Shown here: positions 1 to 64,000 of the stretch, one piece after another
How the letters are laid out: the number at the start of each line of letters is the position of its first letter
How positions within the stretch are numbered: the stretch's first letter is position 1
IMG/VR virus record: IMGVR_UViG_3300021255_002539
Location: 64,001-128,000 of that record
Length of the DNA stretch: 64,000 nucleotides
Origin: a virus
Taxonomy: Duplodnaviria; Caudoviricetes
Direction: 5' to 3' (one strand)
Notes under the pieces: generated by a model
Told to the model about the DNA's origin: nothing
What the model saw: only the letters and a program-made list of their open reading frames with translations
Databases searched by the model: none
Program-made: the position numbers and the translations under genes

Positions 1-1731
1 ACCCGCCAGTCCATTCAGGGCGTTCCCCAATGCAGAGAACAACCCACCAGAAGATCCTTGGTTCTACTACTGGGTGGATTGCTGACCACCTCCACCTACC
101 ATCCCACCGGTCAATGCGTTGAATGCGGACGAAGCAAGGTCTGCCGCCGCCCCAACCAATCCCTTTGCTGCCCCAGAGGCGACACCCAAGGCACCAGTGG
201 CAGCATCCGTCACCAGTCCAACCGCACCAGTAGCCAAGTCCACAGCACCACCAATCGCCTTGTCCATGAACGATGGCTCGGCGCCAGGGGCATTCTGCTC
301 GTTCGCTTGAAATCCCTCTGGTTGTGCAGACGCATTAGCAACCTCCGAACCAGTGTCCAAAACCTCGTTGTGTACATCAGCGACAGCAGCAACATCCCCA
401 GGAACCTCACCTTGCCCCATTCCAGCCTCCTGCTCTATCGTCTTGTCGTGGAGGTCGCCATTTGGGTCGTTGGTGTCGTTGGCTTGGGCGTCCTTGTTCT
501 CCCATGGCTCCTGTTGGTCGGGCGTCGTGTTCTACTCACCTTGGTCTGGGGGATTCCCCTCCTCGTTCACATCCATGTTTGAGGTTTGCGTTTCGCCATC
601 GCCATTCTGGTCAGCATATTCGTCTGGATTGTAGTTGGGATCGTCCTTGTTCTGCCATTCTGGTTCGTCCTCTCCTGGCATGTCACCCTCACCTTGCTGC
701 TGTGCGTCTTGCTCGTTCTGATACGCCTCGTCGCGCATCTCCTGCAACGCCTCTTGCATCTGCTCCATTTCCTCCTCTGTTGGACCAGTGTCGTCTTGGT
801 CTGGGTTCTCGTCTTGGTTGTCTTGGGAACCAGACGCCGATGGAGGCGTGGTGAACACGAACGACCTTCTGTTCCCCAGGTTGGCAGAGCCCGAACTGGA
901 CCCAGCAACATCCCCCATTATGTCCACCAGGCACATGTCGCAGGTCAAGGACAGACTCCTGAGCAAATTGCTGACGCCAGACCCATTCACCTCGAATGCG
1001 TTGTAGTTGGTTGGCTTCACCCCAATGTACTTGTAGGAATAGTACTGATACTCTGCGTCGTTTCTGGATTCCTGGGAACTGGGCATGTCCCTGTACCGCA
1101 TTCTGGGACGCTGAACCTCAAGGGTTGCCATTGGATAGGGGGTCGCCCACTCTGTGTATGCAGCATCTGGCTTGTACCACCATGGGGAGTTGATGTCCTT
1201 CATCCAGGGATAGAACAGGGAATCCAGAATGGAGAACTCGGTGTCGACCATCTGCAGGGTTATCTGTTGCTGACCATCAGACGCATATGGGGAGAACGAG
1301 CCAGCAGCCGTTTTTCCGAACAAAGTGTCAATCTACTCGCCATTCGCGGGCTTAATCTCTGGCAACTGCGCCTGCCGCACAAATGGAGTCAAGTCGATGC
1401 AATTGTATGGCAAGGATGTGTCGTCTGTTCCACTCTGGATTCCCCCCTCGCCCCACAGACTCCAGTTGGTGGCATGGAAATCTGGGGCAGTCTTGTCAAG
1501 CACCGGCCTCCACCCAAACTCCACATATGGACACTATATCAATGTGCCCTGGGCGTCGTGGAACCAGAGGAACACATAATACTCCGGGTCGGTGATGATG
1601 GTATAGTTTGGGACAGTTGGCTGATGAAACTTGTCGAGAAACCGTTCCAACCCTTGGTGTGCATCTCGACCCATCGGGTCCTGATAACCATTGGTCATCA
1701 TCTCCTTGCTGTTGAATATATTCTCCATCAC
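1..1731 (-). CDS. Tail-tube/baseplate tube-initiator-like protein with long acidic, Q/G/A-rich C-terminal extension (runs off window; TAG=Gln at 1534, 1333, 532, 67, 64)
   Basis: Track ORFs 1534-1731, 1333-1524, 532-1323 and 67-420 share one frame, separated only by TAG; the N-terminal part resembles gp19/gp48/gp54-type folds (VRQAQLPEI, ITLQMVDTEFS..FYPWM, YKYIGVKPT); GTAAATA motif at 1738-1744. Confidence 0.55.
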
Positions 1732-1838
1732 ATTTCGTATTTACCATTTGTGGAGCAAATGGAACAGACAAGCAAAAACCGACTTCAACTGGGAAGTCGG
1801 CCTTTGTCATTTGGATTACTTAATTTGTTGTTGGTCTC

Positions 1839-4556
1839 TCAATCCCCTTCTTCTTCAGAATCTTCGCCGTCCTTCATCTTGATTTCAAGGTTCTGACTCC
1901 AAGCATGTGGATCGCATCCGAACATGTCAAGGATGGTCGGGAAGTCATATGCGAATGCATCGTTTATCGCAGTAAGATCCCGAATTTCCATGTCCTCAAT
2001 CATCTGCATGACGAAATCCTCGTCAAACAGCTCAGATTCAAGCAACTCGCGGAGATTCTCGCGCCCTTGTCCCCAAAGCATCTCGGAGAGTTTCCATGGA
2101 TTGTCAATTTCCTGTTCTATCGTCATTTCTGTCACCTCTTTCTTGTTGTTATAGGGGTCTGCCACCTTGTGGGAAACCAATCCCATGTCAGCCGCATCCA
2201 TATCTGTTTCGGATGCACCACCCATTATTACTGCTGCATCTGCGTCGGTCATTTCCTTCTTGTTCTCCTTGTCAGAACCAGTAACGAGCGTCTTGGTCTC
2301 GCCATCCTTCTTGTACTTCTTCTCCCCACCCTTCACTTCGTCGGGCTTCTGAACATCACTCTCGTCCAAAGAACAGGGTTTGTATTGCAAGTCGTCGGAA
2401 GTAACGATGCCAACAACCTCTTGGTTGAATTTATCGAACTCAGACTTGTCCTGGATGTGCTTTCTGGCAAAAGACCACGAGCCATCTTCCTTGTCAAGTA
2501 TTATGTATTGGTCGTAGCCATCCTTTTTCGCGGTTTTCTTGGCATTGTCCACAACCTTTCTCTGCTCCGGGGTCATCTTGATAGAACCTTCAAGCGTCAC
2601 TGGCTTCTCGGTATCAACGAAAGAACCATCCTTCTTGAACTGCTCGACATCTAGATCAAGGGCAGAGACAATCCACCAGAAATCCCGAATGGCGTCGTTC
2701 AACTCCACCTTCGTTGGGGATTCCGCTCCAAATCTCGAGTTAATCGCGTCCATTATCTCGTCCTCTGTTCGGACATGGGAGTTGATGAGGTCAGTGAGGT
2801 TCTTGTTCGCGTCAGGATCGTCAAGGAGGTCAAGCACCTCCCAAACATCGTTTGCGTCAACGACTACGGACGCTTCGTTCATTTGCTGGGATTCGCTATA
2901 CTCAGAATTCCCCTCGTAGATGTCCTTGACGAGATCATACACGCTCTTGGAAATCCCCTTTGCTGGGGCGAATTCGTCTTCGTCGTTGCTTCCAACTGCC
3001 CACTTCACCACAACTTCCCTTGGATTGAGTTTCTTGACGGAGGAGGCCAGTCCCTTCATCTCAATGTACTCCAGAACCCGCTTTGGCACAATGCCCACTA
3101 TGTTCAACCCACTGTCCTCGCTCTCCAAATGGGATATCTCCTCGGCAATGTAGTCCATCAGGTCGTCAGCTTCGTATTGCGTGAAGTTCAAGGTCCTCGT
3201 GGTGGATTTCCCATCCCAGTCAGATTCAAGGGTCACATGCTTCTCGGAATCAACAGCGCCGGCGGTTTCCTTGAATATTCCCTTGTATGGATTTCTGGGG
3301 TAGAGGACAGGATACACTTTCTTCACTTCAAGTCCTTCCTTCTCAGCAAGTTCTTTGGCCTTTGCCTTTGCCTCATCCTTACCACACTTGAACTTCTTCT
3401 CGGTGCCATCAGAAAGCACAACACACCACACAGTCGCCTTGGCTTCGTTCATCTGCTTGGATTCGTTGTATTCCTCCACCCTGACATCATCAACCCAGAC
3501 ATCCTCGCCATCCTTCTCCAGATGGTATTCAAAGGTATTGACATCGCAGCCAATAACCTTCCAGCCATCCTGCATCTCGTCGTTCTCGTCCTTCCAGGAG
3601 ACAATCTCGCCAATGCCATATTCGGGATACCAGGACTCCTTATATTCCACTGGATCAGAATCACGGGGTCTTATCTCCCAACCAGGAACCTCTTTCTTAT
3701 CACCGTTCTTCTGTCCAATAACGAAAAGATTGTCATATGAAGTCTCATCTTCTGCCTTTGGCATCTCCAAGATCTTCCAAACACTTTCCTCGCCAGAATC
3801 AGGATCCGTCCAAATCACCCACATTCCCTTTTCAAATCCACCATCGTTGTAGGAGTCCTCATCGTCCCAATTGATTGGATCATCGTCAGATTCCCCAACC
3901 TCCATTCCAACAATGTCTTTCATGGGAACCCAATCGGATCCACCTCTCTCGTTTGTCGTCTTCTTCATAGTGTCATATACCTCTTTAGTTTCGCAATATG
4001 GATTCACGAAATTCACGATGTCCTTCACCTTGTTGGCAATCTCGCCAATGTGCTGAATGGCGAAGTCGAAGTCCTTGTTCATCTCGTCTTCTTCTACCTT
4101 GTCAGCTTCCTCGTAGTCTTCTTTGACTTGTTCAAATTCCTCAAGCACAACCTCGTTGTTGTCCCCAGAAGCTTCCTTGTCGCCAGCCTTCATTATCTCG
4201 GCCATCAAGTCGTCAATCTTCTGGTTGAATTCAGATACGCTGACCTTTGGCATCTTCCCATCAGTCACCTTCCCAAGTACCTCGAAGAACGCCCTCCACC
4301 AATTATACATCTTCTTCTTGACATCGGGGTTCTGGTCGTCTGATGCACAAAGCACCTTGTCAAAGCACTCGGTCGGGGGAATTTCCATTGTCTGCCCCAA
4401 CGAGTTCAGGGCATCCATCAACTTGAATTGGAAGTCCCTGGGGGTGTCCTGCAATGCGTCGAACATCTACGAGAACTCAAGGGAATTGTCCAATGTCTTG
4501 AGCTGAATAATGTTCTTTAGAGAGCCATCTATGGTTTCGGTGAATTTCGTCTTCAT
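1839..4556 (-). CDS. 905-aa acidic multi-module protein, putative capsid-internal polyprotein (TAG=Gln at 4467)
   Basis: Track ORF extends through one TAG to ATG 4556 (MKTKFTET...), directly after GTAAATA at 4565-4571; modules separated by repeated xxE-S/A/T/G motifs. Confidence 0.6.
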
Positions 4557-4567
4557 GGTAGTAGTAT

Positions 4568-5002
4568 TTACAATTTCCCGCCAAAAAGCGAGCCTATGTA
4601 TTCAAGCAAGTTTGGCCCGATGTTGGTTTTGCTTTGGATCTTGTCCAGTTCATGGACCTTGATTTGCATTTCAAAGCGATTGTCGGACAATTTCTGCACG
4701 CTGAACCTCGTGATGTACCACGCCAGACTGTCGTCGAACAATTTGCCCACCACATCGTCCTTGTTGTAGTACCCTGAACTGTCAAACCAAGCTTCCCCAT
4801 ACCGTATCTCCACGAAGACAAGACGACTGTTGCCAATATGTGCCATTGCGTCCTTCAGGCACTCAAGCACCTTGGATTCGCATTGGTACGTGGAGAATAT
4901 CCTGTTGTACCTGTTCACCTCGCCTCCTCCACGAACGATATAATTATCGTCCTTGAACTCAATTCCTGGGAACCGTTCTCTATTGTGTTGAGTCTGATTC
5001 AT
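4568..5002 (-). CDS. Hypothetical protein (early cluster)
   Basis: 144-aa ORF in a tightly overlapping minus-strand operon; TAA stop. Confidence 0.6.
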   Translation of the reverse strand: MNQTQHNRERFPGIEFKDDNYIVRGGGEVNRYNRIFSTYQCESKVLECLKDAMAHIGNSRLVFVEIRYGEAWFDSSGYYNKDDVVGKLFDDSLAWYITRFSVQKLSDNRFEMQIKVHELDKIQSKTNIGPNLLEYIGSLFGGKL

Positions 5003-5388
5003 GAAAGAAATTTCCTATATCTTGATATGCAATCCACAAACTCTGGGGTGATGTTTGTGCAACCATCTTTAGAATCCACCAAGTATAAGTTGTATCCATA
5101 CAATCTCCCATTGTTGGACATTCTGTACTTGAATGCGTGGTCTATCGTCTTGGACATGGATGCATCGAACAAATATCCCATCAAATCATCTATATCAGAT
5201 GGCAAGATGAACTTCTTGTTGGGTATCCTGTATCCACCAACCTCCACTACCAGGTCAATGTGTCTTGGCAAGTCTGAGGCGACGAAAACCTCGCCAATCT
5301 TGTCTATGTTCAAAATCCCAATCATGTCTCCCCACCATTCATGTACTTCTCCAACATTTCCCAGGGGTCTTCTGGAGGAATGCAACAA
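4999..5388 (-). CDS. Hypothetical protein (start may be nearer 5325)
   Basis: ATGA-type overlap with neighbours. Confidence 0.55.
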   Translation of the reverse strand: MLHSSRRPLGNVGEVHEWWGDMIGILNIDKIGEVFVASDLPRHIDLVVEVGGYRIPNKKFILPSDIDDLMGYLFDASMSKTIDHAFKYRMSNNGRLYGYNLYLVDSKDGCTNITPEFVDCISRYRKFLS

Positions 5389-5831
5389 ATGGGAACACCA
5401 TCAGAATATCCCTTGAACTCGTACTCAATCCTGTTTCTTCCCATTGGGAACGCCAGTCTATCCAACCCATCTCTGGTAAACGCCACCTCAAGGAACTTCA
5501 TCAAACGGGGAGTTATGTTGGTGCTGTGATCCTCAGAATCCCGAAGTCCAAATGTATATCCAATTATTGGGAATTGACTGCCATTATAGGACTTCTTGCC
5601 AATACGAGAAGCAAGTTCATCCACCCCCAATCGTCTGGCCCTCACAACCACGATGTTCTTGGTCAAGGAATAGTCGAACAATACCTTGAACATATCATCC
5701 CAATATTCCTCTGAGAAGCACAACATCTTCTTGCCTCCGGAAAGGTCTATGACATCCAATGTCAGGAAATCTGCTGTCTCGCCAGTGATAATATCCCCCT
5801 TGATTATGTCAATTATCTCTCGGTCGGTCAT
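5322..5831 (-). CDS. Hypothetical protein
   Basis: 169-aa ORF, ATGA overlap at 5828-5831. Confidence 0.6.
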   Translation of the reverse strand: MTDREIIDIIKGDIITGETADFLTLDVIDLSGGKKMLCFSEEYWDDMFKVLFDYSLTKNIVVVRARRLGVDELASRIGKKSYNGSQFPIIGYTFGLRDSEDHSTNITPRLMKFLEVAFTRDGLDRLAFPMGRNRIEYEFKGYSDGVPICCIPPEDPWEMLEKYMNGGET

Positions 5832-6298
5832 GTATCCTCACTTCTCTGGCACATCTTGTTCGCCAATGCCTCAACCAGGTCGGCATCCATGTTGCTTGCG
5901 CCCCCATTCCTATAGTCCACTGGGGTCACGACGACATCATACGAGACCAATAGGGAAGTTGTGCGCACACCTATCTTGTATATGTTGTATCGCAAGGACA
6001 GATCCATGAACACACCCATCAACCCACCCATGTCAGTGTCAATGCACTTGAGTCTGTGCGTTATCATATTATATTCGGGATCCCAAGAATAGGGCAGAAG
6101 ACTGCCAATGGAAATACACATCCTCTCGTTGGTGTATATGCCATTGTCGAAGTCCTCTAGTTCGTGTTCTGACTCCGCCTCGAATATCTCCACCACTGCC
6201 ATTGGATATCGGGTATTTCTGCTGAGCCAATGGGGGTTGAACTTCAGAAACTCCCCAATTGGCATGGGTCTTTGGCTATAGGTCTTTGGGTATCCCAT
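5828..6298 (-). CDS. Hypothetical protein
   Basis: 156-aa ORF in operon. Confidence 0.6.
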   Translation of the reverse strand: MGYPKTYSQRPMPIGEFLKFNPHWLSRNTRYPMAVVEIFEAESEHELEDFDNGIYTNERMCISIGSLLPYSWDPEYNMITHRLKCIDTDMGGLMGVFMDLSLRYNIYKIGVRTTSLLVSYDVVVTPVDYRNGGASNMDADLVEALANKMCQRSEDT

Positions 6299-6668
6299 CT
6301 ACAATCCCCTTATTTCCAAACGAGTCCATCAACGCCTCCACCACATCCCCAAAGATGTTGGTCTGGTGGTTGCTGTTCAATTCGAGATATATGTTCAACA
6401 GGGATATCATTGCGGAGGTTGAATTTCTCTGCACATCCACAATCTCCCAGCTCTTTAGGTTCAAGTCATACAATTTGACTGCCAGTATATTGGCATACCT
6501 CCTGTAGAACATTTGGCGAAAGTAAAAGTCTTTACCCACGAAATGAAGGTAAATCACATCTACGTCCCTTCCAATCTCGCGGATTGACTTGGCTATGTCC
6601 TCTGATGTCTTCATGTCACGGTGCATATAGTATCGTGGGGTTGTCGTGGAGAACAGCAACCTCGCCAT
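6276..6668 (-). CDS. Hypothetical protein, apparently terminating at a genuine TAG stop
   Basis: Read-through of TAG 6276 would extend ~69 codons into the downstream gene, to TAA 6069. Confidence 0.5.
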   Translation of the reverse strand: MARLLFSTTTPRYYMHRDMKTSEDIAKSIREIGRDVDVIYLHFVGKDFYFRQMFYRRYANILAVKLYDLNLKSWEIVDVQRNSTSAMISLLNIYLELNSNHQTNIFGDVVEALMDSFGNKGIVDGIPKDL

Positions 6669-7263
6669 CGTCAGAAAGATGCTCTGCTTGCTTGAACTTG
6701 TTGAACATCTGCAGGTCGAAGGGCTTGGTGATGAGATGGGTTCCGGTTCTAGTTGGTATCACCGCGACCACCTTCTTGTTCTGCTCGTCGTCATAGGGTT
6801 TGCAGTAGTTTCGGATGATGCTCATGGCCACCTGGACCTTGTTGCTGTCGGGTCCAAAGTCGTCTATGTCAACCAGCCAAGTCTTGTCCTCCTTGTGACC
6901 TTCAGGGAACCGACCTATGACCGAGTTGATTTCGTTGTAGGTGTTCCCAAACTGCTCTCCCTTCCTCGCCTTTTCCAGCGTCTCCTGGGCATACGCCATC
7001 GCAATCGTCTTGTAGTTGCGCTTGTTGAGACGGATGTACGCACGGGCGTTCGTCTCGTTGCAGCGGCGAATTACATCCTCCTTGATTTCGTCAAGCATCT
7101 CGGGGGATGTGATGTGGTAGTCCCTCACTAGACGATGTTGGTTGTCGGAGCCAGCAGGAACATCGTTGCCATCCTTCTTCCTGAGCAATAGTTGCAGGAA
7201 ATAGAAGTCCTGATGGTCGGTGAACTTGAGCAGGGGCTTGATTATGTCGAAGTTGTCTACCAT
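6616..7263 (-). CDS. Conserved phage protein, possibly primase-polymerase (AEP)-like fold
   Basis: Motifs DFYFLQLLLRKKD, WLVDID, IPTRTGTHLITKPFD, HDNPTILY; AGGAGG RBS. Confidence 0.55.
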   Translation of the reverse strand: MVDNFDIIKPLLKFTDHQDFYFLQLLLRKKDGNDVPAGSDNQHRLVRDYHITSPEMLDEIKEDVIRRCNETNARAYIRLNKRNYKTIAMAYAQETLEKARKGEQFGNTYNEINSVIGRFPEGHKEDKTWLVDIDDFGPDSNKVQVAMSIIRNYCKPYDDEQNKKVVAVIPTRTGTHLITKPFDLQMFNKFKQAEHLSDDGEVAVLHDNPTILYAP

Positions 7264-7286
7264 TGCGTGTTCCTCCTCCTTTTCAG

Positions 7287-8006
7287 TTAAACCTCGCCGT
7301 TCGCGTATGCAGCCCCAATGTCAGACTTCATTGTAGTAATCCTGTTTAGGATCTCCTTGTCTTGACCCAATATTGAGGATATGGCTTCCTTGAGGCAATC
7401 CTTGCAGACATTGGCGTTCTTCCAATCCTCGTCTACCCAGTCCTTGAGCCTGAAATACCCAAACGGCGATTTGGGAAGATTGCCAAAGTAGGTTTCAAAG
7501 GCAGGTGTCTTTGCATACTGCTCGTATCCAAAGGAAGGGAATTTGCCCCCATCGTAAAAATGGAAGAACCTGTACTTGACACACTCCATGTCTGGGCCCG
7601 TATTGCGTTCGTTCTCCACATCGCGTTCATGCGTGATCCAAAACACGCGCTTCTGCTCCAGATTGTAGAAGAACTTGATCCCCAGTGGAATCCAGATGGA
7701 TATGCACTTCGGGTCGGTGCTATACCCAAGAACGGAATTGTATTCGTTCATGAGGGCATAGGCGCACTTGTTCGACTGAACCCACTTCCAATCGGGGTTG
7801 TAGAAGATGTCAAGATTGTCCTCGATGAACTTGGACATCTCAAGGAACAGCTTTATTGTATCCTCGCGACGGGCGACGCAATAGTCTGAGACATCGCTGA
7901 AGTTTGTCTGCTCAACTTCCTTGCGGACTCTCCTGATTTCGTCCAGCCACGAATTGACGCTGATTTGATCTTCCTTGTCGAATGCCATGTTCAGTCTCCT
8001 TGTCAT
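7287..8006 (-). CDS. Hypothetical protein
   Basis: 239-aa ORF (start may be ATG 7988). Confidence 0.6.
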   Translation of the reverse strand: MTRRLNMAFDKEDQISVNSWLDEIRRVRKEVEQTNFSDVSDYCVARREDTIKLFLEMSKFIEDNLDIFYNPDWKWVQSNKCAYALMNEYNSVLGYSTDPKCISIWIPLGIKFFYNLEQKRVFWITHERDVENERNTGPDMECVKYRFFHFYDGGKFPSFGYEQYAKTPAFETYFGNLPKSPFGYFRLKDWVDEDWKNANVCKDCLKEAISSILGQDKEILNRITTMKSDIGAAYANGEV

Positions 8007-8281
8007 CAGCCTATGAGGTTTTCCATGGATATGTCAAGCATGTCGCAGTACTCGTCGAAGCCCATGCCCTCCTTCTTGGCGCAGAACTCCACGAAGCCCT
8101 TGCTTGCAGATGTGTAGAGGAACCGATATGCCTCGTCCAAGTATTCGTCTTGAGGGATCTTCCCATACGAATTCAACTCGTCAGCTCTCCAATACTCCTT
8201 CCAATACTTGAAGGCAGCAACCCTCTGGCGCACCTCCACGAATATGTCTTTGTATTGCATTTGTTTCCCTTCCATATTCAC
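8006..8281 (-). CDS. Small hypothetical early protein
   Basis: Overlapping operon organisation. Confidence 0.55.
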   Translation of the reverse strand: MNMEGKQMQYKDIFVEVRQRVAAFKYWKEYWRADELNSYGKIPQDEYLDEAYRFLYTSASKGFVEFCAKKEGMGFDEYCDMLDISMENLIG

Positions 8282-8496
8282 TTGATTGTTATTTCAAGCG
8301 AACCGTAGTCCTTCAGCTCATGAAACTCCATGTGGTAGGCAGCCGTCTCATGGGCAGAACCATAATAGTCACCCTCCACATAGTAGAAGTCGAGGGCGCG
8401 GTCCTTCGGGAACTTCTGAAGAAACTCGATCATTTCCCCCACGGTGCCAGGGATGGGCATTTCTTTCTTCTTGTCATCCATAACTACCTCCTTCAT
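8278..8496 (-). CDS. Small hypothetical early protein (TVxEMIExLQKFPKD family)
   Basis: Common phage small-protein motif; overlapping operon. Confidence 0.55.
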   Translation of the reverse strand: MKEVVMDDKKKEMPIPGTVGEMIEFLQKFPKDRALDFYYVEGDYYGSAHETAAYHMEFHELKDYGSLEITIK

Positions 8497-8726
8497 TTCT
8501 TGGGCTTATAGTCAAAGGTAGAGGCATGAACATCCTCAAACCCCCTATCAATGGCTTCGGCTTTTGCAATCTTCATCACATCCTTCACATCCTCCGGGTC
8601 AATGGGGGCTGCGTCATGAAGATAGTTGAGCAGAAAGTATCTAATGACATTCCCTGACCTATCATATGCCGCATGGACATACATGGGATATCTACCGTAA
8701 GAAGTAACCTTAATAACCTTTTTCAT
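8493..8726 (-). CDS. Small hypothetical early protein
   Basis: First gene after a sigma70-like promoter; GGAG RBS. Confidence 0.55.
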   Translation of the reverse strand: MKKVIKVTSYGRYPMYVHAAYDRSGNVIRYFLLNYLHDAAPIDPEDVKDVMKIAKAEAIDRGFEDVHASTFDYKPKK

Positions 8727-8766
8727 TTGTTATGCTCCCTATAGTCTTGTTTCTCACAACACCTAT

Positions 8767-8796
8767 ATTATAGCATAATCAGACTTCGGATGTCAA
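8767..8796 (-). promoter_or_regulatory. Sigma70-type early promoter TTGACA-N18-TATAAT with extended -10 (TGc)
   Basis: Perfect consensus hexamers; same architecture as 42444-42473, including downstream GTTGTGAG. Confidence 0.8.
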
Positions 8797-8802
8797 TACC
8801 CC

Positions 8803-8840
8803 TAAAAAGAAAAAGACCCCAACTAAATGGGGTCTCTTCT
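8803..8840 (-). terminator. Rho-independent terminator
   Basis: AGACCCC/GGGGTCT stem with T-tract on the minus strand. Confidence 0.65.
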
Positions 8841-8868
8841 GCTCAATCGGCATGGTGAGTTGCGTGTA

Positions 8869-9426
8869 TCAAGCCATTGCCCAGGAAATGGTGAAGTGGT
8901 AGTTGATCGTGCCAACATCCTTGCCATAGGGTGGCGTTGTGGTCTCCTTCATGTCCACCTTGAATCCCCTGGTGGCATACCAGTCGATGATGTGGTTCAC
9001 ATTCACCCAGTCGTTGGGGAGGACGCGGAACTGCACATTGGTGGAGTATCCACCCTGACGGGTCTCGTCAAAGATCTTCTTGTTGATCGACCTCACATAT
9101 TCCTCGATGCTGGGGTCTTCCATCTTGGATGACTCCTCGTGGCACATCTTCGCGTCAATCTTGAGGTTGTAGCATGCCTCGGCGAACTGCTTGGTCTCTG
9201 GGGAGATGCCATCACCGTCTGCCTTTGACTTGTTCTCTGCCTTTGGCGCTGCCTTCTTGCCCTGACCCTTTGGCCTCCCAGCTGACTTCTTGGATACTGG
9301 AGTCTTGATTGGATTGCCCTTGGTGTCTGCAAGCGCGTTGTTGAGGGCAGCGGCGATCTTGTCCTTGTCCTCTGTCATGGCCCTTCTGATTTCGGCCGCA
9401 TTCTTCTCGTTGTTGTCTGTTGCCAT
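8869..9426 (-). CDS. Hypothetical protein with basic, Lys/Ala-rich N-terminal half
   Basis: 185-aa ORF, AAGGA RBS. Confidence 0.65.
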   Translation of the reverse strand: MATDNNEKNAAEIRRAMTEDKDKIAAALNNALADTKGNPIKTPVSKKSAGRPKGQGKKAAPKAENKSKADGDGISPETKQFAEACYNLKIDAKMCHEESSKMEDPSIEEYVRSINKKIFDETRQGGYSTNVQFRVLPNDWVNVNHIIDWYATRGFKVDMKETTTPPYGKDVGTINYHFTISWAMA

Positions 9427-9441
9427 TTGTCGTTTCCTTTG

Positions 9442-9747
9442 TTATGTTGAAAAACCCCTGCCCATGTCCTTGAATGTGTCGTCTGACTCGAACTCGAAGT
9501 CCTCGTCAACAGGATCGTCGTCGTGCGCAGGATTCCTGTAAAGCGCGTTCCAGGATTCAACTGCGAAATCTGGCGTGTACTCTGTCGGACCCCTTGCTCC
9601 ACAGCACTCGCACTCCATCTGCCATAGGTTGTGTTCCTCGGTGGAGCCATCTTCGTACCTGGTGTTCACGACATCATGCAGAAGACGATGCCCGTGGTGG
9701 CCACAGAATGGACAAAACCGAACCTTTGCTGTTTTTGTGTTGGACAT
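9442..9747 (-). CDS. Lar-family restriction alleviation-like zinc-finger protein
   Basis: CPFCG...CECCGARGP...AVESWN pattern; AGGAG RBS before ATG 9747. Confidence 0.6.
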   Translation of the reverse strand: MSNTKTAKVRFCPFCGHHGHRLLHDVVNTRYEDGSTEEHNLWQMECECCGARGPTEYTPDFAVESWNALYRNPAHDDDPVDEDFEFESDDTFKDMGRGFST

Positions 9748-9860
9748 GGTATATGTATGTTCTCCTCTACTCACACAATTATACGACATATGAGGGGGAA
9801 AAGTAAAGCCGATGGGAAATACCCACCGGCTCCATTATATCGTCCAACTGTCTCTTTGTA

Positions 9861-10700
9861 TCAGTTGAATATCTTGGCATTGAGGTCAAATGCACCAATC
9901 TTTGTGCAAATTGGGGTCTGCTTCACCTTCTTGAACGAAGAATCAACCCTGAACTTGTTCCACCACTCGCGGTATGTCAAGCACTTGTTGAACGCCCGCT
10001 TCATGGACGAACTCAACACACCACCGTTTTTCGAGTCGCCCCAGCTCACGGTCTCCTCACCGCAACCAGATATGACCAACATTCTCCGTGCCACATCACG
10101 CACATTCTCGAATTTGGCGAAGAATGGCTTTTCAAGTGGAAGTCTGTCCTCTTCCTCCACACCCTCCTCTTGTTCGGTTGGAAGACGGTAAATTGTTCCT
10201 GAGTGGCAGCAGTCCGCAATAAATAGAATCCTGCCCTTGCACCAGCCAAACATCTCCCAGAGGTCGTTGTCAATCAACGCGCCATCGTAGAGGCACAGGA
10301 ACTCGTCGCGACCATCTGTCTCGTCCTTCGCAGTTGAAGACTTGTTGTATTGCCCTCCATGACCACTGTATGTCAAGATGAGCAATCCATCCTCTGGAAC
10401 CTTCTCAATCTGCTCTGTCAAGGCCTTCTTGAATGCAGCCACTGTCGCCTGCTTGTTGTTGAGCCTCACGATGTTGTCAGTATATTGCGACACCATGCCA
10501 TACATCGTTCTGGAATCCAGATCTGCACCTGGACATACCCCCCACTTCGAGCTTTCCATTCCAACCACCAACGCGAACTTCTTGTTCTTGTCAGTCGTCT
10601 GGCAAATGTCCTTTACCTCGCATTCTGGGCAGTTCCCATTTGGGTCCGCCTTCTTGAACAGGCTCTTGATGAAGCCAAATATCTTTTCAAATAGTTTCAT
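9861..10700 (-). CDS. Metacaspase / peptidase C14 family protease
   Basis: ALVVG, YSGHGGQ (catalytic His), DETDGRDEFLC, ADCCHSG (catalytic Cys); GGAGG RBS; GTAAATA at 10731-10737. Confidence 0.85.
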   Translation of the reverse strand: MKLFEKIFGFIKSLFKKADPNGNCPECEVKDICQTTDKNKKFALVVGMESSKWGVCPGADLDSRTMYGMVSQYTDNIVRLNNKQATVAAFKKALTEQIEKVPEDGLLILTYSGHGGQYNKSSTAKDETDGRDEFLCLYDGALIDNDLWEMFGWCKGRILFIADCCHSGTIYRLPTEQEEGVEEEDRLPLEKPFFAKFENVRDVARRMLVISGCGEETVSWGDSKNGGVLSSSMKRAFNKCLTYREWWNKFRVDSSFKKVKQTPICTKIGAFDLNAKIFN

Positions 10701-10796
10701 TGTTCTGTTTCCTCCCATTTGTTGTGTAGATATTTACCATTTCCTCTTGCAAATGTATAATTGAATTAAAGACATTATACAAGGTTCTACAAACCC

Positions 10797-11726
10797 ATGA
10801 AGATGAAAAAAGTGCTTTTAATAGTGGATGGTTCATACATTGCGTTCGTCTGCAATTTCCGGGCGTTCAAGACCTGGCAGGAGCAATATGCTGGCATGGA
10901 CACCTGCATAATCCGCCCACCAGATGAGTCAGACCAAGACAACTTGCCCGACTTGGTGAACGAGAGCCAGTGGTTCAAGAAGTGCCTCCACAACGCTGCG
11001 GTTGACAAGCTCAACTCGATAGCGACAATCGTCGAAAACTCCACTGGCATGATGTACCCACAAAGCACATTCGTGGACACCATCATAGCGAAGGACAGCA
11101 AGTTGGTGAAGTCGTTCAGGTACTCGTTGTATCCAGAGTACAAGCTCACCAGAAAACTCAATCGGGCAAAGAGGGGGCAATACAAGATTGGACCAGTATT
11201 CGACGAACTCTACACAAATGTGTTCCCCTCAATCTTCGGCGACCATGCAGTTCAGTTGGTTGTTGATGGTGCAGAGGGAGACGATGTGATAGCGTCAATC
11301 GCCAGAAGCCAGCGTATAGCAGATGACTACGAGAAGATAATCTTGATATCGTCTGACAGGGACTTCGTTCAACTTCAGATAGACAGACCAGTATCCCAAT
11401 ACGACGCGAAGGGTGAATTGGTGCTTCCGAAGATGAAGCATGGGGCAGAAACCATCAACCTCACCCCTCAACAAGCCTTGATGATTAAGATAATATCAGG
11501 AGACAGTTCTGACAACATCAAGCCAATCAAGCCGAAGATCGGGGAAATCCGCGCATTCAGGTACATCACAGAGAAGACTGATGAGTTCAAGAAGATGCTG
11601 AGAGAGGAACCAGAGGTGGCGCAGCACCTGATACTCAACTCCAAGCTCATCGACTTCAAGAACATCCCAGAGGAACTGTCCAAAAAGATCGTCGACGAGT
11701 TCTACAGCATCAAGACCTGGAACTGA
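10797..11726 (+). CDS. rnh: T4 RNase H-like 5'-3' exonuclease / flap endonuclease
   Basis: LLIVDGS, FRYSLYPEYKLTR, AEGDDVIA, ISSDRDFVQL, GDSSDNIK motifs. Confidence 0.85.
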   Translation: MKMKKVLLIVDGSYIAFVCNFRAFKTWQEQYAGMDTCIIRPPDESDQDNLPDLVNESQWFKKCLHNAAVDKLNSIATIVENSTGMMYPQSTFVDTIIAKDSKLVKSFRYSLYPEYKLTRKLNRAKRGQYKIGPVFDELYTNVFPSIFGDHAVQLVVDGAEGDDVIASIARSQRIADDYEKIILISSDRDFVQLQIDRPVSQYDAKGELVLPKMKHGAETINLTPQQALMIKIISGDSSDNIKPIKPKIGEIRAFRYITEKTDEFKKMLREEPEVAQHLILNSKLIDFKNIPEELSKKIVDEFYSIKTWN

Positions 11727-11728
11727 TG

Positions 11729-12481
11729 TTATTTCCTCTGCACGACGAATCCATAGAACGCGGTATATGGGGGTATGTTGTTGTGCGTCACTGTCTGTTC
11801 GCCGGTCTCCACAACTTCGAATTCGTCCACTGTTCCATCCAACTCGTTCTTGTCCAGTCCTGCGTCAAGCGAGTCTGAATGGAACATGTCATATGTGTAG
11901 TTCCCCTTCTTGGCGTAGGATTTCCCAGTACCATTGCCCAGGGAGAGGAAGTCAGAACCTGTCGTTATAGCACTGTGGTGCATGTGGGTTGGCATGTTAT
12001 CCTGTGTGAGATTCACTGTCGTGTTGTTGGGGGAAAGCACCGTCAACGGGTCTTCTTCCTATATAAGCAACACCCCCCGAAGCATGCAATTTGGAATTGG
12101 GGTCAATTGGAATTCAGACGAAACATCCCAATGTTCCAAGGCATAGTCCATTGGGGAGACACCCTTGGGGACGCCAGTTGCATTCAACAGTATCACCTGT
12201 CCCTCCACTGCCCTGAACTTGGGTTTTGCGCCAGATGTGCTGGGTATGTCCAAGTCCTCGTACATGTCACCCAATCGCATCTTGGTTGTATTGAACTCAG
12301 ATACAGTCAAGTACTGGTCCATGTCCAGATATCTACTGAACAATGCGTCCTGAGCCATTTCTGCCAATGTGGTGTATGGCAGTTGCTTGGAGTCCATCTG
12401 AGTCTGAATCTCGTCAGAATCGGAAACCAAGAGGCATCTGTTTTTCAAGTCAATTGTGTCGTTTGTCGTCGTCGTTGCCAT
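11729..12481 (-). CDS. Baseplate/tail-fibre collar-like protein (TAG=Gln at 12059)
   Basis: Two same-frame ORFs joined by TAG; VNLTQDNMPTHMH and HNNIPPY motifs of tail collar/short fibre proteins; GTAAATA at 12490-12496. Confidence 0.6.
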
Positions 12482-12613
12482 TGTGAAGGTATTTACACTT
12501 TTTGTAGGAAATATTGTAAATAGACATGTTGAAACGCCCGAGTGGATTCGACGCGAAAAAGTGTAAATAATAGCAACCAAATGGGTTTCTCCATCAAATG
12601 AGGTAAAAGAGAT

Positions 12614-13303
12614 ATGGCAAACTACAATCTAGTTCAAGCAATTGACTTGTTCAACCAGGATCAGGTCCGTACACAGCATATGTACGAGATCGACTTCTTC
12701 TCCGGGTTTCCGAAGATTGACGCGACGTTGACGAGAATGCAGGTGTATGGTCAGAACTTCACGCTCCCCGAGAGGACAGTGAACTTCGACAATGTTCAAT
12801 ACAGGGCTTACAATGTCCCTGTCCCAACCACATTGGAAATGACTCAAGATCACAGCATCACCGTCTATGCCGATGTGCGTGGCGACTTGAGAAGGGCGAT
12901 GCTTGACTGGCAGGCAGCATGCATTGACCCAGACATCAGTGGTGGTTCATACTTCGAGTCCAACAGGCGTCCAACGAAGCTTGGTCCAGGGGAGGGCGCG
13001 ACGCCCCAAATCACCGTGAAGCTTCTGGCTCCTGACTTCCAGACATGCATCGAGAAGACTGTGATATATGGAACGAGGGTGACGAAGGTTGGTGGTCTTG
13101 AACTCTCCAATACTGCTGGAAGCATCTCGACCTTCACTGTTGACTTCAAGTCTGTGTATTGGGAGCAGTTGCCAGGCGAAGGCACCACGGTTGGCATATA
13201 CAACAGGGACAACGCAAGGCACACCATCATGGGTCAGACCTACGCAGATGGCGACTTCAACAGGGCAACCGAGGATCCAATGGCGTCCGAGAACCACGTG
13301 TGA
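12614..13303 (+). CDS. Tail tube protein (T4 gp19-like)
   Basis: RTQHMYEIDF, FTLPERTV, SITVYAD..LRRAMLDW, ISTFTVDFKSVYW; GTAAATA at 12516 and 12563. Confidence 0.7.
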   Translation: MANYNLVQAIDLFNQDQVRTQHMYEIDFFSGFPKIDATLTRMQVYGQNFTLPERTVNFDNVQYRAYNVPVPTTLEMTQDHSITVYADVRGDLRRAMLDWQAACIDPDISGGSYFESNRRPTKLGPGEGATPQITVKLLAPDFQTCIEKTVIYGTRVTKVGGLELSNTAGSISTFTVDFKSVYWEQLPGEGTTVGIYNRDNARHTIMGQTYADGDFNRATEDPMASENHV

Positions 13304-13424
13304 TGATGGATGCCGCATGATTGGCGACGCCACCTTGATGGCTGCGGCGTAAAAACAACAACCGAGGGGTGGAGAAGTACAAGAATCTCCGCCCCTTAAC
13401 ATTATGGGATGAAAGAGAAGTCAA

Positions 13425-15185
13425 ATGCGAGGAGACCCAACATATACGCAATACGACATGTCCGAGAGGGGGGAGGAGAAGAAGTACCCAAATTGGAAGG
13501 ATGCTGCCCCAAATCTGCAGACATTCCTCACTGCCCTCAACCAATCTCAACCAATAATCCAATGCCAATACGAATTGGTGTGGAGCAGATGGCCGAGGAC
13601 AATCTTCTTCGCAAAGAACATCACGATTCCTGGCGTATCTGTGAACACGCTTGACATCTCCCATGCTGGATTCACCATCAAGATACCAACTCACGTCACA
13701 TACGAAACCACAGAGGTCTCGATAAACATAATCGCTGACAAGGAGGGCTTCCACTACTACGACCTCAGGAACATGGTTCTGCAGACTGGACATCCATTGG
13801 TTGCTGGCGATCCAAGGGCCACAATTGGAAACCCATACGGACTGTCACCTGACGAGGACACATTGGAGGTCAGATTGCGCAACAGACCCGAGGACGAGAC
13901 CCACCACCACTGGATTCTGCACAACTTCCACCCAACTGGGATAGGAGACCTTGAACTGACCCAAGATGGTGGTGGATTCGTGGAGTTCGAGTTGAAGGGG
14001 ACGATAACCCATGTCACATACGATTGTGGAAACAGCAACGGAGAAATGCCACAACAAGAGCAGCAACAGCAAGAAAGCCAACAGGAAGGTTCGAGCAACA
14101 ACCCAATCGTGCAACTGGCGTAGTCCCCAACACTTGGCGTGTATGTATACAACACTGAAACCCACGAGGGCAAGTGGGAGCGAACAGGGCAGCCCGTTGA
14201 TGTGTCTAGCGTGGTTCTGCCACCTGGAACATCCCAATATGGCGACAATCCAGATCTGAACTACGACGGTTCATCCACGCAAAAGTGGAATCCACAGGAT
14301 TGGGATGGCGACCCAAACACCCAATACATCGTCAAAAGCGAAACCCTTACTGCTGCGAAGAAGGATGTTCAGGTTGATGGCAAGACGATGACAATGGTGA
14401 AGATTCAGGGGAACTTGACTCCAGAACAAACAGAAATACTGAAACAGGGTGGAACACAGGCATTGATCAACCAACTTGAGATGGAGAACAAGGAACAAGC
14501 AAACATCGACCAATATGCCGAGGATTTGCAGGAAATCAGCGACCAATCCAGAAACAGCAACTAGTCTGAGCAACAACCCCCAGAAGAAGACGACCAAAAC
14601 ACATCTGGATTTAAGATATAGGCGACGAAAAGCGCAGATGGCACATACACGATTGAAAAGGCAACCATGTTCAACTCGTCGAAGGTGTTGACGCAAGACG
14701 ACATGGTTGTGCAAACGCAGATACTCACATCACTGAGAAACGACTACGAAAAGTCCAAGGGAGGGAAGAACACTGTGATGCAGGCGCATCTAAAACGGCA
14801 AGTCGAACTGCAGGAGAAGAAGATGAAAGTGATGCAACAGTGGATTGACGAGCGAAATGCAGAACAACCCCAGACCAGAGGTGGTTCCCTTCCTGTTGGA
14901 TAGATGTCCCAAAGCCAATTGGAGCAGCTGAAGTACCTTTTCGAGGCGGTTCAATACAACTACGACCTGCCAGACAACTTCATAGTCGTAGTCAATCCAC
15001 TAGAGGAAATTGAAATATACAACCAGAGATTGACCAAGATGAGCCTCCCAGGGAGATTTGGAATGTACAAGTCCACAAAGAAGGATGCTGAGGAAAAACT
15101 GGACATAGACCCAGAAGACCCACCCTTCAACCCAAATCCAAGAAAAGTGGATCCCAACCACAAGGTCAGGGATATATTCGGGTGA
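13425..15185 (+). CDS. 586-aa tail-tube-like (gp19/gp54) protein with Gln-rich C-terminal extension (TAG=Gln at 14121, 14562, 14619, 14901)
   Basis: Four same-frame track ORFs joined only by TAG; FAKNITIPGVSV, NFHPTGIGDLEL, FVEFEL motifs. Confidence 0.6.
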
Positions 15186-15304
15186 TTCAGATTCGGAATT
15201 TCGTATAATTGAGGCATAGGTAAGTGTAAAGGGTGGTATTTACCATAACTTCAAGTAAAAGGATACATGGTGATGCTCCCAACCAACAAAGGAAACAAAA
15301 CACC

Positions 15305-15961
15305 ATGCCAAGAAGAAAAACCGAATCACTGGAGGAATTCCAGAAGAAGAACCTAGAGAAGTCCAAGATAAGATAGAGGTAGAGGGCGGAGCAGGAGAAG
15401 ACCAACCCGAAGCCAAAGCGCAAGCCATTCGTCAACAACGCAGAACTTCTGGACGAATTGAAGAAGTGGCGGGACTCCAACGAGGACGAGACAAAGAGGG
15501 TTCCATCAGAAAGGTTGGGGAAGATGATGCAGGACATAGCCACGCACTACATGGGACACCCAGACTATGTTCGATACCCCAAGGAAATCAAGGAGGACAT
15601 CATTTCAATGTCCTACGAGAGGATATTCAAGACTGCGATATTCAAGTACAACTTCAACTTCACGAACCCATTCGCGTACTTCACTCAGGTTTGTTGGAGC
15701 TGTGCGATGACCTACCTCAAGAAGCACTACGACTTTTTGAACTTCAAGAGGAAGCTGGTGAAGGAGAATCTGGAGAAGGCGATGGACGAACTCCCATCCA
15801 TCAACATAGACAAGTCCTACATGACCTTCCTGAAGAACATGATTGGCGCAGATCAGATAACTGAGGCAGACGCCAAGTTCCTGAAACGGCAGAAGGACTC
15901 CATCATCCAGGAGATTCTGACAGAGAAAGCCAACAACGAAGACGACGACAACATCAACTGA
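15305..15961 (+). CDS. gp55: Late-transcription sigma factor (T4 gp55-like; TAG=Gln at 15374, 15380)
   Basis: PFVNNAELL...LGKMM..IATH...KEDIIS...FTNPFAYFTQVCW motifs; the ATG with AAGGA RBS at 15305 needs two TAG read-throughs. Confidence 0.8.
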
Positions 15962-15963
15962 CA

Positions 15964-16719
15964 ATGGCGGAGCAAATCAACAAGAGCAAACTGGACGAAC
16001 TGCTAGGAATCCACGAGGGACAAAGCTTCGACGACTACATGAACGAGTCCATTGGGGAGACCCCTCAGAAGGACGAAGCCCAACAGGTCATAGACCAGAC
16101 GACGAAGATGCTTGAGGAGGCGAAGAACAAGGTTGGTGAGCTGGATTGCCAGTTCCAACACAACTTGAAGGTGGCAGACGACAATACCAACCAACTGCAA
16201 CAATCCTTGATGGACAGCCAAGGGTCGGCCAGCGCCAGAATAGACAACATGGTGAATGTGGAGAGCGCGTTCAAGTCAATCGAGGATCTGGTCGACACCA
16301 CCAAGCAGATGATTGGAACAGTCTACTCCATCATATCGAGTTGCGATGTGTTGGACTCTGAGACTGTCTCTGCGGCAGCCTCCCTCATCACCTCCACCAA
16401 GCAACTCATAGCTGAGTACCTTGGGTTGTACAAGCAAAGGGTCAAGTTCTTCGACAATGTGAAGTTGGAGATGATGAAGCAGGAGCACCGTCTTGAACTA
16501 CTGCGCGAGAAGTACAGGTTGGACGAGGAAAAGCAGAACAGGTTGATGTCAAAGCCAGCCGAGGCGCAAGAGGTCACTGGTCCAGGTGGAAATGTCCCAC
16601 CAGGAATGGTTGAGGCAGGTTCAATAGACATGCTCAAGCTCCTAGAGGAAATTGACGACAAGGACGAAGAATCAGAAGAAGGAGAAGACACTTTACAATC
16701 TGACTCAGAGGGCGTATAA
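15964..16719 (+). CDS. Helical protein, possible small terminase subunit (gp16-like)
   Basis: Helical-hairpin core and C-terminal AGSIDMLKLL reminiscent of gp16 GSTxxLxxL; weak resemblance only. Confidence 0.35.
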   Translation: MAEQINKSKLDELLGIHEGQSFDDYMNESIGETPQKDEAQQVIDQTTKMLEEAKNKVGELDCQFQHNLKVADDNTNQLQQSLMDSQGSASARIDNMVNVESAFKSIEDLVDTTKQMIGTVYSIISSCDVLDSETVSAAASLITSTKQLIAEYLGLYKQRVKFFDNVKLEMMKQEHRLELLREKYRLDEEKQNRLMSKPAEAQEVTGPGGNVPPGMVEAGSIDMLKLLEEIDDKDEESEEGEDTLQSDSEGV

Positions 16720-16758
16720 TTCAACCAGAAGGCAACAAAAACCAAAAGGAAAACAAAC

Positions 16759-17274
16759 ATGAACTATAGAATCTACACAGGCACCGAACGTGATTTGCTT
16801 GACTTGCTGGACGAGTTCTTCACGGCAAAGTCCAACGATGAAAACCTCAATTGGTTCAACGGCAGACCATATGAGGTGCACTGTCAGGAATACCAGGCAC
16901 CAACAATCGAGTTCAAGGACATCCTGGACGATGTGAAGCAGGTCATCTACAACGAGCCAGCCACCATCGTGGTATTCTCGGATGGGTCGAAGGTCTGCGT
17001 CAAGTGCTGCGAGAAGGACAAGTTCTCCAAGGAGGCTGGTCTAATCTACGCCATCGTCAAGCGGCTCTACTCGAACGACATCGAGAAGAAGTCTGGCTAC
17101 ATGAAGTCCACTGGGCTGGGCGAGAAGCTGAACAAGCTAATCAATGGCGCACTTGACCAGAAGGAACAGGAGCGCGAGAGGCGCAGGAAGCAGAAGGAGA
17201 AGCAGGCCAAGAAGGAGAAGGAAAAGGCAGAACAGGCAAACGAGGAGTGCCCACCAAAACAGAGTGGTGATTGA
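16759..17274 (+). CDS. Conserved phage hypothetical protein
   Basis: VIYNEPATIVVFSDGSKVCVKC..DKFSKEAGL motif common in phages; AAGGA RBS. Confidence 0.65.
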   Translation: MNYRIYTGTERDLLDLLDEFFTAKSNDENLNWFNGRPYEVHCQEYQAPTIEFKDILDDVKQVIYNEPATIVVFSDGSKVCVKCCEKDKFSKEAGLIYAIVKRLYSNDIEKKSGYMKSTGLGEKLNKLINGALDQKEQERERRRKQKEKQAKKEKEKAEQANEECPPKQSGD

Positions 17275-17293
17275 ACTACTCAGATGTGAGGAC

Positions 17294-17326
17294 AAAAAGA
17301 AACCGAGGGAACAATCCCTCGGTTTT
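17294..17326. terminator. Bidirectional rho-independent terminator
   Basis: AAACCGAGGGA-acaa-TCCCTCGGTTT stem between convergent genes. Confidence 0.75.
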
Positions 17327-17350
17327 GCATTGCCATTATTATTATTGTTG

Positions 17351-18850
17351 TTATTGCTATCCAACAAATGGCATTTCATATACCTGTATCTTGTACTCGG
17401 TTGGTGTGAACCCAGAGGTTTCTGGATACCACTCTATGATTTCGTGTGTTCCACTGCTGTCAAGTTCATGTGTTCTCTTCGCCAATGTACACACATAGTC
17501 CCATGTTCTATCCGTTACATAGGAATATCTTGTACTATCGACAATATCGTTTTCAATGGGTTTGTCCAAAGATGTTGGTGCATATTTCCATGCTGGTGGC
17601 GTGTCATCTGTCTTGCGGTCGCTTAAATCAATGTCACATGCCACGAAAGGCGAATCATAGGACCAGGTTTTTGGTGATTCCAATCTGCTTTGGAACTTCA
17701 CGAAGTGGAATGCGAATACTATCTTTGTTCCCTGTTTTACTGGTAAATTGAATGCAGACTCTGGTTCTGGTCCCTTGAACATCTCCAGATGACGGAACAA
17801 CCTGTATCCAAGGATATTTGTCCCATCATATGTGAATATGGAGAATCCATCGCCATAGTGGTCAGACAAATCTTGCCCCTTTACATATAGAAAGCAATTT
17901 GTTCGTGCTGTATATGTCAAAAACCCACTTTCCTTGGCAAAACCCCTTGAATCGCATATGGATTTACCCTCTGTGTCTGTGTGGTTTTCACCCAGTTCAT
18001 ATTCTGTGCTGGCTGTGTATATGTGCCCTATTCCTCCATTCCACACTGGCGTTGTCAAGTCTATTGTCTTGTCGGAATCCATCACTATCCCAGGAACACT
18101 GTCCACCTGAACGCCGTTTTGTCTGATGGTCAATTCGTGGGAGGGAAGATTGATTGTCTTGTCGCCACCCATCATCCCATTTGCACTGCCAATCGTCTGT
18201 GTGTTACCTTTTGTTATGGTCAAGGTTCCGGCTGGGAGTCTTAAAGTCTGATCATTGCTCATTACAATGCCGTTGGCAGTTACAGCAATCGTCGCCTCTG
18301 AATCGCCATATGATATCGTCAAGTTTTTCTTCGGTAGCGTGATGGATGTTGTTTCAGACGGGTATTGTCTCATTGTATTGAAACTCAAGGTCTGATTCTC
18401 GATTGCCAAGGTGATGTCCCGTCCAAAGCCACCAAATGTTGTTGGTCCACCGGGAGTCAAGTTTCCATTTGCTATCTAAGAACCATTGTTGTCCTTGAAC
18501 ACCAAGGTATATGTTGGGGATGTTGTATGCGAGGCAACCTTTTCAATCAACTCCAAGATGGCGCGCAGGTCATATGTTATGTTGTTGTGCTGGTTGTTGT
18601 TGAAGTAGCTTATTACGGTCTCGCTTCCAGACAATGCGTCTTGTATGTTTGGCAATCCCATGTTTGTGCTTGGATTGTCGCTTCCTGCCAGAATGTTCCA
18701 TGTAGCCCCAGAACCACTGTATCCATATGCCGAGCAAACTGTCTTTTGGCAATGTCTGTGGAACTTGACTGGATCTTCCCCCGCTCTGGTTGTTTGGTGG
18801 AATGTCGTTGGCATGTCGTCGCCACTTGAATTTGGTATTGTTGTGTTCAT
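17351..18850 (-). CDS. Tail-fibre/adhesin-like protein (TAG=Gln at 18476, 17357)
   Basis: Joined frame aligns continuously with paralogue 18882-19871 across TAG 18476; internal D(Q/K)TI(N/D)LP repeats. Confidence 0.6.
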
Positions 18851-18881
18851 TGGCTGTTTACCTCTAATTATTCACAATTTG

Positions 18882-19871
18882 TCAGCGGGTTCTTTTCCAC
18901 ATGGTGACGCCAAAAGATGGTGGTCTCAATGTAGAACCGACAGTAACATTGGAAACAGAAGAATCCAGTATTGTCGTTCTGGTTGTTCCTGTTGTATATC
19001 TCCCAACATATACCCATCCCGTTTGTTTATCGGTCAAATCGTTTTCATGTCCATAATATTCTGGCGCTTTGTCGTGTTGGTGTGTGTGTTGTGGGAATAT
19101 GCCATCCAGATTCTTATTCAACTCACTGGCATCAGTGGTATTCCACAAAGTCCTGCCAGTTCCAATTTGGGTCCAAGTTGAAGACACCCCATCAATACCC
19201 TGGAATGGTATCCTGTTATCGACACTTATGTATATCGAACCAACTGGCCAGAGTTGGTTGAACATGTTTTGCGTCAATTTCACTTCTGGGGTTGGTGGTG
19301 TTGGAATGTTGAATTCAGTCAATTCCCTTCTCTCGTTGATTCCAATTGGTCCCTCGTAGCCTTGGCGGATTCCGTTCTTCACTTTGATCGTGTTGGTATT
19401 CCCAGACTTGTCGATCTGCACAATATCTCCAGCAGCCAAAGTGGGTACTGGAATGGTTATGCTCGTACTTTCAGATTGACCCTGAATCATGGTGTTGAAA
19501 CTGAGGTTCTGACCGTTCACTTTCAAGGTGATGTCCCTGCCAAAGCCGTCAAATGTTGCTGTTCCATTGGGGGACAAGCTTCCACTGGTTATGGTGGAAT
19601 TCCTGTTGTTCTTGAATTCCAAGGTATAGGTTGGAGTGGCTGTTTTACCTGCAACACTGTTAATCAACCTCAATATCGAAGCCAAGTCTTGCGTAATGTT
19701 TTTGGTATTGCTGGTGAAGTAGTTTTTCCAATTGCTGTCCAGGTTCGTCAAAGTCAGTTCGTCTATGACATTCCATGTGGCTCCATGACCAGTTGGGCCA
19801 TATGCAGACAATACTGTTGCTTGGCAATGCCTGTGGAAAAGCAAATCCTCGTTGTTGTTTTCGTCGCTCAT
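18882..19871 (-). CDS. Tail-fibre/baseplate protein with gp10-like C-terminal domain
   Basis: LWPVGSIYIS...WTQIGTGRTLW...PQHTH...LRPPSFGVTMWKRT motif; GTAAATA at 19904-19910. Confidence 0.7.
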   Translation of the reverse strand: MSDENNNEDLLFHRHCQATVLSAYGPTGHGATWNVIDELTLTNLDSNWKNYFTSNTKNITQDLASILRLINSVAGKTATPTYTLEFKNNRNSTITSGSLSPNGTATFDGFGRDITLKVNGQNLSFNTMIQGQSESTSITIPVPTLAAGDIVQIDKSGNTNTIKVKNGIRQGYEGPIGINERRELTEFNIPTPPTPEVKLTQNMFNQLWPVGSIYISVDNRIPFQGIDGVSSTWTQIGTGRTLWNTTDASELNKNLDGIFPQHTHQHDKAPEYYGHENDLTDKQTGWVYVGRYTTGTTRTTILDSSVSNVTVGSTLRPPSFGVTMWKRTR

Positions 19872-19975
19872 TGTATTTCGCCTCTAAATTCCATTACATT
19901 CCCTATTTACCATTTCATCGTTTTGTTGTATAATATATTGGACATCCACAAAGGAAGGAAGGAGAAAGAAACAAC

Positions 19976-20485
19976 ATGACTGACAAACTGGACAAATTGG
20001 AGGCGCAACTTGACGCCATTATGGGTACCCTTGAGGGATTCAAGGACGAAATCAAGGAACTTCGATCTGGTGGCAAGATCGAGACTGTAGAGGTCGATGG
20101 CGACCCCAAATTCGCGTCCCTGGAGCCAGTTGAGAGGTCCAAGATCAAGGACATCCTCAAGAACTTCGACTTCGAGAGGGTACATTCCATCATGAAGATG
20201 CTTGACTGGAAATGGGCCACTGTGAAGACCGACAATGGCATTCCAAGCGTTGACGAACTCAAGGCAGAGGCGAAAAGGCTTTTGATCGCGGCAGCGACCG
20301 AACAGACCCAGGTAGCAACAGGTGGGTTCAGGGCAGTGTACGAAGCTGATGGGGAATGCGACGGCGACCCCTACATTGGACTGGAGTTCATCGCGGTCGA
20401 GTGCGAGGGGTTCGTTGACGACGATGAAGATGAAGACGAAGACGAAGACCCAGCACCATGGACAAGTGGTGGAGCGGTAGAATAA
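19976..20485 (+). CDS. Conserved phage hypothetical protein with acidic tail
   Basis: NFDFERVHSIMKMLDWKW...PSVDELK motif; AGGAG RBS; TATAAT upstream. Confidence 0.65.
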   Translation: MTDKLDKLEAQLDAIMGTLEGFKDEIKELRSGGKIETVEVDGDPKFASLEPVERSKIKDILKNFDFERVHSIMKMLDWKWATVKTDNGIPSVDELKAEAKRLLIAAATEQTQVATGGFRAVYEADGECDGDPYIGLEFIAVECEGFVDDDEDEDEDEDPAPWTSGGAVE

Positions 20486-20508
20486 CCTACCATGCATTTG
20501 GTTCAATT

Positions 20509-20534
20509 TGGACACCCCTTTTGGTGTCCTTTTC
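20509..20534 (+). terminator. Rho-independent terminator
   Basis: GGACACC-cctttt-GGTGTCC followed by TTTT. Confidence 0.6.
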
Positions 20535-20580
20535 GTATAATTAAGTCATAGAAACAATCATCAAACGGAGAAACAAAAAC

Positions 20581-21111
20581 ATGAAGAAACTCATTATCAC
20601 GATGCTTGCTGCCGTTGGAATTATGTTCAATGGTTGCACACCCGACGAGAATACTCTTGTCGCTGCCGCCAACAGTGCAGGAACAATTGGAATGCTGACT
20701 TGGTTCAGCATCGACGACCCAGATCCAGAGGTAAAGGCGACTCTCAAGGAAGTCATTACCTATGTGGATGGTGCGTCGGTGAAGGTTGCTGAGGGAGAAA
20801 CCTACCTCAATAGCCTCCTTCCCTACATCCAGAAGTTCGTTGGCGAGCAGGAAAAGCTCACTGACTATCAGAAGCAGCTCATCAACGCCGGTTCGGTGGT
20901 CGTGCTCAATGGCATAGACACCTTCATGGCAGCAAATCCAAAGGTAAAGGCAAACGCCGAACTTGTGAACAAAGTTGTTGGCGCGTTCTGCAAGGGATGC
21001 CTTACCGTGCTCAACATGCCAGAGGATTGCCCTGAGTGCAGGCGGGCCAAGGAAGTCTACCAGAAGCGCAGCATGAAGTGCAGGGGTGGCAAGTTCGTCA
21101 CTGAGAAGTGA
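20581..21111 (+). CDS. Lipoprotein
   Basis: Signal peptide MKKLIITMLAAVGIMFNG-C with lipobox; Cys-rich C-terminus. Confidence 0.7.
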   Translation: MKKLIITMLAAVGIMFNGCTPDENTLVAAANSAGTIGMLTWFSIDDPDPEVKATLKEVITYVDGASVKVAEGETYLNSLLPYIQKFVGEQEKLTDYQKQLINAGSVVVLNGIDTFMAANPKVKANAELVNKVVGAFCKGCLTVLNMPEDCPECRRAKEVYQKRSMKCRGGKFVTEK

Positions 21112-21187
21112 TTAGTGACGAAACTGGAAATTCAAGTCCAGTTCCATACGATTGGGAGGGAAGTCAATCTTTCCTCCCAATCTTGTT

Positions 21188-22834
21188 TTACTTTGGCTCT
21201 GGGGTGTCGTATGCCAACTTGGTTGCGGCGTCGCAGGCCTTTGCTATCGTGTCGACCGCATCAAATGGCATGTCGATGAAAGGCTGCACAACCTGAACCA
21301 CTTGTGGCAGTGTCAGGTTCAACGCGCCATTGCAGCAGGTGTCGGCTTGATTTGGCACCTTCCAGCACATATCCAACAGATCCTCCAGTGGTGGTACGAT
21401 TTCGATGACCATCTTCCATATATCGAATACCTTGTCTATTATCTGTTTCGCCAATTTCGCGAACTTCTGAACGAACATGTTGATTATCAGCTCGACTATC
21501 TTGTCTATGACAATGTGCAGGTTCTGATATATGAACTCAACCTCAATCAAGACCTCCATGACAAGCATCATGTCCTTTGGTGGCACCATTGACATGTCTG
21601 GTCCCTCCAGGGATCTCAACTTGTACAGTACCATCTTCGCCTTTTGCCTGACAATCTCCTTTAGTATCTGCAGTTTGTCCTGGAAGTCAATCATCTGCTT
21701 TCCAATGGACATGTTCGGCACCTTGAGTGGTGGTGTTGGGAAATTCTTGCATGCCCCCTTTTTTATTGCCTCCCTTATCTGCTCCTCGTTGTAGCCACCA
21801 CAGCACTTTGTGACCTGTTGGTACATCTCCTTCCCACCTTCCCACACCGCGTCAATCGCGCCACCCATGACTTCCTGGACAAAGTCGAAGAATTCGGACA
21901 GTTCCTGCTTGCACTCAGACCATGTTGGGAGTTCATCTGCCTCGTCCACGCCCAGTTCGCCTTGTATGTTTTCAGCCAGGAAGTCGGGTATCCATTGTTG
22001 GTTTTCGCTCCAGGTCATCTTCAAGATTGCGATGAACAAGGGATGTGAATAGGGGTGTACTGCATTCACTGCCCCCATTACCTTGGTCATCAGATACGCA
22101 ATTGCCATCTTCTTGGCCGAGTCCAACGACGCAGTCAGAAGGTCTCTGGCCCCATTTCCCTCTCCGACAATGGATGTGAGGGACTTGATGCAGGACATTC
22201 CCTTGTCCATTGCGGTCCTCACCAACTCCAACTGGCCATGTGCCTGTGATACGGATGCTGAGCAAATCTCCGGCACTGGAACCCTTACCGACACTTGTGC
22301 GCCATCTGTGGACTGGGTTATCGAAACCGTGGCCTTGGCAGCCAGTTCCCTGGCTGTGTTCCCTTGAATTGCGGTTGCCATCCAGTTTGTGCTTTCCTGA
22401 GATGCGAAAGTCCTGGCGGCCTCAATTGTGCTCTGCCCAAAACCCGTGTCTGGCAAGTATCCAACTGACACATCCACGATGTCGTCAACCAACTCCTGCA
22501 CCTCGTCCCTGTTGGATGGCTATACCTACATGGCGGCGTCCACGATTCCCTTTGTCGTTCCAACATGCGATGTCCTAATCACTTGTGGATTCTGCATGGA
22601 CACTGACGTGAACATTTGAAACAACTTGTCCATCTTGGATTTGTCGTTGTATTGGTTCATGAACGACCTCAACTCGCCAATGGCATCTAGATCCACAATG
22701 GATTTCTGGTAATGATGATGTGCATTCTTCCTATTGGCAGACGACACACCAGTTCTGTGTGGATGACTGTTTTGCTTGACCTTCGCAATCATCCTTCTGG
22801 GGTTTACATGCTTTTCTATGTGTCTGCGTTCCAT
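21188..22834 (-). CDS. 548-aa helical late protein (TAG=Gln at 22526, 22520)
   Basis: Two same-frame ORFs joined by TAG; GTAAATA at 22844-22850. Confidence 0.6.
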
Positions 22835-22843
22835 CTATGCGCC

Positions 22844-22875
22844 TATTTACCATCTTTGGCGTCAAATGGTAAATA
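22844..22875. promoter_or_regulatory. Divergent pair of putative late promoters GTAAATA (representative of ~20 copies)
   Basis: Motif sits immediately upstream of late genes at 1738, 4565, 10731, 12490, 12516, 12563, 19904, 22844, 22869, 27815, 27870, 31895, 36260, 36285, 39891, 41144, 54285, 56614, 57793, 58803; resembles the T4 late promoter TATAAATA. Confidence 0.7.
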
Positions 22876-22882
22876 CCAACAT

Positions 22883-25225
22883 ATGAGCGACACGACTACA
22901 ACATTTAGCATGAGGGACATCAACAACCTCCTGACGAATCAGTTCCAGGAATACACCCTTCTCTTGAACAGTATTGTTGGTGGCGGTGGGTTGATTGCCG
23001 AATCGCAAATACGACAGATATACAAATACGACTCTGACGCCAACAGGGAATACGACAAGGGTCAGATTGTGTTCAAGAATGGAATAGACTCCCTTCAGTA
23101 CATGCTCGACCACAAGGAATCAGTCGCCAAGATGATTGGGTTGAAGGATGGTACCGAGATATTTGAGGCAAGAAGGGATTTCGGCAAGACCAGCGAGTTC
23201 CTGTCGAGGATGAACAGTGCCTATGAACTGGGGGATGTGAACCACCCAATGCAGATGTACATGTCCAAGGTCAATGGGAATGTTGGCGAATTGGACATAC
23301 TGCAAAACTGGCAGGACTACATAATGTCCCAGAGTTGGATTGACGACCTCGCCAAGTTCTCGGCGAATGGGGATGCCTCCCAGACAATATCCGACTACCG
23401 CATATCCTATCTGTCCGACATCATACAACAGATGGTGAAGGAACACGAACTCAACTACCACAAGCAGCTGTCTGAATTCGACGAATCCCTCTACATGGAC
23501 GATGGGGGGGATGACGACTACATTGACGCATTGAACATGGTTGGTTCCATGGGCAAGTTGGAATATGGCTTCTACGAGATGTTCAAGCCAATTGGCAGAA
23601 CCACAGAGAAATACATCAAGGTGAAGATGTCCACTGATGGGATACTCGACATAACTGGCGTGGTTGGTTTGGAGGATTGCGAACATTGGGAATGGGAACA
23701 TGGGTCCAGGGACTACCTTCGGTCGCTCAACAACGGCAACCAAAGGTATATGCTCCAGTTGTCGAGACCGATCAACGACTTGTCCGAGGAAAACCCTGGC
23801 GGAAGCGTGATTTGGTGGAGGCCCGACAACCCAGAGCCACTTGATGGCATAGAGGAAGTGGATGGAGAAGAAGACACAGAGAAGCAGATGCGGTACTTCA
23901 AGCCCTACGAGACAGAACGCATGTTGAGGTGGTTTGGAACGACATACATCCCAGTTCTGGACATAGACAACATATACAAATGCACTGTATGCTCAATACC
24001 CCAATTGTCAGACGATGTGCAGTCAAACGACTTCCACCTGGATGCCACCAACATAGCAGCGAACGGCATGGACTTGGCCCGGGCGAACATAGACAACTCC
24101 ACTTCCCTGTCCCTGTTGACGCTCGCGCCAAAGGCGACAATCAAGGTCGAGAACCACGACGAGCGCACATACAAGATTGGGCAGTTCCTGAAGTTCATCG
24201 TGTCTGGAGGCCAATAGACTTCTGTAATGGCATTCCATGTTCGGGGCAAGGCATACGACGACATCCAGGAGATGAACCACTACATCGAAACATGGGAGTC
24301 GTTCACGGACATACATGAAACCCTGTTTGGATGGAAACTGGCACTTGAACTTGCCGAATATGCCCACCCAGAGGTGGTGGAGAAGTGGAACATCAATCAC
24401 CCAGACGACAAGTGGATACCAAACGACTGGACAAGGACACTGGAATCCACGACCAACATTTGGTGGGATGCCACATAGATTGACATGCTCCGTCTAAGGC
24501 AACTTGACATTGAGACTCTAGTCGGGAGATTCCAACAGGACTGGGATGACAGATTTGGATATATGTCTTCTCAACAATCAACAAAGGGGTGGTTCGACAA
24601 TGTATACAACTACATGGTGATGTTCAGGAAATGTGGAAAGAACAGTGGGCCCGATTCCTCAGACACAAGCAAGAAGGAACTGGACATCCTCTATCAGGCA
24701 ATAACCAACATATCAAACAGCGCCAAGGACGCAAGGTTGAGGAAACCATTGAACTTGATGTATGGCGTATATGAAGACTATCTTTCCAATGATGAACAGA
24801 AGAGGATAGATGATAGGGAAGAAAGATACGACATCATCTTCGACGACATCACCGTTGACGAGTTGAGAATCAGAATCCAGACATTCAACAACCTGGTTGT
24901 CAGACTTCCTGTCGACACCAAGCACAACAAGATGGCATCCAAGCACATATTCAAGGATTGGCAGGCATTTGTGGATGGTGCAGTGGATTATCTGGTTGGA
25001 ATGGAGCAGCTGTTTGTGGAAGACGACGAGAGTCAAGGTCTCGGCACCGATGGACTTCTGCATGGGTTCAAGGAACTCTACATAGACGAAAGCAAGTCCA
25101 TTCCATTGATTGACTATTCCTACATCTGCGATGGCAAAGACTTCGAGCATCCATACATCGACGAAAAGACAGGAAAGCCAGTTGCCGACAGATGGGACTA
25201 TTGGAGCGAATCTGACTTCGATTGA
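22883..25225 (+). CDS. 780-aa late (probably virion) protein (TAG=Gln at 24215, 24476)
   Basis: Three same-frame ORFs joined by TAG, ends TGA; GTAAATA at 22869-22875 just before the ATG. Confidence 0.65.
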
Positions 25226-25906
25226 TCAAACCAGACTTGGCATGTCGCAATCCAAGCTCTTGATGCACCTGTCTATGTAGATTTGCGCATCCTTTGCCAG
25301 AATTCCCTTTGTAATCTTTGAATCCAAACCACCCAACAGCTGGTTGGTGGAGCGTACTTGGATGTACGGCGCATCAGAAAACCCTTGTATTGTCAATGCG
25401 GTTTTGGCGAAGAACGCACGCATGGCACGCTCCATGTCAGGAACCCCCAGGGACTGCATTCGATACAGCCGAACCCCATCCAACCCCCGATTGTAGAGGG
25501 AGACGAATGTCTGAACAAGCATCTCCTCTATCTCCTTGTTCTGGGGCACCATGAATGTAGAGGACACCAGAACATACCTTCTGTTTGCGAGATGGAGTAT
25601 CTGCCCCAGGCGGGTCTTGTCAGACACCTCTGACTCCAGTTTCCTGAGCATTGGTTGCAGCCGAACATTGTCAACTGGCCGAGGTTCCATGACCACAACG
25701 GCAATCGACCCATCAGAAGCCAGATTCCCCAATTTGCCCAAGATGAACTTCTCTGTTGGTTTCCTGTGCGAATCCACCTTCAGGGCATTCACATACACGA
25801 CATCCACGCCAGGAACAGACGATGCCTTGTTCCCAACATGGTTCGGCAGATACTCGTTGTACCAGTCGGAGACCAAGCTTCTATAGTCTACCAGCTTGTA
25901 GTTCAT
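25226..25906 (-). CDS. Hypothetical protein
   Basis: 226-aa ORF, TGA stop. Confidence 0.6.
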   Translation of the reverse strand: MNYKLVDYRSLVSDWYNEYLPNHVGNKASSVPGVDVVYVNALKVDSHRKPTEKFILGKLGNLASDGSIAVVVMEPRPVDNVRLQPMLRKLESEVSDKTRLGQILHLANRRYVLVSSTFMVPQNKEIEEMLVQTFVSLYNRGLDGVRLYRMQSLGVPDMERAMRAFFAKTALTIQGFSDAPYIQVRSTNQLLGGLDSKITKGILAKDAQIYIDRCIKSLDCDMPSLV

Positions 25907-25909
25907 GGT

Positions 25910-26461
25910 TCACTTTGCTGTGTATCTGGTCTCAGATGCATATCTGGACTCAGATGCATATCTGGACTCAAGCTCCTCGATGATCTCGTTCCTGTGCTTG
26001 GGCGAACCGTAATCGAGGTCGTATTGGAACAACTTGAGACCATCCAGTGGCAGACCCTTCCCACGGGACTGCTTCCTGAGTTTGTCCCTCACAGAACCAT
26101 CATCGTAGTAATCATATGAATAGTCGTCCAAATAGGACTTGCCATAATTCCTTGCCATCCATTTGGCGTATGAGTCTCCAGTAGTCATGCTTGATTCGTT
26201 GTCTATGTACTTCGCCTTCACGATGTCGAACAAATCGCTGCTGAGGGGAATCTGATGCATGTCGCAATCCATCATGAACTCTGGCGTGACAGGGAAGATG
26301 TAGTCCCCTTCGCTGCCAACACCCTTGAGGACAATGAAGTAGGCCTCGTCAGAACCAAGTACCTCCAAGTCCGTGACTTCCAATTTGCCAGTAAACAGGT
26401 CTCCATACACGATGAACGAACTGGAACTCGAATTGCTCACATAGTCTGACCTAATCTTCAT
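25910..26461 (-). CDS. Conserved phage protein of the MKIRxDxVxNSSSSSFI family
   Basis: Characteristic N-terminal motif. Confidence 0.65.
   Translation of the reverse strand: MKIRSDYVSNSSSSSFIVYGDLFTGKLEVTDLEVLGSDEAYFIVLKGVGSEGDYIFPVTPEFMMDCDMHQIPLSSDLFDIVKAKYIDNESSMTTGDSYAKWMARNYGKSYLDDYSYDYYDDGSVRDKLRKQSRGKGLPLDGLKLFQYDLDYGSPKHRNEIIEELESRYASESRYASETRYTAK
25921..25970. repeat. 18-bp tandem repeat (~2.7 copies) encoding ESRYAS-ESRYAS-ETRY
   Basis: tatctggactcagatgca units visible. Confidence 0.8.
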
Positions 26462-26519
26462 GGTATAATATTGCCTTTCCTTGACATATTATACCACTTC
26501 AGGGAAAGGATGTAAAGCT

Positions 26520-27782
26520 TCAAGCGACAATCAGCAGTCTGTCGTTTGACCTCGTTATCGCTGTATACAACCACCTGCTCTTGTATGCGTCGTCCCAGAA
26601 TCCTGATATTTCCTCGAACAACATCACATTCCCCCACTCGGAACCCTGAGCCTTGTGGACAGTGAGGCAATAGCCAAAGTCAAAGGAATCGAAGTAGAGC
26701 TTCTTCTTGCCAATCTTCCTCATCATCTTGCGCTCTGAAATCGTCAGCTTGGACTTCAGCTTCATCAACTCCCTTACGGTGATGAACTCCTTGCCATCAG
26801 ACGAATACTTCATCTGCCCAAATGGGGACTTGTTCACCAACCCAGAATATCCGAACCCATCGTCCACATCCACCGACATGGAATATACCTCCCCCAGTTC
26901 AGATGGCACCAGCCCCTTCGCGTCAGAAATTGAGGTGATTCGACCCAACATCCCATTGTAGATTGGCTCAGCATAGGACTTGTTGTTCCTCAGGCAAACC
27001 ACCCTGTCGCCAACCCTCGGTATCTTGTCCTCGAAATCCTCCACGATGCCATAGTTGGTTCTGATTAGCTGGTTCACATCCACCCTCGTGTTGTTCGTCC
27101 CACACAGGCAAACGCCATTGGAAAAATCACCAAGGTGATTTAGGATGAAGTCGTTCACCAATGGATCGTTCTCGTTCACCTTCGCCACCTTGTCGTCGAA
27201 TTGCTTGAAGGGGATGTCATCGCCATTTCGCGCCATTATCGACAAGTCGAGCAATGTGCTGTTAGACCCAAACCTATGAACCTCCTCCAACCTTATCTGG
27301 GGGTTCTCCATCAAGTTGAACTGGTCTGCCGAGATTGGTGGCAACTGACCATGATCCCCAACAAACAAAATCGGAATCCCATACATCCTCAAGTCCTGGA
27401 ACAACTCCCTGTTCACCATCGACGCCTCGTCCACTATGATGAGGTTGTAGTCAAGGTAGGTGACGCGCTCAAAGACATTCAACTTCGTCTCAGGATCCTG
27501 CCTTACCCTATAGCAAAGGGAGTGTATTGTCCCAACATAGTCGTTCGACCGAATGGCGTTCGCGTCAATCAACTTCTCCTTCATCACGCCAGAAGCCTTG
27601 CCAGTATAGGCGCAAAAGGCCACCCTCCACCGCTTTGGCAGCTCCTTGCGCACCTCTGCTATGAGGGATGTCTTGCCAGTTCCAGCATATCCACCCAATG
27701 TGAGATAGGACATCCTGTTCCTGGAGTTTACCCAGTCCATGATTGTCTTCTTCGCGTCTATCTGATCCTTGCTTAAGTCCAT
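26520..27782 (-). CDS. dda: Dda/RecD-like SF1B DNA helicase
   Basis: GGYAGTGKT, IIVDEASMV, VGDHGQLPP, YCLTVHKAQGSEW, LYTAITR motifs. Confidence 0.85.
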   Translation of the reverse strand: MDLSKDQIDAKKTIMDWVNSRNRMSYLTLGGYAGTGKTSLIAEVRKELPKRWRVAFCAYTGKASGVMKEKLIDANAIRSNDYVGTIHSLCYRVRQDPETKLNVFERVTYLDYNLIIVDEASMVNRELFQDLRMYGIPILFVGDHGQLPPISADQFNLMENPQIRLEEVHRFGSNSTLLDLSIMARNGDDIPFKQFDDKVAKVNENDPLVNDFILNHLGDFSNGVCLCGTNNTRVDVNQLIRTNYGIVEDFEDKIPRVGDRVVCLRNNKSYAEPIYNGMLGRITSISDAKGLVPSELGEVYSMSVDVDDGFGYSGLVNKSPFGQMKYSSDGKEFITVRELMKLKSKLTISERKMMRKIGKKKLYFDSFDFGYCLTVHKAQGSEWGNVMLFEEISGFWDDAYKSRWLYTAITRSNDRLLIVA

Positions 27783-27902
27783 AGCATCATATTATACCAC
27801 TTTTACTGGAAATGGTAAATAGTCTCAACAATCAACACATTTGGGTAGAAGCTTTTTTGCTCTTTTTGTGTAAATATAATTGTTGAAAACAAAATCTACA
27901 TT

Positions 27903-29843
27903 GTGGACATACAAATGAAACTTGAAGAACTATACGCCAAGTACGACGAAATTGCGGGCAAGTTGAATGTCACGCCCATTGAGCATTTCGTGTTCGACCT
28001 TGGCGACGACAATTCCCAGAAGTCTCTCAAGAATGGCTTTCCTGGGATTGAGGCTGTGTTGATGCCCGAAGTTGGGAACTACATGGTGGCTTCCACGGTA
28101 GTGGAGGATCCTGATGTTCTGCTTCTCTTGTTCCCACAGAAGACAGATGGGAACATGGGTCTTTGGGCGTTCAACACGAAGACAAAGGCGAATCGCGATC
28201 TCCTGGAGAATGGAGAGAAAGCGACAATAGACAATTTCAACGACGACTTCGAAAGCATGGAAGAAGTTGCCAAGCGGTTCAATGAATTCGCTTTCATGCC
28301 CGCTGATGGCGAGAATTCTGCCAATGAAGTCAAAAACATTGGTTCATTTGACGTTTCAACCGATGAACCTGTGGAAGTAAACAACAACACACATACAGAT
28401 AACGAGGAAACTGAAATGAAATTCAAGCCAATCAACGAGGAAGATGAACTCAAGGACACAAAGTGGGTTGAGATTCCAAACACGAACGCACATGGCGTCA
28501 CGGTGACAGAGGATGGAGAGGAAAACGCCGATCCATTTGCCGATGCCGGCGCAGATGTCCCAGCGGACAATGCTGCCCCTGCAGACACTGCTGCCCAAAC
28601 CGATCCAACAGGGGATGTTGCTCCCGCTGACAACGCGGCCCCAGCAACCGATGCAGCCCCAGCAGACGCAACCACGGATGTTGCTCCAGCTGAAGCACCC
28701 GCCGAGGAAGCCCCTGCCGAGGAGCCAGCGACAATCGACGACCCCAAGGCGAAGATGCGCGACCTGCTCGCGTACTACACCAACTACATGACAGAGTTGG
28801 TCAAGGATCCAAACACTTCCACAGAACTCATCTCGGCGACGCAGGAGATGATTGATTCTCTCATCAAGAACATGGAGAGCGCAGATGGAATCGAGGAAGT
28901 CAAGGCTGAGCAAGAGGAGGCCGCTGCAGAGGAAGCTCAAGCAGAGGAAACACCCGCCGAAGAGACTCCTGCCGAGGAAACCCCAGCCGAGGGACCTGCG
29001 CCAGAAACGCCAGCAGAGGAAGAGCCAGTTGCAGAGAACACTGACGAGCAGGCGGCACTTGACGAGCAAGCAGCGCTTGACGCCAAGGTTGATTCCGAGA
29101 TTGACGATCTCCACAAGGACGATTGGGAGGACATCGAGCCTGCCACGAGCGACAACATCATGACGCCCGGCGACCTCTCCAACCTCCCTGTAAACCAGGT
29201 TGACATCTCCGATGTCCCTGCAACACCAGACGAGGAATTGGCGGCAACCCTCCCAGACGAGACGCAGCAGCCAACAAGCGATGTTCTTGACGACATGGCT
29301 CCAGTCACGCCTGACGAGGAAGTTGACCTCCTGGGCGCAGACGAATATGCTGTTGGACCTGATGGATTGCCACTTGACAAGTTCGATGGTGATGTAGATG
29401 CCTTGACCACCAGCCCAGTCTCCAAGAAGATCAATTGGTCGACCGACTACGCAGTGAATGGAATTGCCACGACAGACGACAACTCCGTTGTTGTCCCTGA
29501 GGTTCTGAAGGAGCTTGAGGACTACTACAAGAAGGTGTCCGACGAAGTGAGCAAGGTTCCTGGCAAGGAGGATGTTGCGATGAAGTTGCAGAAGATTCAG
29601 ATCCTCTCGCAGACAATCGCAAACGAGTGGAATGGCATCGTCTCCCAGATTGGGGACAATGTTGCTGATTCCTATGACCTCTCCAACATGGGAGACCTCG
29701 AAAAGGACGAACTGGCCGCTCAGGACGCGATGAACCAGGTTGGCGCAGATGTGATGTCCGACCGTGAGGAAGAAGAGGAGGACGACCTCCGAATCAACGA
29801 CCAAATCGCCGCGTTCTGCGAGAGTTGGGGGCATTTGATGTAA
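27903..29843 (+). CDS. Highly acidic Ala/Pro/Glu-rich late protein (prohead core/scaffold or internal protein), with likely internal start at 28416
   Basis: EETPA repeats; GTAAATA at 27815 and 27870; internal GAGG RBS followed by MKFKPINEE. Confidence 0.5.
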   Translation: MDIQMKLEELYAKYDEIAGKLNVTPIEHFVFDLGDDNSQKSLKNGFPGIEAVLMPEVGNYMVASTVVEDPDVLLLLFPQKTDGNMGLWAFNTKTKANRDLLENGEKATIDNFNDDFESMEEVAKRFNEFAFMPADGENSANEVKNIGSFDVSTDEPVEVNNNTHTDNEETEMKFKPINEEDELKDTKWVEIPNTNAHGVTVTEDGEENADPFADAGADVPADNAAPADTAAQTDPTGDVAPADNAAPATDAAPADATTDVAPAEAPAEEAPAEEPATIDDPKAKMRDLLAYYTNYMTELVKDPNTSTELISATQEMIDSLIKNMESADGIEEVKAEQEEAAAEEAQAEETPAEETPAEETPAEGPAPETPAEEEPVAENTDEQAALDEQAALDAKVDSEIDDLHKDDWEDIEPATSDNIMTPGDLSNLPVNQVDISDVPATPDEELAATLPDETQQPTSDVLDDMAPVTPDEEVDLLGADEYAVGPDGLPLDKFDGDVDALTTSPVSKKINWSTDYAVNGIATTDDNSVVVPEVLKELEDYYKKVSDEVSKVPGKEDVAMKLQKIQILSQTIANEWNGIVSQIGDNVADSYDLSNMGDLEKDELAAQDAMNQVGADVMSDREEEEEDDLRINDQIAAFCESWGHLM

Positions 29844-29865
29844 TAGGCATCAAGATAGACCCAAT

Positions 29866-29908
29866 GAAAAGCGAAGGTTGCTGGTTTAGTTCAGCAACCT
29901 TTGTTTTT
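29866..29908. terminator. Bidirectional rho-independent terminator
   Basis: AAGGTTGCTG...CAGCAACCTT stem with A/T tracts between convergent genes. Confidence 0.75.
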
Positions 29909-29917
29909 GCGATACAA

Positions 29918-31846
29918 TCAAGCAGATTGTTGTTCTGCTTCTTCCTAGTCCCGTACTATCTTGGAGATGTTGTCCTGCTTCTGAACAACCATCATCTGGG
30001 TCTCTGGCATGTCCTTGAACATGGTCTCGACCTCGCCACGGTGCGAGATGATGGAGATGTTGGTGTTCTCCCTCTGAGACAACTGAAGCAATATGCCCAG
30101 CAACTTCTGAATCGACACACTGTCCAACGCCCTGTCCACAACCTCGTCTATGATCATTATGTTCATGCAGACATTGAACCTCGACATCAAGAACCTCCGA
30201 AACGCCAACTGGGAGGATATTATCAACTTCATCTGCTCGCCCAACGAGAGGTTGGGGAAATCCAGTTCGCCACCACTGGACTGAATCTCGTAGTCGTTCA
30301 TGTCACTGGTGAGGTTGCAGGTGAAGCTCACGCACAACTCAGAGAGGTTGGCGTTAATCATGGCGTTTATCGAGGACACCACTCGGGAGATTATGTTGCG
30401 CTTGATTGCGTCTGGCGAGACTATCTCTGAGCCAACCTTCATCAGGCACATCCTCAATGCCTCGGTCTTCAGGTCGTTCTCAACCTCGGTGATCTGCTCC
30501 AATGTGCTCTGGTACACATTCCAGGACGGTATCTTGCTCTCGTCCTCTATGGAGTCCACCAATTCTGATATCTTGCGTTCAAGCGACTGTATGGAGCTGG
30601 CAATCTGGTTCTTCTGGAACAAAAGGCTTCTCTCCTGAACCTGAATGTCTGACAACTCGCCCATCTTCCCAGTCTCCTCTGCCTTGAGCTTGTCGTCGTA
30701 GACCTTCACCTTCTCGATTTGTCTGTTGGCGTTGTCAATCCTGGCTTGCTCGTTGGATATGTTCGCATTCAGCTTGTCTATCTCGTTCCTGTACACATCA
30801 AGGGAGTAGAACTTGTTGACGACCTTCTGGCAGTCGTCGCAAATCATGCCCAGAACCTCCTTGTGCTTGTTCAACTCCCGCTCGTGGTGGGATATCGTGG
30901 TCTGGGAGTTCGTGATGGATATTCTGGAATCTGTAATGGCGTCTCCACACCTCTTCATCGCGTCCTCCAACTTCGCCTTGCTTTCGCGGATGGTCTTCAA
31001 TGCGGCATCCACGACCTCCTTCTGCCTCTCCAACTCAGTGAACTTGGGTTCCAAATCCCCCAACTGGGACTCCTGCGACTCCTTCTCCTTCTTCGTCTCC
31101 TCTATCTGACCGTTGACGCCAGCCTTGTACTTCGCAATCTCCCCCTCACACATCTCCTTCGTCTTCTCCAACTTGACCTGGTTCACCTTGAGGTTCTGAA
31201 TCAGCATGTTCTTCGCCTTCATGTCCTCGCCCATCATCTTGTACATCTTGGTGTAGACAGAGGTGTCGAACAGGGTCTCCACGAATTCCCTCTTCTGGGA
31301 TGCGTTCAGCTTGAAGAAGTTGTACTTGTCGTCGACAGAGAGCATCACCATGCGCTGATACATCTCGAAGTTCATGAACAGAACATTCTCCTCTATGAAC
31401 TTCTGCGTATTTGCGGATGTTGACTTGGATATGTCGGTCCACTCCCCAGACTCGTCGTCCAGGGCAAACAACTGCAGGACAATGGAGGCCGAACCCTTCT
31501 GAAGACCACGCACTATCTTCCAATGCCTGGTGGACGAACTCGACACAATGGCGTCAACCTCCACAGACACGCACATCTTCCACCCATTCCTCACAGAATC
31601 CAGATACTTGTTCTTGAGGTTCGCTGTGTGGATCTTTCCACTCAACTGCCCAAACAGCGCGAACATGAGGGCATGCGACCAGGCTGACTTGCCAGAGCCA
31701 TTGGATGTGTTGCCCAATGTGGACTCAGTGTCTTTATTGACGCCCTTTATCAGAACCAGCCTGTTCGTGTTGTCGAAATCCCATTCCTCGTCCTGAAACG
31801 ACAGGAAGTTGTGTATGTCTATCTTCTTTACCTTGACTTTGGTCAT
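29918..31846 (-). CDS. gp46: Recombination endonuclease ATPase subunit (T4 gp46 / SbcC-Rad50); TAG at 29945 nine codons before TGA
   Basis: IHNFLSF, NGSGKS Walker A, coiled coil with CDDC hook, LSLGE signature, IIDEV Walker B, IISH. Confidence 0.85.
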
Positions 31847-31934
31847 ATTATGGTATTCCTCTTTGTTCAATTATACCATTTCGCGCATATAATTGTAAAT
31901 AGACTATGACAATACCCAATAGAGGAAAGCAACT

Positions 31935-32366
31935 ATGAAATGGAAGAGGATAGACGAGAGTTCCGACTACAACGGACCAGTAAAGATAAAGAACCTGCGC
32001 GAAATCTCGCCAGACGAAGATAGTTCACTTGGTACCATCGTAGCGACCGAAATTGAGGAATTCATCGAATATCGCAAAAGGCACTGGTACACTTCTAAGG
32101 ACAAGGAGAACGAAATTAGAGACGCAACCGTTGGTGTATATGTGGAATTCGAGTATTGGTGCGAGGAAGACGAGGAATATGAGGCTGGATACGAAGATGG
32201 TGCAGCCCTGGTCATCATAAACAAGGAGGATGGTTCATTGTATTCCGTAAAGGCTTTTGGAGAATATCCCGATGTTTTTGATGGGGATGAAATAGAGGAT
32301 GCAGCATACGAATATCTGGATGTCGAGCCAGGATACGAATTCACCTTTAGAGACTACGATAATTGA
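31935..32366 (+). CDS. Acidic late protein with MKWKRIDE-S leader (putative capsid-internal protein)
   Basis: GTAAATA at 31895-31901; GAGG RBS. Confidence 0.6.
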   Translation: MKWKRIDESSDYNGPVKIKNLREISPDEDSSLGTIVATEIEEFIEYRKRHWYTSKDKENEIRDATVGVYVEFEYWCEEDEEYEAGYEDGAALVIINKEDGSLYSVKAFGEYPDVFDGDEIEDAAYEYLDVEPGYEFTFRDYDN

Positions 32367-32397
32367 CTTTAACCAACATCAAGGAGAGACAACAACA

Positions 32398-32778
32398 ATG
32401 AAAACCGAACTATACGCCAATTTCATAGAAAACGGCCAGGAGAAGGCCACCAAGTTCATCATATCCGACGAATGGGCAAGCGTCGAGGAGATTCTACGCA
32501 CAGACGCGGTGTTCTCCAACCCGAAGTACATCAAGATTGAGGAGGTTCCAAAGCAATTGCCAAACCTCACCAGGTTCCTGAAGGACAGGTCATGCCTAAC
32601 AGTGAGGGTGTTCGACTACGACAAGGTTGCTAAAACCGTTGGAAACGGTTTAGCATCCATGATTATCCTGATTCAGGGAACATCCAACCAGATAATCACG
32701 ATGAAGAAGCTCTCTGGTGGATACAAGGACGAGGACTTCATGACGCAACTCAACCCAGTGCTGGCGAAGGTTGCATAA
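32398..32778 (+). CDS. Hypothetical late protein
   Basis: AGGAG RBS before MKTELYANF. Confidence 0.6.
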   Translation: MKTELYANFIENGQEKATKFIISDEWASVEEILRTDAVFSNPKYIKIEEVPKQLPNLTRFLKDRSCLTVRVFDYDKVAKTVGNGLASMIILIQGTSNQIITMKKLSGGYKDEDFMTQLNPVLAKVA

Positions 32779-32783
32779 TCCAA

Positions 32784-33147
32784 AACGAGGAAACAGACAA
32801 TGAAACCCACCAAACTGACACACGAAGAAGTGCTTGTGATTGACAAGATCATATATGAAGCCAAGATAACCGATTTCGAGCTTCGGAACACCCCAACAGG
32901 AAGACAATATTTCTGGGACGGCGAGAACTCCGAGAGGTTGAACATAAAGGACGGGCTGCAGTTCATCTGCGACGCAGCCTGCTATGGATTCGACTTCGCC
33001 CTTGAATTCGGTCTCACCCAACAGGAGATCGACACATGGAACGCCATGATAGACAGATTTGGTCTTTCTGACGAATTCAAGGCAGAAGACTACAAGGAAC
33101 GCGAAATACTGCGCGCCAAGGAATCAACGAGGAAACAGACAATGAAA
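32784..33147 (+). repeat. 22-bp direct repeat AACGAGGAAACAGACAATGAAA (RBS plus start) at 32784-32805 and 33126-33147
   Basis: Exact identity seen in sequence. Confidence 0.85.
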
Positions 33148-33510
33148 AAGCTGAACATCACGAAGGAACAGTTCTAGAAATCCAGGTACTTCAAGAACAA
33201 GTATGGAACACTTGAATATGTGTCAGAATCCGGCAAGGTGTTCAAGACCAACAAAGGCAAGATTCTCAAGTTCAAGGAATCCAATGAATATGGTGATGGT
33301 AAATATGGTGAACTTAACGAAAAATTCCATGAGTTCATTGAAGGCAATTATTTGGAGGAACAAAGCCTTGTCGAAGATTGGGAAAAAGATAATACTTGGC
33401 TCTACGATGTAGGAAAAAAGGTACTCGCCAACCAACCATTAGATGTTGCCGATGTGGCAGTTATTGTAGATCTCATTCTTGGCTAGATGAAAGAAAATAT
33501 GGTTTCTTGA
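32800..33510 (+). CDS. Fused two-module late protein with internal start at 33142 (TAG=Gln at 33175, 33484)
   Basis: Single frame to TGA 33508; second module begins with the 47-aa leader shared with 36326. Confidence 0.6.
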
Positions 33511-33534
33511 CTTTACCTATCCACATAGATCAGA

Positions 33535-33572
33535 ATCGACCATCCTTTCGTTGGGGTGGCCGATTTTGTTTT
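33535..33572 (+). terminator. Rho-independent terminator
   Basis: ATCGACCATCC-tttcgttg-GGGTGGCCGAT followed by a T-tract. Confidence 0.6.
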
Positions 33573-33685
33573 GTAATATAATGCTGCAATTTCCAAGTGG
33601 ATAGGTAGATGCGCAACCAACCCCTAGATTCAAAGGAATTTTTCTTGCAATGGACTTGAACAATATTGTTTTTCCATGAGTTATT

Positions 33686-34747
33686 TCATACAGCATTGAG
33701 TTCCCGTATTGCGTCCTCTATGTCTATGTCCCCTATGTCAATAGATTGATACAACGATGCCGACAGCCACACTTGATCCAGAACACCCAACCTTTGCAGG
33801 AACTTGAATGTGGAATTTGCCGTAAGCCATTCCTTGTTGGTGCGCATGTCCTCGGCCTGTTCCTTGTCCTGTGGCTTCAGACCAGCCCTTCTCCTGACTT
33901 GAACCATCTCCTCTTTCAAGTCAGCTACAACCTTCATGCTGTCCAATATCTGATCATTGGTTTCCTCCAATCTCCTTCCAACAATCGACATCAATTGCTC
34001 GTTGGAATAGACATCCTTGTTGGATGCCTGCTCCAATATGGCATTGTGCTTGTAGAGGTTCTTGCTGAGGTCGAACAATGCCTCTTGCGCTTTCTTGCCG
34101 AACTCAAAAGCCTCCTCCCACGAGGACTCGTATTCGTCGTAGGGGTCGAACTCCATGTCCACCAACTGCGGTCCAGACAGCCACTCGTCGTTCATCAAGT
34201 CGTAGCAGCCACATGAACCCATGTCGGCGTAGATGTTGTTCTGGAAGTAGAACTCCAATGGGTGAGTCTTTGAGGGATCACCAACCATGATGTTATCCTC
34301 GGAATCCAGAATCCTGATGTCCTGCGTCTTCTTCCTCAAGTTGTTCAACTTCTCGGCGACATCCTCTGGCAAATCCACCTGGATGTGGATGTCAACGTCC
34401 CCATCGTCAGTGTATTGGTTGGAGCAAATTGAGCCAACGACATTAACGCCCTTCGCCTCCACATGATACTCGGCCAGAAACTTGTCCACCAACTCCAATG
34501 CCCGTTGCTTGATTTCGGGCTTAATCTTGAACTTCCCTTCCTCGACTTCGTCCCATATGTCAGGGCAAAGACCCTCAGAAACAGGATAGTCTATGCTGGA
34601 TTCCTTTTTGATGGTTTCTCCAACCAAACTGCCCCCGTGGATTGCTGGAGGCATTGGATCTCCACATCCACCAGACATTCCACCTGTCGCCATCACCAGG
34701 GGATTCACCGTGCCTACTATAGACTGTCCTTTCTTCTTGTTTTCCAT
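33686..34747 (-). CDS. Pol-beta superfamily nucleotidyltransferase
   Basis: VVGSICSNQYTDDGDVDIHI (hG[GS]...DxD), HPLEFYFQ, GCYDLMNDEWL motifs. Confidence 0.75.
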   Translation of the reverse strand: MENKKKGQSIVGTVNPLVMATGGMSGGCGDPMPPAIHGGSLVGETIKKESSIDYPVSEGLCPDIWDEVEEGKFKIKPEIKQRALELVDKFLAEYHVEAKGVNVVGSICSNQYTDDGDVDIHIQVDLPEDVAEKLNNLRKKTQDIRILDSEDNIMVGDPSKTHPLEFYFQNNIYADMGSCGCYDLMNDEWLSGPQLVDMEFDPYDEYESSWEEAFEFGKKAQEALFDLSKNLYKHNAILEQASNKDVYSNEQLMSIVGRRLEETNDQILDSMKVVADLKEEMVQVRRRAGLKPQDKEQAEDMRTNKEWLTANSTFKFLQRLGVLDQVWLSASLYQSIDIGDIDIEDAIRELNAV

Positions 34748-34749
34748 GT

Positions 34750-36231
34750 TCAGAACTCCATCTTGGTGATGCACTCCACCTGCCCACCCTTGCTGTCTGT
34801 GAGGGCTATTCCAATTGTCCTCTTGAAGAAGAAGTCGTACCAATGTCGCCTTCTCGCATAGCCCCTGTATCTTGACGATGGAACAAGCTTGTCGAACTTC
34901 TTGACATCACCAACGACATTTACTGGAACTGTTCCTGCCAACGCGATTCCAACCATTGTCTCACCTGACTTCCCTTCGCCATTCAACACCAGACCTGGCC
35001 TAGTCGTGACTATCGCATTGCAGGTGTGACCATCAGAGAGGGTCACTTCCTTCTCGCCGCCGAACATAACCAATGTACCAGGCTCGTATTGCTTGTCGGA
35101 CTTCCTGTATTCTGCCAAGTCTGCCCAGCGGGACCTCAACACAGTACCCACAATTTCCTTGTCGAATGTGGCTTGACCCAAGAACCTGGCGTTGTGGAAG
35201 AACCTACACTCGCCTATGAAGGAATTGTGGGTATAGAACCACGACCGTTCGCCATAGTGGAACTCGTTTCCATATACCTTCAAGACGCCATCCTTGTCGG
35301 GGTGGGCGGCCCTGACATTCTTCTGCGTAGCGCAATGTCCACTGCTCTAATCCAAGTCCTCGTAGTCCTTGTAGTCTATGCCCTGAGTGGACAACTCACC
35401 CTAGTTCAAGAACCTCTCCCTACTGCCAGAGTCCTTCTTCTTGTACACTTTGCCATCGTATTCGGGTATTTCGGAAATGTCAGTGAACTTGGTGTATCTG
35501 CCACCCACGAGTTTGAAGTAGTCGACGCCAGACCGCGGGTTCTGCTTCTCATCCTCCCCAATCTCCTGATATTCGTCCGTAACCAGAGGTTTGATGTCGA
35601 CTTCTCCATATGTTGGCACGTGATCCAGTTTCCAGTTAATCAACGCCTTGATAGCGTTGAACAACCACGCCAAGCTCATCTTTCTGGAGACATAGCCATT
35701 GTGGGAGCCATAGGCAGTAGCACCATCACCCAACCATTCAGACACCTCCAGGTACGAGCGCATGATGTTGTGGCGAAGGGTGTCTGTGTTCAGATTCGTT
35801 GGATCTTCCACTGGAATGTCCTTGGCGTGTTCATCATCGGAAGCATCGTATCCCTCTGGCATTTCGTCGTGTGGCAGAATGGACTTCTGATAGCCCTTGA
35901 ACTTCCTGTAGTCGAATGTGCGTTTCTTTGTGCGCTTAAGGTTCTCCACCGCCTCGCCCCACATGTCCATTTGCCACTTTGGATCAGACTCGTCCTGTGT
36001 ATAGTCCCCAATTGGACACCAATCCTGGTAGAAGTACGCATCATCTACCTTGTCCAATCCATACGACCATATCAGTTGCTTCTGGTAGATTTCGTCCAGG
36101 TTCTCCAGACGTTGCTGGGTCACCTGCTCCTGCGTTGAGCCAGATGGAACTGGATCGTCGTGGTGGTTGATGAACCTGCGAATCTATTCCTCTGGTCCCC
36201 AAAAAGGTATCTCTGAAATTCTGTTAATCAT
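34750..36231 (-). CDS. Tail-fibre/spike-like protein with C-terminal intramolecular chaperone (auto-cleavage) domain (TAG=Gln at 36184, 35401, 35347)
   Basis: WADLAEY...YEPGTLVMFGG...IVTTRPGLVLN...IALAGTVPVNV motif; joined frame; GTAAATA at 36260-36266. Confidence 0.7.
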
Positions 36232-36325
36232 GGCTACATTGCTCGTTGTTGTGCTATTCTATTTACCATTTGTCAATAATTATTGTAAATAACCATGTAC
36301 GACCTAATATGGGGGAAAACAAACA

Positions 36326-36640
36326 ATGAAGAAACTTAACATAACGAAGGAACAGTTCGAGAAGTCCAGGTACTTCAAGAACAAGTATGGAACACTTGAG
36401 TATGTAAGCGAAAGCGGCAAGGTGTTCAAGACGAACAAGGGCAAGTTGCTCAAGTTCAAGGAATCTATTGATTCTGAAGGCGATGATGTCATAGAAACCA
36501 TAGAAGAAGAACTCAATTCAATGGTCGATAAACTCAACGAACTCAAACATCTGGCGATTGAAAAACTCGAAGACAAAAAGCTGGCAAAAGACTTGGAAAA
36601 CCTTGAAAACCAGGTCGCTGAAGTGTACTACGATGTATAA
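36326..36640 (+). CDS. Small late protein: 47-aa shared leader plus coiled-coil cargo
   Basis: GTAAATA at 36285-36291; leader 45/47 identical to 33142-33282. Confidence 0.65.
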   Translation: MKKLNITKEQFEKSRYFKNKYGTLEYVSESGKVFKTNKGKLLKFKESIDSEGDDVIETIEEELNSMVDKLNELKHLAIEKLEDKKLAKDLENLENQVAEVYYDV

Positions 36641-36673
36641 AGCAAAAAGTTATTCAACATATTGAAATCAAAA

Positions 36674-36706
36674 CAAGAAGATGTACCTCTCGAGGTGCAT
36701 CTTTTG
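36674..36706. terminator. Rho-independent terminator between convergent genes
   Basis: AGATGTACCTC/GAGGTGCATCT stem with TTTT. Confidence 0.65.
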
Positions 36707-36710
36707 TCTA

Positions 36711-38696
36711 TCAGAACTCCGTCAGCACATTGTATTCTGCCTCTCCATCGTCCCATTCATCCCCATTTGCGAAGTCGAAGGTCTCGTTGATGGCGAAGAA
36801 CTCCCGCTTGCTTCCATGACCCCATTGTCTGTTTCCATAGAACAACTCGTCGTCTGGGATGTCCCTTTCTGTTGCAGCCAATTTCACGACCTTGTGTTCC
36901 TCCAGGTTGCCAAGTTGCGAGACAATGCCCTTGTTCGCCTCCAAGTTCACGGTCTACTCCAACAAGCTCTGGTCAAATGGGGATGTGTACACTACCTTCT
37001 CAGGAAGAACCCTGTCCATCTTCGTCTTGAATGCCTTTACCACCGAGTAGTGTTGGGTTATGACATCAGCAAACAGCAGGTACATTCCCCATATCCATGT
37101 CAGCATATAGTCGTCGTGGCACTTGTCCTTCGCAGCAAAAGTGATTGAGTTCGAGGTGTTCTTCCTGACGAATGTTCCCATCTCGTTCACCAGAAGTTCG
37201 TCGGGTATCGAGATTTCTATTTCGTCGGTCGTTATCAGCTCGTTGAGGAACATGCATGCCTCCAACTTCGTCTTGTTCTTGGACTTCACGCCATAGGTTA
37301 TCTCGCCATACTTGCCAGTTGGGGAAATAGCCTGCTCGTAGAACATTCTGTCCCTGGGGTAGTTGTAGGTATCCAACATGATGTCCACGAAACCAGAGCC
37401 AACGCCATTGTTCTCAACTATGAATGGAGGGAACGCATAGAGCTTCAGGAACTCGTATGTGGCATATCCGAAATCCACCAATGTCGCCTTTGAGCAAGAC
37501 ATACGCGCCACCAACTGGATGTGCTTGACATCTGTGACATCCCAGACATTTGCCACAGACGAGTCGTTGCCAGTTCCCTCAGAGATGTCCCCAGAAGCAG
37601 CATATGTCCTGGTTGGGTCAAACGGCTTCCAGAAGTTCGCGGTTATTTCCTTGTCTGGGTTCTTGGAGAGGTTCAACTGGGCTGGCTTGGGGTAGTTCTT
37701 CAAGTTCATTCGGAAATGCTCTATGTCCTCAGATGGGACAAGCGAGGCGTCGCCAGCAGACTTGAACTCGCACTCAAACTCCTGCAACCACCTATTCATT
37801 CCAATCGTGGCAATCTGCTGCCGCTTCCATTCCTCGTCACGACCAGGAACATCATACCACAAGAATCGGAAAGCCTTCCAGTTCTCAGCCTGCACGATGT
37901 TGGGGTCAGTAGCCTGCTGCCAAGTGTCGTAGAACAGGTTGTTGGAGGTTCCGTTTGGCGTGGATACCATGATTGCCTTTGAGTCCTTTGAGGACGAAAG
38001 CACAGGGAACACGGAAGCCATGAACTCGTCTGCTATTCCTTTAGGAATGAAGGCCGCCTCATCCATCACGAGAACATTGGCTGAGAAACCACGACAGCCG
38101 CTTGAACCAGTTGCAAAGCACCTGATTATCGAATTGTTCTCGAATTCTATGCACTTCTTGTTGTATGTAGTGACACCTATCTTGATTTCGGATGGGCAGT
38201 ATTCATAGCCCAATCTGATTCTGTCCATGATTTCAATGGCTATGTCCAGCTTGTTGCCACATACCATTATTCGCTTGTCTGGATGGTACATGGCATACCA
38301 AAGGAGAAATACTGTGTATATCGTAGTATTATGAGACAGTATGCCATTCGTCAGGTAGAGGTGGTTACTATCGTCTGACAACTAAACATCATACATATGC
38401 TTTGACTTTCCTATGTTGTCCACCTAAACAACTTTCACAAGTCCATCCTTGCATCTAATGTCCAATCCATCAGAATCCTTTGCAAAAACCTGATTGCCCA
38501 TCTTGTCTATGAATATGTGATTGTCTGCACATTCCAATGTAGTGCCATCCGAGAATCTAACCAGGTATGTCTCGTACTTTACGGTCTTTCCGACATACTA
38601 TATGTCGTTCCACACCACATCCCCTTCTTCGTCAAGAGATGCAATCTACCAGTTCTTCAACGAGAATAATCCTATGAACTTCTTAATCGGATTCAT
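36711..38696 (-). CDS. terL: Large terminase C-terminal half fused to split-intein C-fragment (IntC 38328-38696, 123 aa) (TAG=Gln at 38646, 38598, 38424, 38382, 36954)
   Basis: Own ATG at 38696; Hint motifs LECADNHIF, MYDV, YLTNGILSHN|T; then gp17 ATPase (VMDEAAF, VSTPNG) and nuclease (GDISEGTGNDSS, HDDYML). Confidence 0.85.
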
Positions 38697-39858
38697 CTTC
38701 ACACCTCGCAATGAAATCCAAGCACTTGGCTATTGCCTACTGTCTATTGCTCTTGTATTCCTCATCTGTCACGACGAGAATCTTGTAGCCCTTTGATGCA
38801 ATTTCCCTTCTTCGCATCTCATCATACTCCTTGTTTACCTCGCCATGCCAGTGCAATCCATCATATTCAACTACACACATCGTTTCAGGTATGCAATAGT
38901 CCAAGTAGAAGCATCTGCCGTTGTCGCGCTCAAAAACCAATTCGTTGTTCTGCTTGTCTCCGTTTAATGCAAACCACGCCTTGTGTTCCTTGTTCGTTCT
39001 CTTGGCTTCAATCTCCCAGAACATCGCCTATGACTCGTAGCTGAATCCATTTACTGGTGGAATGTGCGGACACTTTGATTTGTTGATGTCAAACATCTCT
39101 TGTTCTGACCTATTGTATAGAGAGCGAATCCATCTTCTCTGCCTATCTTCGTAAATTCGCTTACCTTCCTCCTCGCCATACTTCTCAATGCACTTCTCCA
39201 ATGTGAATGTGCGTTGCCGCTCACTCAACTTCTTCTTCGCCTCCTCTTCTGAATACCCTTTGTTGAGCCAATATTCCAAAGATGTCGTATGCACTATGCT
39301 CGCGTTGTTTTTCTTGGCGCGATTGAATGCAGCATCCTCTTTCTGCTCGTCGGTCATGTTTTCATAGCCAACGAAGTTCTTCGAGAATGGCGAGAACTTT
39401 CCACCGTGGTTATAATATGGATTCTTCACTTCCATCAATTCATGATATGCCTTCTTCTGGAATTCCTCGCTATCCGGAAAACACAATCTACACAACTCCT
39501 TGGAATTTACTGTCTTTGGATGTTCCAACTACCAAGGAAGCACACTGTCAAAAAACACATCGAAATCAGTATCGTTGAACTATCTACAGTGTGAAACTAT
39601 TCTATGGAATACATTGAACTGACTATTCCAGATGTTCTACTTGTGCAATTTCCCTATCTTGGCATATACTCGCTTTAGGTACTTCTCAACAATTTCAATC
39701 GCAATTCCTGAGAACTTGGTGGAAGAACCGACTCGTTCACTCAACACCATCCACTCAACATCCGTAAGCCCATGCTCTTTCAATAGATGCTTGCGTATGG
39801 AATTGGACTTGAACTCCTTGCCACAATATGGACATTCTATCTCGATATTCTTAAACAT
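38683..39858 (-). mobile_element. Free-standing Vsr/DUF559-like homing endonuclease (391 aa; TAG=Gln at 39637, 39580, 39529, 39028, 38737)
   Basis: N-terminal CPYCG..HLLKEH zinc finger, GYSEEEAK..Q.TFTLEKCIEKYGEEEG repeats, C-terminal YLDY...VVEYDGLHWH...GYKILVV; different frame from both terminase halves; TAA stop. Confidence 0.75.
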
Positions 39859-39893
39859 TGGTAATTCCCCACTTGTCGTGTTGTCATTACTAT

Positions 39894-40391
39894 TTACACC
39901 TTTCTCCCAAAAAACTTCGCCAACCAATACAACACGCCAATCGGAATTGGAATCTTCAGCCACTTAAACCACCTATGACGAACCCACACTATCGTTCCGA
40001 AGGACACACACTTTCCCACCTAACGTGACGCACAGACAATTGCTCTATTGTTGTCCTGGATGAACTTCAACAACTCGGCCTGCTTTGGATATGGATTGAG
40101 CGTCACCAAGCCATCCTTCAACGACACAATCTTGAAGTACTTGCGGCAGAAATATAGAATGTCCTGCTTGCATTTCCTGATTTCCCTGGCTCGACGCTTG
40201 AATTCCTCTGGAGTCAGAATCTCCTTCTCGCCGGCCTTCTTGATTGAAGCAAGCTCCCCAGTTGGATTGCCCGACTTCTTCTGTTGCTGAACCAACTATG
40301 CAGACGCCAATTGAGGGCCTTGTGGCTTTTCCTACCCAAGATCCAGATTCTCGAACTTGTCGATTGTCGGCTTCTCTATTCCTAATCCCAT
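39894..40391 (-). CDS. terL: Large terminase N-terminal fragment (127 aa) fused to 38-aa split-intein N-fragment (39897-40010) (TAG=Gln at 40332, 40296, 40020)
   Basis: KCKQDILYFCRKYFKI..LNPYPKQ..CASR[TAG]VGK|CVSFGTIV...; ends at TAA 39894. Confidence 0.85.
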
Positions 40392-40394
40392 ATA

Positions 40395-41114
40395 TCACGC
40401 TTTGAGTCCCCTCGTTGGACTTGGAAGAACCAATGAATTGCCTTTAGTGGAATGCCTCACAAGATATGTGAATATGTCATGTGGATCGTTTAGTGTGGAA
40501 GGGACAATGAAATTGCAATCGTATTTCTGATATTCATCTGGAATGCCGTTTGCGAGGAAGTCCCTCATCAAATTATGTTCCAATTCAGACATCAAGTGCG
40601 TGTCCATGCCACGGTGATACCAGAATGCGAACTCGTCGAGGATGAGGGTGTTGTTTCTGTCGTGCCAATCCACGCAAGTCAAGGCGTGTGGCGAGACGAA
40701 GTGTATTCTTTCTGAATCGAGGTCGAATCCACCCGTGTTGGAGACGTTTGCGAACAATTCCCCTACCCTTTTCGCCATTGCCATGTTTGGTTCTACAATC
40801 CAGACTTTGTGATCCGGGAAAAACAGATTCTTCCAATACACGAACACGTTGTTCGCAGTAGAGATTCCAACCTGGCGTCCCTTCGCGCAGAAGAAATAGT
40901 CCCTTGCCGTGGACACTCTCTTGAGATATTCCCTTTGCTCAGGCGAGAGCTGAATGGCGTTTCCCAAATGGTCTCTGACCACGAGGTACTTGTCCACGAA
41001 ATAGAGAATGTCGTCCTTGCATCTCTCGAATCCCGTCCGAGAGTCGATTGCAAACGTTGGCGTTACGGCAAGCGCAACCAACGAGCCAATAAACTGTTTT
41101 CTGTTCATGTCCAT
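40395..41114 (-). CDS. Truncated terminase-ATPase paralogue with degenerate Walker A and Tat-like N-terminal leader
   Basis: CKDDILYFVDKY, LSPEQREYL, KGRQVGIST, LILDEFAFW, IVPSTLN; no nuclease domain; MNRKQFIGSLVALAVTPTFA leader. Confidence 0.7.
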   Translation of the reverse strand: MDMNRKQFIGSLVALAVTPTFAIDSRTGFERCKDDILYFVDKYLVVRDHLGNAIQLSPEQREYLKRVSTARDYFFCAKGRQVGISTANNVFVYWKNLFFPDHKVWIVEPNMAMAKRVGELFANVSNTGGFDLDSERIHFVSPHALTCVDWHDRNNTLILDEFAFWYHRGMDTHLMSELEHNLMRDFLANGIPDEYQKYDCNFIVPSTLNDPHDIFTYLVRHSTKGNSLVLPSPTRGLKA

Positions 41115-41162
41115 ACTTCAATTATACAATTTCCAAATTAAGGTATTTACACAGAAGCAAGC

Positions 41163-41200
41163 AAAAGGTTGGTTCGAGGATTTCGACCCCGAACCAACCA
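41163..41200 (-). terminator. Rho-independent terminator after AAA ATPase
   Basis: GGTTGGTTCG...CGAACCAACC stem with T-tract on the minus strand. Confidence 0.6.
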
Positions 41201-41259
41201 GTGTTGTTGTGAGGTGGGTTCCCCCGAAAGGAGTAGAGGGAACCCGGAGATTGGAACCA

Positions 41260-42384
41260 TCAAACCTCGTAGTCTTCGTTGAGGTTCTTGCCGAACTTCG
41301 CCCTCCACTCCTTGTACTTGGGGTGGCGCATGAGGTTCATCACTGCGGTGCCCTTGGGGATGCGCTCGGTTCCCTCACGGGCCTGAGTCATCGCGGTGGT
41401 GGCGAAGGCGGGCGGAAGTCCCATCGAGATGCGGAGGAAGCCATCAACGAGCTTCTTGGTCTCGGCCTCGTCCTTGCCCCGCCAGATGTGGTAGACCATC
41501 GCAGAGGTGAGTGCGAACTTGAGGTCGTCGCGGCTCGGGATGACAACCTTCTTGCTGGGGTTAATCATCATCTCGTAGACATTCTCCAGGTTGTTGGCAA
41601 TCTTGAAGAACTCCATGAACTGCTGACCAGTAGGGACGCCAACCAGACCATAGACTGCCTTGCGAAGCAGGGTCTCGTTCTTGAGAATCTTGCACATCTC
41701 GGAGACGCGCTCCCAAGAACGCGGGGTCGGGAAGCCACGCTCCAGGTTCTGGTCGTCCACGCTGAGAAGGAGCTGGGGCTTGAACTGGATGAAGCCAACG
41801 ACCGCCGGATGGACGCCATGCATGACCGCCCAAGTGATCCAATCCTGGGCATCCGCCTCAATCTCCAGGTGCATCATGCGGTTCGCAAGTGCGCTGGACA
41901 TCGTGGTGGAGACGGCGCGGTCGCAAGAACGGTTGCCTGCAGCCACGATAATCCACTTGGACGGAACCTTGTAGATGTCGCCACCACCAAGCTGGCGGTC
42001 GAGAATGAGCTCGTAGGAAGCCACCTGGACATCCTTCGGCGCGGCGCTCAACTCGTCGAGGAAGATGATGCCACCCTTGGAGTTGTCGGTGGGGAAGATG
42101 GAAGAGGGTAACCATTGCACACAATGGTTATCCTTGTCGGGAAGGGGGAGACCACGGATGTCGATGCTCTCCATCTGAGCGAGACGGACATCCACGAAGC
42201 CAAGACCCATTTCCTTGGCGAGGGACTTGACGATGGTGGACTTGCCAACACCAGGCGCACCCCACACCATCACCGGGGGAAGCGAGGACGAGAGGGACTC
42301 GTCCGCCTGAACACCCTCAAGCGAAGAACGAAGAATGTCCTTCAGCTCGTTCGCGTGAACCACATTGTGCGTATCTATTGCCAT
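41260..42384 (-). CDS. MoxR-like AAA+ ATPase (early)
   Basis: WGAPGVGKS, IDIRGLP, IIFLDEL, AAGNR, ALANRM, FPTPRSWE motifs; AGGAG RBS; GC-rich codon use, no TAG. Confidence 0.85.
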   Translation of the reverse strand: MAIDTHNVVHANELKDILRSSLEGVQADESLSSSLPPVMVWGAPGVGKSTIVKSLAKEMGLGFVDVRLAQMESIDIRGLPLPDKDNHCVQWLPSSIFPTDNSKGGIIFLDELSAAPKDVQVASYELILDRQLGGGDIYKVPSKWIIVAAGNRSCDRAVSTTMSSALANRMMHLEIEADAQDWITWAVMHGVHPAVVGFIQFKPQLLLSVDDQNLERGFPTPRSWERVSEMCKILKNETLLRKAVYGLVGVPTGQQFMEFFKIANNLENVYEMMINPSKKVVIPSRDDLKFALTSAMVYHIWRGKDEAETKKLVDGFLRISMGLPPAFATTAMTQAREGTERIPKGTAVMNLMRHPKYKEWRAKFGKNLNEDYEV

Positions 42385-42443
42385 TTGCTTTTACTCCTTA
42401 GTGGCGAACTCATGGGCATCGCCTTTTCCCTCACAACGCACAT

Positions 42444-42473
42444 ATTATAGCATATTTAGCTGGGAAAAGTCAA
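42444..42473 (-). promoter_or_regulatory. Sigma70-type early promoter TTGACT-N18-TATAAT with extended -10
   Basis: Near-consensus hexamers; same architecture as 8767-8796. Confidence 0.75.
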
Positions 42474-42502
42474 TAGGGTTTCAAAACTTTTTCTGAGTTT
42501 AT

Positions 42503-42610
42503 ATTTGATGAAAAACGAAGAAAAACGCCCGGAAATTGGAAGATTTGGATTGGAAGTTCAATTGGATAGACGAAAACCAATTTAGTTTTCCAATTTCCGG
42601 GCCATCAAAT
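42503..42610. repeat. Long intergenic inverted repeat (15-bp perfect arms 42527-42541/42588-42602; outer 8-bp arms 42503-42510/42603-42610)
   Basis: GCCCGGAAATTGGAA / TTCCAATTTCCGGGC and ATTTGATG / CATCAAAT. Confidence 0.75.
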
Positions 42611-45600
42611 CACTGTTGATATGGTTCGTAGACATTGTTGATGTGCTCGGTGTCCTTTGCGATTCCGAACATCATCTTGGATATTCTCCACGCGCAATAT
42701 CTTTCGGGTTCAGGAAGGGATCCAATAACCTTGTACTTGTACCACGCAATCAGGTCCAGACCTGGGTGGTTGGTCTCGAACACATCACCCAAGTTGTAGT
42801 TAGGTGGCAGTGCTGAAGTTGATCCCATTCTGCAGCAATACTCCCATTGTGCCTCTGTTGGAAGGTCGAAGTTGATGCCAGCTTTCTGGCCAGAATACCA
42901 ACCAACTGCCTAACCTGGTTCATATGATATGACCTCGCCACCATCCACACCATCTATTTCAACCTTCCTGGGCTTAGTCTCGTACACGACCTTGTTATTG
43001 AGAATGTCCATGAAGGAAGTCGTTCCAGTCCTTGAATTCATCTGGAACTCGTCGCCCTTTGTGTTCCTGGTGAGTTCATCATATGTTATGGTGTATTTCG
43101 CACCATCGCTTCCACCGACTTGCTTATATACCTGCCCCGTTCCCCTGACCTCGTTGTATGTGGCGTAGTAGTATGGGCGGGTGTCGTCAAGTGGCTTGTA
43201 CACTCCATCTTCAGTCAACTCCCGAATGAAAGTATCGTCGTCGTCCACAGTATATCCACCGCGCACTTGGACAACCACTGGATCAACTTCGATGATGTCG
43301 TCTTCCCACGCAATTCCCCTTCCTCCGGGTCTTGCCTTGTTTCTGTATTCCTCCTTCAATTGCGCCCACTCGTCCTTCTCCCACACGGACAAGTACTTCC
43401 AATAGGAACTCTCGATTTCACGTATGTTGGCACTCAACAATCTTCTTGCTTCAGATTGCGATGGTGTTGTGCCATTTGCCCTCAACTTGATGTAGCACCA
43501 CTGGGCAATCGTCAGCTCGAATGGGTCGATGAAGAAGTGCTTGTTGCGCTGGTATTTGCTGTTTTCTGTGTCTCCTGCCTTTATTGCGTACAAGTCATGA
43601 TCCACATCAGTGTTCTTCTCGACATCGACCCTCTTCTTTTGGTAGGAACCACCATTGCCCAGTGTCACGGTGATGTGGTCGTCAATCGCTCCATCTGGAT
43701 TGGATTCTATATCACGGTACTTCCTGGCTTCCATGTCAGTGACCAGGTCGTAGTCGGACGAATGGCTGCCCATCTCGAATATATCGAACTTTCTTCCTGA
43801 TATGCTTGGGATTCTCAACAACAGCAACTTGTCCTTCTTGTAGAGATCCGTGTTGATGTCGGGCAATGTCCCAAAAAACTTCATTGGGAACTTCCCTGCC
43901 GTGGATTGTTCATTGGAGTTCAAGTCTATTATGCACGAATTGTACGAGAACGAATTGGCAGACGACAAGCTCTCGACTTTTGTTCTGGCAGAGTTGAATA
44001 TCTGATCCAAACCAGAGACATCTTGAATTGGCAATGCTGCCATTTTCACGGAACTGTCCTTGTTGGCGTAGTCCACGACACTCACCCCATTTCCATCAAC
44101 CATGTTCCCAAATACCTGGGTTTGGTATCTATATGCCAATTGAACGGGGGCGGATTTTTGTATATGTTCGTACAATTCATCCATTTTCGGACATATTGCA
44201 GTCCATATGGCGGAATATGCTGCCTTGCACTAGACGGTTGGGTTTTCATTAACCGTAAACCCGTTAAGTTCAATTTCCGAACTATTTGCCAAACAATATT
44301 GAACCCACTTCCAAGCCTTTGGATAGGCGCGGGGTTGGGTTGGGAGATGTTCGCTGTCGAACAAATTCTCTCCGACAATTTGACCATATACTGACAAGGC
44401 ATCGTAATTGGCGGGGAGGTTTGTGCCATTGAATGGTCCATTGAGTTTCCATATTTTGTTGTCCAGAGGCTTGATGGAACCATTGTTTCCGGATGTATCC
44501 TCTCCAAATATCTTTTCATTTCGCGTTATTATCTTCAAATGACCAGTAACAACCTTGGTTGATTCGTTATTGTATGCGTACTCCAATGTAACCATGTCGG
44601 TTGGAGGGGTTTTGAATATGTCACTGGTTTCTGTCTGATACGACGGTATCCCATAACCACTCACCCGGCCGCCGTTTGAATCCAGGTTTTCACTGTATAT
44701 CATGCTCTCGCCAGACACAAAATACCTGAACATGCAAAAGTGCGATCTACTTGAGTTAATTTTATTATTATTGTGCAGGTCTATACAAACACCCAAAATC
44801 TCCATGTTCTCGTGATCCAGGAAATTCTTGTGGAAATAATCAAAGCTACGCCTGTCGTCGGAATTCCAATATGTGCTTGGGTTGCTGTGTGGGAGATACA
44901 CAATGTGCTTTTCCACCCAGTCTTTCAGACCGTCCGACCACCCGGCCGGTGGTTGTGGTCGATAAGTCAAATAGTAGTCTCTAACCTACTTCAAGAAAGC
45001 AACATCAATTGCCTGCCCGTCTGGCAACAAATCTATTCCCTCAAGTACAGCTGCATCGATGTCAGGATTACTCTTCTTCAAATAATTCACAATTTTTTCC
45101 CGCCAGGCCGCAATCGAAATTCCACCATTGGTGATGCTCAACCCACTTGGCAACCCAATCAGGAAATACTTGTATCTATCTTTCTACTTTTCGTTTTTAG
45201 CATCATTGAGGAATGTATCTATGTCATATGTTCTTTTGCCTATTATAGTGTGGTTGGATGTATATGGATTTTCAAGTCCAAATATCGTGGGTATTGCAGA
45301 TACCCATCTGGAGTTTATCGTACTCTATTTGTCTTGATAGGGGATTGGATTCCTCATTCTACCATTATTGCTCAGTATCCATTGCAGATTCGACACGACC
45401 AATGTACCGAAGTCCCATTTCGTTCCTGCCCATTCCTCCTTCTGCTCCTCATGGCAATCATTCCACAAGGCCTTTTTGTCGGTTCCAGTTGGGATAGAAG
45501 CATTTATCGTGCTCTGCCAATCTTCAGGAAGTTCAATCTTCAACATGTCCTTGAACATGTCTATGTCGTTGTATGGGAACAAATGTGTTGGGTCAGTAGT

Positions 45601-48600
45601 GTCGTCATGTACTGGATGGGGTGCGTCAGAATCCATCACGAACATATACACATTGGTTGGATCTGTGGTATTCGCCATGGAATCCATCAACCTGTAGTAG
45701 CCAATTGTCTTTGCCATTGTGTAGTCGATGGACTTTATCCTGTCTTTCTGGGCCTTTTTTGCTGTTGTGGTTATACTTTCTATCGTATAGCCCAGTTCAG
45801 CGAACCTTCCTTGTTTTATGAGTTCTTTCTGTTCCTTGGTCAACAAGTTCTCCGCCGAACAATCTGCCAATGGGGAATAGAATCCATTCAAATCCAGATC
45901 TTCTATTTCCAAGTCTCTGGTCTACGATAGACCCCCAACTCTCTTGTAATCCCAATTCAAATAGCCATTCTCCAATGTTGTCTGTCCATTCAATCCCATC
46001 CTGGTTGGGATCGGGATCGTCCAAGTTATCTTTTGTCCACCATTCTTTTTCTCCAGTTCAGAACCCCTAAAGGTGAGTTCTGTTATCCTTTGCTTAATCG
46101 GTAGAATTGATGTGATTGGTCCAAGCCAGGAGTTATACAAGTATTCCAATGAAGAAGAATATTCATTGCCGTCCAACCCGATTTCTGTCAAGTAGTCCCT
46201 AACCTAGGTCTTCAAATCTTCATCTCTGAACAACCTCAGTGAGTGGGGGTCTGGTGGTTGTTGGGAATCGTTCAACTTGCTTCCAGCATCAACATAGAAT
46301 GCCAGTTTGTTCCCACTCATTGTGGTTGGGAACGACACCAATTCGAAATCGAAATCCCTGAATTCGGCGTCGTTTGTGCCTCCAAAATAGTGTTTTGCCA
46401 CACGGGAGAACGAGTTGTCGAACTCGTTTGAGAACACGAATATCAACCTGGGGACATTCTTTCTGAACATGAACGCCTAACCCCTGTTCCATGGTCTGGC
46501 ATAGAAGTATCCATCCCTGATAAGCTTGTCCAACATGTCGCAGACGGGTTCGCAACCAGCCCACCAACTGGACAAGGTTCCATTGTCGTTCTACGCAAAT
46601 GGCCATTCGTATATGTCAGCCTTCTCCTTGGAGATGTCGTAGGTGAATAGGTTATAATTGTGCTTGAATATGTCCCCTTTCGTCGCATCATCTGAATATT
46701 TTTTGTAGTTGTCCCCCGATACATTGCCGTATGTCAAAACATCTCCGGATCTATATACTGGAACACCACAAAAGATGTCGACTTTCTTTTCAATTTTTTT
46801 GGAATAACGGGTGATTGTATGCCCCTTCCATGGATCACCCCCACCACCACCGATGAATCTACCGCTATGAGATGATCCACCAGAACTACCACCATCCCTC
46901 AATGACATTGTTGAAATGGATTCATCGTCGCCCACCCCAAACGACATCTTCTTCTGTTCGGGAAGTACATTGGATTTGACAGTTCTGATTGACGCACCAT
47001 CCTGACGGCCTTGCCATTCTTCCATGTACTGTTTGAACTTGTAGCACAATCCACTAGGCTGTCCAGATACATCCGTGCTGTTGTTTATCTTTTGTATTTT
47101 GCCGGTATGGTATGTACCATTAATAATATCGCGTTCTTCATCTTCTGCCAGGTCTATCCAATCCTTGCATTCAGGTTTCATTTCCCCGTCTTTGTGGTCT
47201 CGACCCTATGTATATGGTGAATTTTTCCAGAATGAGCTATGCCAGCTATGCCAATCCCCGGATTTTGTTGTTCGATTAGTAATTTTGTATCTGCAATATG
47301 CTGTTTGGCTGACATCCTTGACTTTCTGCCCACACATCATGTGAATTGTCGGTCCCAGGAACAAGGCGGATGCAACATGGCACTTGTCCTTGATGTCGTC
47401 GTTGTCGTTGCCGTCAGTGACTTTGCCAGCATATAGCTTTACGATTTCATTGGCTTGTTCAACCATCTTCTGAATTTGGCTGTCGTTTGATGCCGATGCG
47501 TCGAAGAGGAAGAACAAGTCAACAGGTCCAGTTACAACAGTGGAACCAGATTCGCCATATGCAGTGAATGTCATGGATGGTCTGAACCCAACATTCTCAT
47601 GTGTGGAGTTCTTGGACTTGTTCTGTTTTCTGCCTATGCTTTCCCTGGCTGGGGATATCGTGTTCCTCGCGAATTGATCGAACGCACCACCCTTGATGAC
47701 CTTTTCTGTAGTTGTAATATCCCCCTTGGTTCCAACGATGTGGTTTACAGACGAACCAGCGTGTCTATCGCTCCAGTCGTCCCTCACGAGTTCCCACACA
47801 TTGCCGAGCATGTCGTACATCTTGATGTCTGAACTGGGGGCATTCAATTTGCCAACCCTGTGAATCATGTAGTCGTTGTAGGACCACTCGTATCTCCAAT
47901 AGAGGCTTGGAACAACCTGGAATGTTATGCCCTTCATGTCCTCCACCGTGAGATCGTGTACATCCTTGTCCATCGTCTCCATCGAGGTGTATACTGGGAC
48001 AACCTGCTTGTTCATCACAGTTTGTTGTATCCTGCGAACCCATCTGTTCGTTACATCATCTGGGTGATATTCAGCAAATGGATACATCTGGTCCAGGTCA
48101 ACCAACTGGCCAAACCGCTCTGTCGTGTCAACTAGGCTCTACTGGAGTGTCTGGAAGTCTCCAATTACATATGAGGTTGGGAGGTCGCCATACTTGTGCC
48201 CCTTGAAGTAGCCATGCAGGTCTTCCTCTCCTGCATTTGGTTGGTCTGGCCTTATTCCATCCTCGTCGTCTGAGGCATCCATTCCTGCCAGGGACAGAAC
48301 CCTAAACGAGTCTGTGCTTTCCATTATCTCCTTGTAGGTCAATGACGCTCTGGCCATGTCGTTTGACACGAGTTGGCTGAAGGTGCTGTACTTGTTGCTC
48401 AACCTGCGCTTTTCAGCAGCAATCTCGTCATTTGTCAACCTCACATCCCCAGTGAACAGAACGAGCGAGGCCTGATGCTCCCTGGCGTTCCTCTCCAGTA
48501 TGGATGTCACCTCTATGAAGGAGTTTGTCCACTTCACCAGGCAAGGTTCTCCATAGTTGGTGGAGATGTGGTCTATGTCTCCGAATGTGCTGCGCTGTCC

Positions 48601-51600
48601 TCCAAGCGTCTTCTGCCTCGCCTTGAATGTCCTGTAGATGCCCTTGACAATCTTCTTGGTGTATGTCTCCAGCTGGGTCCAGGATGTCATATCGTCACCC
48701 AGTTCCCTGTTCCTGTTCTTGAAGTACTTGATGTAGGCGTAGTGCCGAACCACATTCCAGAGGTTCCACACAATCTGCCTATTCTCCATCGAACCAAGTA
48801 TGTCCTTGTTCAAGTCCCCAGGCACGGCCTTTGCCACCATGTCTGTCTCACCATTGGAGTACTGTCCCATGAAGTACTTGTCGGCAATTGGGTCTTCGTG
48901 TTGGTTCGTTCCAAAGTCGTTGCTTGGGTGGTGTACCTTCCACTTCTCGTCAGTTCCAGCGTAGTTGGGATCGAACGCCCCCTTGTACACATTGCCAGAG
49001 TTGTCTGTCGTCAGAACGGCGTGTCCATTCGCGTCCTTCGCGAAGTCGACTCCCAGGGTATGGGCGACCGCATGCCACCTCTGCTCGTCCTTCACGATTG
49101 GCTTGTGTACCTCTTCCCCAGTGGCAGTAACAGTGGTCTCCTCGTCCTGCCTCTCGTGTGCGCAACTCCAGCACCAACCACCCTCTTGGTAGTTCAACTT
49201 CGCGCTGCTGGACAATCCATAGCAATCCACATCTGGACCGTTGTTCTTTACGCCCCTGTTGTCCCACCAGAACACATATGGCATTATGTCCTCAATCTCC
49301 ACCACCTGATCAATCTAGTCCATTGGCTCAACCATCGTGATGTAGAACCAAACGGAATCCTCGTCGAAATCGTCTATCGCATGTGCCTGACCCAGGTTGT
49401 ACTGGTACTTTGGCGAATTCACATAGGAGCCCGTCATGTCATAGTCGTCAACCCAATCCTGCAGGGGGAACCTGGGATTGTCTGGGAGGTTTTCGTATGC
49501 AGATCCATAGACGCCATTGTAGGTGTCTGGTTCGTGGTCCTGGTTGGTGTCCAACATCGTCAACTGCTTAAGTGTGTTGAGCGAAATCAAGTTGTTGTGC
49601 AATTTGGAGAGGATTCTGAGGTTGTTGTCCCCATGGTGATGGCGCGCCAGGAACTCGCAGGAATCCACCATGTCGCCGAAGTTGGGGTCAGCGCGCCTGT
49701 CCATGAAGGACTGCTCGAATATGACGCCATTTATGTGGTTGGAGGTGGTTGGGAATGCGCCAGAAGTCAAATCCAACATGTCACTGTACACTTCGCCATT
49801 GCGCCCCTTGTTGAAGAACGGCTGCATGAAGTATGTCCAATCCCTGTTGTTGTACAGCCAGCACCATGTATTGGCCGCCTTGTCCTCCCTCGTTGTTGGG
49901 TCGATGTATATCCTCTGCAGGTCAGAATCCATCTGCAGGAAGTTGCTGCCACACACATGGTTGTGGTGGTCGTAGGAGGATGGAACATACAGCGCGCCCT
50001 CGTTGTACTCCATGTCAACCATCGTCTTGGATGGGATTGTACACCAACCGAAAACGCCATAGTCGTTCTTCTCGTCGCAATCGCACTTCAAGGTCTGACC
50101 CTGACAATCGTCGAATATGTCCCTGACCTCTGGCATCGCAACTGGCCTGTACTTCTTCACGGTGGATGTGAACGTCTGAACCTGCTTGTTCGTCCTCGCA
50201 ATTGGATTCAACTTGTGCTTGATGAAGTCGGTTATGTCTGTTGGGGATTGCACAGAGGTGTTCTCGTACAGGCAAATTGGGCTGACGACATACATCATTT
50301 GCTCGTCTGCCAACTCTGGATGCAGTCTTTGACTTTGCTCTGCCCCAGAATCCCTTGTCTTGTTGACCCCCAACCACTCCTTCTTGTAGTCGTAGAAGTA
50401 GTGGAAGTCGTTGTACTGAACGCCAGTAATCTCCACGTTCACTGGGCGTATTCTCCCCTGGGCATATTCGCCAGAAGTACAACATATCAACCTGTCTCCC
50501 TGAACTTGGTTTGCGGCATGGAAGTTGGAGAACTTCAACTCGATGGTTGGCTCAAACGATATCCACTTCTTGTCGTCCTGGTTGTGCCAAACCTGATTGT
50601 CGTCTGGTCTCTCGCACACAATCTTGTCCTCGGATCCAGCTTGTTCACAAACCACCTTGTCCCCCTCTCCAACGCACATTATGTCAGAGCCAGTTGTGTA
50701 GCCATACCACCAATTGGATGGCTCGGGGACATCAATCTTGAGGAAGTACTCCTGGTGCGCGATGTCCAGGTTGATCTTGAGCAAGGCATTCAACAAAACC
50801 TCAACGTCGCCTATGTCCATTATCGACAACTGACGGAAGTCGTTTTCCTGCTACTTGTATGTTGGTTCCCCATACATGTCGACCAGCATCTTCACATATG
50901 GGCAATTCCACAGTTCCTCGAAATGCTTACCACTTGCAGTTGGGTCCAATCCACACAACCCACAATGAAAACTGGATTCGGTTGAGTCAACAACGAGGTT
51001 GGAGCAATCAGAAAACACATCCTAGTCAATCTACGACTGTTCAACCTCCACGGGAATTTCGTTGTCTTCTTGATGCTCAATGGATCCAAGGTCCATCTCC
51101 ACAACCTCGTCGTAGACAGCGACAAACACCATGTCAGAAAGCACCGTGAAGGATGAGGACAAGTTGCCAGACTCCAGCAGCCAATATCTGAACTTGAACT
51201 GGTGTCCATCATCCGTAGTGTAGTGGTTCTGAATGTGGAAGTTTGGAATTCTGCAGTTCTGAACGACATCAAACCTCTGTTCTGTCCTGGTCCCACCCAC
51301 ATCCATGTACTTGAACACGACATTGAGCATGCTGTTCTTGATTTCAACGACAACAGCCTCGTTCACAACGCCGTATTCTGGCATTTCTCCATTCTCGCAA
51401 ACAATTGGTTCTGATGTATCACCACACACAATTGGCTCGGCGTCTTCTCCACATACCACAAACTCGTTGGAATCGACGCCACCTATGTAGCTGCCATTTG
51501 GAATCGTCCAACCACCAAACTTGAATTCAGTATCCACCAGTTGTGGATCGTGGTCTGGAACGACCATTTGGTTCTTCTTGTTGTCTATCAGAACCTCGCA

Positions 51601-54276
51601 ATAGAGCTTTTCCCCAACAGTGAACTTGACCTTGTATACAGAATCCTCCCACATCGCCCGAAACGTCAAAACTGGTGGTTTGTCCATGTTGTACACGATT
51701 TGGGGAGTGAAGTTCTTTCCAGGGTACAATGTATATGTCGTGTTCCCAAGCGAGTATTTCCAACTGCTGAACCTCCCCGTCTTGACCTTCGGGGATTCAT
51801 ACCCACTTGTTGGTTGCCATGAACTGTCGTCGTGGTATGTGTATAGCGACTCTTCCTTGGCATATTCGTACCCACATGCCGGCACTGGAGTCGACTTGCC
51901 AGACTATACAACGATTGGGTCCATGTGCCCAGATACAGACGAATCGTCGCTTTGGAACTGCACTATGTAGTCGGACACCCACATGGCGTGTATTGTCATC
52001 GTGGTCTTGCCATATTCGAAGTTCTTGGGAGTCAGAACCGACTTTGTCGTGTAATCGACTCTTGAACCACCACTGGTCTTGCTGAACCCAGACAGAACAT
52101 AATTCACTGTCTTCCCATTTGCCGTGAATGTTGGCTTTTCCACGACAACCAATTGGGACAAGTCGAATTCGCCTCCAGCATCCTCGAATTGCACATGCAG
52201 GATGTTGCTTCCTGGCATCCATTCGGCAGAACCATCGGGGAACTGTATGTTGCCATGCGCCCCACCCTGCCAGGTCATGAATGCAGTCGTTGAGCAGTCT
52301 ATGAACAAGTCCCAGGTTCCAGTATAGTTGTCCTAATCTGAGGTAGCCCTGGCCAACATCGTCTTCGCAATTGGCGTATCCAGGAACTCCCTTGGGCTGG
52401 ACGCCTGCCTATCGAGCAATGGGCACAAATCCCACTTCTTGTCCAGCCAGTCCATCGTCTGCTTGGAGAGAACCTGGTTGAACTCCCTCAGCACTGCGCG
52501 TTCGTTTTTGTCCAGGACATCACTGTTGTTCTCGTATGTCTTTAGCTTCGTGAGGTATCTGAGGTAGTCCTTCCCCACTTCGTCTTCTGTATCGTAGTAT
52601 ATCCCCAAGTCGTGGTCAGACTTCTTGAGTGAGTCAGTCGTCAAGTACTTGTAGCCAGAATCCAGGTTGATGTGCCTTTGGAAGGTCTCAGTTGGCGTTG
52701 ACTTGAACTGAAGGTATTTGTATATCCTGGAGAACACGCGCTCGATGACGATGGCGCACTGGGATTCAGAATAGTACTGCGCATTTGCCTCGGTGAATTC
52801 CTCAACCCCATTGGTGTTTGGGTTGAATATGTTGAGGATATGTTCGTTCTGCACAACCGAGAAAGCGTCAACCAGTGCATCGAAGCCAGAAGCGACCATC
52901 TTTGGCAGGACAGACCCCTTCATGTCGGAAACGAAGTTTGGCTTGGTGTACTTCCCATCCTCTGGTACTGCAATCTCCATCAACTCGCAATACTCCCTGC
53001 CAGACATCACCTCGTATGCCCGTCCCAGGTGCAAATTGGTGTACCTCGTGAACCTGGAGTACCCATCGAAGCTGGAGTATACCTTGCCCTTCTGCTCGAA
53101 CCAATCGAAGTCAGAAGCATATGCTGTCACCTGTCCCCTGTAGCCCTCCAATCCACGCACCAACCCGCAAATCTTCTTGAGGACACCCCTGGGAGTCGTG
53201 TTCTCCCTTCTGTCGTTTCTGATTGCGCTTGATTTCAACTTGTACTTCTGCCACAAATCGTCGTCCCATACAACCTGTTCACCCTCCTTCTTGTGGGGGT
53301 TCATGTTCATGTACCTGTCGTCGAATGGATATTGGGCGTCAATCTGCCTGTAGAGCAATTGATACCAAATGTCCAACGCCAAGATGCCCTCCCATTGCGT
53401 GTGTGGATGCTTGAACCCATATACCTCGTGGCACATTCTGATGTTGGAGAGCTTTGCGAACAAGGATGCCAAGTGTTCGCAGAAGGTGTAGATGTAGGCC
53501 CTCTCGTCCTGCTCCAACACAATGTTCCTGAACTTGTCCTTCGCGTCCTCCAATTCCTTCTTGAGGTTGCCCAGTTCGTATAGCTTTGATGTCAACTTGT
53601 GCCTGTTCTTGTCGACTTGGTTTTCCTTGACATCGTATACCCCAGTGTTGTAGTCGGTTAGGAACTTGTCTGAGTATATGCCAGTCATTGGTATGTTCTA
53701 ATCGCCAATTCTGTATTCACCCACCTGCGAATAGTCCACAAATGGCGTGTATGTGAAGGAATCCACGAAGAAGCCACCCATGGACTCGTTGAACTTCTGC
53801 CCGAACTCGTTGTTGAACTCTGCGAATTGACCACTGACGTTCTTCAAACCACACCAGGTGCTGCCCTCTGCGACAGAAAACCCCTTGAACCCACCCCGAT
53901 TGTCCGAGTAGAACGTCAACCCATCCTTGAACAAGTTGAAGTCAGAAGAGAACATGAGGCCAGAGAAGTCCTACAGGACAATCCTCTCAATGTGGTCGAA
54001 TGGCGTATTCAGCCTGTCCATTATGTTGGGCCAGTACTCGGGGTTGTTGTTCACCAGGATTTCAGATTTGGTGTTATCGGGCTATAGTGCCGACCTGCCA
54101 TCCTCAACCGACGGTGCAGTATATGTTGGAGGCAGGTTCTGAAGCATCTCCTTGCGCACCTCGTAGTCAGTACGCTCCTTCTTCATCACATCGCGAATCA
54201 GCTTCTGAACCTGATTAGTTACCCGTTCTTTCAATTTGTCAATGTAGTCCATGATCTTTCGTCTATCACTATCCAA
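42610..54276 (-). CDS. ~3,888-aa giant virion/adhesin protein: InlB-B/Listeria-Bacteroides-like repeats, vWA-like domain, split FGE-sulfatase (C-type lectin fold) domain; 20 TAG=Gln codons
   Basis: Fifteen track ORFs share one frame; I read every gap and found only TAG, never TAA/TGA, until TGA 42610; motifs DLFFLFDASAS, YDMLGNVWE, FDLPTEAQWEYCCR; GTAAATA at 54285-54291. Confidence 0.8.
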
Positions 54277-54366
54277 TCAAGGACTATTTACCATTCCATG
54301 AGCAAAAAGAAAGATGTCCCGGGAAACCCCCAGGACACCATCATCATCCACAAATGGAATCAAGCA

Positions 54367-56580
54367 TCAAATCTCAACTGCAGTGTGCTTTACTCTGTCC
54401 TCGGTCTCCCTTTGCTTTCCATAGTTGAATGCTGTCTTGTAGTTTCCGGTCAGATAGCCCGTCACACGTCGAAGACGTTGAATGTTAGAAGAGCCACACT
54501 GAGGGCACTTCTCCCCAATCTCGTCCATATAGCCACAATCGTTGCATATGTCGTTCGGCACATTCACTGCGAAGTACGGAATGTCCTTGTCCATCGCGTA
54601 GTTTACCAGTTCCTCGATTGCCTGCACATTGTTCTTCGCAGAACCATCGAGTTCAACATATGTAATACAGCCTGCCGAGCTGTATCCAGTCAACTGGCTT
54701 TCAAGGTCAATCTTCTCGAATGGGGTCATCTTCTCCCACACAGGAATGTGCATGGAGTTCGTGAAGTAGTCGTGGTCAGAGACGTGCTCAATCACCCCAT
54801 ACTTCGCCTTGAACTTCTTCATCGCAGTATAGCACAGATTCTCTGCAGGGGTGTAGTACACGCCGAAGTTCAACTTGTATTCCTGCTTGAACTCAGCGCA
54901 CCTGTCCTTGAACAATTGCTCAATGCGCTTTGCCAATTCCATGCCCTTCTTCGTGGCGTGGTTGCATCCAATGAGGATGTGAAGGGTTTCTGCAAGTCCA
55001 AGCTGCCCAATTGCCAAAGTGCCATGCTTCAACGCGGACTTGATGCCCTCCTCAGGCTTGTAGCCATACATCGTGCCATTCTCGTACATGAACTTGGCAG
55101 ATGCTGCTGGCTGAGAGCTTATCCAATCGAACCTTTCAAGCAAGGAATCCTTGGCTTCGTGAATCTTCTTGTCAAGCAACTTCATGAACTCCTCAACCAA
55201 GTCGGTTCCAGCCTTCTCTGCCTTCTTCTTCGCTTGCATAGCAAGAACGGGCATTATTAAAGTCACGGGACATATGTTGCCCCTTCCATCCTTGAGATGC
55301 TTAAGCTTTGGATCATCGGCATTGATATCCCACGAAGAAAACGTTCTGCAGCCCATCGTGCTTGGATATGTGCAGGGATTGTCCTTGTCATAACCAATGT
55401 CATTGGTCCAATCACAGTTACAAAAATTCGGATACAGCCTCAATGCGGTGGATTTGCAAGCCAGCTTGAACAAGTCGTAGTTGGGGTCTCCCTTCTTTCG
55501 GTTCACGCCCTTCATGCACTGAAAGATGCCACATGGGAAGATGCTCGTCTTGTGGAACTTGCCAATGCCCTTGATGGAACCCTCAAGCAACGCCTTTGTC
55601 ACCATCCTGCCCTCTGGGAGTGTGCAGGTACCATAGTTGATCGAAGTGAACGGCAATTGGTTTCCACTGCGCGACTGAAGTGTATTGAGGTTGTGATACA
55701 TTCCCTCCACTGCCTGGTTAAGCTCCTCAATTGTCTTGTCCATTGCGTACTTGTATGCATCGGAATCCTTTGCATAGAAATCATCGTCTATTGACAGCTC
55801 ACGAATTTCCTTCTTGCTCTTGACAACCGATTCTGGACATTTATCAATGTAAAAGGCACCGTCCCAATAATGCTTGAAGAAGCTGAGACGAACATATGGA
55901 ACCATAGTCCAATCAAGATGCGTCGCTGCAACTCCTCCAAACTGTTGTAGACTTTGGAGTTGGAATATCACGGCGACCAACTGAAACGCGGTGTTGAGTG
56001 AACCAGCCGGTCTTACATCACCCTGCCTCGTGTTGAATCCATCGGCAAGCAACTTGTCGAATGGAATCGACAAACAGTTGTGGGATCCTACTGCATAGGA
56101 ATCCAGGTCGTGTATGTAGATTTCGTTGTTGTTGTGGTTGTGGCGGGTCTTCTTGCCCACCAGATGCTCAAGCGCATATCCCTTCGTCACGAAGCTCGCA
56201 GTCTCGCCCATTCTTCCACCAAAGGAGTACTCGTCCACATTGGCATTCTGATTCTGAACATTGCTTGCCGTCAACTTCTCTGTGAGGAACTTGGTGTTTC
56301 TGACGCGCTCCTTCTCGTATCTATATGTGATGTACTTCTTCGCCACCTCGTAGCCAGAAGCCTCCATCAGCTTCTTCTCTATGACATCCTCCAATATGTC
56401 GATGTCTATGGGTTCCTCCAGTGTCTCGCAGAACGCCACAACCGAATCTGTTATCCTCTTCAGTTGCTTGGATGTCAGCTTCTCGTCTGACTTCACATTG
56501 TCGTTTGCCTTGATTATCGAGTTCAATATCTTCTTTGGCTCCAGGTCCTCCACCTTGCCATCTCTTTTAATAACTGTCAT
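54367..56580 (-). CDS. nrdD: Anaerobic ribonucleoside-triphosphate reductase with ATP cone
   Basis: VIKRDG ATP cone, IYIHDLD, TMGCRT, YYTPAENLC, CNDC...CPQCG, LRRVTGYL. Confidence 0.95.
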   Translation of the reverse strand: MTVIKRDGKVEDLEPKKILNSIIKANDNVKSDEKLTSKQLKRITDSVVAFCETLEEPIDIDILEDVIEKKLMEASGYEVAKKYITYRYEKERVRNTKFLTEKLTASNVQNQNANVDEYSFGGRMGETASFVTKGYALEHLVGKKTRHNHNNNEIYIHDLDSYAVGSHNCLSIPFDKLLADGFNTRQGDVRPAGSLNTAFQLVAVIFQLQSLQQFGGVAATHLDWTMVPYVRLSFFKHYWDGAFYIDKCPESVVKSKKEIRELSIDDDFYAKDSDAYKYAMDKTIEELNQAVEGMYHNLNTLQSRSGNQLPFTSINYGTCTLPEGRMVTKALLEGSIKGIGKFHKTSIFPCGIFQCMKGVNRKKGDPNYDLFKLACKSTALRLYPNFCNCDWTNDIGYDKDNPCTYPSTMGCRTFSSWDINADDPKLKHLKDGRGNICPVTLIMPVLAMQAKKKAEKAGTDLVEEFMKLLDKKIHEAKDSLLERFDWISSQPAASAKFMYENGTMYGYKPEEGIKSALKHGTLAIGQLGLAETLHILIGCNHATKKGMELAKRIEQLFKDRCAEFKQEYKLNFGVYYTPAENLCYTAMKKFKAKYGVIEHVSDHDYFTNSMHIPVWEKMTPFEKIDLESQLTGYSSAGCITYVELDGSAKNNVQAIEELVNYAMDKDIPYFAVNVPNDICNDCGYMDEIGEKCPQCGSSNIQRLRRVTGYLTGNYKTAFNYGKQRETEDRVKHTAVEI

Positions 56581-56704
56581 GTCTTGTGTTCCTCTTCTTG
56601 AATTGACAAGTAGTATTTACATTATCCAATTATACCAACAAAAGGCAAATTCGGACACCCATTCAAGGATGCCCGAATTCCTGATTGCTTGTGTCGGTTG
56701 CCCA

Positions 56705-57757
56705 TCAAAGATGCCTGAACACGAAACCATCTTCCTCGAAGTAGTCGGTCATGAGCAAGTCCCGACCGAACGCCTCGTAGTCGAAGTAGTTCCTCGCAGT
56801 GTCTGCTCCAAGCTGGTCAACGCCACCAATGCTGTCGATGTAGTCCCTGGCAACCTGATCGTCAGACTCGTACTCGCCCATGTCGTATCCATCGTTGTCG
56901 TAGTAGTGGTCGGGATCCTCTGGGTTGCCCTCGGAGTCCTCGTTGTCCTCTTCTCCCATGTGGAAGTCGAACATCAAGTCCCTTCCGAAGGAGTCGTAGT
57001 CGAAGTACATGTCCAAGTTGTCAGAGCCGATTCCATCCCAACCGAGGTCGTCTATGATGTTGTACGCAAAGTCAGATGCTGAATCGAATTGCCCTTGATA
57101 CGCCTCGTGGAAGTCGTCGATGTCGTCGTCGTCAGTGTAGTTTACATACGCCTCGTAAGCAGCCTTCTCGGTATCGTCCATCAAGTAGTAGTCGGTTATC
57201 TTGTTGAACTCCTCCTCGGTTGGCAATCCACCCTCGTGATACCACTTCTCTGGGAAGTTCTCGTAGTCCTGAACCATGAACTCTGGATCCTTCTCGTCCT
57301 TGTGGAGTTCACGGCAGGCATCCACGAAATCCTCGTAGTTGCTGTAGTCAGTGAGGTCAATCCACTTGCCATCAATCGAACCATCGTTGTACTTGGCGTA
57401 GGTTCCGACATAGATTCTGGGGTGGTCTGAGCCGCCACCGTCTTCAGACTCGTTTTGCCTCTTGCCATCTGGCGTCCTGCCAATCTCCCATGTCGCTTGG
57501 TCAAGGGACTTGAAGTTGGGATTTGACTTGTCAGTTTCAACTTCATTCACAATGCCACCTTTTTGGTTCAAGTCGCCATAGAACTGGCCCAACCTATCGC
57601 GCCACTTCTTTGCAACAAGGAACTTCGCGTCGCTCGTCTTCGAGTTAATTCCTGCGGCGACCAACGAATACAGTTCGTCCAGTTCCTCCTTGCCATTGAT
57701 GTCCAACGAAAACTTGGGTTCGTTGTCGGCTTCCTTTACAATCTTCTTGAATTTCAT
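56705..57757 (-). CDS. ardA: ArdA anti-restriction (DNA-mimic) protein with ~110-aa N-terminal extension and duplicated C-terminal domain
   Basis: PRIYVGTYAKYNDGSIDGKWIDL, DPEFMVQDYENFP, YFDYDSFGRDL and YFDYEAFGRDL; highly acidic; GTAAATA at 57793-57799. Confidence 0.85.
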   Translation of the reverse strand: MKFKKIVKEADNEPKFSLDINGKEELDELYSLVAAGINSKTSDAKFLVAKKWRDRLGQFYGDLNQKGGIVNEVETDKSNPNFKSLDQATWEIGRTPDGKRQNESEDGGGSDHPRIYVGTYAKYNDGSIDGKWIDLTDYSNYEDFVDACRELHKDEKDPEFMVQDYENFPEKWYHEGGLPTEEEFNKITDYYLMDDTEKAAYEAYVNYTDDDDIDDFHEAYQGQFDSASDFAYNIIDDLGWDGIGSDNLDMYFDYDSFGRDLMFDFHMGEEDNEDSEGNPEDPDHYYDNDGYDMGEYESDDQVARDYIDSIGGVDQLGADTARNYFDYEAFGRDLLMTDYFEEDGFVFRHL

Positions 57758-57808
57758 GTTTTGTAGTCCTCTTAAAACCATTGGTTCAAGAGTATTTACA
57801 AAAACACA

Positions 57809-58258
57809 TCACTTTTGCTGGTTCTGATCCTGCTCCATGTTGGAGAGCATCGTGTGGACGAACTGCCCATAGTCCAGATACCGTATCTTGGTTCCGGCCT
57901 TCACCTGGTCGAACAGATTCAAGTCCCTCACATTGTTCAACTTCATCAGGAACCAGGCAAGTCTGGTCGATCCATACACCTTCCAGGAAACAGAGGGCCA
58001 GTGCATGTCAGTTGGGCAGACATACCATTTGCACACCTCGTCTGGGATGTCAACCAAATAGAATGTGGAGTTGAGGTTGTATTGCCATCGGCCTTCCTCG
58101 TCTATGAAGAGGGAGAACATCTTGTCGAGGTCGAAGAAGTCTGGCTGGGTGTCGGAGACTGAATGAACATAGTCCCGAATGTCGTCTGCGAAGACGCCAT
58201 CCATCGTATAGGGCTTTCCAACGACCCTTGTGTTCCTCAATCCACGTTTCTCTGCCAT
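57809..58258 (-). CDS. Baseplate wedge subunit (T4 gp53-like, LysM-related)
   Basis: HWPSVSWKVYGSTRLAWFLMKLNNV...VKAGTKIRY motif. Confidence 0.65.
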   Translation of the reverse strand: MAEKRGLRNTRVVGKPYTMDGVFADDIRDYVHSVSDTQPDFFDLDKMFSLFIDEEGRWQYNLNSTFYLVDIPDEVCKWYVCPTDMHWPSVSWKVYGSTRLAWFLMKLNNVRDLNLFDQVKAGTKIRYLDYGQFVHTMLSNMEQDQNQQK

Positions 58259-58773
58259 CAGTTGCCGAACTCCATTTCAACGACCTTTCCAGTCTTGCGC
58301 CACTCGTCGACCTTGATGATTCTCTGGTTGGTGCTTCCCCTGAATGGCGTGGACAAGTCACGCTTCTCCAATACAAATGGTCCATCCACAAGCACATCGA
58401 TGTAGTCCAGAATTGGGGACATCTCTGTGTCTTTCGCAATTTCCTCAAATGTGTATCCTGACCAGCACCACACAGATTTGTCAGGAAACCGCTCCTTGAC
58501 TTCCTTGCACAGTGCTATCATGACCTTGCGATTGTCAGAGCATTTGGACAGTGGCTCCCCACCCATCAGTGACAGACCCGAGCAATGAGGGTCTTCAAGT
58601 TCCTTGAATATCTTTTCCTTTACCTCGTCTGTGAATGACTGCCCAAAGTTGGGGTCTTGAGCCTCGGGGTTGAAGCACCCTGGACATTTCCTCATGCAGC
58701 CCGTGCACCAGAGTGTGCATCTAAATCCAATTCCATTTGCGATGTCAGCCTTTCTCAATGCAGAATAGTTCAT
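58258..58773 (-). CDS. nrdG: Anaerobic RNR activating radical-SAM enzyme
   Basis: DIANGIGFRCTLWCTGCMRKCPGCFN, GGEPL, DVLVDGPF, FRGSTNQR. Confidence 0.95.
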   Translation of the reverse strand: MNYSALRKADIANGIGFRCTLWCTGCMRKCPGCFNPEAQDPNFGQSFTDEVKEKIFKELEDPHCSGLSLMGGEPLSKCSDNRKVMIALCKEVKERFPDKSVWCWSGYTFEEIAKDTEMSPILDYIDVLVDGPFVLEKRDLSTPFRGSTNQRIIKVDEWRKTGKVVEMEFGN

Positions 58774-58948
58774 GTTGTTCTCTCACCTTTGAAACTCTAT
58801 TATATTTACACCACAAGCAACTCGCTTTGCCACATTCAATTCTACATCAAATGGGCTTTAATATATACCATTTCTAGGGTCGAAGTTGAACCCCAGAAAC
58901 TTGCCCCAAATTGTTGAGATAACTCAACGGTTTTGGCATATACTGCCA

Positions 58949-60616
58949 TCAAAAGTCAACATTCACCTTTACTTCACCGTTTTCAAAAGCCTTGTTGTTA
59001 TCAATGGGTTTTTCGTCCTCTGAGCCAGCAGATACTGAAGTCGTTGGTAGGTAGCGGTAGTAGACCATCAATTGAAGGGCAACCAGGCATGTATCCATAT
59101 AGGGTCTTGTCGAGTGGGCATCCTTGTTCTCGTAGTAGCCCTGCTTGTGGGGCTTGCCATTGGAATCCAGAACTGGATCGGGGACATCTATGATTGACTG
59201 TGGATATAGCTTCTTCATCGCGGTGTTCCACTTCACCCAGATTTCCTCGTCCTGCTTGAGCGCACCCGGCTTCATGCCAGCCTGGTACTTGCACTGGGTG
59301 GCGTAGTAGCAGTAGTACTGAGGGCTTGAACCTGGCTTGTTCTTCGCAGAAATCTGGTCTGGGTTGAACTCGGGCTTCCAGTCCTCCATGACATCCAATG
59401 CATTTCTGACCTCTGGCTCCCCACCCCTGCCAAGAAACTGCATTGCCAGTGCGCCAACTCCTGCGAGACCCGTGTTTCCACCATTGTTGTTGGGTGTTGG
59501 CGTGTAGGTGAATCCAGAGGATTTCGAGTAACTGCGCCTCTTGAGACAATTGATGGCCTTGTTGATTGCCTGGTCCAGTCCCTCTGGATGGAGGCCAGCC
59601 ATCTTGCCTGCCTTGAGTGCCTGAATCGCCCAACCAGCATACGACAAGTCGTCTCTCGTGGAATTCTTGTTCAACTTGTAGTCCCAACCACCAGTAGAGG
59701 ATTGGTTCTCCACGATGCGGTAGAGGCAAGTCATCGCAGCATCCTTGCAGTTCGGGTTTCTCGTCATGCCATATGCCTCGCAAAGCGCGTATGTCGCCAA
59801 CAGGAAACTGTACTCGTTGCCATCGGTTCCGTTGAAGTGTGGGACATTGGAAGCATCCACATTCAATGCGCCGATGATGTAGTCCAAAGCAGACATGACC
59901 ACAGGACCGAACTCCCTGCCATATTTGGATTCTGAACCTGGGTACTCTCCATGCGCAAGGTATGTCAAGATGGCCAGTGCAGTGTTGGCAACCTTGTTCG
60001 CGTTCCCCCAGCTGCCATCTGTGTTCTGATGCGCCTTGAGCCACCATAGGACCTTCATCACGGTCGCCTCTGTGCTGGGATCTCCATGGCCAGGTACGCC
60101 ACCCTTCGTCATGCCACCAATCATCCCAGGGTTTCTGCCACCAGTAACACACCTCAACCTCACTGGGGAGTTTATCATCGAGACGGAATCAGAATCTGCT
60201 GGACGAATGGATGTCTGGGTAGAAGGTTGGGAAATTGGTGCAGGGTCAACAATGTCTACATCCACTGTTGGGGCATCCACCTCGAATTCGGGCGTCTCGT
60301 CGCTCGTTGGTTGTTCTGCATCTGGTGGAATTGGGGGTTCCTCAAATTCCTGCTCTGTCTTATCCTCGACATCTGGGATATCAACGATGGGGAACTCAAA
60401 CACATCCTGCCTGGCCACGGCAGTGACAACGCACAACACAACGGCAACCAAAGATGGTATCAATACAGCAACGAGGGGTGCAGACATCCTCTGAAGCTCA
60501 AGCCTCGCCAACTTGTACTCAGGCGTCCATTTGGGCTTCCTCAGACCCACAATCATGTCAACCACCCTCCTGAAAAGGGATTTGTCCTTGTATTTGTCTT
60601 CTGTGTTGTTTTCCAT
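58949..60616 (-). CDS. Membrane-anchored prenyltransferase/squalene-oxidase-repeat protein
   Basis: N-terminal TM segment, Pro/acidic linker, VLWWLKAHQNTDGSWG, ENQSSTGGWDY, QALKAGKMAG repeats. Confidence 0.75.
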   Translation of the reverse strand: MENNTEDKYKDKSLFRRVVDMIVGLRKPKWTPEYKLARLELQRMSAPLVAVLIPSLVAVVLCVVTAVARQDVFEFPIVDIPDVEDKTEQEFEEPPIPPDAEQPTSDETPEFEVDAPTVDVDIVDPAPISQPSTQTSIRPADSDSVSMINSPVRLRCVTGGRNPGMIGGMTKGGVPGHGDPSTEATVMKVLWWLKAHQNTDGSWGNANKVANTALAILTYLAHGEYPGSESKYGREFGPVVMSALDYIIGALNVDASNVPHFNGTDGNEYSFLLATYALCEAYGMTRNPNCKDAAMTCLYRIVENQSSTGGWDYKLNKNSTRDDLSYAGWAIQALKAGKMAGLHPEGLDQAINKAINCLKRRSYSKSSGFTYTPTPNNNGGNTGLAGVGALAMQFLGRGGEPEVRNALDVMEDWKPEFNPDQISAKNKPGSSPQYYCYYATQCKYQAGMKPGALKQDEEIWVKWNTAMKKLYPQSIIDVPDPVLDSNGKPHKQGYYENKDAHSTRPYMDTCLVALQLMVYYRYLPTTSVSAGSEDEKPIDNNKAFENGEVKVNVDF

Positions 60617-60650
60617 ATGCATTCTCCTCGTATAATTTATATTACCACAA

Positions 60651-61793
60651 ATGGACAAGGAATTCCACAACTTTTTTCGACTTTCCACGAGTCAATAGGA
60701 TATTGAGGCAAATCTCCAGAGAATTCGGGAGATCAACCCCAAACTCTACCTTGAATTGCGCCTAAACCAGGGAAGGATTGGCAACATTCAAACCACCAAG
60801 GCGATTTCGGACATTCTTGAAACGAACCCCAATGTGGAGTTCAGACTGGATTGTCCAAATGTAACCGAGGTCGAGGTTGCCGACCACTTGAATGGAGGTC
60901 TGAATGGCTACGACAACTCCCCCTTGTTCGCCCTCAACGCAATCTACCAACAGACCCAATATGTTGATGTGGCTTTGGTGCAGTGCTTCTTTGGACAAGA
61001 CAAACTTCAGGAGCAGGCAATAGAACTGGCGTTGCAGTTCATGTCCATGTCAAACCCAAGACCCAGGGAATGGGTGTTCGTGGAGGCGCAAAGAAGCGAA
61101 ATGGACGCGAAGTTCAAGTGGGTTGTTGGGATTGGATGCAAGTATGTGTTCGTGAGGATTGAGAACGACAAGCAAGACTACTTCATCAAGGAACAGCTGT
61201 GGAACATCGGAGCGAAGAACACTAAGTCAGACAACCTTGTGTTCGTGGATGGGGATGTGGCATATTGCCAAATGGACTGGCTCAAGCATGTAAAAGGGAC
61301 ATTCGACGAGGGTGTTGAGTTGTTCCAGCCACATGCCTGGTCGTGGAGGGCAAGTGAACTAGATGGGACAAAGGAATTTGGCGCAAATAGTCTAAACCTA
61401 ATTGAGTCATTTGGTCACGCGAGAAAACTAAACAAGTCTTCCTACAACGCATTCAACGGACACACAGGATACGACATTGCGATTTCAAGGCGACACTACA
61501 AGAAACTTGGTGGCTTCTATTCAACTGCTGGAACTGGAGGAGACTTCTTCAACTGGTGTCTACTTGCCCAAGGAAACTACCTCAGAGGAAATCAATTTGA
61601 GCAACGACTTGCAGAGATACTATCTGGGTGCAACATACCAGTTGTTCAAATAGGGAGTTCAGACATGATATGCTTCCACAACTACCACGGAAGCGCAAAT
61701 GACAGAGCTAGGAAGTACGGCAGCGATCTCAACGGCAAAATCCTCGTGGCAAACAACTTTGGCATGAGCAAAATAGCGGAGGTTGGTGAATGA
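60651..61793 (+). CDS. GT-A fold glycosyltransferase-like protein (TAG=Gln at 60696)
   Basis: KEQLWNIGA...LVFVDGDV (DxD), GGF..GGD motif; extends to ATG 60651 through one TAG. Confidence 0.65.
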
Positions 61794-62680
61794 ACATATG
61801 CTACATAACAGACAATGGCTATGTCCAGCACACCCTCGTGAGCATGGCGTCCCTCAAGGCAAGCAAGTACCCCACATCAGAATACAGAGTGTTCGTGGTG
61901 TGCGACAAGGTTGACCAAGACAAGAAGGACATGTTCAGGAAATTCTCAGGGAAGGGGTTTGAAGTCGAGATTGTGGATGTAGAAAACCAAGACTTCCAGA
62001 AAAAGGAATATGAAATAGGGAAATACATTTCCGCCTCGACATACATCAGACTTCGACTTCCGAGCATATTGAAGGGGATTGACCGTGTCCTCTACATGGA
62101 TGGGGATGTAATAGTTCAGGATGACCTGACAGAGTTGTTCAACATCGACATGGGCGACAACTTCACAATAGCAGGATCTCTGGACTATGGCACATGCATA
62201 TCGTCGTTGACTTGGAACAAGGTTGACTACATCAGAAAAACACTCCCAGGATACGAGAAAACATATTTGAACGCTGGTGTTTTGGTGATGGAACTTGATA
62301 AATTGCGCAAGAGCAAATTCGAGGAGAGGTGCAAGAAACTCTACGACACCCGAAAGGATTTCATCTACGCAGACCAGGACATCATAAACTTCGCCGAGCA
62401 AAAGAACATAAAGGTGTTTCCGATATACTGGAACTGCCCAATACTGGCATTCCACATCAACTACGCCAACCAAAGCCCCGAACTCATACAGGAGATGATT
62501 GAAAGGACATACCACATAGGATATGACAACCTGATGGACATCGTGTACAAGTCCAGGATAATCCACATCAATGGGGACAAGAAGTACATACACGAGATAC
62601 CATACTTGGGCGCGTTGTACCAAAGGTACTTCAGGATGTCATGTGAATATATAATTGGAAATGCAGGAGAATAGACATGA
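61790..62680 (+). CDS. Glycosyltransferase family 8 (TAG=Gln at 62672)
   Basis: YIRLRLP..RVLYMDGDVIV..LTELF, YLNAGVLVM, ADQDIIN, IIHING; read-through gives an ATGA overlap with the next gene. Confidence 0.85.
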
Positions 62681-63384
62681 AAAAAGTGATATTGTTCATA
62701 TGGTTCGGAGACGAAAAACCACCATACATACAGTGGACATTGGAGAACTTCAGAAGGATGAACCCAGGTTGGGAGATTAGATACATAGAATATTCAACTC
62801 AACAAATACTCGACTACAAAAATTCAAACGATGAAGCATTGTTCAATGTAATGTCCAAAAACAAAATGTTTGGACATTTATGTTATATGTCAAACGAATA
62901 TCGCTACGAATATCTCAATTTGAAAAAAGACGAGTTCATCATATATTGTGATTTAGATTGCTTTCCAATAGCTCCATTCGACAACTTCATAATGCCAAAT
63001 GACGACAACCTTCCAAAATGGGCGACAGAAATCTTTTGTCCAAACCAGCACATTTGGTCCAATGCTCTTGGAACATGTGGTTTTGTCATTGAAGGACATT
63101 ACTTGTTCAAGAAAGACATATGGTGTCTATGTAATAACAAGGCACTTGCGTTTAGACAATTCCTGCAAATATGCAAACATTCCACATTAGACGAAAATCT
63201 CATATTGTATAATGGTTTTTTGCTAAACAAATCCTGTTTGCCGATGTACGAGCAACGACTCAACAACTTCCACAACATGAATTTGACCCTTGGGGACAAT
63301 TTCTGCCTTCCGCAATTCACACCAATCGAACACTACTATTCTCGAGAACGCAACAAGTTGAACATAGGCACAATAACAAAATGA
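62677..63384 (+). CDS. Glycosyltransferase family 32-like (DxD) protein
   Basis: FIWFGDEKPP..NPGWEI..YRYEYL..IYCDLDCF. Confidence 0.7.
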   Translation: MKKVILFIWFGDEKPPYIQWTLENFRRMNPGWEIRYIEYSTQQILDYKNSNDEALFNVMSKNKMFGHLCYMSNEYRYEYLNLKKDEFIIYCDLDCFPIAPFDNFIMPNDDNLPKWATEIFCPNQHIWSNALGTCGFVIEGHYLFKKDIWCLCNNKALAFRQFLQICKHSTLDENLILYNGFLLNKSCLPMYEQRLNNFHNMNLTLGDNFCLPQFTPIEHYYSRERNKLNIGTITK

Positions 63385-64000
63385 CTATAACAGACACATT
63401 TTGGGGACGCATTGGAAACACATGCTTGTAGATTTACAAGCTGTTTCTATTTGCACATCTTCGTGAAATTCCATATGATTTCATCAAGATACCACAAAGC
63501 AAGTACAATCCATTGTTCGAGAACATAGGAACACACTTCGTTCAAGACAATGAATTGAACAAGATAGAATACACAATTGAGCTTGAGGACTTCATTGACC
63601 TATAGTCTGTTGAATTTTCCGAACATGACAACATAAGGTTCAAGAAGTGGAATTGGCTATATCCCAACACTATAGACGAACTTCGCTTGTTCAACTAGAT
63701 ATTCGATGCAAAGACATTGCACGACGATATAATTGAGAAGTATGGGCATGTATTTGACAAGCCAACCATTGGACTCACTGTGAGACGAGGAGACTTCATT
63801 GAATTGAAGATACCAATCCTAAGTGAATGTCAATTGAGAAAATTGGTAAACAAGATCATTTCTGATAGACATGGATTCGTAAAAATTGTCTTGAGCAGCG
63901 ACAACATTCCATGGTGCAAAGACGCTCTTCAGGACTGCAAAGATGTGTTCTTCGTGGATGATGCGCCAGAGAACTAGATAATGCTTCTCTCATTTTGCGA
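63381..64000 (+). CDS. Alpha-1,2-fucosyltransferase (GT11)-like protein, partial (TAG=Gln at 63429, 63603, 63696, 63975)
   Basis: GRIGNTCL[TAG] matches GxLGNxMFQ; TVRRGDF matches HVRRGDY; SSDNIPWCK matches SDDIxWCK. Confidence 0.75.

Follow-up and report, generated by a model that had tools for sequence, protein, structure and literature searches.

The 64,000-nucleotide stretch analysed here (the window) covers bases 64001-128000 of the complete 414,060-bp genome of a T4-like phage, probably from the rumen, and it raises the question of what the codon TAG means in a genome where it interrupts one conserved gene after another. A sequence-only reading of the window had proposed that TAG is translated as glutamine in the late genes. 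At issue are whether TAG is a sense codon at all, for which amino acid it stands, what decodes it, and why some genes carry it and others do not.

The lineage has genomes of 414-434 kb, that of the studied phage having a G+C content of 48%, and a blastn search with a piece of ~8 kb (7.9 kb) against 50,697 GenBank phage records gave zero DNA matches. The earlier label of a T4-like phage is well founded, considering that we found a gp17-type TerL (Pfam PF03237, Terminase_6N), matches via PDB to the T4 portal gp20 and the sheath gp18 (E = 5e-24 each), a major head protein (phrog_138, E = 1e-70), and a T4-type set for replication, recombination and transcription that comprises a gp55-like sigma factor, UvsX, SbcC/D (gp46/47), Dda and an RnlA-like protein; DNA polymerase, clamp loader and topoisomerase II are encoded as well. 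As in T4, there is a late-type promoter motif ending in TAAATA and there are early boxes of the TATAAT type, although the genome is 2.4 times larger.

Gene frames in the window were set by their conservation in two complete genomes of related phages (G1 and G2, with TerL 82-88% identical; the studied genome is G0). This definition was adopted because naive stop-to-stop ORF coverage is raised by the removal of TGA as much as by that of TAG, and greedy ORF density likewise fails to separate a TAG-sense from a TGA-sense code. In the conserved frames, the same-frame ORF pieces parted by TAG that had been described earlier proved real: 66 in-frame TAGs are spread over 19 of the 50 conserved window genes, a single gene of 3,888 aa accounting for 20, and 52% of the conserved codons in the window sit downstream of a first TAG. 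Genome-wide, 109 of 364 genes carry 307 TAGs, a density of 2.8 per 1000 codons that corresponds to 7% of the glutamine codons. Outside the terminase locus and the sigma gene, which are described below, the main TAG-bearing genes are the following.

1..1731, minus strand: 5'-proximal 577 codons of a conserved 746-aa gene, with its 3' end and stop upstream of the first base of the window; seven TAGs, five of them within the window.
13425..15185, plus strand: tail-tube-like gene (phrog_45); four TAGs, all inside the conserved alignment.
22616..25225, plus strand: conserved 869-aa gene; three TAGs.
34750..36276, minus strand: conserved 508-aa gene with a late-type promoter motif upstream; four TAGs, with CAG or CAA in relatives at 35204 and 35347.
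42610..54276, minus strand: giant 3,888-aa gene, also with a late-type motif upstream, open only when its 20 in-frame TAGs are read through; its counterparts in both relatives are 39% identical over the entire length, and it has an FGE-sulfatase-like domain near residues 2150-2230 (Pfam and PHROG).
63381..63998, plus strand: GT11-like glycosyltransferase cut by the end of the window (PF01531, E = 2.7e-7); four TAGs, at codons 17, 75, 106 and 199.

The other two stop codons do not behave in this way. In well-aligned columns, the in-frame stops of the relatives were TAG in 131-156 cases, TGA in 13-17 and TAA in 3-8, so that in-frame TAG is about 10 times more frequent than in-frame TGA or TAA; as trinucleotides in the genome, TGA is about three times as frequent as TAG, the opposite of the in-frame ratio. 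Coding potential derived from codon usage pointed the same way (113 TAG against 22 TGA and 24 TAA), a signal that is weak at 48% G+C. Nothing suggests that TAG terminates genes: their stops are TGA (250, ~69%) or TAA (113, ~31%), and the last 30 codons of genes showed no excess of TAG (22 observed, ~30 expected). TAG doubling as a stop in early genes was rejected for lack of this C-terminal excess, the cases being isolated ones such as the gp46-like gene, with a TAG 9 codons from its end. The gain in coding density with TAG as sense is ~4% for the genome (a rough greedy estimate).

As to the amino acid, a codon-by-codon comparison placed TAG mostly opposite CAG or CAA in the two relatives. The partners of G0 TAGs in conserved columns were Q (45), TAG itself (22), E (18), K (12) and Y (8), and the reciprocal comparison from both relatives gave the same picture, with Q as the top partner at 38-50% of non-TAG partners. 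In log-likelihood, glutamine was the best assignment by more than 130 units over every other amino acid in all three genomes, which bears out the glutamine claim; a lack of glutamine enrichment in TAG columns had been named as one observation that would speak against it, and enrichment is what we found. CAA, which is two mutations away from TAG, stands opposite TAG 13-16 times per genome. Of 143 aligned TAGs, a relative has TAG as well at only 22. ARAGORN labels tRNAs with a CUA anticodon 'Pyl', but pyrrolysine is ruled out since TAG aligns with glutamine.

Individual sites are of unequal value. In the packaging locus, two TerL pieces flank an endonuclease ORF.

39894..40391, minus strand: TerL N-terminal piece; three TAGs, one of them in the Walker-A motif (40020-40022).
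38683..39963, minus strand: ORF of a Zn-finger and DUF559 (Vsr-like) endonuclease (DUF559, E = 5e-8); five in-frame TAGs.
36711..38765, minus strand: TerL C-terminal piece with the T4-type Terminase_6N domain (Pfam), 80% identical to relatives; six TAGs.

In translation, the N-terminal part of TerL is followed by an intein-like stretch (CVSFGT...) and a TAA, and the C-terminal piece starts with an intein C-part that ends in ...SHN|TTIYT ahead of the Terminase_6N domain. The three sites that had been singled out as conserved glutamines all read as quoted: A-S-R-(TAG)-V-G-K at 40020-40022 (minus strand), E-S-(TAG)-A-M-F-W at 39028 and G-N-T-C-L-(TAG)-I-Y at 63429. The first one stands as a conserved glutamine: at this position of the Walker-A motif SRQxGK, four relatives have CAG or CAA (L004, L005, L011 and L012, two of them with TerL just 31-38% identical) and four have TAG (L001, L002, L003 and L006). 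In the endonuclease, the TAG falls outside the DUF559 match, 6 residues upstream, so it is only a putative conserved glutamine, and the GT11 column is mixed (E 7, Q 5 and S 3 in 24 distant homologues). An exhaustive HMMER search with the GT11 fragment gave 72 matches, in which the TAG columns are variable; a word-indexed homologue search gave no match, and no PDB relative was found. In the distant alignments of portal and sheath, a leucine of T4 gp20 and a glycine of gp18 stand opposite a TAG; these PDB columns are uninformative because the TAG positions are variable. Finally, ATGA overlaps are present at 61790 and 63381 as described, and the TAG at 62672 is indeed followed, after one codon, by the TGA within an ATGA overlap (62677-62680), but this TAG may equally be a stop.

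The sequence-only reading saw neither a suppressor tRNA nor a release factor in the window. We agree that there is no tRNA within it, and the search for release-factor and GlnRS genes was negative across the whole of G0 and both relatives (no match to PF03462, PF00472 or PF00749), PCRF, RF-1 and class-Ic synthetase genes being absent from all three phages. A tRNA(CUA) was called by ARAGORN in both relatives, that of G1 being 90 nt long with a long, class II-like extra arm. At the syntenic site in G0, 170 kb downstream of the window (genome positions 297902-297980, minus strand), there is a candidate tRNA(CUA) with a non-canonical cloverleaf that neither ARAGORN nor, at E values up to 10, the tRNA model of Rfam detects; GG is missing from its D loop and TTC from its T loop. 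The three loci each follow the same giant gene, share the GTATAATTGAA box and have a leader with a TTTCAA-type spacer at its end, but the tRNA bodies are mutually unlike, and a DNA search with the odd G0 tRNA found no match in the relatives. CCA is encoded in the candidate and a terminator is present. A fourth phage keeps the cloverleaf, and there the anticodon and T stems have changed in a compensatory manner. When IMG/VR was scanned for the exact pattern of the odd tRNA, a single further copy came up, and the C-terminus of the upstream giant gene, used as the query of another scan, retrieved G1 alone. CUA cloverleaves were also sought by brute force in the 414 kb, which gave the 297.9-kb locus and no other, although the bare arm pattern alone proves nothing because shuffled genomes yield it ~0.7 times per genome by chance. 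An ARAGORN 'tRNA-???' at 367853 was ruled out as a suppressor on account of its CAU-type loop.

The E. coli supE-type tRNA-Gln(CUA) is recognised by GlnRS through a weak 1:72 pair, G2:C71, G73, G10 and U35. The G0 candidate conforms to these rules with U1:A72, G2:C71, G73, G10 and C34-U35-A36, and its D stem (GUGU/GCAC) resembles that of the phage tRNA-Gln genes. It departs from supE in having A:U at 3:70, a D loop without GG, an 8-nt T loop (GUGGCAAA) and C:G instead of G:C as the last T-stem pair. From these sequence features we infer that the candidate may be charged with glutamine and act as the suppressor.

The distribution of TAG among genes is far from even. Only 2 of 20 genes for early functions or DNA metabolism carry TAG, against 10 of 13 genes for packaging, tail and lysis (p = 1.6e-4), and the density is ~3-4 TAGs per 1000 codons in many genes for packaging, tail, lysis and giant virion-type proteins as well as in the gp55-like late sigma gene. 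By promoter class, the density is 0.45 per 1000 codons behind early-type and 3.79 behind late-type promoters, a test that is partly circular because the motifs came from contrasting TAG with TAG-free genes. The genome has 255 TAG-free genes where 194 were expected (maximum 216 in 2000 simulations). The proposed restriction to late genes is thus backed by function and promoter class, with the nuance that several late genes have none (zero TAGs in those for the major capsid protein, the gp6-like wedge and the adaptor) and that a few genes classed as early carry one. Conservation as such does not keep TAG out, as it is present in the genes for TerL (80% identity), the portal (84%) and a gp15-like protein (76%). 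Window genes with little or no TAG include the following, listed together with the sigma gene.

15233..15961, plus strand: gp55-like late sigma factor (phrog_234, E = 5e-17); N-terminal TAGs at ~15374 and ~15380.
26520-27782, minus strand: Dda-like helicase; TAG-free.
27903-29843, plus strand: 646-aa ORF; TAG-free.
29918-31870, minus strand: gp46/SbcC-like gene; a single TAG (29945), 9 codons before the end.
54367..58773, minus strand: early block of NrdD, an ArdA-like gene, a 149-aa ORF and the NrdG activase; TAG-free.
58949..60688, minus strand: host-like 579-aa protein; TAG-free.

The sigma gene has an early-type GTATAATTG box ~100 nt upstream of its ATG at 15305. Its two TAG sites read TAG/TAG in G0, TAG/Q in G1 and Q/TAG in G2, and the Q that G0 and G2 encode in FTQ(V/I)CW is replaced by another TAG in G1.

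We consider it very probable that TAG is read as glutamine (the behaviour of NCBI code 15) by a mechanism of the following kind. The phage tRNA(CUA) would be transcribed from the sigma-70-like early-type promoter GTATAATTGAA, charged by the glutaminyl-tRNA synthetase of the host (candidate Kiritimatiellae hosts encode one) and would outcompete the host RF1 at TAG. Being TAG-free, early genes are translatable in a naive cell, while the TAG-bearing late genes, the late sigma factor included, would give full-length protein only after the suppressor has built up; late expression would in this way depend on a code switch, the timing of early and late genes being taken by analogy from T4. More tentatively, and with the odds rather against it, the phage could represent a T4-type cascade gated by a code change: a non-canonical tRNA(CUA) with swapped D-loop and T-loop contacts, expressed from an early promoter, would have to build up before translation of the gp55-like sigma factor, and through it of the virion genes, becomes possible. 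This would then be the first jumbo lineage linked to Kiritimatiellae.

An explanation that differs from this one only in denying a regulatory use of the dependency is that TAG does mean glutamine and that its absence from early genes is a passive constraint: these genes would not tolerate TAG before the tRNA is present, and late genes, given a suppressor, would drift between CAG and TAG. We regard this as less likely than not. It fits the fast turnover of TAG (22 of 143 aligned TAGs common with a relative), the often low identity of TAG-bearing genes (33-45%, against 70-88% in many TAG-free ones) and the lack of TAG in the most conserved late genes (MCP, wedge), and by our estimate TAG in the gp55 gene of three genomes is statistically unremarkable at the late-gene rate. 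However, TAG also occurs in the highly conserved TerL, portal and gp15-like genes, all three genomes have kept TAG in the N-terminal part of the sigma factor, and the candidate suppressor stands behind an early-type promoter. It is improbable, in our opinion, that the 297.9-kb cloverleaf is not a working suppressor and that a host tRNA, a co-infecting phage or an undetected RNA of the tRNA array reads TAG instead. The rejection by standard tRNA finders, the non-canonical D and T loops and the chance frequency of the bare stem pattern would agree with such a reader, as would a 2026 survey that reports jumbo phages with recoding but no suppressor tRNA that could be detected (PMC13037316). Against it, no other CUA cloverleaf candidate exists in the 414 kb, and this one lies at the site, and with the promoter and leader, of the tRNA(CUA) genes called by ARAGORN in the relatives, with encoded CCA, a terminator and compensatory changes in a fourth phage.

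That TAG stands for another amino acid or a mixture, for instance through the tRNA(CUA) of G1, seems very unlikely. The 90-nt length and class II-like arm of that tRNA and the presence of E, K and Y opposite TAG might suggest it, but glutamine is the best assignment by more than 130 log-likelihood units in each genome, G1 included; E, K and Y are single-base neighbours of TAG (GAG, AAG, TAY), E and K are the usual replacements of glutamine in these genomes, CAA is frequent in spite of the two mutations it requires, and the acceptor end and D stem of the candidate resemble those of phage tRNA-Gln genes. We give next to no credence to pseudogenes, assembly errors or ordinary stops in frames that are long by chance: naive ORF coverage does rise equally when TGA or TAG is removed, yet only TAG breaks the frames whose conservation spans three complete, independently assembled genomes, it hits essential genes (TerL, portal, sheath), and it exchanges specifically with glutamine codons.

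A host among the PVC bacteria, suggested earlier for this phage, is supported, if indirectly, by the 579-aa protein, which at residues ~30-579 shows 63-69% identity to the products of 19 loci from Kiritimatiellae/'Lentisphaerae' MAGs of rumen and gut origin; most of the MAGs have two paralogues. The host is likely to belong to Kiritimatiellae, an unusual host group. The G+C content of the MAG loci is 60% against 48% in the phage, and GlnRS (TIGR00440, ~680 bits) was found in four of five candidate-host MAGs.

Phages with code 15 are known from the gut in the Lak, crAss-like and gemstone clades (bioRxiv 10.1101/2021.08.26.457843; Devoto PMC6784885), with proteomic proof (Peters et al. PMC9523058), and in Lak, Jade, Sapphire and Agate the recoding affects several structural and lysis modules across a large genome (bioRxiv 10.1101/2021.08.26.457843). 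The phage described here shares with them TAG as glutamine, a host that presumably follows the standard code and the concentration in structural and lysis genes, and its candidate tRNA(CUA) would be the counterpart of their suppressor. It differs from the eight clades of Borges et al. in its T4-like core genes, in genome size (414-434 kb, against ~560 kb in Lak and up to 210 kb in the others) and in its low TAG density (2.8 per 1000 codons, 7% of glutamine codons). Unlike in Lak, the DNA-replication genes are essentially TAG-free; unlike the code-15 gut phages, it has no RF gene, and its likely host is in Kiritimatiellae instead of Prevotella or Firmicutes. Like the code-15 set of the JPGD survey (Anim Microbiome 2026, PMC13037316), it is a gut or rumen jumbo phage with TAG recoding; that survey found a suppressor tRNA(CUA) in ~60% of code-15 jumbo genomes and presents the case of a T4-type Portal_GP20 gene that TAG splits. 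The known range of TAG-to-glutamine recoding would be extended by these T4-like jumbo phages, whose host is probably a PVC bacterium. Unlike in T4 with its standard code, the sigma gene and many late genes here need TAG suppression.

The phenomenon itself is well established, and the general significance of this case is modest. It is nonetheless a tidy one for the idea that recoding times late expression, since promoter classes, a TAG-bearing sigma factor and a candidate suppressor with an early promoter can all be read from the sequence. Density-threshold screens may miss lightly recoded genomes: the JPGD survey calls recoding at a rise in coding density of at least 10% (PMC13037316), and with its gain of ~4% the present genome could escape a screen of this type. 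The standard code truncates or fragments about half of the conserved coding sequence in the window, so terminase, portal, sheath, giant virion proteins and the late sigma factor will be mis-annotated in this lineage. Such code-11 fragments are already in public protein sets, as shown by an 86-aa protein (P0002) that is the piece of the GT11-like gene between two TAGs.

The window spans bases 64001-128000 of a single virus record of 414,060 bp with direct terminal repeats, which we judged to be complete, and has a G+C content of 48%. An 8-kb piece of it gave no DNA match among 50,697 GenBank phage records. Querying IMG/VR with the large terminase (TerL) recovered 13 related contigs, from which two complete genomes, G1 (433,895 bp, TerL identity 88%) and G2 (418,068 bp, 82%), were taken whole for comparison with the phage under study (G0). 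Since simple ORF-coverage measures did not tell TAG-sense from TGA-sense, reading frames were defined by conservation, keeping at each place in the three genomes the best-scoring frame of an all-against-all tblastn of stop-to-stop frames with TAG as X. This gave 364 conserved genes in G0, with 307 in-frame TAGs within 109 of them. The window holds 50 conserved genes, 19 of which carry TAG (66 in total), and 52% of its conserved codons come after a first TAG. Both relatives align with the giant gene from one end to the other.

Features of the window discussed here
15233-15961: gp55-like late sigma factor gene, early-type box upstream, two TAGs near the N-terminus
36711-40391, minus strand: large terminase, broken directly after the Walker-A GK
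40395-41114, minus strand: TAG-free ORF of 239 aa just upstream of the terminase N-piece, matching terminase-large-subunit PHROGs (phrog_5989, E = 1e-16)
42610-54276, minus strand: giant gene, whose frame stays open over 3,888 codons with 20 TAGs when TAG is read through
58949-60688, minus strand: host-like, TAG-free 579-aa gene in the early region, no Pfam or PHROG match
63381-63998, plus strand: GT11-like gene, matched by the public-cluster protein P0002

The comparison of in-frame stops was made on the subject side of the alignments, where the stops that may appear are unconstrained, and well-aligned columns contained 131 to 156 TAG versus 13 to 17 TGA and 3 to 8 TAA, TGA trinucleotides being about three times as common as TAG in the genome. 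The 13 to 17 in-frame TGA per genome pair stand opposite W, R, C or G and may come from alignments running past gene ends or from real truncations. If the genes truly ended in TAG, these codons could be expected to pile up just before the next TAA or TGA; no such pile-up was found across the conserved genes (22 TAGs in the last 30 codons versus about 30 expected), which counts against that explanation. The terminal stops of all conserved genes are TGA (250) and TAA (113).

The sequence-only reading had assigned TAG to glutamine, and the TAG columns are indeed enriched for this residue, Q being the top partner in all three genomes. The partners of G0 TAG in aligned columns are Q (45), TAG (22), E (18), K (12), Y (8) and S (7), while TAG pairs with Q 57 times in G1 and 50 times in G2. 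With amino-acid likelihoods from an empirical substitution table built on the same G0/G1/G2 alignments, Gln outscores the other hypotheses by more than 130 lnL units in each genome. CAA, two mutations away from TAG, is a frequent partner (13 to 16 per genome), so the signal is not only an effect of T-to-C neighbours. TAG makes up 7% of Gln codons.

All coordinates of the sequence-only reading were right when the sequence was read again. The terminase TAG (40020, minus strand) reads ASR[TAG]VGK, and its Walker-A column holds CAG or CAA in the TerL relatives L004 and L005 and in the distant ones L011 and L012. The endonuclease TAG (39028, minus strand) reads ES[TAG]AMFW as quoted, but its position is just outside the DUF559 match. 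The GT11 TAG (63429, plus strand) reads GNTCL[TAG]IY; its placement at a conserved Gln holds for the classical GNQMFQ forms, which have Q, but the column is mixed among 24 homologues (E 7, Q 5, S 3). One codon separates the TAG at 62672 from a TGA, within an ATGA overlap of the kind also present at 61790 and 63381. Very distant homologues say little about the identity of TAG: opposite a TAG, T4 homologues have L in gp20 and G in gp18.

After its break, the terminase continues with an intein-like start (CVSFGT...) ended by TAA, followed in another frame by a separate Zn-finger/DUF559 endonuclease ORF; the downstream terminase frame carries the rest of the Hint domain, ending SHN|TTIYT, and then a Terminase_6N domain. 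The break may reflect a split intein, an intron or a frameshift. P0002 (86 aa) matches residues 113-198 of the GT11-like gene at 99% identity. These residues are precisely the stretch enclosed by two TAGs, and P0002 is therefore a standard-code miscall of the same or a near-identical genome.

TAG is over-dispersed among genes, 255 being TAG-free versus 194 expected (maximum of 216 in 2000 simulations), and the proposed concentration in late genes was borne out: by annotated function, 10 of 13 late genes carry TAG versus 2 of 20 early genes (p = 1.6e-4). TAG-free genes in the window encode NrdD, NrdG, ArdA, Dda, an AAA ATPase and the host-like 579-aa protein; elsewhere they encode DNA polymerase, UvsX, gp47, ligase, both topoisomerase II subunits, the clamp loader, DnaB, a methyltransferase, an RnlA-like protein and GroEL. 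The gp46-like gene of the window has a single TAG, nine codons from its end. In the window, TAG occurs in both terminase pieces and the endonuclease that separates them, in the gp55-like sigma factor, in the giant gene, in a tube-like gene and in several conserved genes of unknown function; outside it the TAG-bearing genes include the portal (4), sheath (3 and 1), gp15-like (3), two hub proteins and endolysin. TAG is absent from the late genes for the major capsid protein, a gp6-like wedge and an adaptor. A Ro60-like TROVE-domain protein (PF05731; L075:4704-6491 in a piece of this genome, minus strand, genome 392704-394491) has three TAGs and is 82% conserved among relatives.

The 579-aa protein shares 63-69% identity over nearly its full length with 19 loci in MAGs from rumen and gut that carry the label Kiritimatiellae or 'Lentisphaerae', most of these MAGs having two paralogues; the loci have 60% G+C and most of their stops are TGA. 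The gene is likely host-derived, and this gene sharing is what supports the earlier idea of a PVC host, probably one of the Kiritimatiellae. A class III ribonucleotide reductase fits an anaerobic host. A full-text literature search found no paper on recoded phages of Kiritimatiellae.

The window was said to lack a visible suppressor tRNA and release factor; it contains no tRNA of any kind, and neither PCRF/RF-1 nor Glx-tRNA synthetase domains occur in the whole genome, G1 or G2. A single array at 362-371 kb contains the 28 tRNAs and the tmRNA of the genome; none of these tRNAs has anticodon CUA. ARAGORN found a tRNA(CUA) outside the array in both relatives, and the syntenic site of G0 holds a candidate.

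Candidate suppressor tRNA genes
G0, genome 297902-297980 (L014:303-381:-, a piece of this genome), minus strand: tRNA(CUA) candidate, syntenic with the relatives' tRNA(CUA)
G001 (G1), 410487-410576, minus strand: tRNA(CUA), ARAGORN
G002 (G2), 268611-268687, minus strand: tRNA(CUA), ARAGORN

The three loci lie behind the same giant gene, and each has a GTATAATTGAA box and a leader that closes with a spacer of TTTCAA type (the leader sequence is common to G0 and G2); their tRNA bodies are not alignable to one another. The G0 candidate can be folded into a cloverleaf whose acceptor stem has 7 bp, with U1:A72, G2:C71, G73, an encoded CCA and the anticodon loop CU-CUA-AC; its D and T loops are non-canonical and the T stem has C:G, not G:C, as its last pair. 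ARAGORN did not detect it, the Rfam tRNA model gave no match to it even at E <= 10, and by chance a genome should contain the bare arm pattern of a CUA cloverleaf about 0.7 times; the evidence for a suppressor is therefore synteny, covariation, the CCA end, and the promoter and terminator. The same odd tRNA recurs in a fourth phage, IMGVR_UViG_3300021399_000102 (about 829-907 of its piece L078, minus strand), with C33 and compensatory changes in the anticodon stem, in the T stem and between the D and T loops, where UGCC/GGCA becomes UACC/GGUG and four possible inter-loop pairs are kept. The acceptor end and D stem of the candidate resemble phage tRNA-Gln genes. GlnRS (TIGR00440, about 680 bits) is encoded in four of five candidate-host MAGs, so direct glutaminylation of the CUA tRNA by the host enzyme is plausible, a step that rests on the established identity elements of GlnRS. 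The G1 tRNA (90 nt) has an extra arm, UUCUGAA, that itself resembles a Gln (CUG) anticodon loop in sequence. Directly downstream of the G0 candidate lies a Pth2-type peptidyl-tRNA hydrolase gene (PF01981, E = 5e-9; L070:9258-9848 in another piece of this genome, minus strand, genome 297258-297848). The tmRNA (genome 368037-368369) has the tag GNDYRMAA.

TAG-to-Gln recoding concentrated in late genes is already established for Lak, crAss-like and other gut phages (bioRxiv 10.1101/2021.08.26.457843; PMC9523058), and code-15 jumbo phages were described in a 2026 survey, one example there being a T4-type portal gene that TAG splits (PMC13037316). Less ordinary are the T4-like 414-kb lineage, the light recoding (density thresholds may miss such genomes), the TAG-bearing gene of the late sigma factor itself, the non-canonical candidate suppressor at a syntenic locus with a different tRNA body in each relative, and the probable PVC host.

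Motifs were sought genome-wide in the 80 nt upstream of gene starts. TATAATAT precedes 36 of the 255 TAG-free genes versus none of the 109 TAG genes, and boxes of the ATGGTAAATA type, which recall the T4 late TATAAATA, are over-represented ahead of the latter. The early-class motif ahead of TAG-free genes is GTATAAT(A/T)(T/A), and the late-class motif (A)TGGTAAATA(C/G), T4 late promoter-like, lies ahead of many TAG-bearing genes. TAG occurs 0.45 times per 1000 codons behind the early-type box versus 3.79 behind the late-type box (Fisher p = 7.6e-7), in a test that is partly circular, the motifs themselves being derived from the TAG/TAG-free split; their likeness to sigma-70 and T4 late promoters we take to be knowledge independent of that split. 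The TAG-bearing gp55-like gene would fit a cascade in which the suppressor is present first and late transcription then starts, and we infer that the suppressor may gate late transcription; that all three genomes have TAG in this gene is, however, no statistical surprise given the TAG rate of late genes. Its two N-terminal codons are TAG/TAG, TAG/Q and Q/TAG across the three genomes, and that of G1 has a further TAG where the other two have Q in FTQ(V/I)CW.

Follow-up and report, generated by a model that had tools for sequence, protein, structure and literature searches.

Does a change of genetic code control the late sigma factor of this phage, and through it the late genes? The window analysed here, a stretch of 64,000 nucleotides corresponding to bases 64001-128000 of a complete 414,060-bp virus record (G000), carries a gene for a gp55-family late sigma factor in which two in-frame TAG codons precede the conserved body of the protein. 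A preliminary description of the window had proposed that full-length gp55 could be made only once TAG suppression is active, which would couple recoding to the middle-to-late transition.

The genome has direct terminal repeats, 48% GC, T4-like genes, about 28 clustered tRNAs and one tmRNA. Greedy longest-ORF coding density did not tell the genetic codes apart in G000, and we judged the code by a codon-usage frame score. A same-frame coding signal was present on both sides of TAG in 156 cases, versus 42 for TGA and 39 for TAA. With a gene caller that permits TAG read-through we obtained 438 genes, which end in TGA (294), TAA (126) or TAG (18); 95 of them hold a total of 267 internal TAGs. A 418-kb relative, also complete with terminal repeats (G001), was compared with G000 over its full length. 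The commonest partners of TAG between the two genomes were CAG (24) and CAA (15), together 39 of 134 aligned sites, and only 7 of 149 TAG positions were common to both. Therefore, G000 reads TAG as Gln, and the positions of its TAGs turn over quickly. Whether a gene bears TAG at all was nevertheless kept in 34 of 42 genes.

The gp55 gene and the features discussed below are listed in Table 1. Its product matches PHROG_234, 'late sigma transcription factor' (E=3e-17; residues 36-205 against profile positions 4-178 of 181), as well as, in a profile comparison, T4 gp55 (PDB 7d7c_F; E=4.7e-9, residues 5-145). By tblastn, annotated late sigma factors of cyanophages and of one pelagiphage match it at 31-33% identity, while a Pfam search returned no family and one sub-threshold chance match. 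When an AF2 model of the protein (mean pLDDT 76.7) was searched against the PDB with Foldseek, 7d7c_F was the top match (prob 1.00, TMt 0.60, E=1.1e-3), and sigmaE region 2 structures came next. The phage protein is thus alike T4 gp55 in sequence and in fold over its whole sigma-region-2-like body. There is one copy of the gene in each of the two complete genomes. For the gp45 sliding clamp, which together with the gp33 co-activator is a partner of gp55 in the T4 family, the Pfam families PF09116 and PF02916 were without a match in G000, where a divergent homologue is possible. The start codon given in the preliminary description, an ATG with a ribosome-binding site, holds: a Shine-Dalgarno-like sequence precedes it, and AGGAAAC is kept in the leaders of all relatives.

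Table 1. Features of the gp55 locus and of the suppressor tRNA gene (window coordinates unless marked as genome coordinates)
Feature	Position	Strand	Remarks
Sense GTAAATA late-type promoter of the tail-tube-like genes upstream of gp55	12563-12569	+	distances 51 and 98 nt
Tail-tube-like genes	12614-13303, 13425-15185	+	PHROG_45 tail tube matches
Sigma70-type promoter core ATTTCGTATAATTGA upstream of gp55	15198-15212	+	TATAAT at 15204-15209
Antisense late-promoter-like GTAAATA in the gp55 5' leader	15237-15243	-	fits the extended late consensus
Shine-Dalgarno-like AAGGAAA	15289-15295	+	10-16 nt before the gp55 ATG
gp55-family late sigma factor CDS	15305-15961	+	218 codons with TAG=Gln, TGA stop 15959-15961
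Clade-specific N-terminal extension, codons 1-40	15305-15424	+	predicted helix 9-33, then basic linker
In-frame TAG, gp55 codon 24	15374-15376	+	TAG in 9/14 homologues, CAA/CAG in 5
In-frame TAG, gp55 codon 26	15380-15382	+	TAG in 7 of the first 10 homologues, CAG in the rest
FVNNAELL motif, start of the canonical gp55 body	15428-15451	+	aligns to T4 gp55 residues 9-17, YVNNKELL
Non-canonical tRNA(CUA)	genome 297902-297980 (L010:2902-2980), outside the window	-	cloverleaf, CCA end

Because the alignment of the family profile and T4 gp55 begins at residue 36 of the phage protein, the TAGs fall within a clade-specific extension of about 31 residues. AF2 predicts a helix in this extension with a pLDDT of ~80. 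T4 gp55 and the standard-code relatives lack this conserved N-terminal helix; in particular, distant standard-code gp55s (L038 and L039, 30-34% identity) have the usual short N-terminus, with no extension and no such TAGs. The phage gene, by comparison with that of T4, contains 1-3 in-frame amber codons depending on the relative.

If the TAGs ended translation, codons 1-23 would be a separate leader peptide or uORF, and the sigma factor would start downstream. Residues 1-20 are indeed almost invariant, more conserved than the rest of gp55, every relative has a TAG at codons 24-26 able to end such a peptide, and standard-code gene callers do predict an N-terminally truncated protein (35 of 40 database clusters are N-terminally short). 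However, codons 27-41 of the G000 gene contain no ATG, GTG or TTG, and most relatives likewise have none between the TAGs and the FVNN motif shared with T4. The first conserved candidate start, TTG 15458, lies downstream of FVNNAELL, so its use would remove the family's N-terminal motif. Furthermore, among six representative homologues the pairwise differences were mostly synonymous both before the TAGs (codons 1-23, 94 synonymous versus 38 non-synonymous) and after them (codons 27-40, 70 versus 32). This purifying selection argues that both flanks are translated in the gp55 frame. Finally, every variable TAG site within the gene alternates with CAA or CAG among the relatives. Judged on these comparisons, the TAGs of gp55 are translated, and as Gln; separate translation of a leader peptide seems very improbable.

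As the preliminary description had noted, the TAGs at codons 24 and 26 come ahead of the conserved motif with no ATG between. With purifying selection on both flanks, no intervening start codon and one gene copy, full-length gp55 can be obtained only by TAG read-through, as that description had inferred. The FVNNAELL motif, similarly, is reachable only by read-through from ATG 15305. An assembly or sequencing artefact, or a decaying pseudogene, has nothing in its favour except the presence of the stop codons themselves; we consider it practically negligible, given that the same pattern recurs in 14 independent assemblies from several data sources, that purifying selection extends throughout gp55, and that neither of the two complete, terminally repeated genomes has another gp55 gene.

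The comparison proposed in the preliminary description, whether gp55 homologues keep their N-terminal TAGs, was made with 13 further distinct homologues (73-78% amino-acid identity) from IMG/VR, JGI, ENA and Logan assemblies. All 13 do so, with compensatory turnover, and at least one TAG is present at codons 24-26 in 14 of 14 homologues when G000 is included. Other TAGs in the extension occur at codons 18, 28, 30 and 33, while the remaining ~180 codons contain 0-2 per homologue. Pooled over the 14 sequences, the ratio of TAG to CAA plus CAG was 26:20 in the extension and 7:89 elsewhere (OR 16.5, p=3e-10, without phylogenetic correction). Put differently, TAG makes up 57% of Gln-type codons in the extension, compared to 18-20% at codons 21-30 genome-wide. 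In G000 both TAGs are followed by A (AGG).

A gp55 tree was built from codons 41-160. TAG24 and TAG26 are present in both of its major clades, TAG30 has about three origins, and TAG25 was gained twice (in L001 and in L041/L043), exactly in the lineages missing both 24 and 26. Differences at four-fold degenerate sites between homologues are 0.27-0.81, near saturation. Retention of a TAG in 14 of 14 homologues together with the gains of TAG25, against a positional retention of 5% genome-wide, argues that selection has kept the presence of an amber codon in the gp55 helix rather than its exact site. Under a generous null, in which each Gln site is TAG with the frequency of 0.35 seen in the first 20 codons genome-wide and there are ~8 lineages, the outcome that all lineages keep a TAG has p~0.1.

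Where, then, do TAGs lie in other genes? In the window, the genes for RNase H (10797-11726), Dda (26520-27782), an AAA ATPase (41260-42384), NrdD (54367-56580) and NrdG (58258-58773) have no in-frame TAG, nor does an SbcC-like gene, while many are found in the terminase, tail-tube-like, head protein and 3880-aa ORF genes. Among Gln-type codons in G000, TAG accounts for 6% genome-wide and 12% in TAG-bearing genes. Within the latter it has a share of 31-36% over the first 10-20 codons and of 9% past codon 200, and the CAA/CAG ratio is raised only within the first 10 codons. Enrichment of TAG in the first 30 codons was found in both complete genomes (OR 3.3 and 2.8), among genes whose N-termini are conserved between the two (OR 4.5, p=3e-5) and, as a start-proximal effect, inside genes of at least 300 codons (OR ~2). 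In the TAG-bearing genes of both genomes, sense TAGs are enriched 2-4x relative to CAA/CAG in the first 15-60 codons. An A follows sense TAG with a frequency of 0.40-0.51 genome-wide, versus 0.33 for CAA/CAG. Thus gp55 is an extreme form of a 5'-proximal TAG rule that is seen in late genes.

Such a rule also allows an explanation with no regulatory role, in which TAG is one more Gln codon that piles up near 5' ends, in a mutable Q/K/R-rich extension where failed read-through is cheap. The fast turnover of TAG positions (7 of 149 shared) and the drop of the TAG fraction with codon position in all TAG-bearing genes agree with this account, as do the poor conservation of extension positions 21-33 and the occurrence of TAGs in non-virion genes such as that for a GT11 glycosyltransferase, which carries three. 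It does not readily accommodate the persistence of a TAG at codons 24-26 in all 14 homologues despite near-saturated synonymous sites, the excess of TAG in the extension over codons 21-30 genome-wide, or the appearance of TAG25 exactly where 24 and 26 were both lost. In addition, Q13 is CAG in every sequence that we tabulated codon by codon, which argues against a general C-to-T drive. We therefore view a neutral or cost-driven origin as unlikely, while still a serious competitor.

Upstream of gp55 lies a sigma70-type promoter core, ATTTCGTATAATTGA. Its TATAAT is found 93-103 nt upstream of the gp55 ATG in the relatives, and the consensus of the TATAAT class in G000, TTtac-N17-TnGTATAAT, has the sigma70 layout. 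The 120 nt before gp55 contain no sense GTAAATA, in agreement with the preliminary description, which had placed a TATAAT and not a sense GTAAATA before the gene. The T4 gp55 gene has a sigma70-type rather than a late promoter. The phage gene likewise stands behind a sigma70-type and not a late promoter in the comparison with T4 gp55 (7D7C/7D7D). The 15-mer ATTTCGTATAATTGA has only five exact copies in the 414-kb genome, at 79198, 280760, 298023, 362169 and 367987; one lies before gp55, one before the tRNA(CUA) gene described below, two in the tRNA cluster, and one before a gene for a 213-aa protein. It may represent a promoter sub-class that co-regulates gp55 with tRNAs.

The GTAAATA motif of the preliminary description is real. 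There are 118 copies in G000, of which 88 (75%) are intergenic, in a genome with 11% intergenic DNA. The sites are oriented and mostly precede a start by 30-49 nt, they are enriched upstream of virion genes, and the 87 sense sites give the extended consensus T-rich...AAT[G/T]GTAAATA. Like the T4 late promoter, TATAAATA, the motif is short, -10-only and A/T-rich; unlike it, the phage motif starts with G. It is presumably the sequence that gp55 recognises. The motif is associated with TAG-bearing genes, which make up 40 of the 84 genes with GTAAATA and 55 of the 354 others (OR 4.9, p=2e-9), whereas genes with TATAAT are TAG-poor (13 of 119, OR 0.35). About nine TAG-bearing genes have a TATAAT-only promoter, and gp55 is among them. 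The split into TAG-bearing and TAG-free genes does not cleanly match the promoter class, since 44 of the 84 GTAAATA genes are TAG-free and the GT11 glycosyltransferase gene contains TAGs. The preliminary description was correct that rnh, dda, nrdD, nrdG and the AAA ATPase gene are TAG-free, but its label 'early' is doubtful for two of them: nrdD, an anti-restriction-like gene and nrdG (54367-58773, minus strand) each have a sense GTAAATA 36-42 nt upstream and no TAG. Genes that bear no TAG can thus have late-type promoters as well.

The gp55 leader itself contains a GTAAATA in antisense orientation, which faces the TATAAT from ~27 nt downstream. In 9 of 10 relatives scanned it is kept at positions -62 to -72 relative to the ATG, and 12 of 13 upstream sequences show it. 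Once gp55 is active, transcription from this site could occlude or collide with the gp55 promoter, giving negative feedback, or could yield a short antisense RNA. A terminator-like hairpin on the minus strand (15114-15099), downstream of the antisense GTAAATA, was discarded as a candidate because it is not conserved and because such matches are no commoner than in shuffled sequences. On the plus strand, a terminator scan found none between the tail-tube-like genes and gp55, and late read-through transcription from these genes into gp55 is therefore possible.

Neither ARAGORN (default, relaxed and intron modes) nor Rfam found a tRNA(CUA) in the whole genome or in the tRNA cluster. Nevertheless, one gene at genome positions outside the window (Table 1) folds at minimum free energy into a cloverleaf with a 7-bp acceptor stem, G73-CCA and the anticodon loop CUCUAAC. 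It is odd in that its T loop has 8 nt and no TTC and its D loop lacks GG. A homologue in IMGVR_UViG_3300021399_000102 (L051) differs at 13 positions, with all 21 of 21 pairs intact and CUA retained; the changes include three compensatory ones and one wobble change, and the L051 copy has C33. Taken together with its covariation, the G000 gene reads as a real, non-canonical tRNA. Because U1-A72, G2-C71 and G73 form a Gln-like acceptor end, we infer that it is charged with Gln. Exact matches to the anticodon arm in other IMG/VR phages were set aside, as they are not homologous and hold no covariation information. A second tRNA-like gene (genome 367853-367926, minus strand; Rfam tRNA, 43 bits) was rejected as a suppressor, its anticodon being CAU; there, CAU sits in a 6-nt loop, or in an 8-nt loop if the closing pair opens.

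The tRNA(CUA) gene has its own promoter on one side and a hairpin terminator on the other, and the core of this promoter is identical to that of gp55 over 15 nt. Next come genes for Pth2 (E=5e-9) and for a stand-alone YqeY domain protein (E=1.6e-27), and the three could form a candidate code-change module. Genes for a release factor (PF00472) and for GlnRS (PF00749) were not found in G000. The relative G001 has a canonical tRNA(CUA) behind a promoter and leader homologous to those of G000. A DNA search of G001 with the G000 tRNA gave no match; the Pth2 neighbourhood of G001 lacks a tRNA(CUA), and the one that G001 does have is 2 kb from there and differs in its body. Past the terminator of the suppressor tRNA, both G001 (268550-268560) and L051 (~770-790) contain an overlapping TATAATTGTAAATA or TATAATTATTAGTAAATA, in which an early-type and a late-type promoter motif are fused.

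Since gp55 has 1-3 TAGs close to its start in this phage and in all 13 relatives, late gene expression is probably blocked until the phage's own suppressor tRNA works. In the mechanism that we propose, host sigma70-RNAP would transcribe both the gp55 mRNA and the suppressor tRNA. Ribosomes would halt at codon 24 or 26, releasing a peptide of 23-25 residues, until charged tRNA(CUA) outcompetes RF1. Only after suppression would gp55 build up and redirect RNAP to the ~85 GTAAATA promoters, whose genes are TAG-rich, and TAG-laden late mRNAs would in this way be withheld until they can be decoded. We regard a read-through gate on gp55 that operates as such a feed-forward interlock with the phage suppressor as evenly poised between right and wrong. 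The conserved antisense late promoter that faces the gp55 promoter may add negative feedback to the interlock.

The shared promoter bears on the timing. The preliminary description spoke of a 'code switch' and tied it to the middle-to-late transition. The tRNA(CUA) has a sigma70-type promoter of its own, with a 15-nt core in common with gp55. The arrangement therefore suggests co-expression in a feed-forward interlock, a brief delay or attenuation of dosage more than a switch from middle to late. The 'code switch' is probably an early or middle rather than a late event. With this early-type promoter, tRNA(CUA) could be suppressing TAG by the time the gp55 mRNA appears, in which case the gate would only delay gp55 briefly or lower its yield.

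A purely quantitative role, in which incomplete suppression at 1-3 tandem TAGs holds gp55 low and tunable through infection without setting any timing, would fit the variation in N-terminal TAG number from one to three among relatives, as expected for tuning. It would also suit the shared promoter type, through which suppressor and gp55 are probably co-expressed, and the odd structure of tRNA(CUA), which is possibly inefficient. However, a weak ribosome-binding site or promoter would do the same without a stop codon. In E. coli, an A at +4 affects stop-codon read-through as a context effect, and the A at +4 after the TAGs of this patch, together with the A bias genome-wide, suggests selection for efficient read-through. 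For these reasons we find attenuation without timing distinctly unlikely. Returning to the interlock, a further reading, somewhat less likely than not, is that selection keeps the amber as a movable 'lock' in the gp55 helix and that this, with the 5'-proximal TAGs genome-wide and the shared promoter core, would order the steps from suppressor to gp55 to late regulon.

Protein output set by competition between release factor and tRNA at an in-frame stop is familiar from the Q-beta A1 protein, from MuLV gag-pol, where UAG is read as Gln, and from RF2 autoregulation. In Q-beta A1 and MuLV gag-pol, low-level read-through by normal tRNAs sets the ratio. The phage gp55 resembles these cases in that the output of an essential protein is tied to release factor-tRNA competition; it differs in the genome-wide reassignment of the codon by a dedicated phage suppressor and in the gated product, which would be a transcription factor.

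For gut phages, recoding of TAG to Gln (code 15) has been proposed as a regulator of late and lysis genes, with recoded codons enriched in the families of structural and of lysis genes (Borges et al., bioRxiv 10.1101/2021.08.26.457843), and stop-codon recoding has been validated by metaproteomics (PMC9523058). Like those phages, G000 has its TAGs mainly in structural and late genes, with none in replication genes, has a phage suppressor tRNA, and is depleted of TAG as a true stop (18 of 438 genes). The difference is that here recoded codons lie in the master activator of late transcription, which would move code dependence upstream of the whole late regulon. The text of Borges et al. (bioRxiv 10.1101/2021.08.26.457843) makes no mention of a sigma or transcription factor or of a 5'-proximal TAG bias, and none of its eight families matches the 414-434 kb T4-like clade in genome size. 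A search of the literature for gp55 together with recoding gave no match. The idea of recoding as regulation is thus already known, and what is new is the presence of TAGs in the gene for the late sigma factor.

[quoted passage not shown] A 2026 survey of jumbo phages reported code 15 in rumen jumbo phages, many of them without a detectable suppressor, and a non-canonical tRNA(CUA) fits that observation.

Do phages use stop-codon recoding as a regulatory device, or is it a tolerated quirk? The question can be asked sharply, and in a testable form, of gp55, where an amber codon has been kept with compensatory turnover in a single transcription factor over a whole late regulon. For annotation, the case means that standard-code gene callers truncate this sigma factor and that standard tRNA finders miss the suppressor.

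Other genes of the window are of interest in their own right. The 3880-codon ORF (42610-54252, minus strand) contains 20 in-frame TAGs and has a GTAAATA 39 nt upstream. The large terminase gene is in pieces (36711-41114, minus strand), with a main part at 36711-38702 that contains 5 TAGs, two N-terminal-like fragments at 39894-40391 and 40395-41114, and between the main part and the fragments a 391-aa ORF, also with 5 TAGs (38683-39858); the gene may have been invaded by an intron or endonuclease, or duplicated. A caspase-family gene (Peptidase_C14, E=4e-17; 9861-10700, minus strand) is TAG-free and has a GTAAATA 37 nt upstream.

What the first reader, a model, noticed from the sequence alone, without database searches (positions are those of the whole stretch)
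40395..41114. Catalytically dead terminase-ATPase paralogue with a Tat-like leader beside the real terminase: possible immune decoy
Seen: a 239-aa ORF directly upstream of TerL-N mirrors the gp17 ATPase domain (CKDDILYF vs CKQDILYF; Walker B LILDEFAF). Its Walker A Lys is replaced (RQVGIST vs RQVGKTT), it has no nuclease domain and no TAG codon, and it begins MNRKQFIGSLVALAVTPTFA, resembling a twin-arginine signal with RK. Both TATAAT (41121-41126) and GTAAATA (41144) lie upstream. Known: Avs/STAND defence proteins sense terminase ATPase domains. Inference: a decoy made before the code switch that sequesters terminase sensors, or a membrane-tethered regulator of packaging. The split real terminase may also help evade sensing.
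Basis: partly seen in the sequence, partly recalled or inferred. Interest (0 to 1): 0.75.

Follow-up and report, generated by a model that had tools for sequence, protein, structure and literature searches.

The report
Exported terminase-like ATPase beside phage terminase
A huge gut phage carries, just upstream of its DNA-packaging enzyme gene, a conserved extra copy of that enzyme's ATPase domain that has a twin-arginine-type export signal and an apparently intact (not dead) active site, which suggests a packaging motor part was re-used for an accessory job at the cell envelope.

Summary
The sequence observation is right. ORF 40395-41114(-) encodes a 239-aa protein with the T4 gp17-type terminase ATPase fold, no nuclease domain, no TAG codon, and a signal-like N-terminus.

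Two parts of the interpretation fail:
- It is not "catalytically dead". The Walker A lysine has moved to position 1 of the P-loop (K-G-R-Q-V-G-I-S-T). Lambda gpA and the only terminase of a cultured Flavobacterium phage use the same layout. Walker B Asp, the catalytic Glu and the C-motif are all kept.
- The decoy idea has no support. Isolated terminase ATPase domains activate Avs2 and Upx sensors rather than soak them up.

The leader is real. It is conserved across more than 110 clusters, and as a canonical RRxFLK in a wider superfamily, two members of which pass the curated Tat-signal model.

Other findings:
- The gene is the first cistron of the terL unit, behind the terL promoter.
- It is TAG-free, while the 5' end of terL is TAG-rich.
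- It evolves much faster than its neighbours and carries a recombining variable cassette.
- It is absent from a complete close relative, so it is accessory.

Best reading: a Tat-exported, nucleotide-binding terminase-ATPase derivative that acts in the envelope. The function is inferred, not shown. I found no description of this family in the searchable literature.

The parts
40395..41114 (-). Gene for the 239-aa leader-bearing terminase-ATPase-like protein (P0004), stop codon included
41049..41114 (-). Signal-type leader, residues 1-22. It has an n-region with R5-K6, an uncharged h-region, and P19-x-F-A22 as the c-region. Disordered in the AF2 model.
41085..41102 (-). Twin-arginine-type motif R-K-Q-F-I-G (residues 5-10). 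R5 and F8 are nearly invariant even in the wide superfamily.
40857..40883 (-). Deviant Walker A, K78-G-R-Q-V-G-I84-S-T: Lys at position 1, Ile at the canonical Lys position
   Evidence: PMC6379665 Table 1
40632..40649 (-). Walker B strand with D160 and the catalytic E161 (T-L-I-L-D-E)
40494..40499 (-). C-motif (coupling motif) S206-T207, after the strand that holds the invariant I203
40440..40619 (-). Variable, recombining cassette (residues 166-225): highest entropy in the protein and swapped between lineages
40398..40439 (-). Conserved C-terminal tail (residues 226-239, ...L-P-S-P-T-R-G-L-K-A) of unknown role
41167..41199 (-). 13-bp terminator-like hairpin with a T-run after the upstream AAA_5 ATPase gene. 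A hairpin is also present at this place in relatives.
41121..41150 (-). Conserved promoter-like block: GTAAATA, 3 nt, TAATTTGG, then TATAAT. The same block precedes terL directly in relatives that lack the paralogue, so it is the terL promoter.
39894..40391 (-). terL N-extein plus short N-intein piece. It starts 3 nt after the paralogue's stop, and 2 of its 123 aligned N-extein codons are TAG (a further TAG lies in the Walker A Gln).
41260..42384 (-). Upstream neighbour: AAA_5 / MoxR-like ATPase (phrog_1297), TAG-free, conserved synteny

Best explanation
P0004 is a member of an undescribed, phage-only family of about 240 aa. Each member has a twin-arginine (Tat)-type signal peptide followed by a stand-alone T4/gp17-type terminase ATPase core, with no nuclease domain.

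The active site is not degraded. It uses the 'lysine-first' deviant Walker A that functional terminases also use, and it keeps the P-loop Arg/Gln, the Ser/Thr, the Walker B Asp, the catalytic Glu and the C-motif.

In this phage clade the gene is an accessory insertion between the terL promoter and terL. It is co-transcribed with terL but, unlike terL, can be translated without TAG read-through.

Inferred mechanism: the domain folds and binds nucleotide in the cytoplasm, which would explain why it uses Tat rather than Sec. It is then exported across the inner membrane and acts in the envelope. Its fast-evolving, recombining cassette (residues 166-225) would set the specificity.

The most likely envelope job is to handle DNA or parts of a competing phage in the periplasm, as in superinfection exclusion or lysis-inhibition-type sensing. 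This draws on the DNA-gripping surface of terminase ATPase domains.

Shown: the fold, the motifs, the leader, conservation, synteny, accessory status, mosaicism and TAG avoidance. Inferred: export, nucleotide loading and the envelope function.
For: Fold and family:
- PHROG TerL E=1e-16; gp17 by profile E=9e-11 and 2e-42; AF2 plus Foldseek give gp17 as top hits.
- Atlas neighbours are all Terminase_6N clusters.

Active site:
- Among 261 aligned relatives, Lys is at position 1 only in 177, at the canonical position only in 61, at both in 1 and at neither in 20.
- 19 of the lysine-first proteins are TerL-sized. Of six of these scanned, four hit Pfam Terminase_6N above its cut-off.
- The only Terminase_6N gene of the cultured Flavobacterium phage vB_FspM_immuto has K-S-R-Q-L-G-I-S-T and lies next to the portal gene.
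- Lambda gpA has KSARVGYS (PMC6379665 Table 1).
- All 134 leader proteins that align there keep D-E. The 'neither' class often has DN or ND instead, which shows what dead copies look like.

Leader:
- In the close family, 100 proteins have RK, 10 have RR and 2 have no motif, of 112.
- In the wide family, 21 have RR and 6 have RK, in the RRxF[LI]K form.
- The uncharged stretch is 12-26 residues with a Pro before a small-x-small end.
- TIGR01409 matches 6 of 28 wide-family members, and P0159 (18.1 bits) and P0179 (21.6 bits) pass its 16.7-bit cut-off. Pfam TAT_signal matches 7 of 28.
- A second, unrelated family in the same genome carries the same kind of leader.

Accessory and fast-evolving:
- Paralogue identity between relatives is 40-49%, while the AAA neighbour is 79-89% and the terL C-extein 83-94%.
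- The cassette at residues 166-225 is swapped between lineages: P0004/P0005 are 88% identical in the core and 32% in the cassette; P0004/P0012 are 60% and 88%.
- The gene is absent from a complete 433,895-bp relative, where the profile finds only terL.

Operon:
- The terminator and the GTAAATA...TAATTTGG block are conserved, and they precede terL directly in genomes that lack the paralogue.
- There are 0 TAG in 1,212 paralogue codons against 17 in 831 terL N-extein codons.

DNA binding by terminase ATPase domains: PMC5389665.
Against: - Export was not tested. No dedicated signal-peptide predictor was available.
- P0004 itself has RK, not RR, and does not reach the TIGR01409 or Pfam Tat-signal thresholds.
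- A fully conserved ATP-hydrolysis site is odd for a compartment without a regular ATP supply. This would fit a cytoplasmic role better.
- Co-transcription with terL and tight coupling (1-10 nt spacing) hint at a packaging-related role.
- The phage encodes no TatA or TatC, and the host, and so its Tat status, is unknown.
- No homologue has any experimental data.
- The envelope function (exclusion or DNA sensing) is an analogy, not a result.
Confidence: 0.5

Rival explanations
1. Packaging accessory at the inner face of the membrane. The leader docks the protein on the membrane or on TatBC without full translocation. The active ATPase domain then joins, tethers or tunes the TerL motor or prohead during packaging of a 414-kb genome.
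For: - The full ATPase motif set is kept.
- It is the first cistron of the terL unit, 3 nt before terL.
- This clade prefers RK over RR (100 of 112). From my own knowledge of Tat signal mutagenesis, this usually weakens transport.
- T4 prohead assembly starts at the inner membrane (own knowledge).
Against: - A complete close relative lacks the gene altogether yet has the same terL.
- In other phage clades the gene is not near terL.
- The positive-inside rule and the short h-region with Pro argue for a cleavable export signal, not a cytoplasm-facing anchor.
- It evolves about three times faster than TerL.
Confidence: 0.2
2. Anti-defence protein or decoy. A terminase look-alike made before TerL engages or blunts terminase-sensing immunity (Avs1-3, Upx).
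For: - Accessory, fast-evolving and mosaic, as counter-defence genes often are.
- Translatable before the code switch.
- It has the fold that Avs2 and Upx sense (PMC13601566).
Against: - In PMC13601566, isolated terminase ATPase domains, and the T4 terminase-like protein vs.8, activate EcAvs2, and ATPase domains alone activate Upx. A cytoplasmic look-alike would therefore be a trigger, not a sink.
- The conserved export leader removes it from the sensors' compartment.
- It is only about 25-32% identical to its own TerL and belongs to a different terminase clade.
- No sensor is known for the unknown host.
Confidence: 0.08
3. Same architecture, but the leader is an ordinary Sec signal or an uncleaved membrane anchor, so the twin-arginine likeness is incidental.
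For: - RK, not RR, in most close relatives.
- There is no basic 'Sec-avoidance' residue in the c-region.
- P0004 itself is below the Tat HMM thresholds.
Against: - R5 and F8 are as conserved as the catalytic residues across a superfamily only about 20% identical.
- The wide family shows the textbook RRxF[LI]K motif, and two members pass TIGR01409.
- Sec signals show no such motif conservation.
Confidence: 0.1
4. Decaying 5' remnant of a second terL left by recombination, with no function.
For: It lies directly upstream of terL and lacks the nuclease half.
Against: - 114 clusters of constant length have invariant motifs down to 40% identity, with a wider superfamily at about 20%.
- There are no stops or frameshifts, and codon usage is coding.
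- The leader is an added, conserved feature.
Confidence: 0.02

Closest known systems
T4 gp17-type large terminase ATPase domain (Pfam Terminase_6N), especially the 'lysine-first' Walker A subgroup (e.g. TerL of Flavobacterium phage vB_FspM_immuto; analogous motif in lambda gpA)
   Same: Same fold and the same motif order. Both have the CxxDxxYF N-terminal motif, the P-loop K-x-R-Q-x-G-h-S-T, Walker B h-h-h-h-D-E and the S/T-S/T C-motif.
   Different: It has no nuclease domain and, in the close family, no lid/hinge segment. It adds a signal-type leader. It is accessory, fast-evolving and not needed by a close relative. It forms its own well-supported clade away from the resident terL.
T4 vs.8, an uncharacterised stand-alone terminase-ATPase-like protein (PMC13601566)
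   Same: A roughly 220-aa phage protein with a terminase-like ATPase core and no nuclease, encoded besides the real terminase in a T4-like genome.
   Different: vs.8 has a classic G-K-S Walker A and no leader. Profile comparison with the present superfamily finds only the P-loop (hhalign probability 1.9%). vs.8 lies in an early-gene region, not at terL.
Bacterial Tat substrates (TIGR01409 / PF10518 signal)
   Same: The n-h-c leader has R-[RK]-x-F-[LI]-[GK] and a moderately hydrophobic Gly/Thr/Ser-rich h-region, followed by a mature part that presumably binds a cofactor-like ligand (nucleotide) before export.
   Different: The passenger is a viral packaging-motor ATPase domain, which I have not seen described as a Tat passenger. 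RK replaces RR in most close relatives. Export is unproven.
Phage envelope-acting accessory proteins (T4 Imm/Sp exclusion proteins, T4 RI antiholin, T5 Llp, phi80 Cor)
   Same: Small, signal-bearing, non-essential, variable phage proteins that act in the envelope against other phages or to time lysis.
   Different: No sequence or fold relation. Those proteins are not ATPase-fold proteins. The functional parallel is my inference only.
Small terminase (TerS)
   Same: It occupies the slot directly upstream of terL and is co-transcribed with it.
   Different: It has a terminase large-subunit ATPase fold, not the TerS ring fold. It has an export-type leader and is dispensable in a close relative.

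Membership tests
Large-terminase ATPase domain (gp17 / Terminase_6N type, ASCE) | Significant sequence-profile match to terminase ATPase domains | tested here: met
   phrog_5989 E=1e-16 and phrog_2 E=2e-7. gp17 E=9e-11. A3 profile against T4 gp17 E=2e-42. Pfam Terminase_6N hits 11 of 28 wide-family members, though not P0004 itself.
Large-terminase ATPase domain (gp17 / Terminase_6N type, ASCE) | RecA-like ASCE fold superposable on solved terminase ATPase domains | tested here: met
   AF2 pLDDT 82.7, pTM 0.81. Foldseek top hits are 2o0h, 3cpe and 3ezk (gp17) with TM about 0.6 by query.
Large-terminase ATPase domain (gp17 / Terminase_6N type, ASCE) | Walker A with a phosphate-binding lysine | tested here: met
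   Lys is at position 1 (K78) instead of position 7. This is the same layout as the sole TerL of a cultured phage and as lambda gpA. The two positions are almost mutually exclusive: 177, 61, 1 and 20 (PMC6379665). Catalytic competence itself was not assayed.
Large-terminase ATPase domain (gp17 / Terminase_6N type, ASCE) | Walker B Asp, adjacent catalytic Glu and C-motif | tested here: met
   D160 and E161 are invariant in the close family, and D-E is kept in all 134 leader-bearing relatives that align there. The C-motif is SS, ST or TT in nearly all.
Full large terminase (TerL) | C-terminal RNase H-like nuclease domain; essential single-copy packaging enzyme | tested here: not met
   The protein ends at residue 239, after the C-motif. 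The real terL (Terminase_6N, the only genome hit above cut-off) is downstream. The gene is absent from a complete relative.
Tat (twin-arginine) substrates | S/T-R-R-x-F-L-K motif in the n-region | tested here: inconclusive
   P0004 has N-R-K-Q-F-I-G, with one Arg replaced by Lys. RR occurs in 10 of 112 close relatives and 21 of 28 wide relatives. The TIGR01409 cut-off is passed by P0159 and P0179 but not by P0004.
Tat (twin-arginine) substrates | Moderately hydrophobic h-region and a c-region with a small-x-small site | tested here: met
   The uncharged run has a median of 19 residues (close family) or 16 (wide family). P19 is invariant and the commonest endings are AFA, TFA and SFG.
Tat (twin-arginine) substrates | Tat-dependent export of the folded protein | not testable with these tools
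   This needs fractionation or a reporter in tat+ and tat- hosts. The phage has no TatA or TatC of its own, and the host is unknown.
Catalytically dead pseudo-ATPase | Loss of residues needed for ATP binding or hydrolysis without compensation | tested here: not met
   Only the canonical Lys position is changed, and a Lys appears at position 1. All other catalytic residues are conserved. Genuinely degraded relatives (no Lys at either place, Walker B DN or ND) exist and look different.
Anti-defence decoy against terminase sensors (Avs1-3, Upx) | Binds the sensor in the cytoplasm without activating it and protects the phage | not testable with these tools
   No sensor or host is at hand. Published data show that ATPase domains alone activate EcAvs2 and Upx (PMC13601566), and the leader predicts removal from the cytoplasm.
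T4 vs.8-like proteins | Detectable homology to vs.8 beyond the generic P-loop | tested here: not met
   hhalign of A3 against vs.8 gives probability 1.9% over 35 columns around the P-loop only. The A3 profile finds only gp17 in T4.

The most novel reading that the evidence does not exclude
The ATPase core of the viral DNA-packaging motor has been exapted into a Tat-exported envelope protein. It folds and loads nucleotide in the cytoplasm, crosses the inner membrane, and uses its DNA-gripping surface and a swappable specificity cassette in the periplasm, for example to seize or sense DNA injected by competing phages. Huge phages would then carry a family of such exported motor domains, beside sister forms fused to RHH-like DNA-binding modules.
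Probability: 0.3. Interest if true: 0.8.

Novelty: new variant of a known kind. Interest (0 to 1): 0.62.

Why it matters
Terminase ATPase domains are treated as strictly cytoplasmic motor parts and as conserved targets of bacterial immune sensors. This family couples that domain to a twin-arginine-type export signal. It comprises more than 110 sequence clusters in the close family plus a wider superfamily. That points to a second, accessory use of the packaging motor fold, probably in phage-phage or phage-host conflict at the envelope.

The case also gives a practical warning. A missing canonical Walker A lysine in terminase-like proteins does not mean a dead enzyme, because a lysine-first P-loop is common and functional.

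Finally, the locus is a clean example of two cistrons behind the same promoter block, one TAG-free and the next TAG-rich at its 5' end. It could be used to test the idea that stop-codon recoding gates late-protein synthesis.

Tried and rejected
- **Complex prediction:** paralogue (residues 26-239) against the terL exteins scored 0.00 and gave no verdict, so it is not used as evidence either way.
- **Second leader family:** the AF2 model was too poor to search (pLDDT 59.5).
- **Phage-encoded Tat:** no TatA or TatC found.
- **Prophage or host clue:** a scan of one genome per prokaryote species with the family alignment found no relative. The wide alignment was too diverse to scan.
- **Promoter class:** the long motif (TAAATA, 3 nt, TAATTTGG) is unique in the genome. 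Only the GTAAATA core recurs. Its G/T subclass is only weakly linked to TAG content (p=0.024).
- **TAG absence in this one gene:** not significant on its own (P=0.35-0.55). It becomes meaningful only across relatives and against the terL 5' end.
- **Paralogue tied to the terL intein:** rejected, because L015 and L016 have the paralogue with an intein-less terL.
- **Read-through fusion with terL:** the two are in frame in the window, but not in L004, so this is chance.
- **Identity with 'Jug' gut phages:** rejected, because those use the standard code (PMC12880540).
- **Relation to T4 vs.8:** rejected.
- **Literature:** searches for a Tat-signal terminase-like protein or a terminase paralogue found nothing relevant.
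- **Cultured phages:** tblastn of P0004 against the phage collection matches only the terminase genes of cultured phages and one uncultured huge phage. Four of these hits were inspected, and none is a member of this family.

Full report
**Setting.** The window is part of a 414,060-bp phage contig whose ends overlap by 108 bp. The tool lists it as a complete virus record with direct terminal repeats. TAG is a sense codon in this phage. A 3,888-codon frame at 42610-54276(-) is open only if 20 TAGs are read through. In terL the Gln of the Walker A motif is itself a TAG.

**Observation.** ORF 40395-41114(-) gives a 239-aa protein, P0004.
- the CKDDILYF box, matching CKQDILYF of the terL N-part that starts 3 nt downstream;
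- LILDEF as Walker B;
- G-I-S-T where terL has G-K-(intein)-T-T;
- no nuclease part and no TAG;
- a hydrophobic N-terminus;
- TATAAT and GTAAATA upstream.

The terminase likeness is not chance:
- PHROG terminase large subunit, E=1e-16.
- A family profile finds T4 gp17 among PDB sequences, E=9e-11.
- The wider profile finds gp17 in the T4 genome, E=2e-42.
- The AF2 model (pLDDT 82.7, pTM 0.81, residues 1-22 disordered) is closest to gp17 ATPase-domain structures.

**A conserved family.**
- 114 clusters of 229-267 aa match over the full length at 40-75% identity, on contigs of up to 437 kb.
- Invariant residues include the C-A-K-G-R-Q-x-G-x-S-T-A-N block, D160-E161, I203 and P19. R5, F8 and F21 are nearly invariant.
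- A search of 1.8 billion representatives adds a wider superfamily of 228-279 aa proteins that align from residue 1, leader included, at about 20-29% identity.

The would-refute condition 'unconserved or decaying' is therefore not met.

**Not a dead ATPase.** I aligned 261 relatives to one profile. The lysine is at position 1 of the eight-residue P-loop only in 177, at the canonical position 7 only in 61, at both in 1 and at neither in 20.
- 19 of the position-1 proteins have terminase length. Of six of these scanned, four match Pfam Terminase_6N above its cut-off.
- The terminase of the cultured Flavobacterium phage vB_FspM_immuto is the only Terminase_6N match in its genome and lies next to the portal gene. 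It reads K-S-R-Q-L-G-I-S-T, which aligns residue for residue with K-G-R-Q-V-G-I-S-T of P0004.
- Lambda gpA, a well-studied active terminase, has KSARVGYS (PMC6379665, Table 1).
- All 134 leader-bearing proteins that align there keep Walker B D-E, and nearly all keep the C-motif. The 'neither' class often shows DN or ND at Walker B, which is what true decay looks like.

By the motifs, the protein is built to bind and probably hydrolyse ATP. That it does so is inference.

**The leader.**
- In the close family the motif is N-R-K-Q-F-[LI]-G in 100 of 112 proteins and N-R-R in 10.
- Outside it, RR is the rule (21 RR, 6 RK), and the motif becomes M-x-R-R-x-F-[LI]-K, the textbook Tat consensus.
- An uncharged stretch follows, with a median of 19 or 16 residues, a conserved Pro and endings such as AFA or TFA. 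This is short for a membrane anchor and typical for a cleavable signal.
- The curated Tat-signal models match 6 of 28 (TIGR01409) and 7 of 28 (Pfam) wide-family members. P0159, in the sister group of the close family, and P0179 pass the TIGR01409 cut-off. P0004 itself does not.
- R5 and F8 are as conserved as the catalytic residues.
- A second, unrelated family of about 150 aa in the same genome carries T-T-R-R-x-F-I-G, with RK in its two most distant members. It lies at G000 2-427(-), scores as coding by codon usage, and has 39 clusters.

The phage clade therefore uses this leader class more than once. The phage has no TatA or TatC of its own.

**Context.**
- In relatives the order AAA_5 ATPase, paralogue, terL is kept on one strand.
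- After the AAA gene come a 13-bp terminator-like hairpin and then a conserved block: GTAAATA, 3 nt, TAATTTGG, TATAAT.
- In two relatives that lack the paralogue, the same hairpin and block stand directly before terL. The block is therefore the terL promoter, and the paralogue sits between it and terL, 1-10 nt from the terL start.
- GTAAATA is the core of a genome-wide promoter-like motif: 116 sites, 101 of them followed by an ORF.
- Over the loci examined, the paralogue has 0 TAG in 1,212 codons and the AAA gene 0 in 2,618. The terL N-extein has 17 in 831 and the C-extein 5 in 3,679 (not corrected for relatedness).

If both are read from one transcript, as the shared promoter block and tight spacing suggest, the paralogue can be made without TAG decoding and TerL cannot.

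**Accessory, fast-evolving and mosaic.**
- Between the window and three relatives, the AAA protein is 79-89% identical, the terL C-extein 83-94%, and the paralogue only 40-49%.
- Entropy is lowest at the P-loop and highest at residues 166-225.
- That segment is exchanged between lineages. P0004 and P0005 are 88% identical in the core and 32% in the cassette. P0004 and P0012 are 60% and 88%. P0005 and P0014 are 80% and 98%.
- A complete 433,895-bp relative has no copy anywhere; the family profile finds only its terL.
- Presence of the paralogue is not tied to the terL intein.
- In other phage clades the gene lies near sheath, major capsid or replication genes, not near terL.
- No copy was found in the collection of one genome per prokaryote species.

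**Origin.** On a tree of the ATPase core (FastTree, 138 rows, leader columns left out), P0004 falls in a 99%-supported group of 23 rows. Of these, 21 carry the leader and the other two lack a recognisable one. The resident terL lies far away in a classic-Walker-A clade. The paralogue is therefore not a recent copy of its neighbour. Deep branches are poorly resolved, so I cannot tell how many times the leader was gained.

**How it most likely works.** The signal architecture predicts export. Using a Tat-type rather than a Sec-type signal makes sense for a domain that must fold and bind a ligand (nucleotide) first. The accessory status, rapid change and swappable cassette point to a conflict function. 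Terminase ATPase domains are the main DNA-gripping part of the motor (PMC5389665). I therefore favour an exported, nucleotide-loaded domain that handles DNA or parts of competing phages in the envelope, comparable in role, not in ancestry, to exclusion or lysis-inhibition proteins of T4-like phages.

The weak point is that a conserved hydrolysis site is unexpected outside the cytoplasm. That keeps alive the rival in which the leader only docks an active ATPase at the inner face of the membrane to assist packaging.

The decoy idea is the least likely. The protein is predicted to leave the cytoplasm. Isolated terminase ATPase domains, and the T4 terminase-like protein vs.8, activate EcAvs2, and ATPase domains alone activate Upx (PMC13601566).

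**What is known.** The closest known kinds are:
- lysine-first gp17-type terminases, which share the motifs and fold;
- T4 vs.8, which shares the idea of a stand-alone terminase-like ATPase but is not detectably related beyond the P-loop and has no leader;
- ordinary Tat substrates.

I found no paper on a signal-bearing terminase-like protein in the searchable library. That library lacks most subscription journals.

**The terL split.** The scan noted this separately (e1-5690676). It is an intein at the Walker A Lys/Thr junction with an endonuclease ORF inside. Relatives have a contiguous mini-intein of about 160 aa, or none.

**Limits.**
- No signal-peptide predictor and no expression data were available, and the host is unknown.
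- The counts of motif classes and TAGs are not phylogenetically independent.
- The tree is a quick one.

Noticed in passing
G000:C1:1-427 minus strand, running across the contig junction (L005:2-427:-); outside the window: A second conserved family (about 150 aa, 39 clusters) has the same kind of leader: T-T-R-R-x-F-I-G, with RK in its two most distant members. Codon usage says it is coding, while the overlapping 632-aa plus-strand ORF is not coding in that part. Fold unknown (AF2 pLDDT 59.5).
   Followed up: partly
window 36711-40391 (-): terL is interrupted at the Walker A G-K|T-T junction by an intein. The intein is itself split by a roughly 1.3-kb insert that encodes a zinc-finger/DUF559 endonuclease-like ORF. 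Relatives carry a contiguous mini-intein of about 160 aa (L004, L001) or none (L013, L014, L016).
   Followed up: partly
window 40020-40391 (-) and the same part of terL in L001, L002, L004, L013, L014, L016: TAG codons are concentrated in the first ~120 codons of terL: 17 in 831 codons, against 5 in 3,679 in the rest. The conserved Walker A Gln is encoded by TAG in the window, L001 and L004. This looks like a translational gate on the packaging enzyme.
   Followed up: partly
whole genome G000; e.g. window 54291 (-) upstream of the 3,888-codon gene: GTAAATA is the core of a promoter-like motif at 116 sites, 101 of them followed by an ORF. It often occurs as palindromic pairs (TATTTACC...GGTAAATA) between divergent genes. 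The base before the core (G or T) is weakly linked to TAG-bearing or TAG-free genes (p=0.024).
   Followed up: partly
L012:3935-4801 (LR756508.1) and proteins P0181, P0286, P0173, P0178, P0299: Other stand-alone lysine-first terminase ATPase domains carry an N-terminal segment that looks like a ribbon-helix-helix module instead of the export leader. LR756508.1 also has a full-length terminase 40 kb away. The packaging ATPase core seems to have been re-used with different front ends.
   Followed up: no
proteins P0198, P0211, P0184, P0209, P0253 and others: About 20 short terminase-ATPase-like proteins have no lysine at either P-loop position, and many have Walker B changed to DN or ND. These are better candidates for truly inactive terminase look-alikes.
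   Followed up: no
window 42610-54276 (-): Giant 3,888-codon ORF with 20 in-frame TAGs. Its counterparts in relatives carry an FGE-sulfatase domain.
   Followed up: no
L002:12991-14100 and L003: An IS605 OrfB / TnpB-like gene sits just downstream of terL in the Hadza-derived 398-kb relatives. It is absent at that place in the window.
   Followed up: no
window 40398-40439 (-): The last 14 residues (...L-P-S-P-T-R-G-L-K-A) are as conserved as the P-loop in the close family but absent from the wide superfamily. They may be a docking or processing peptide of unknown partner.
   Followed up: no
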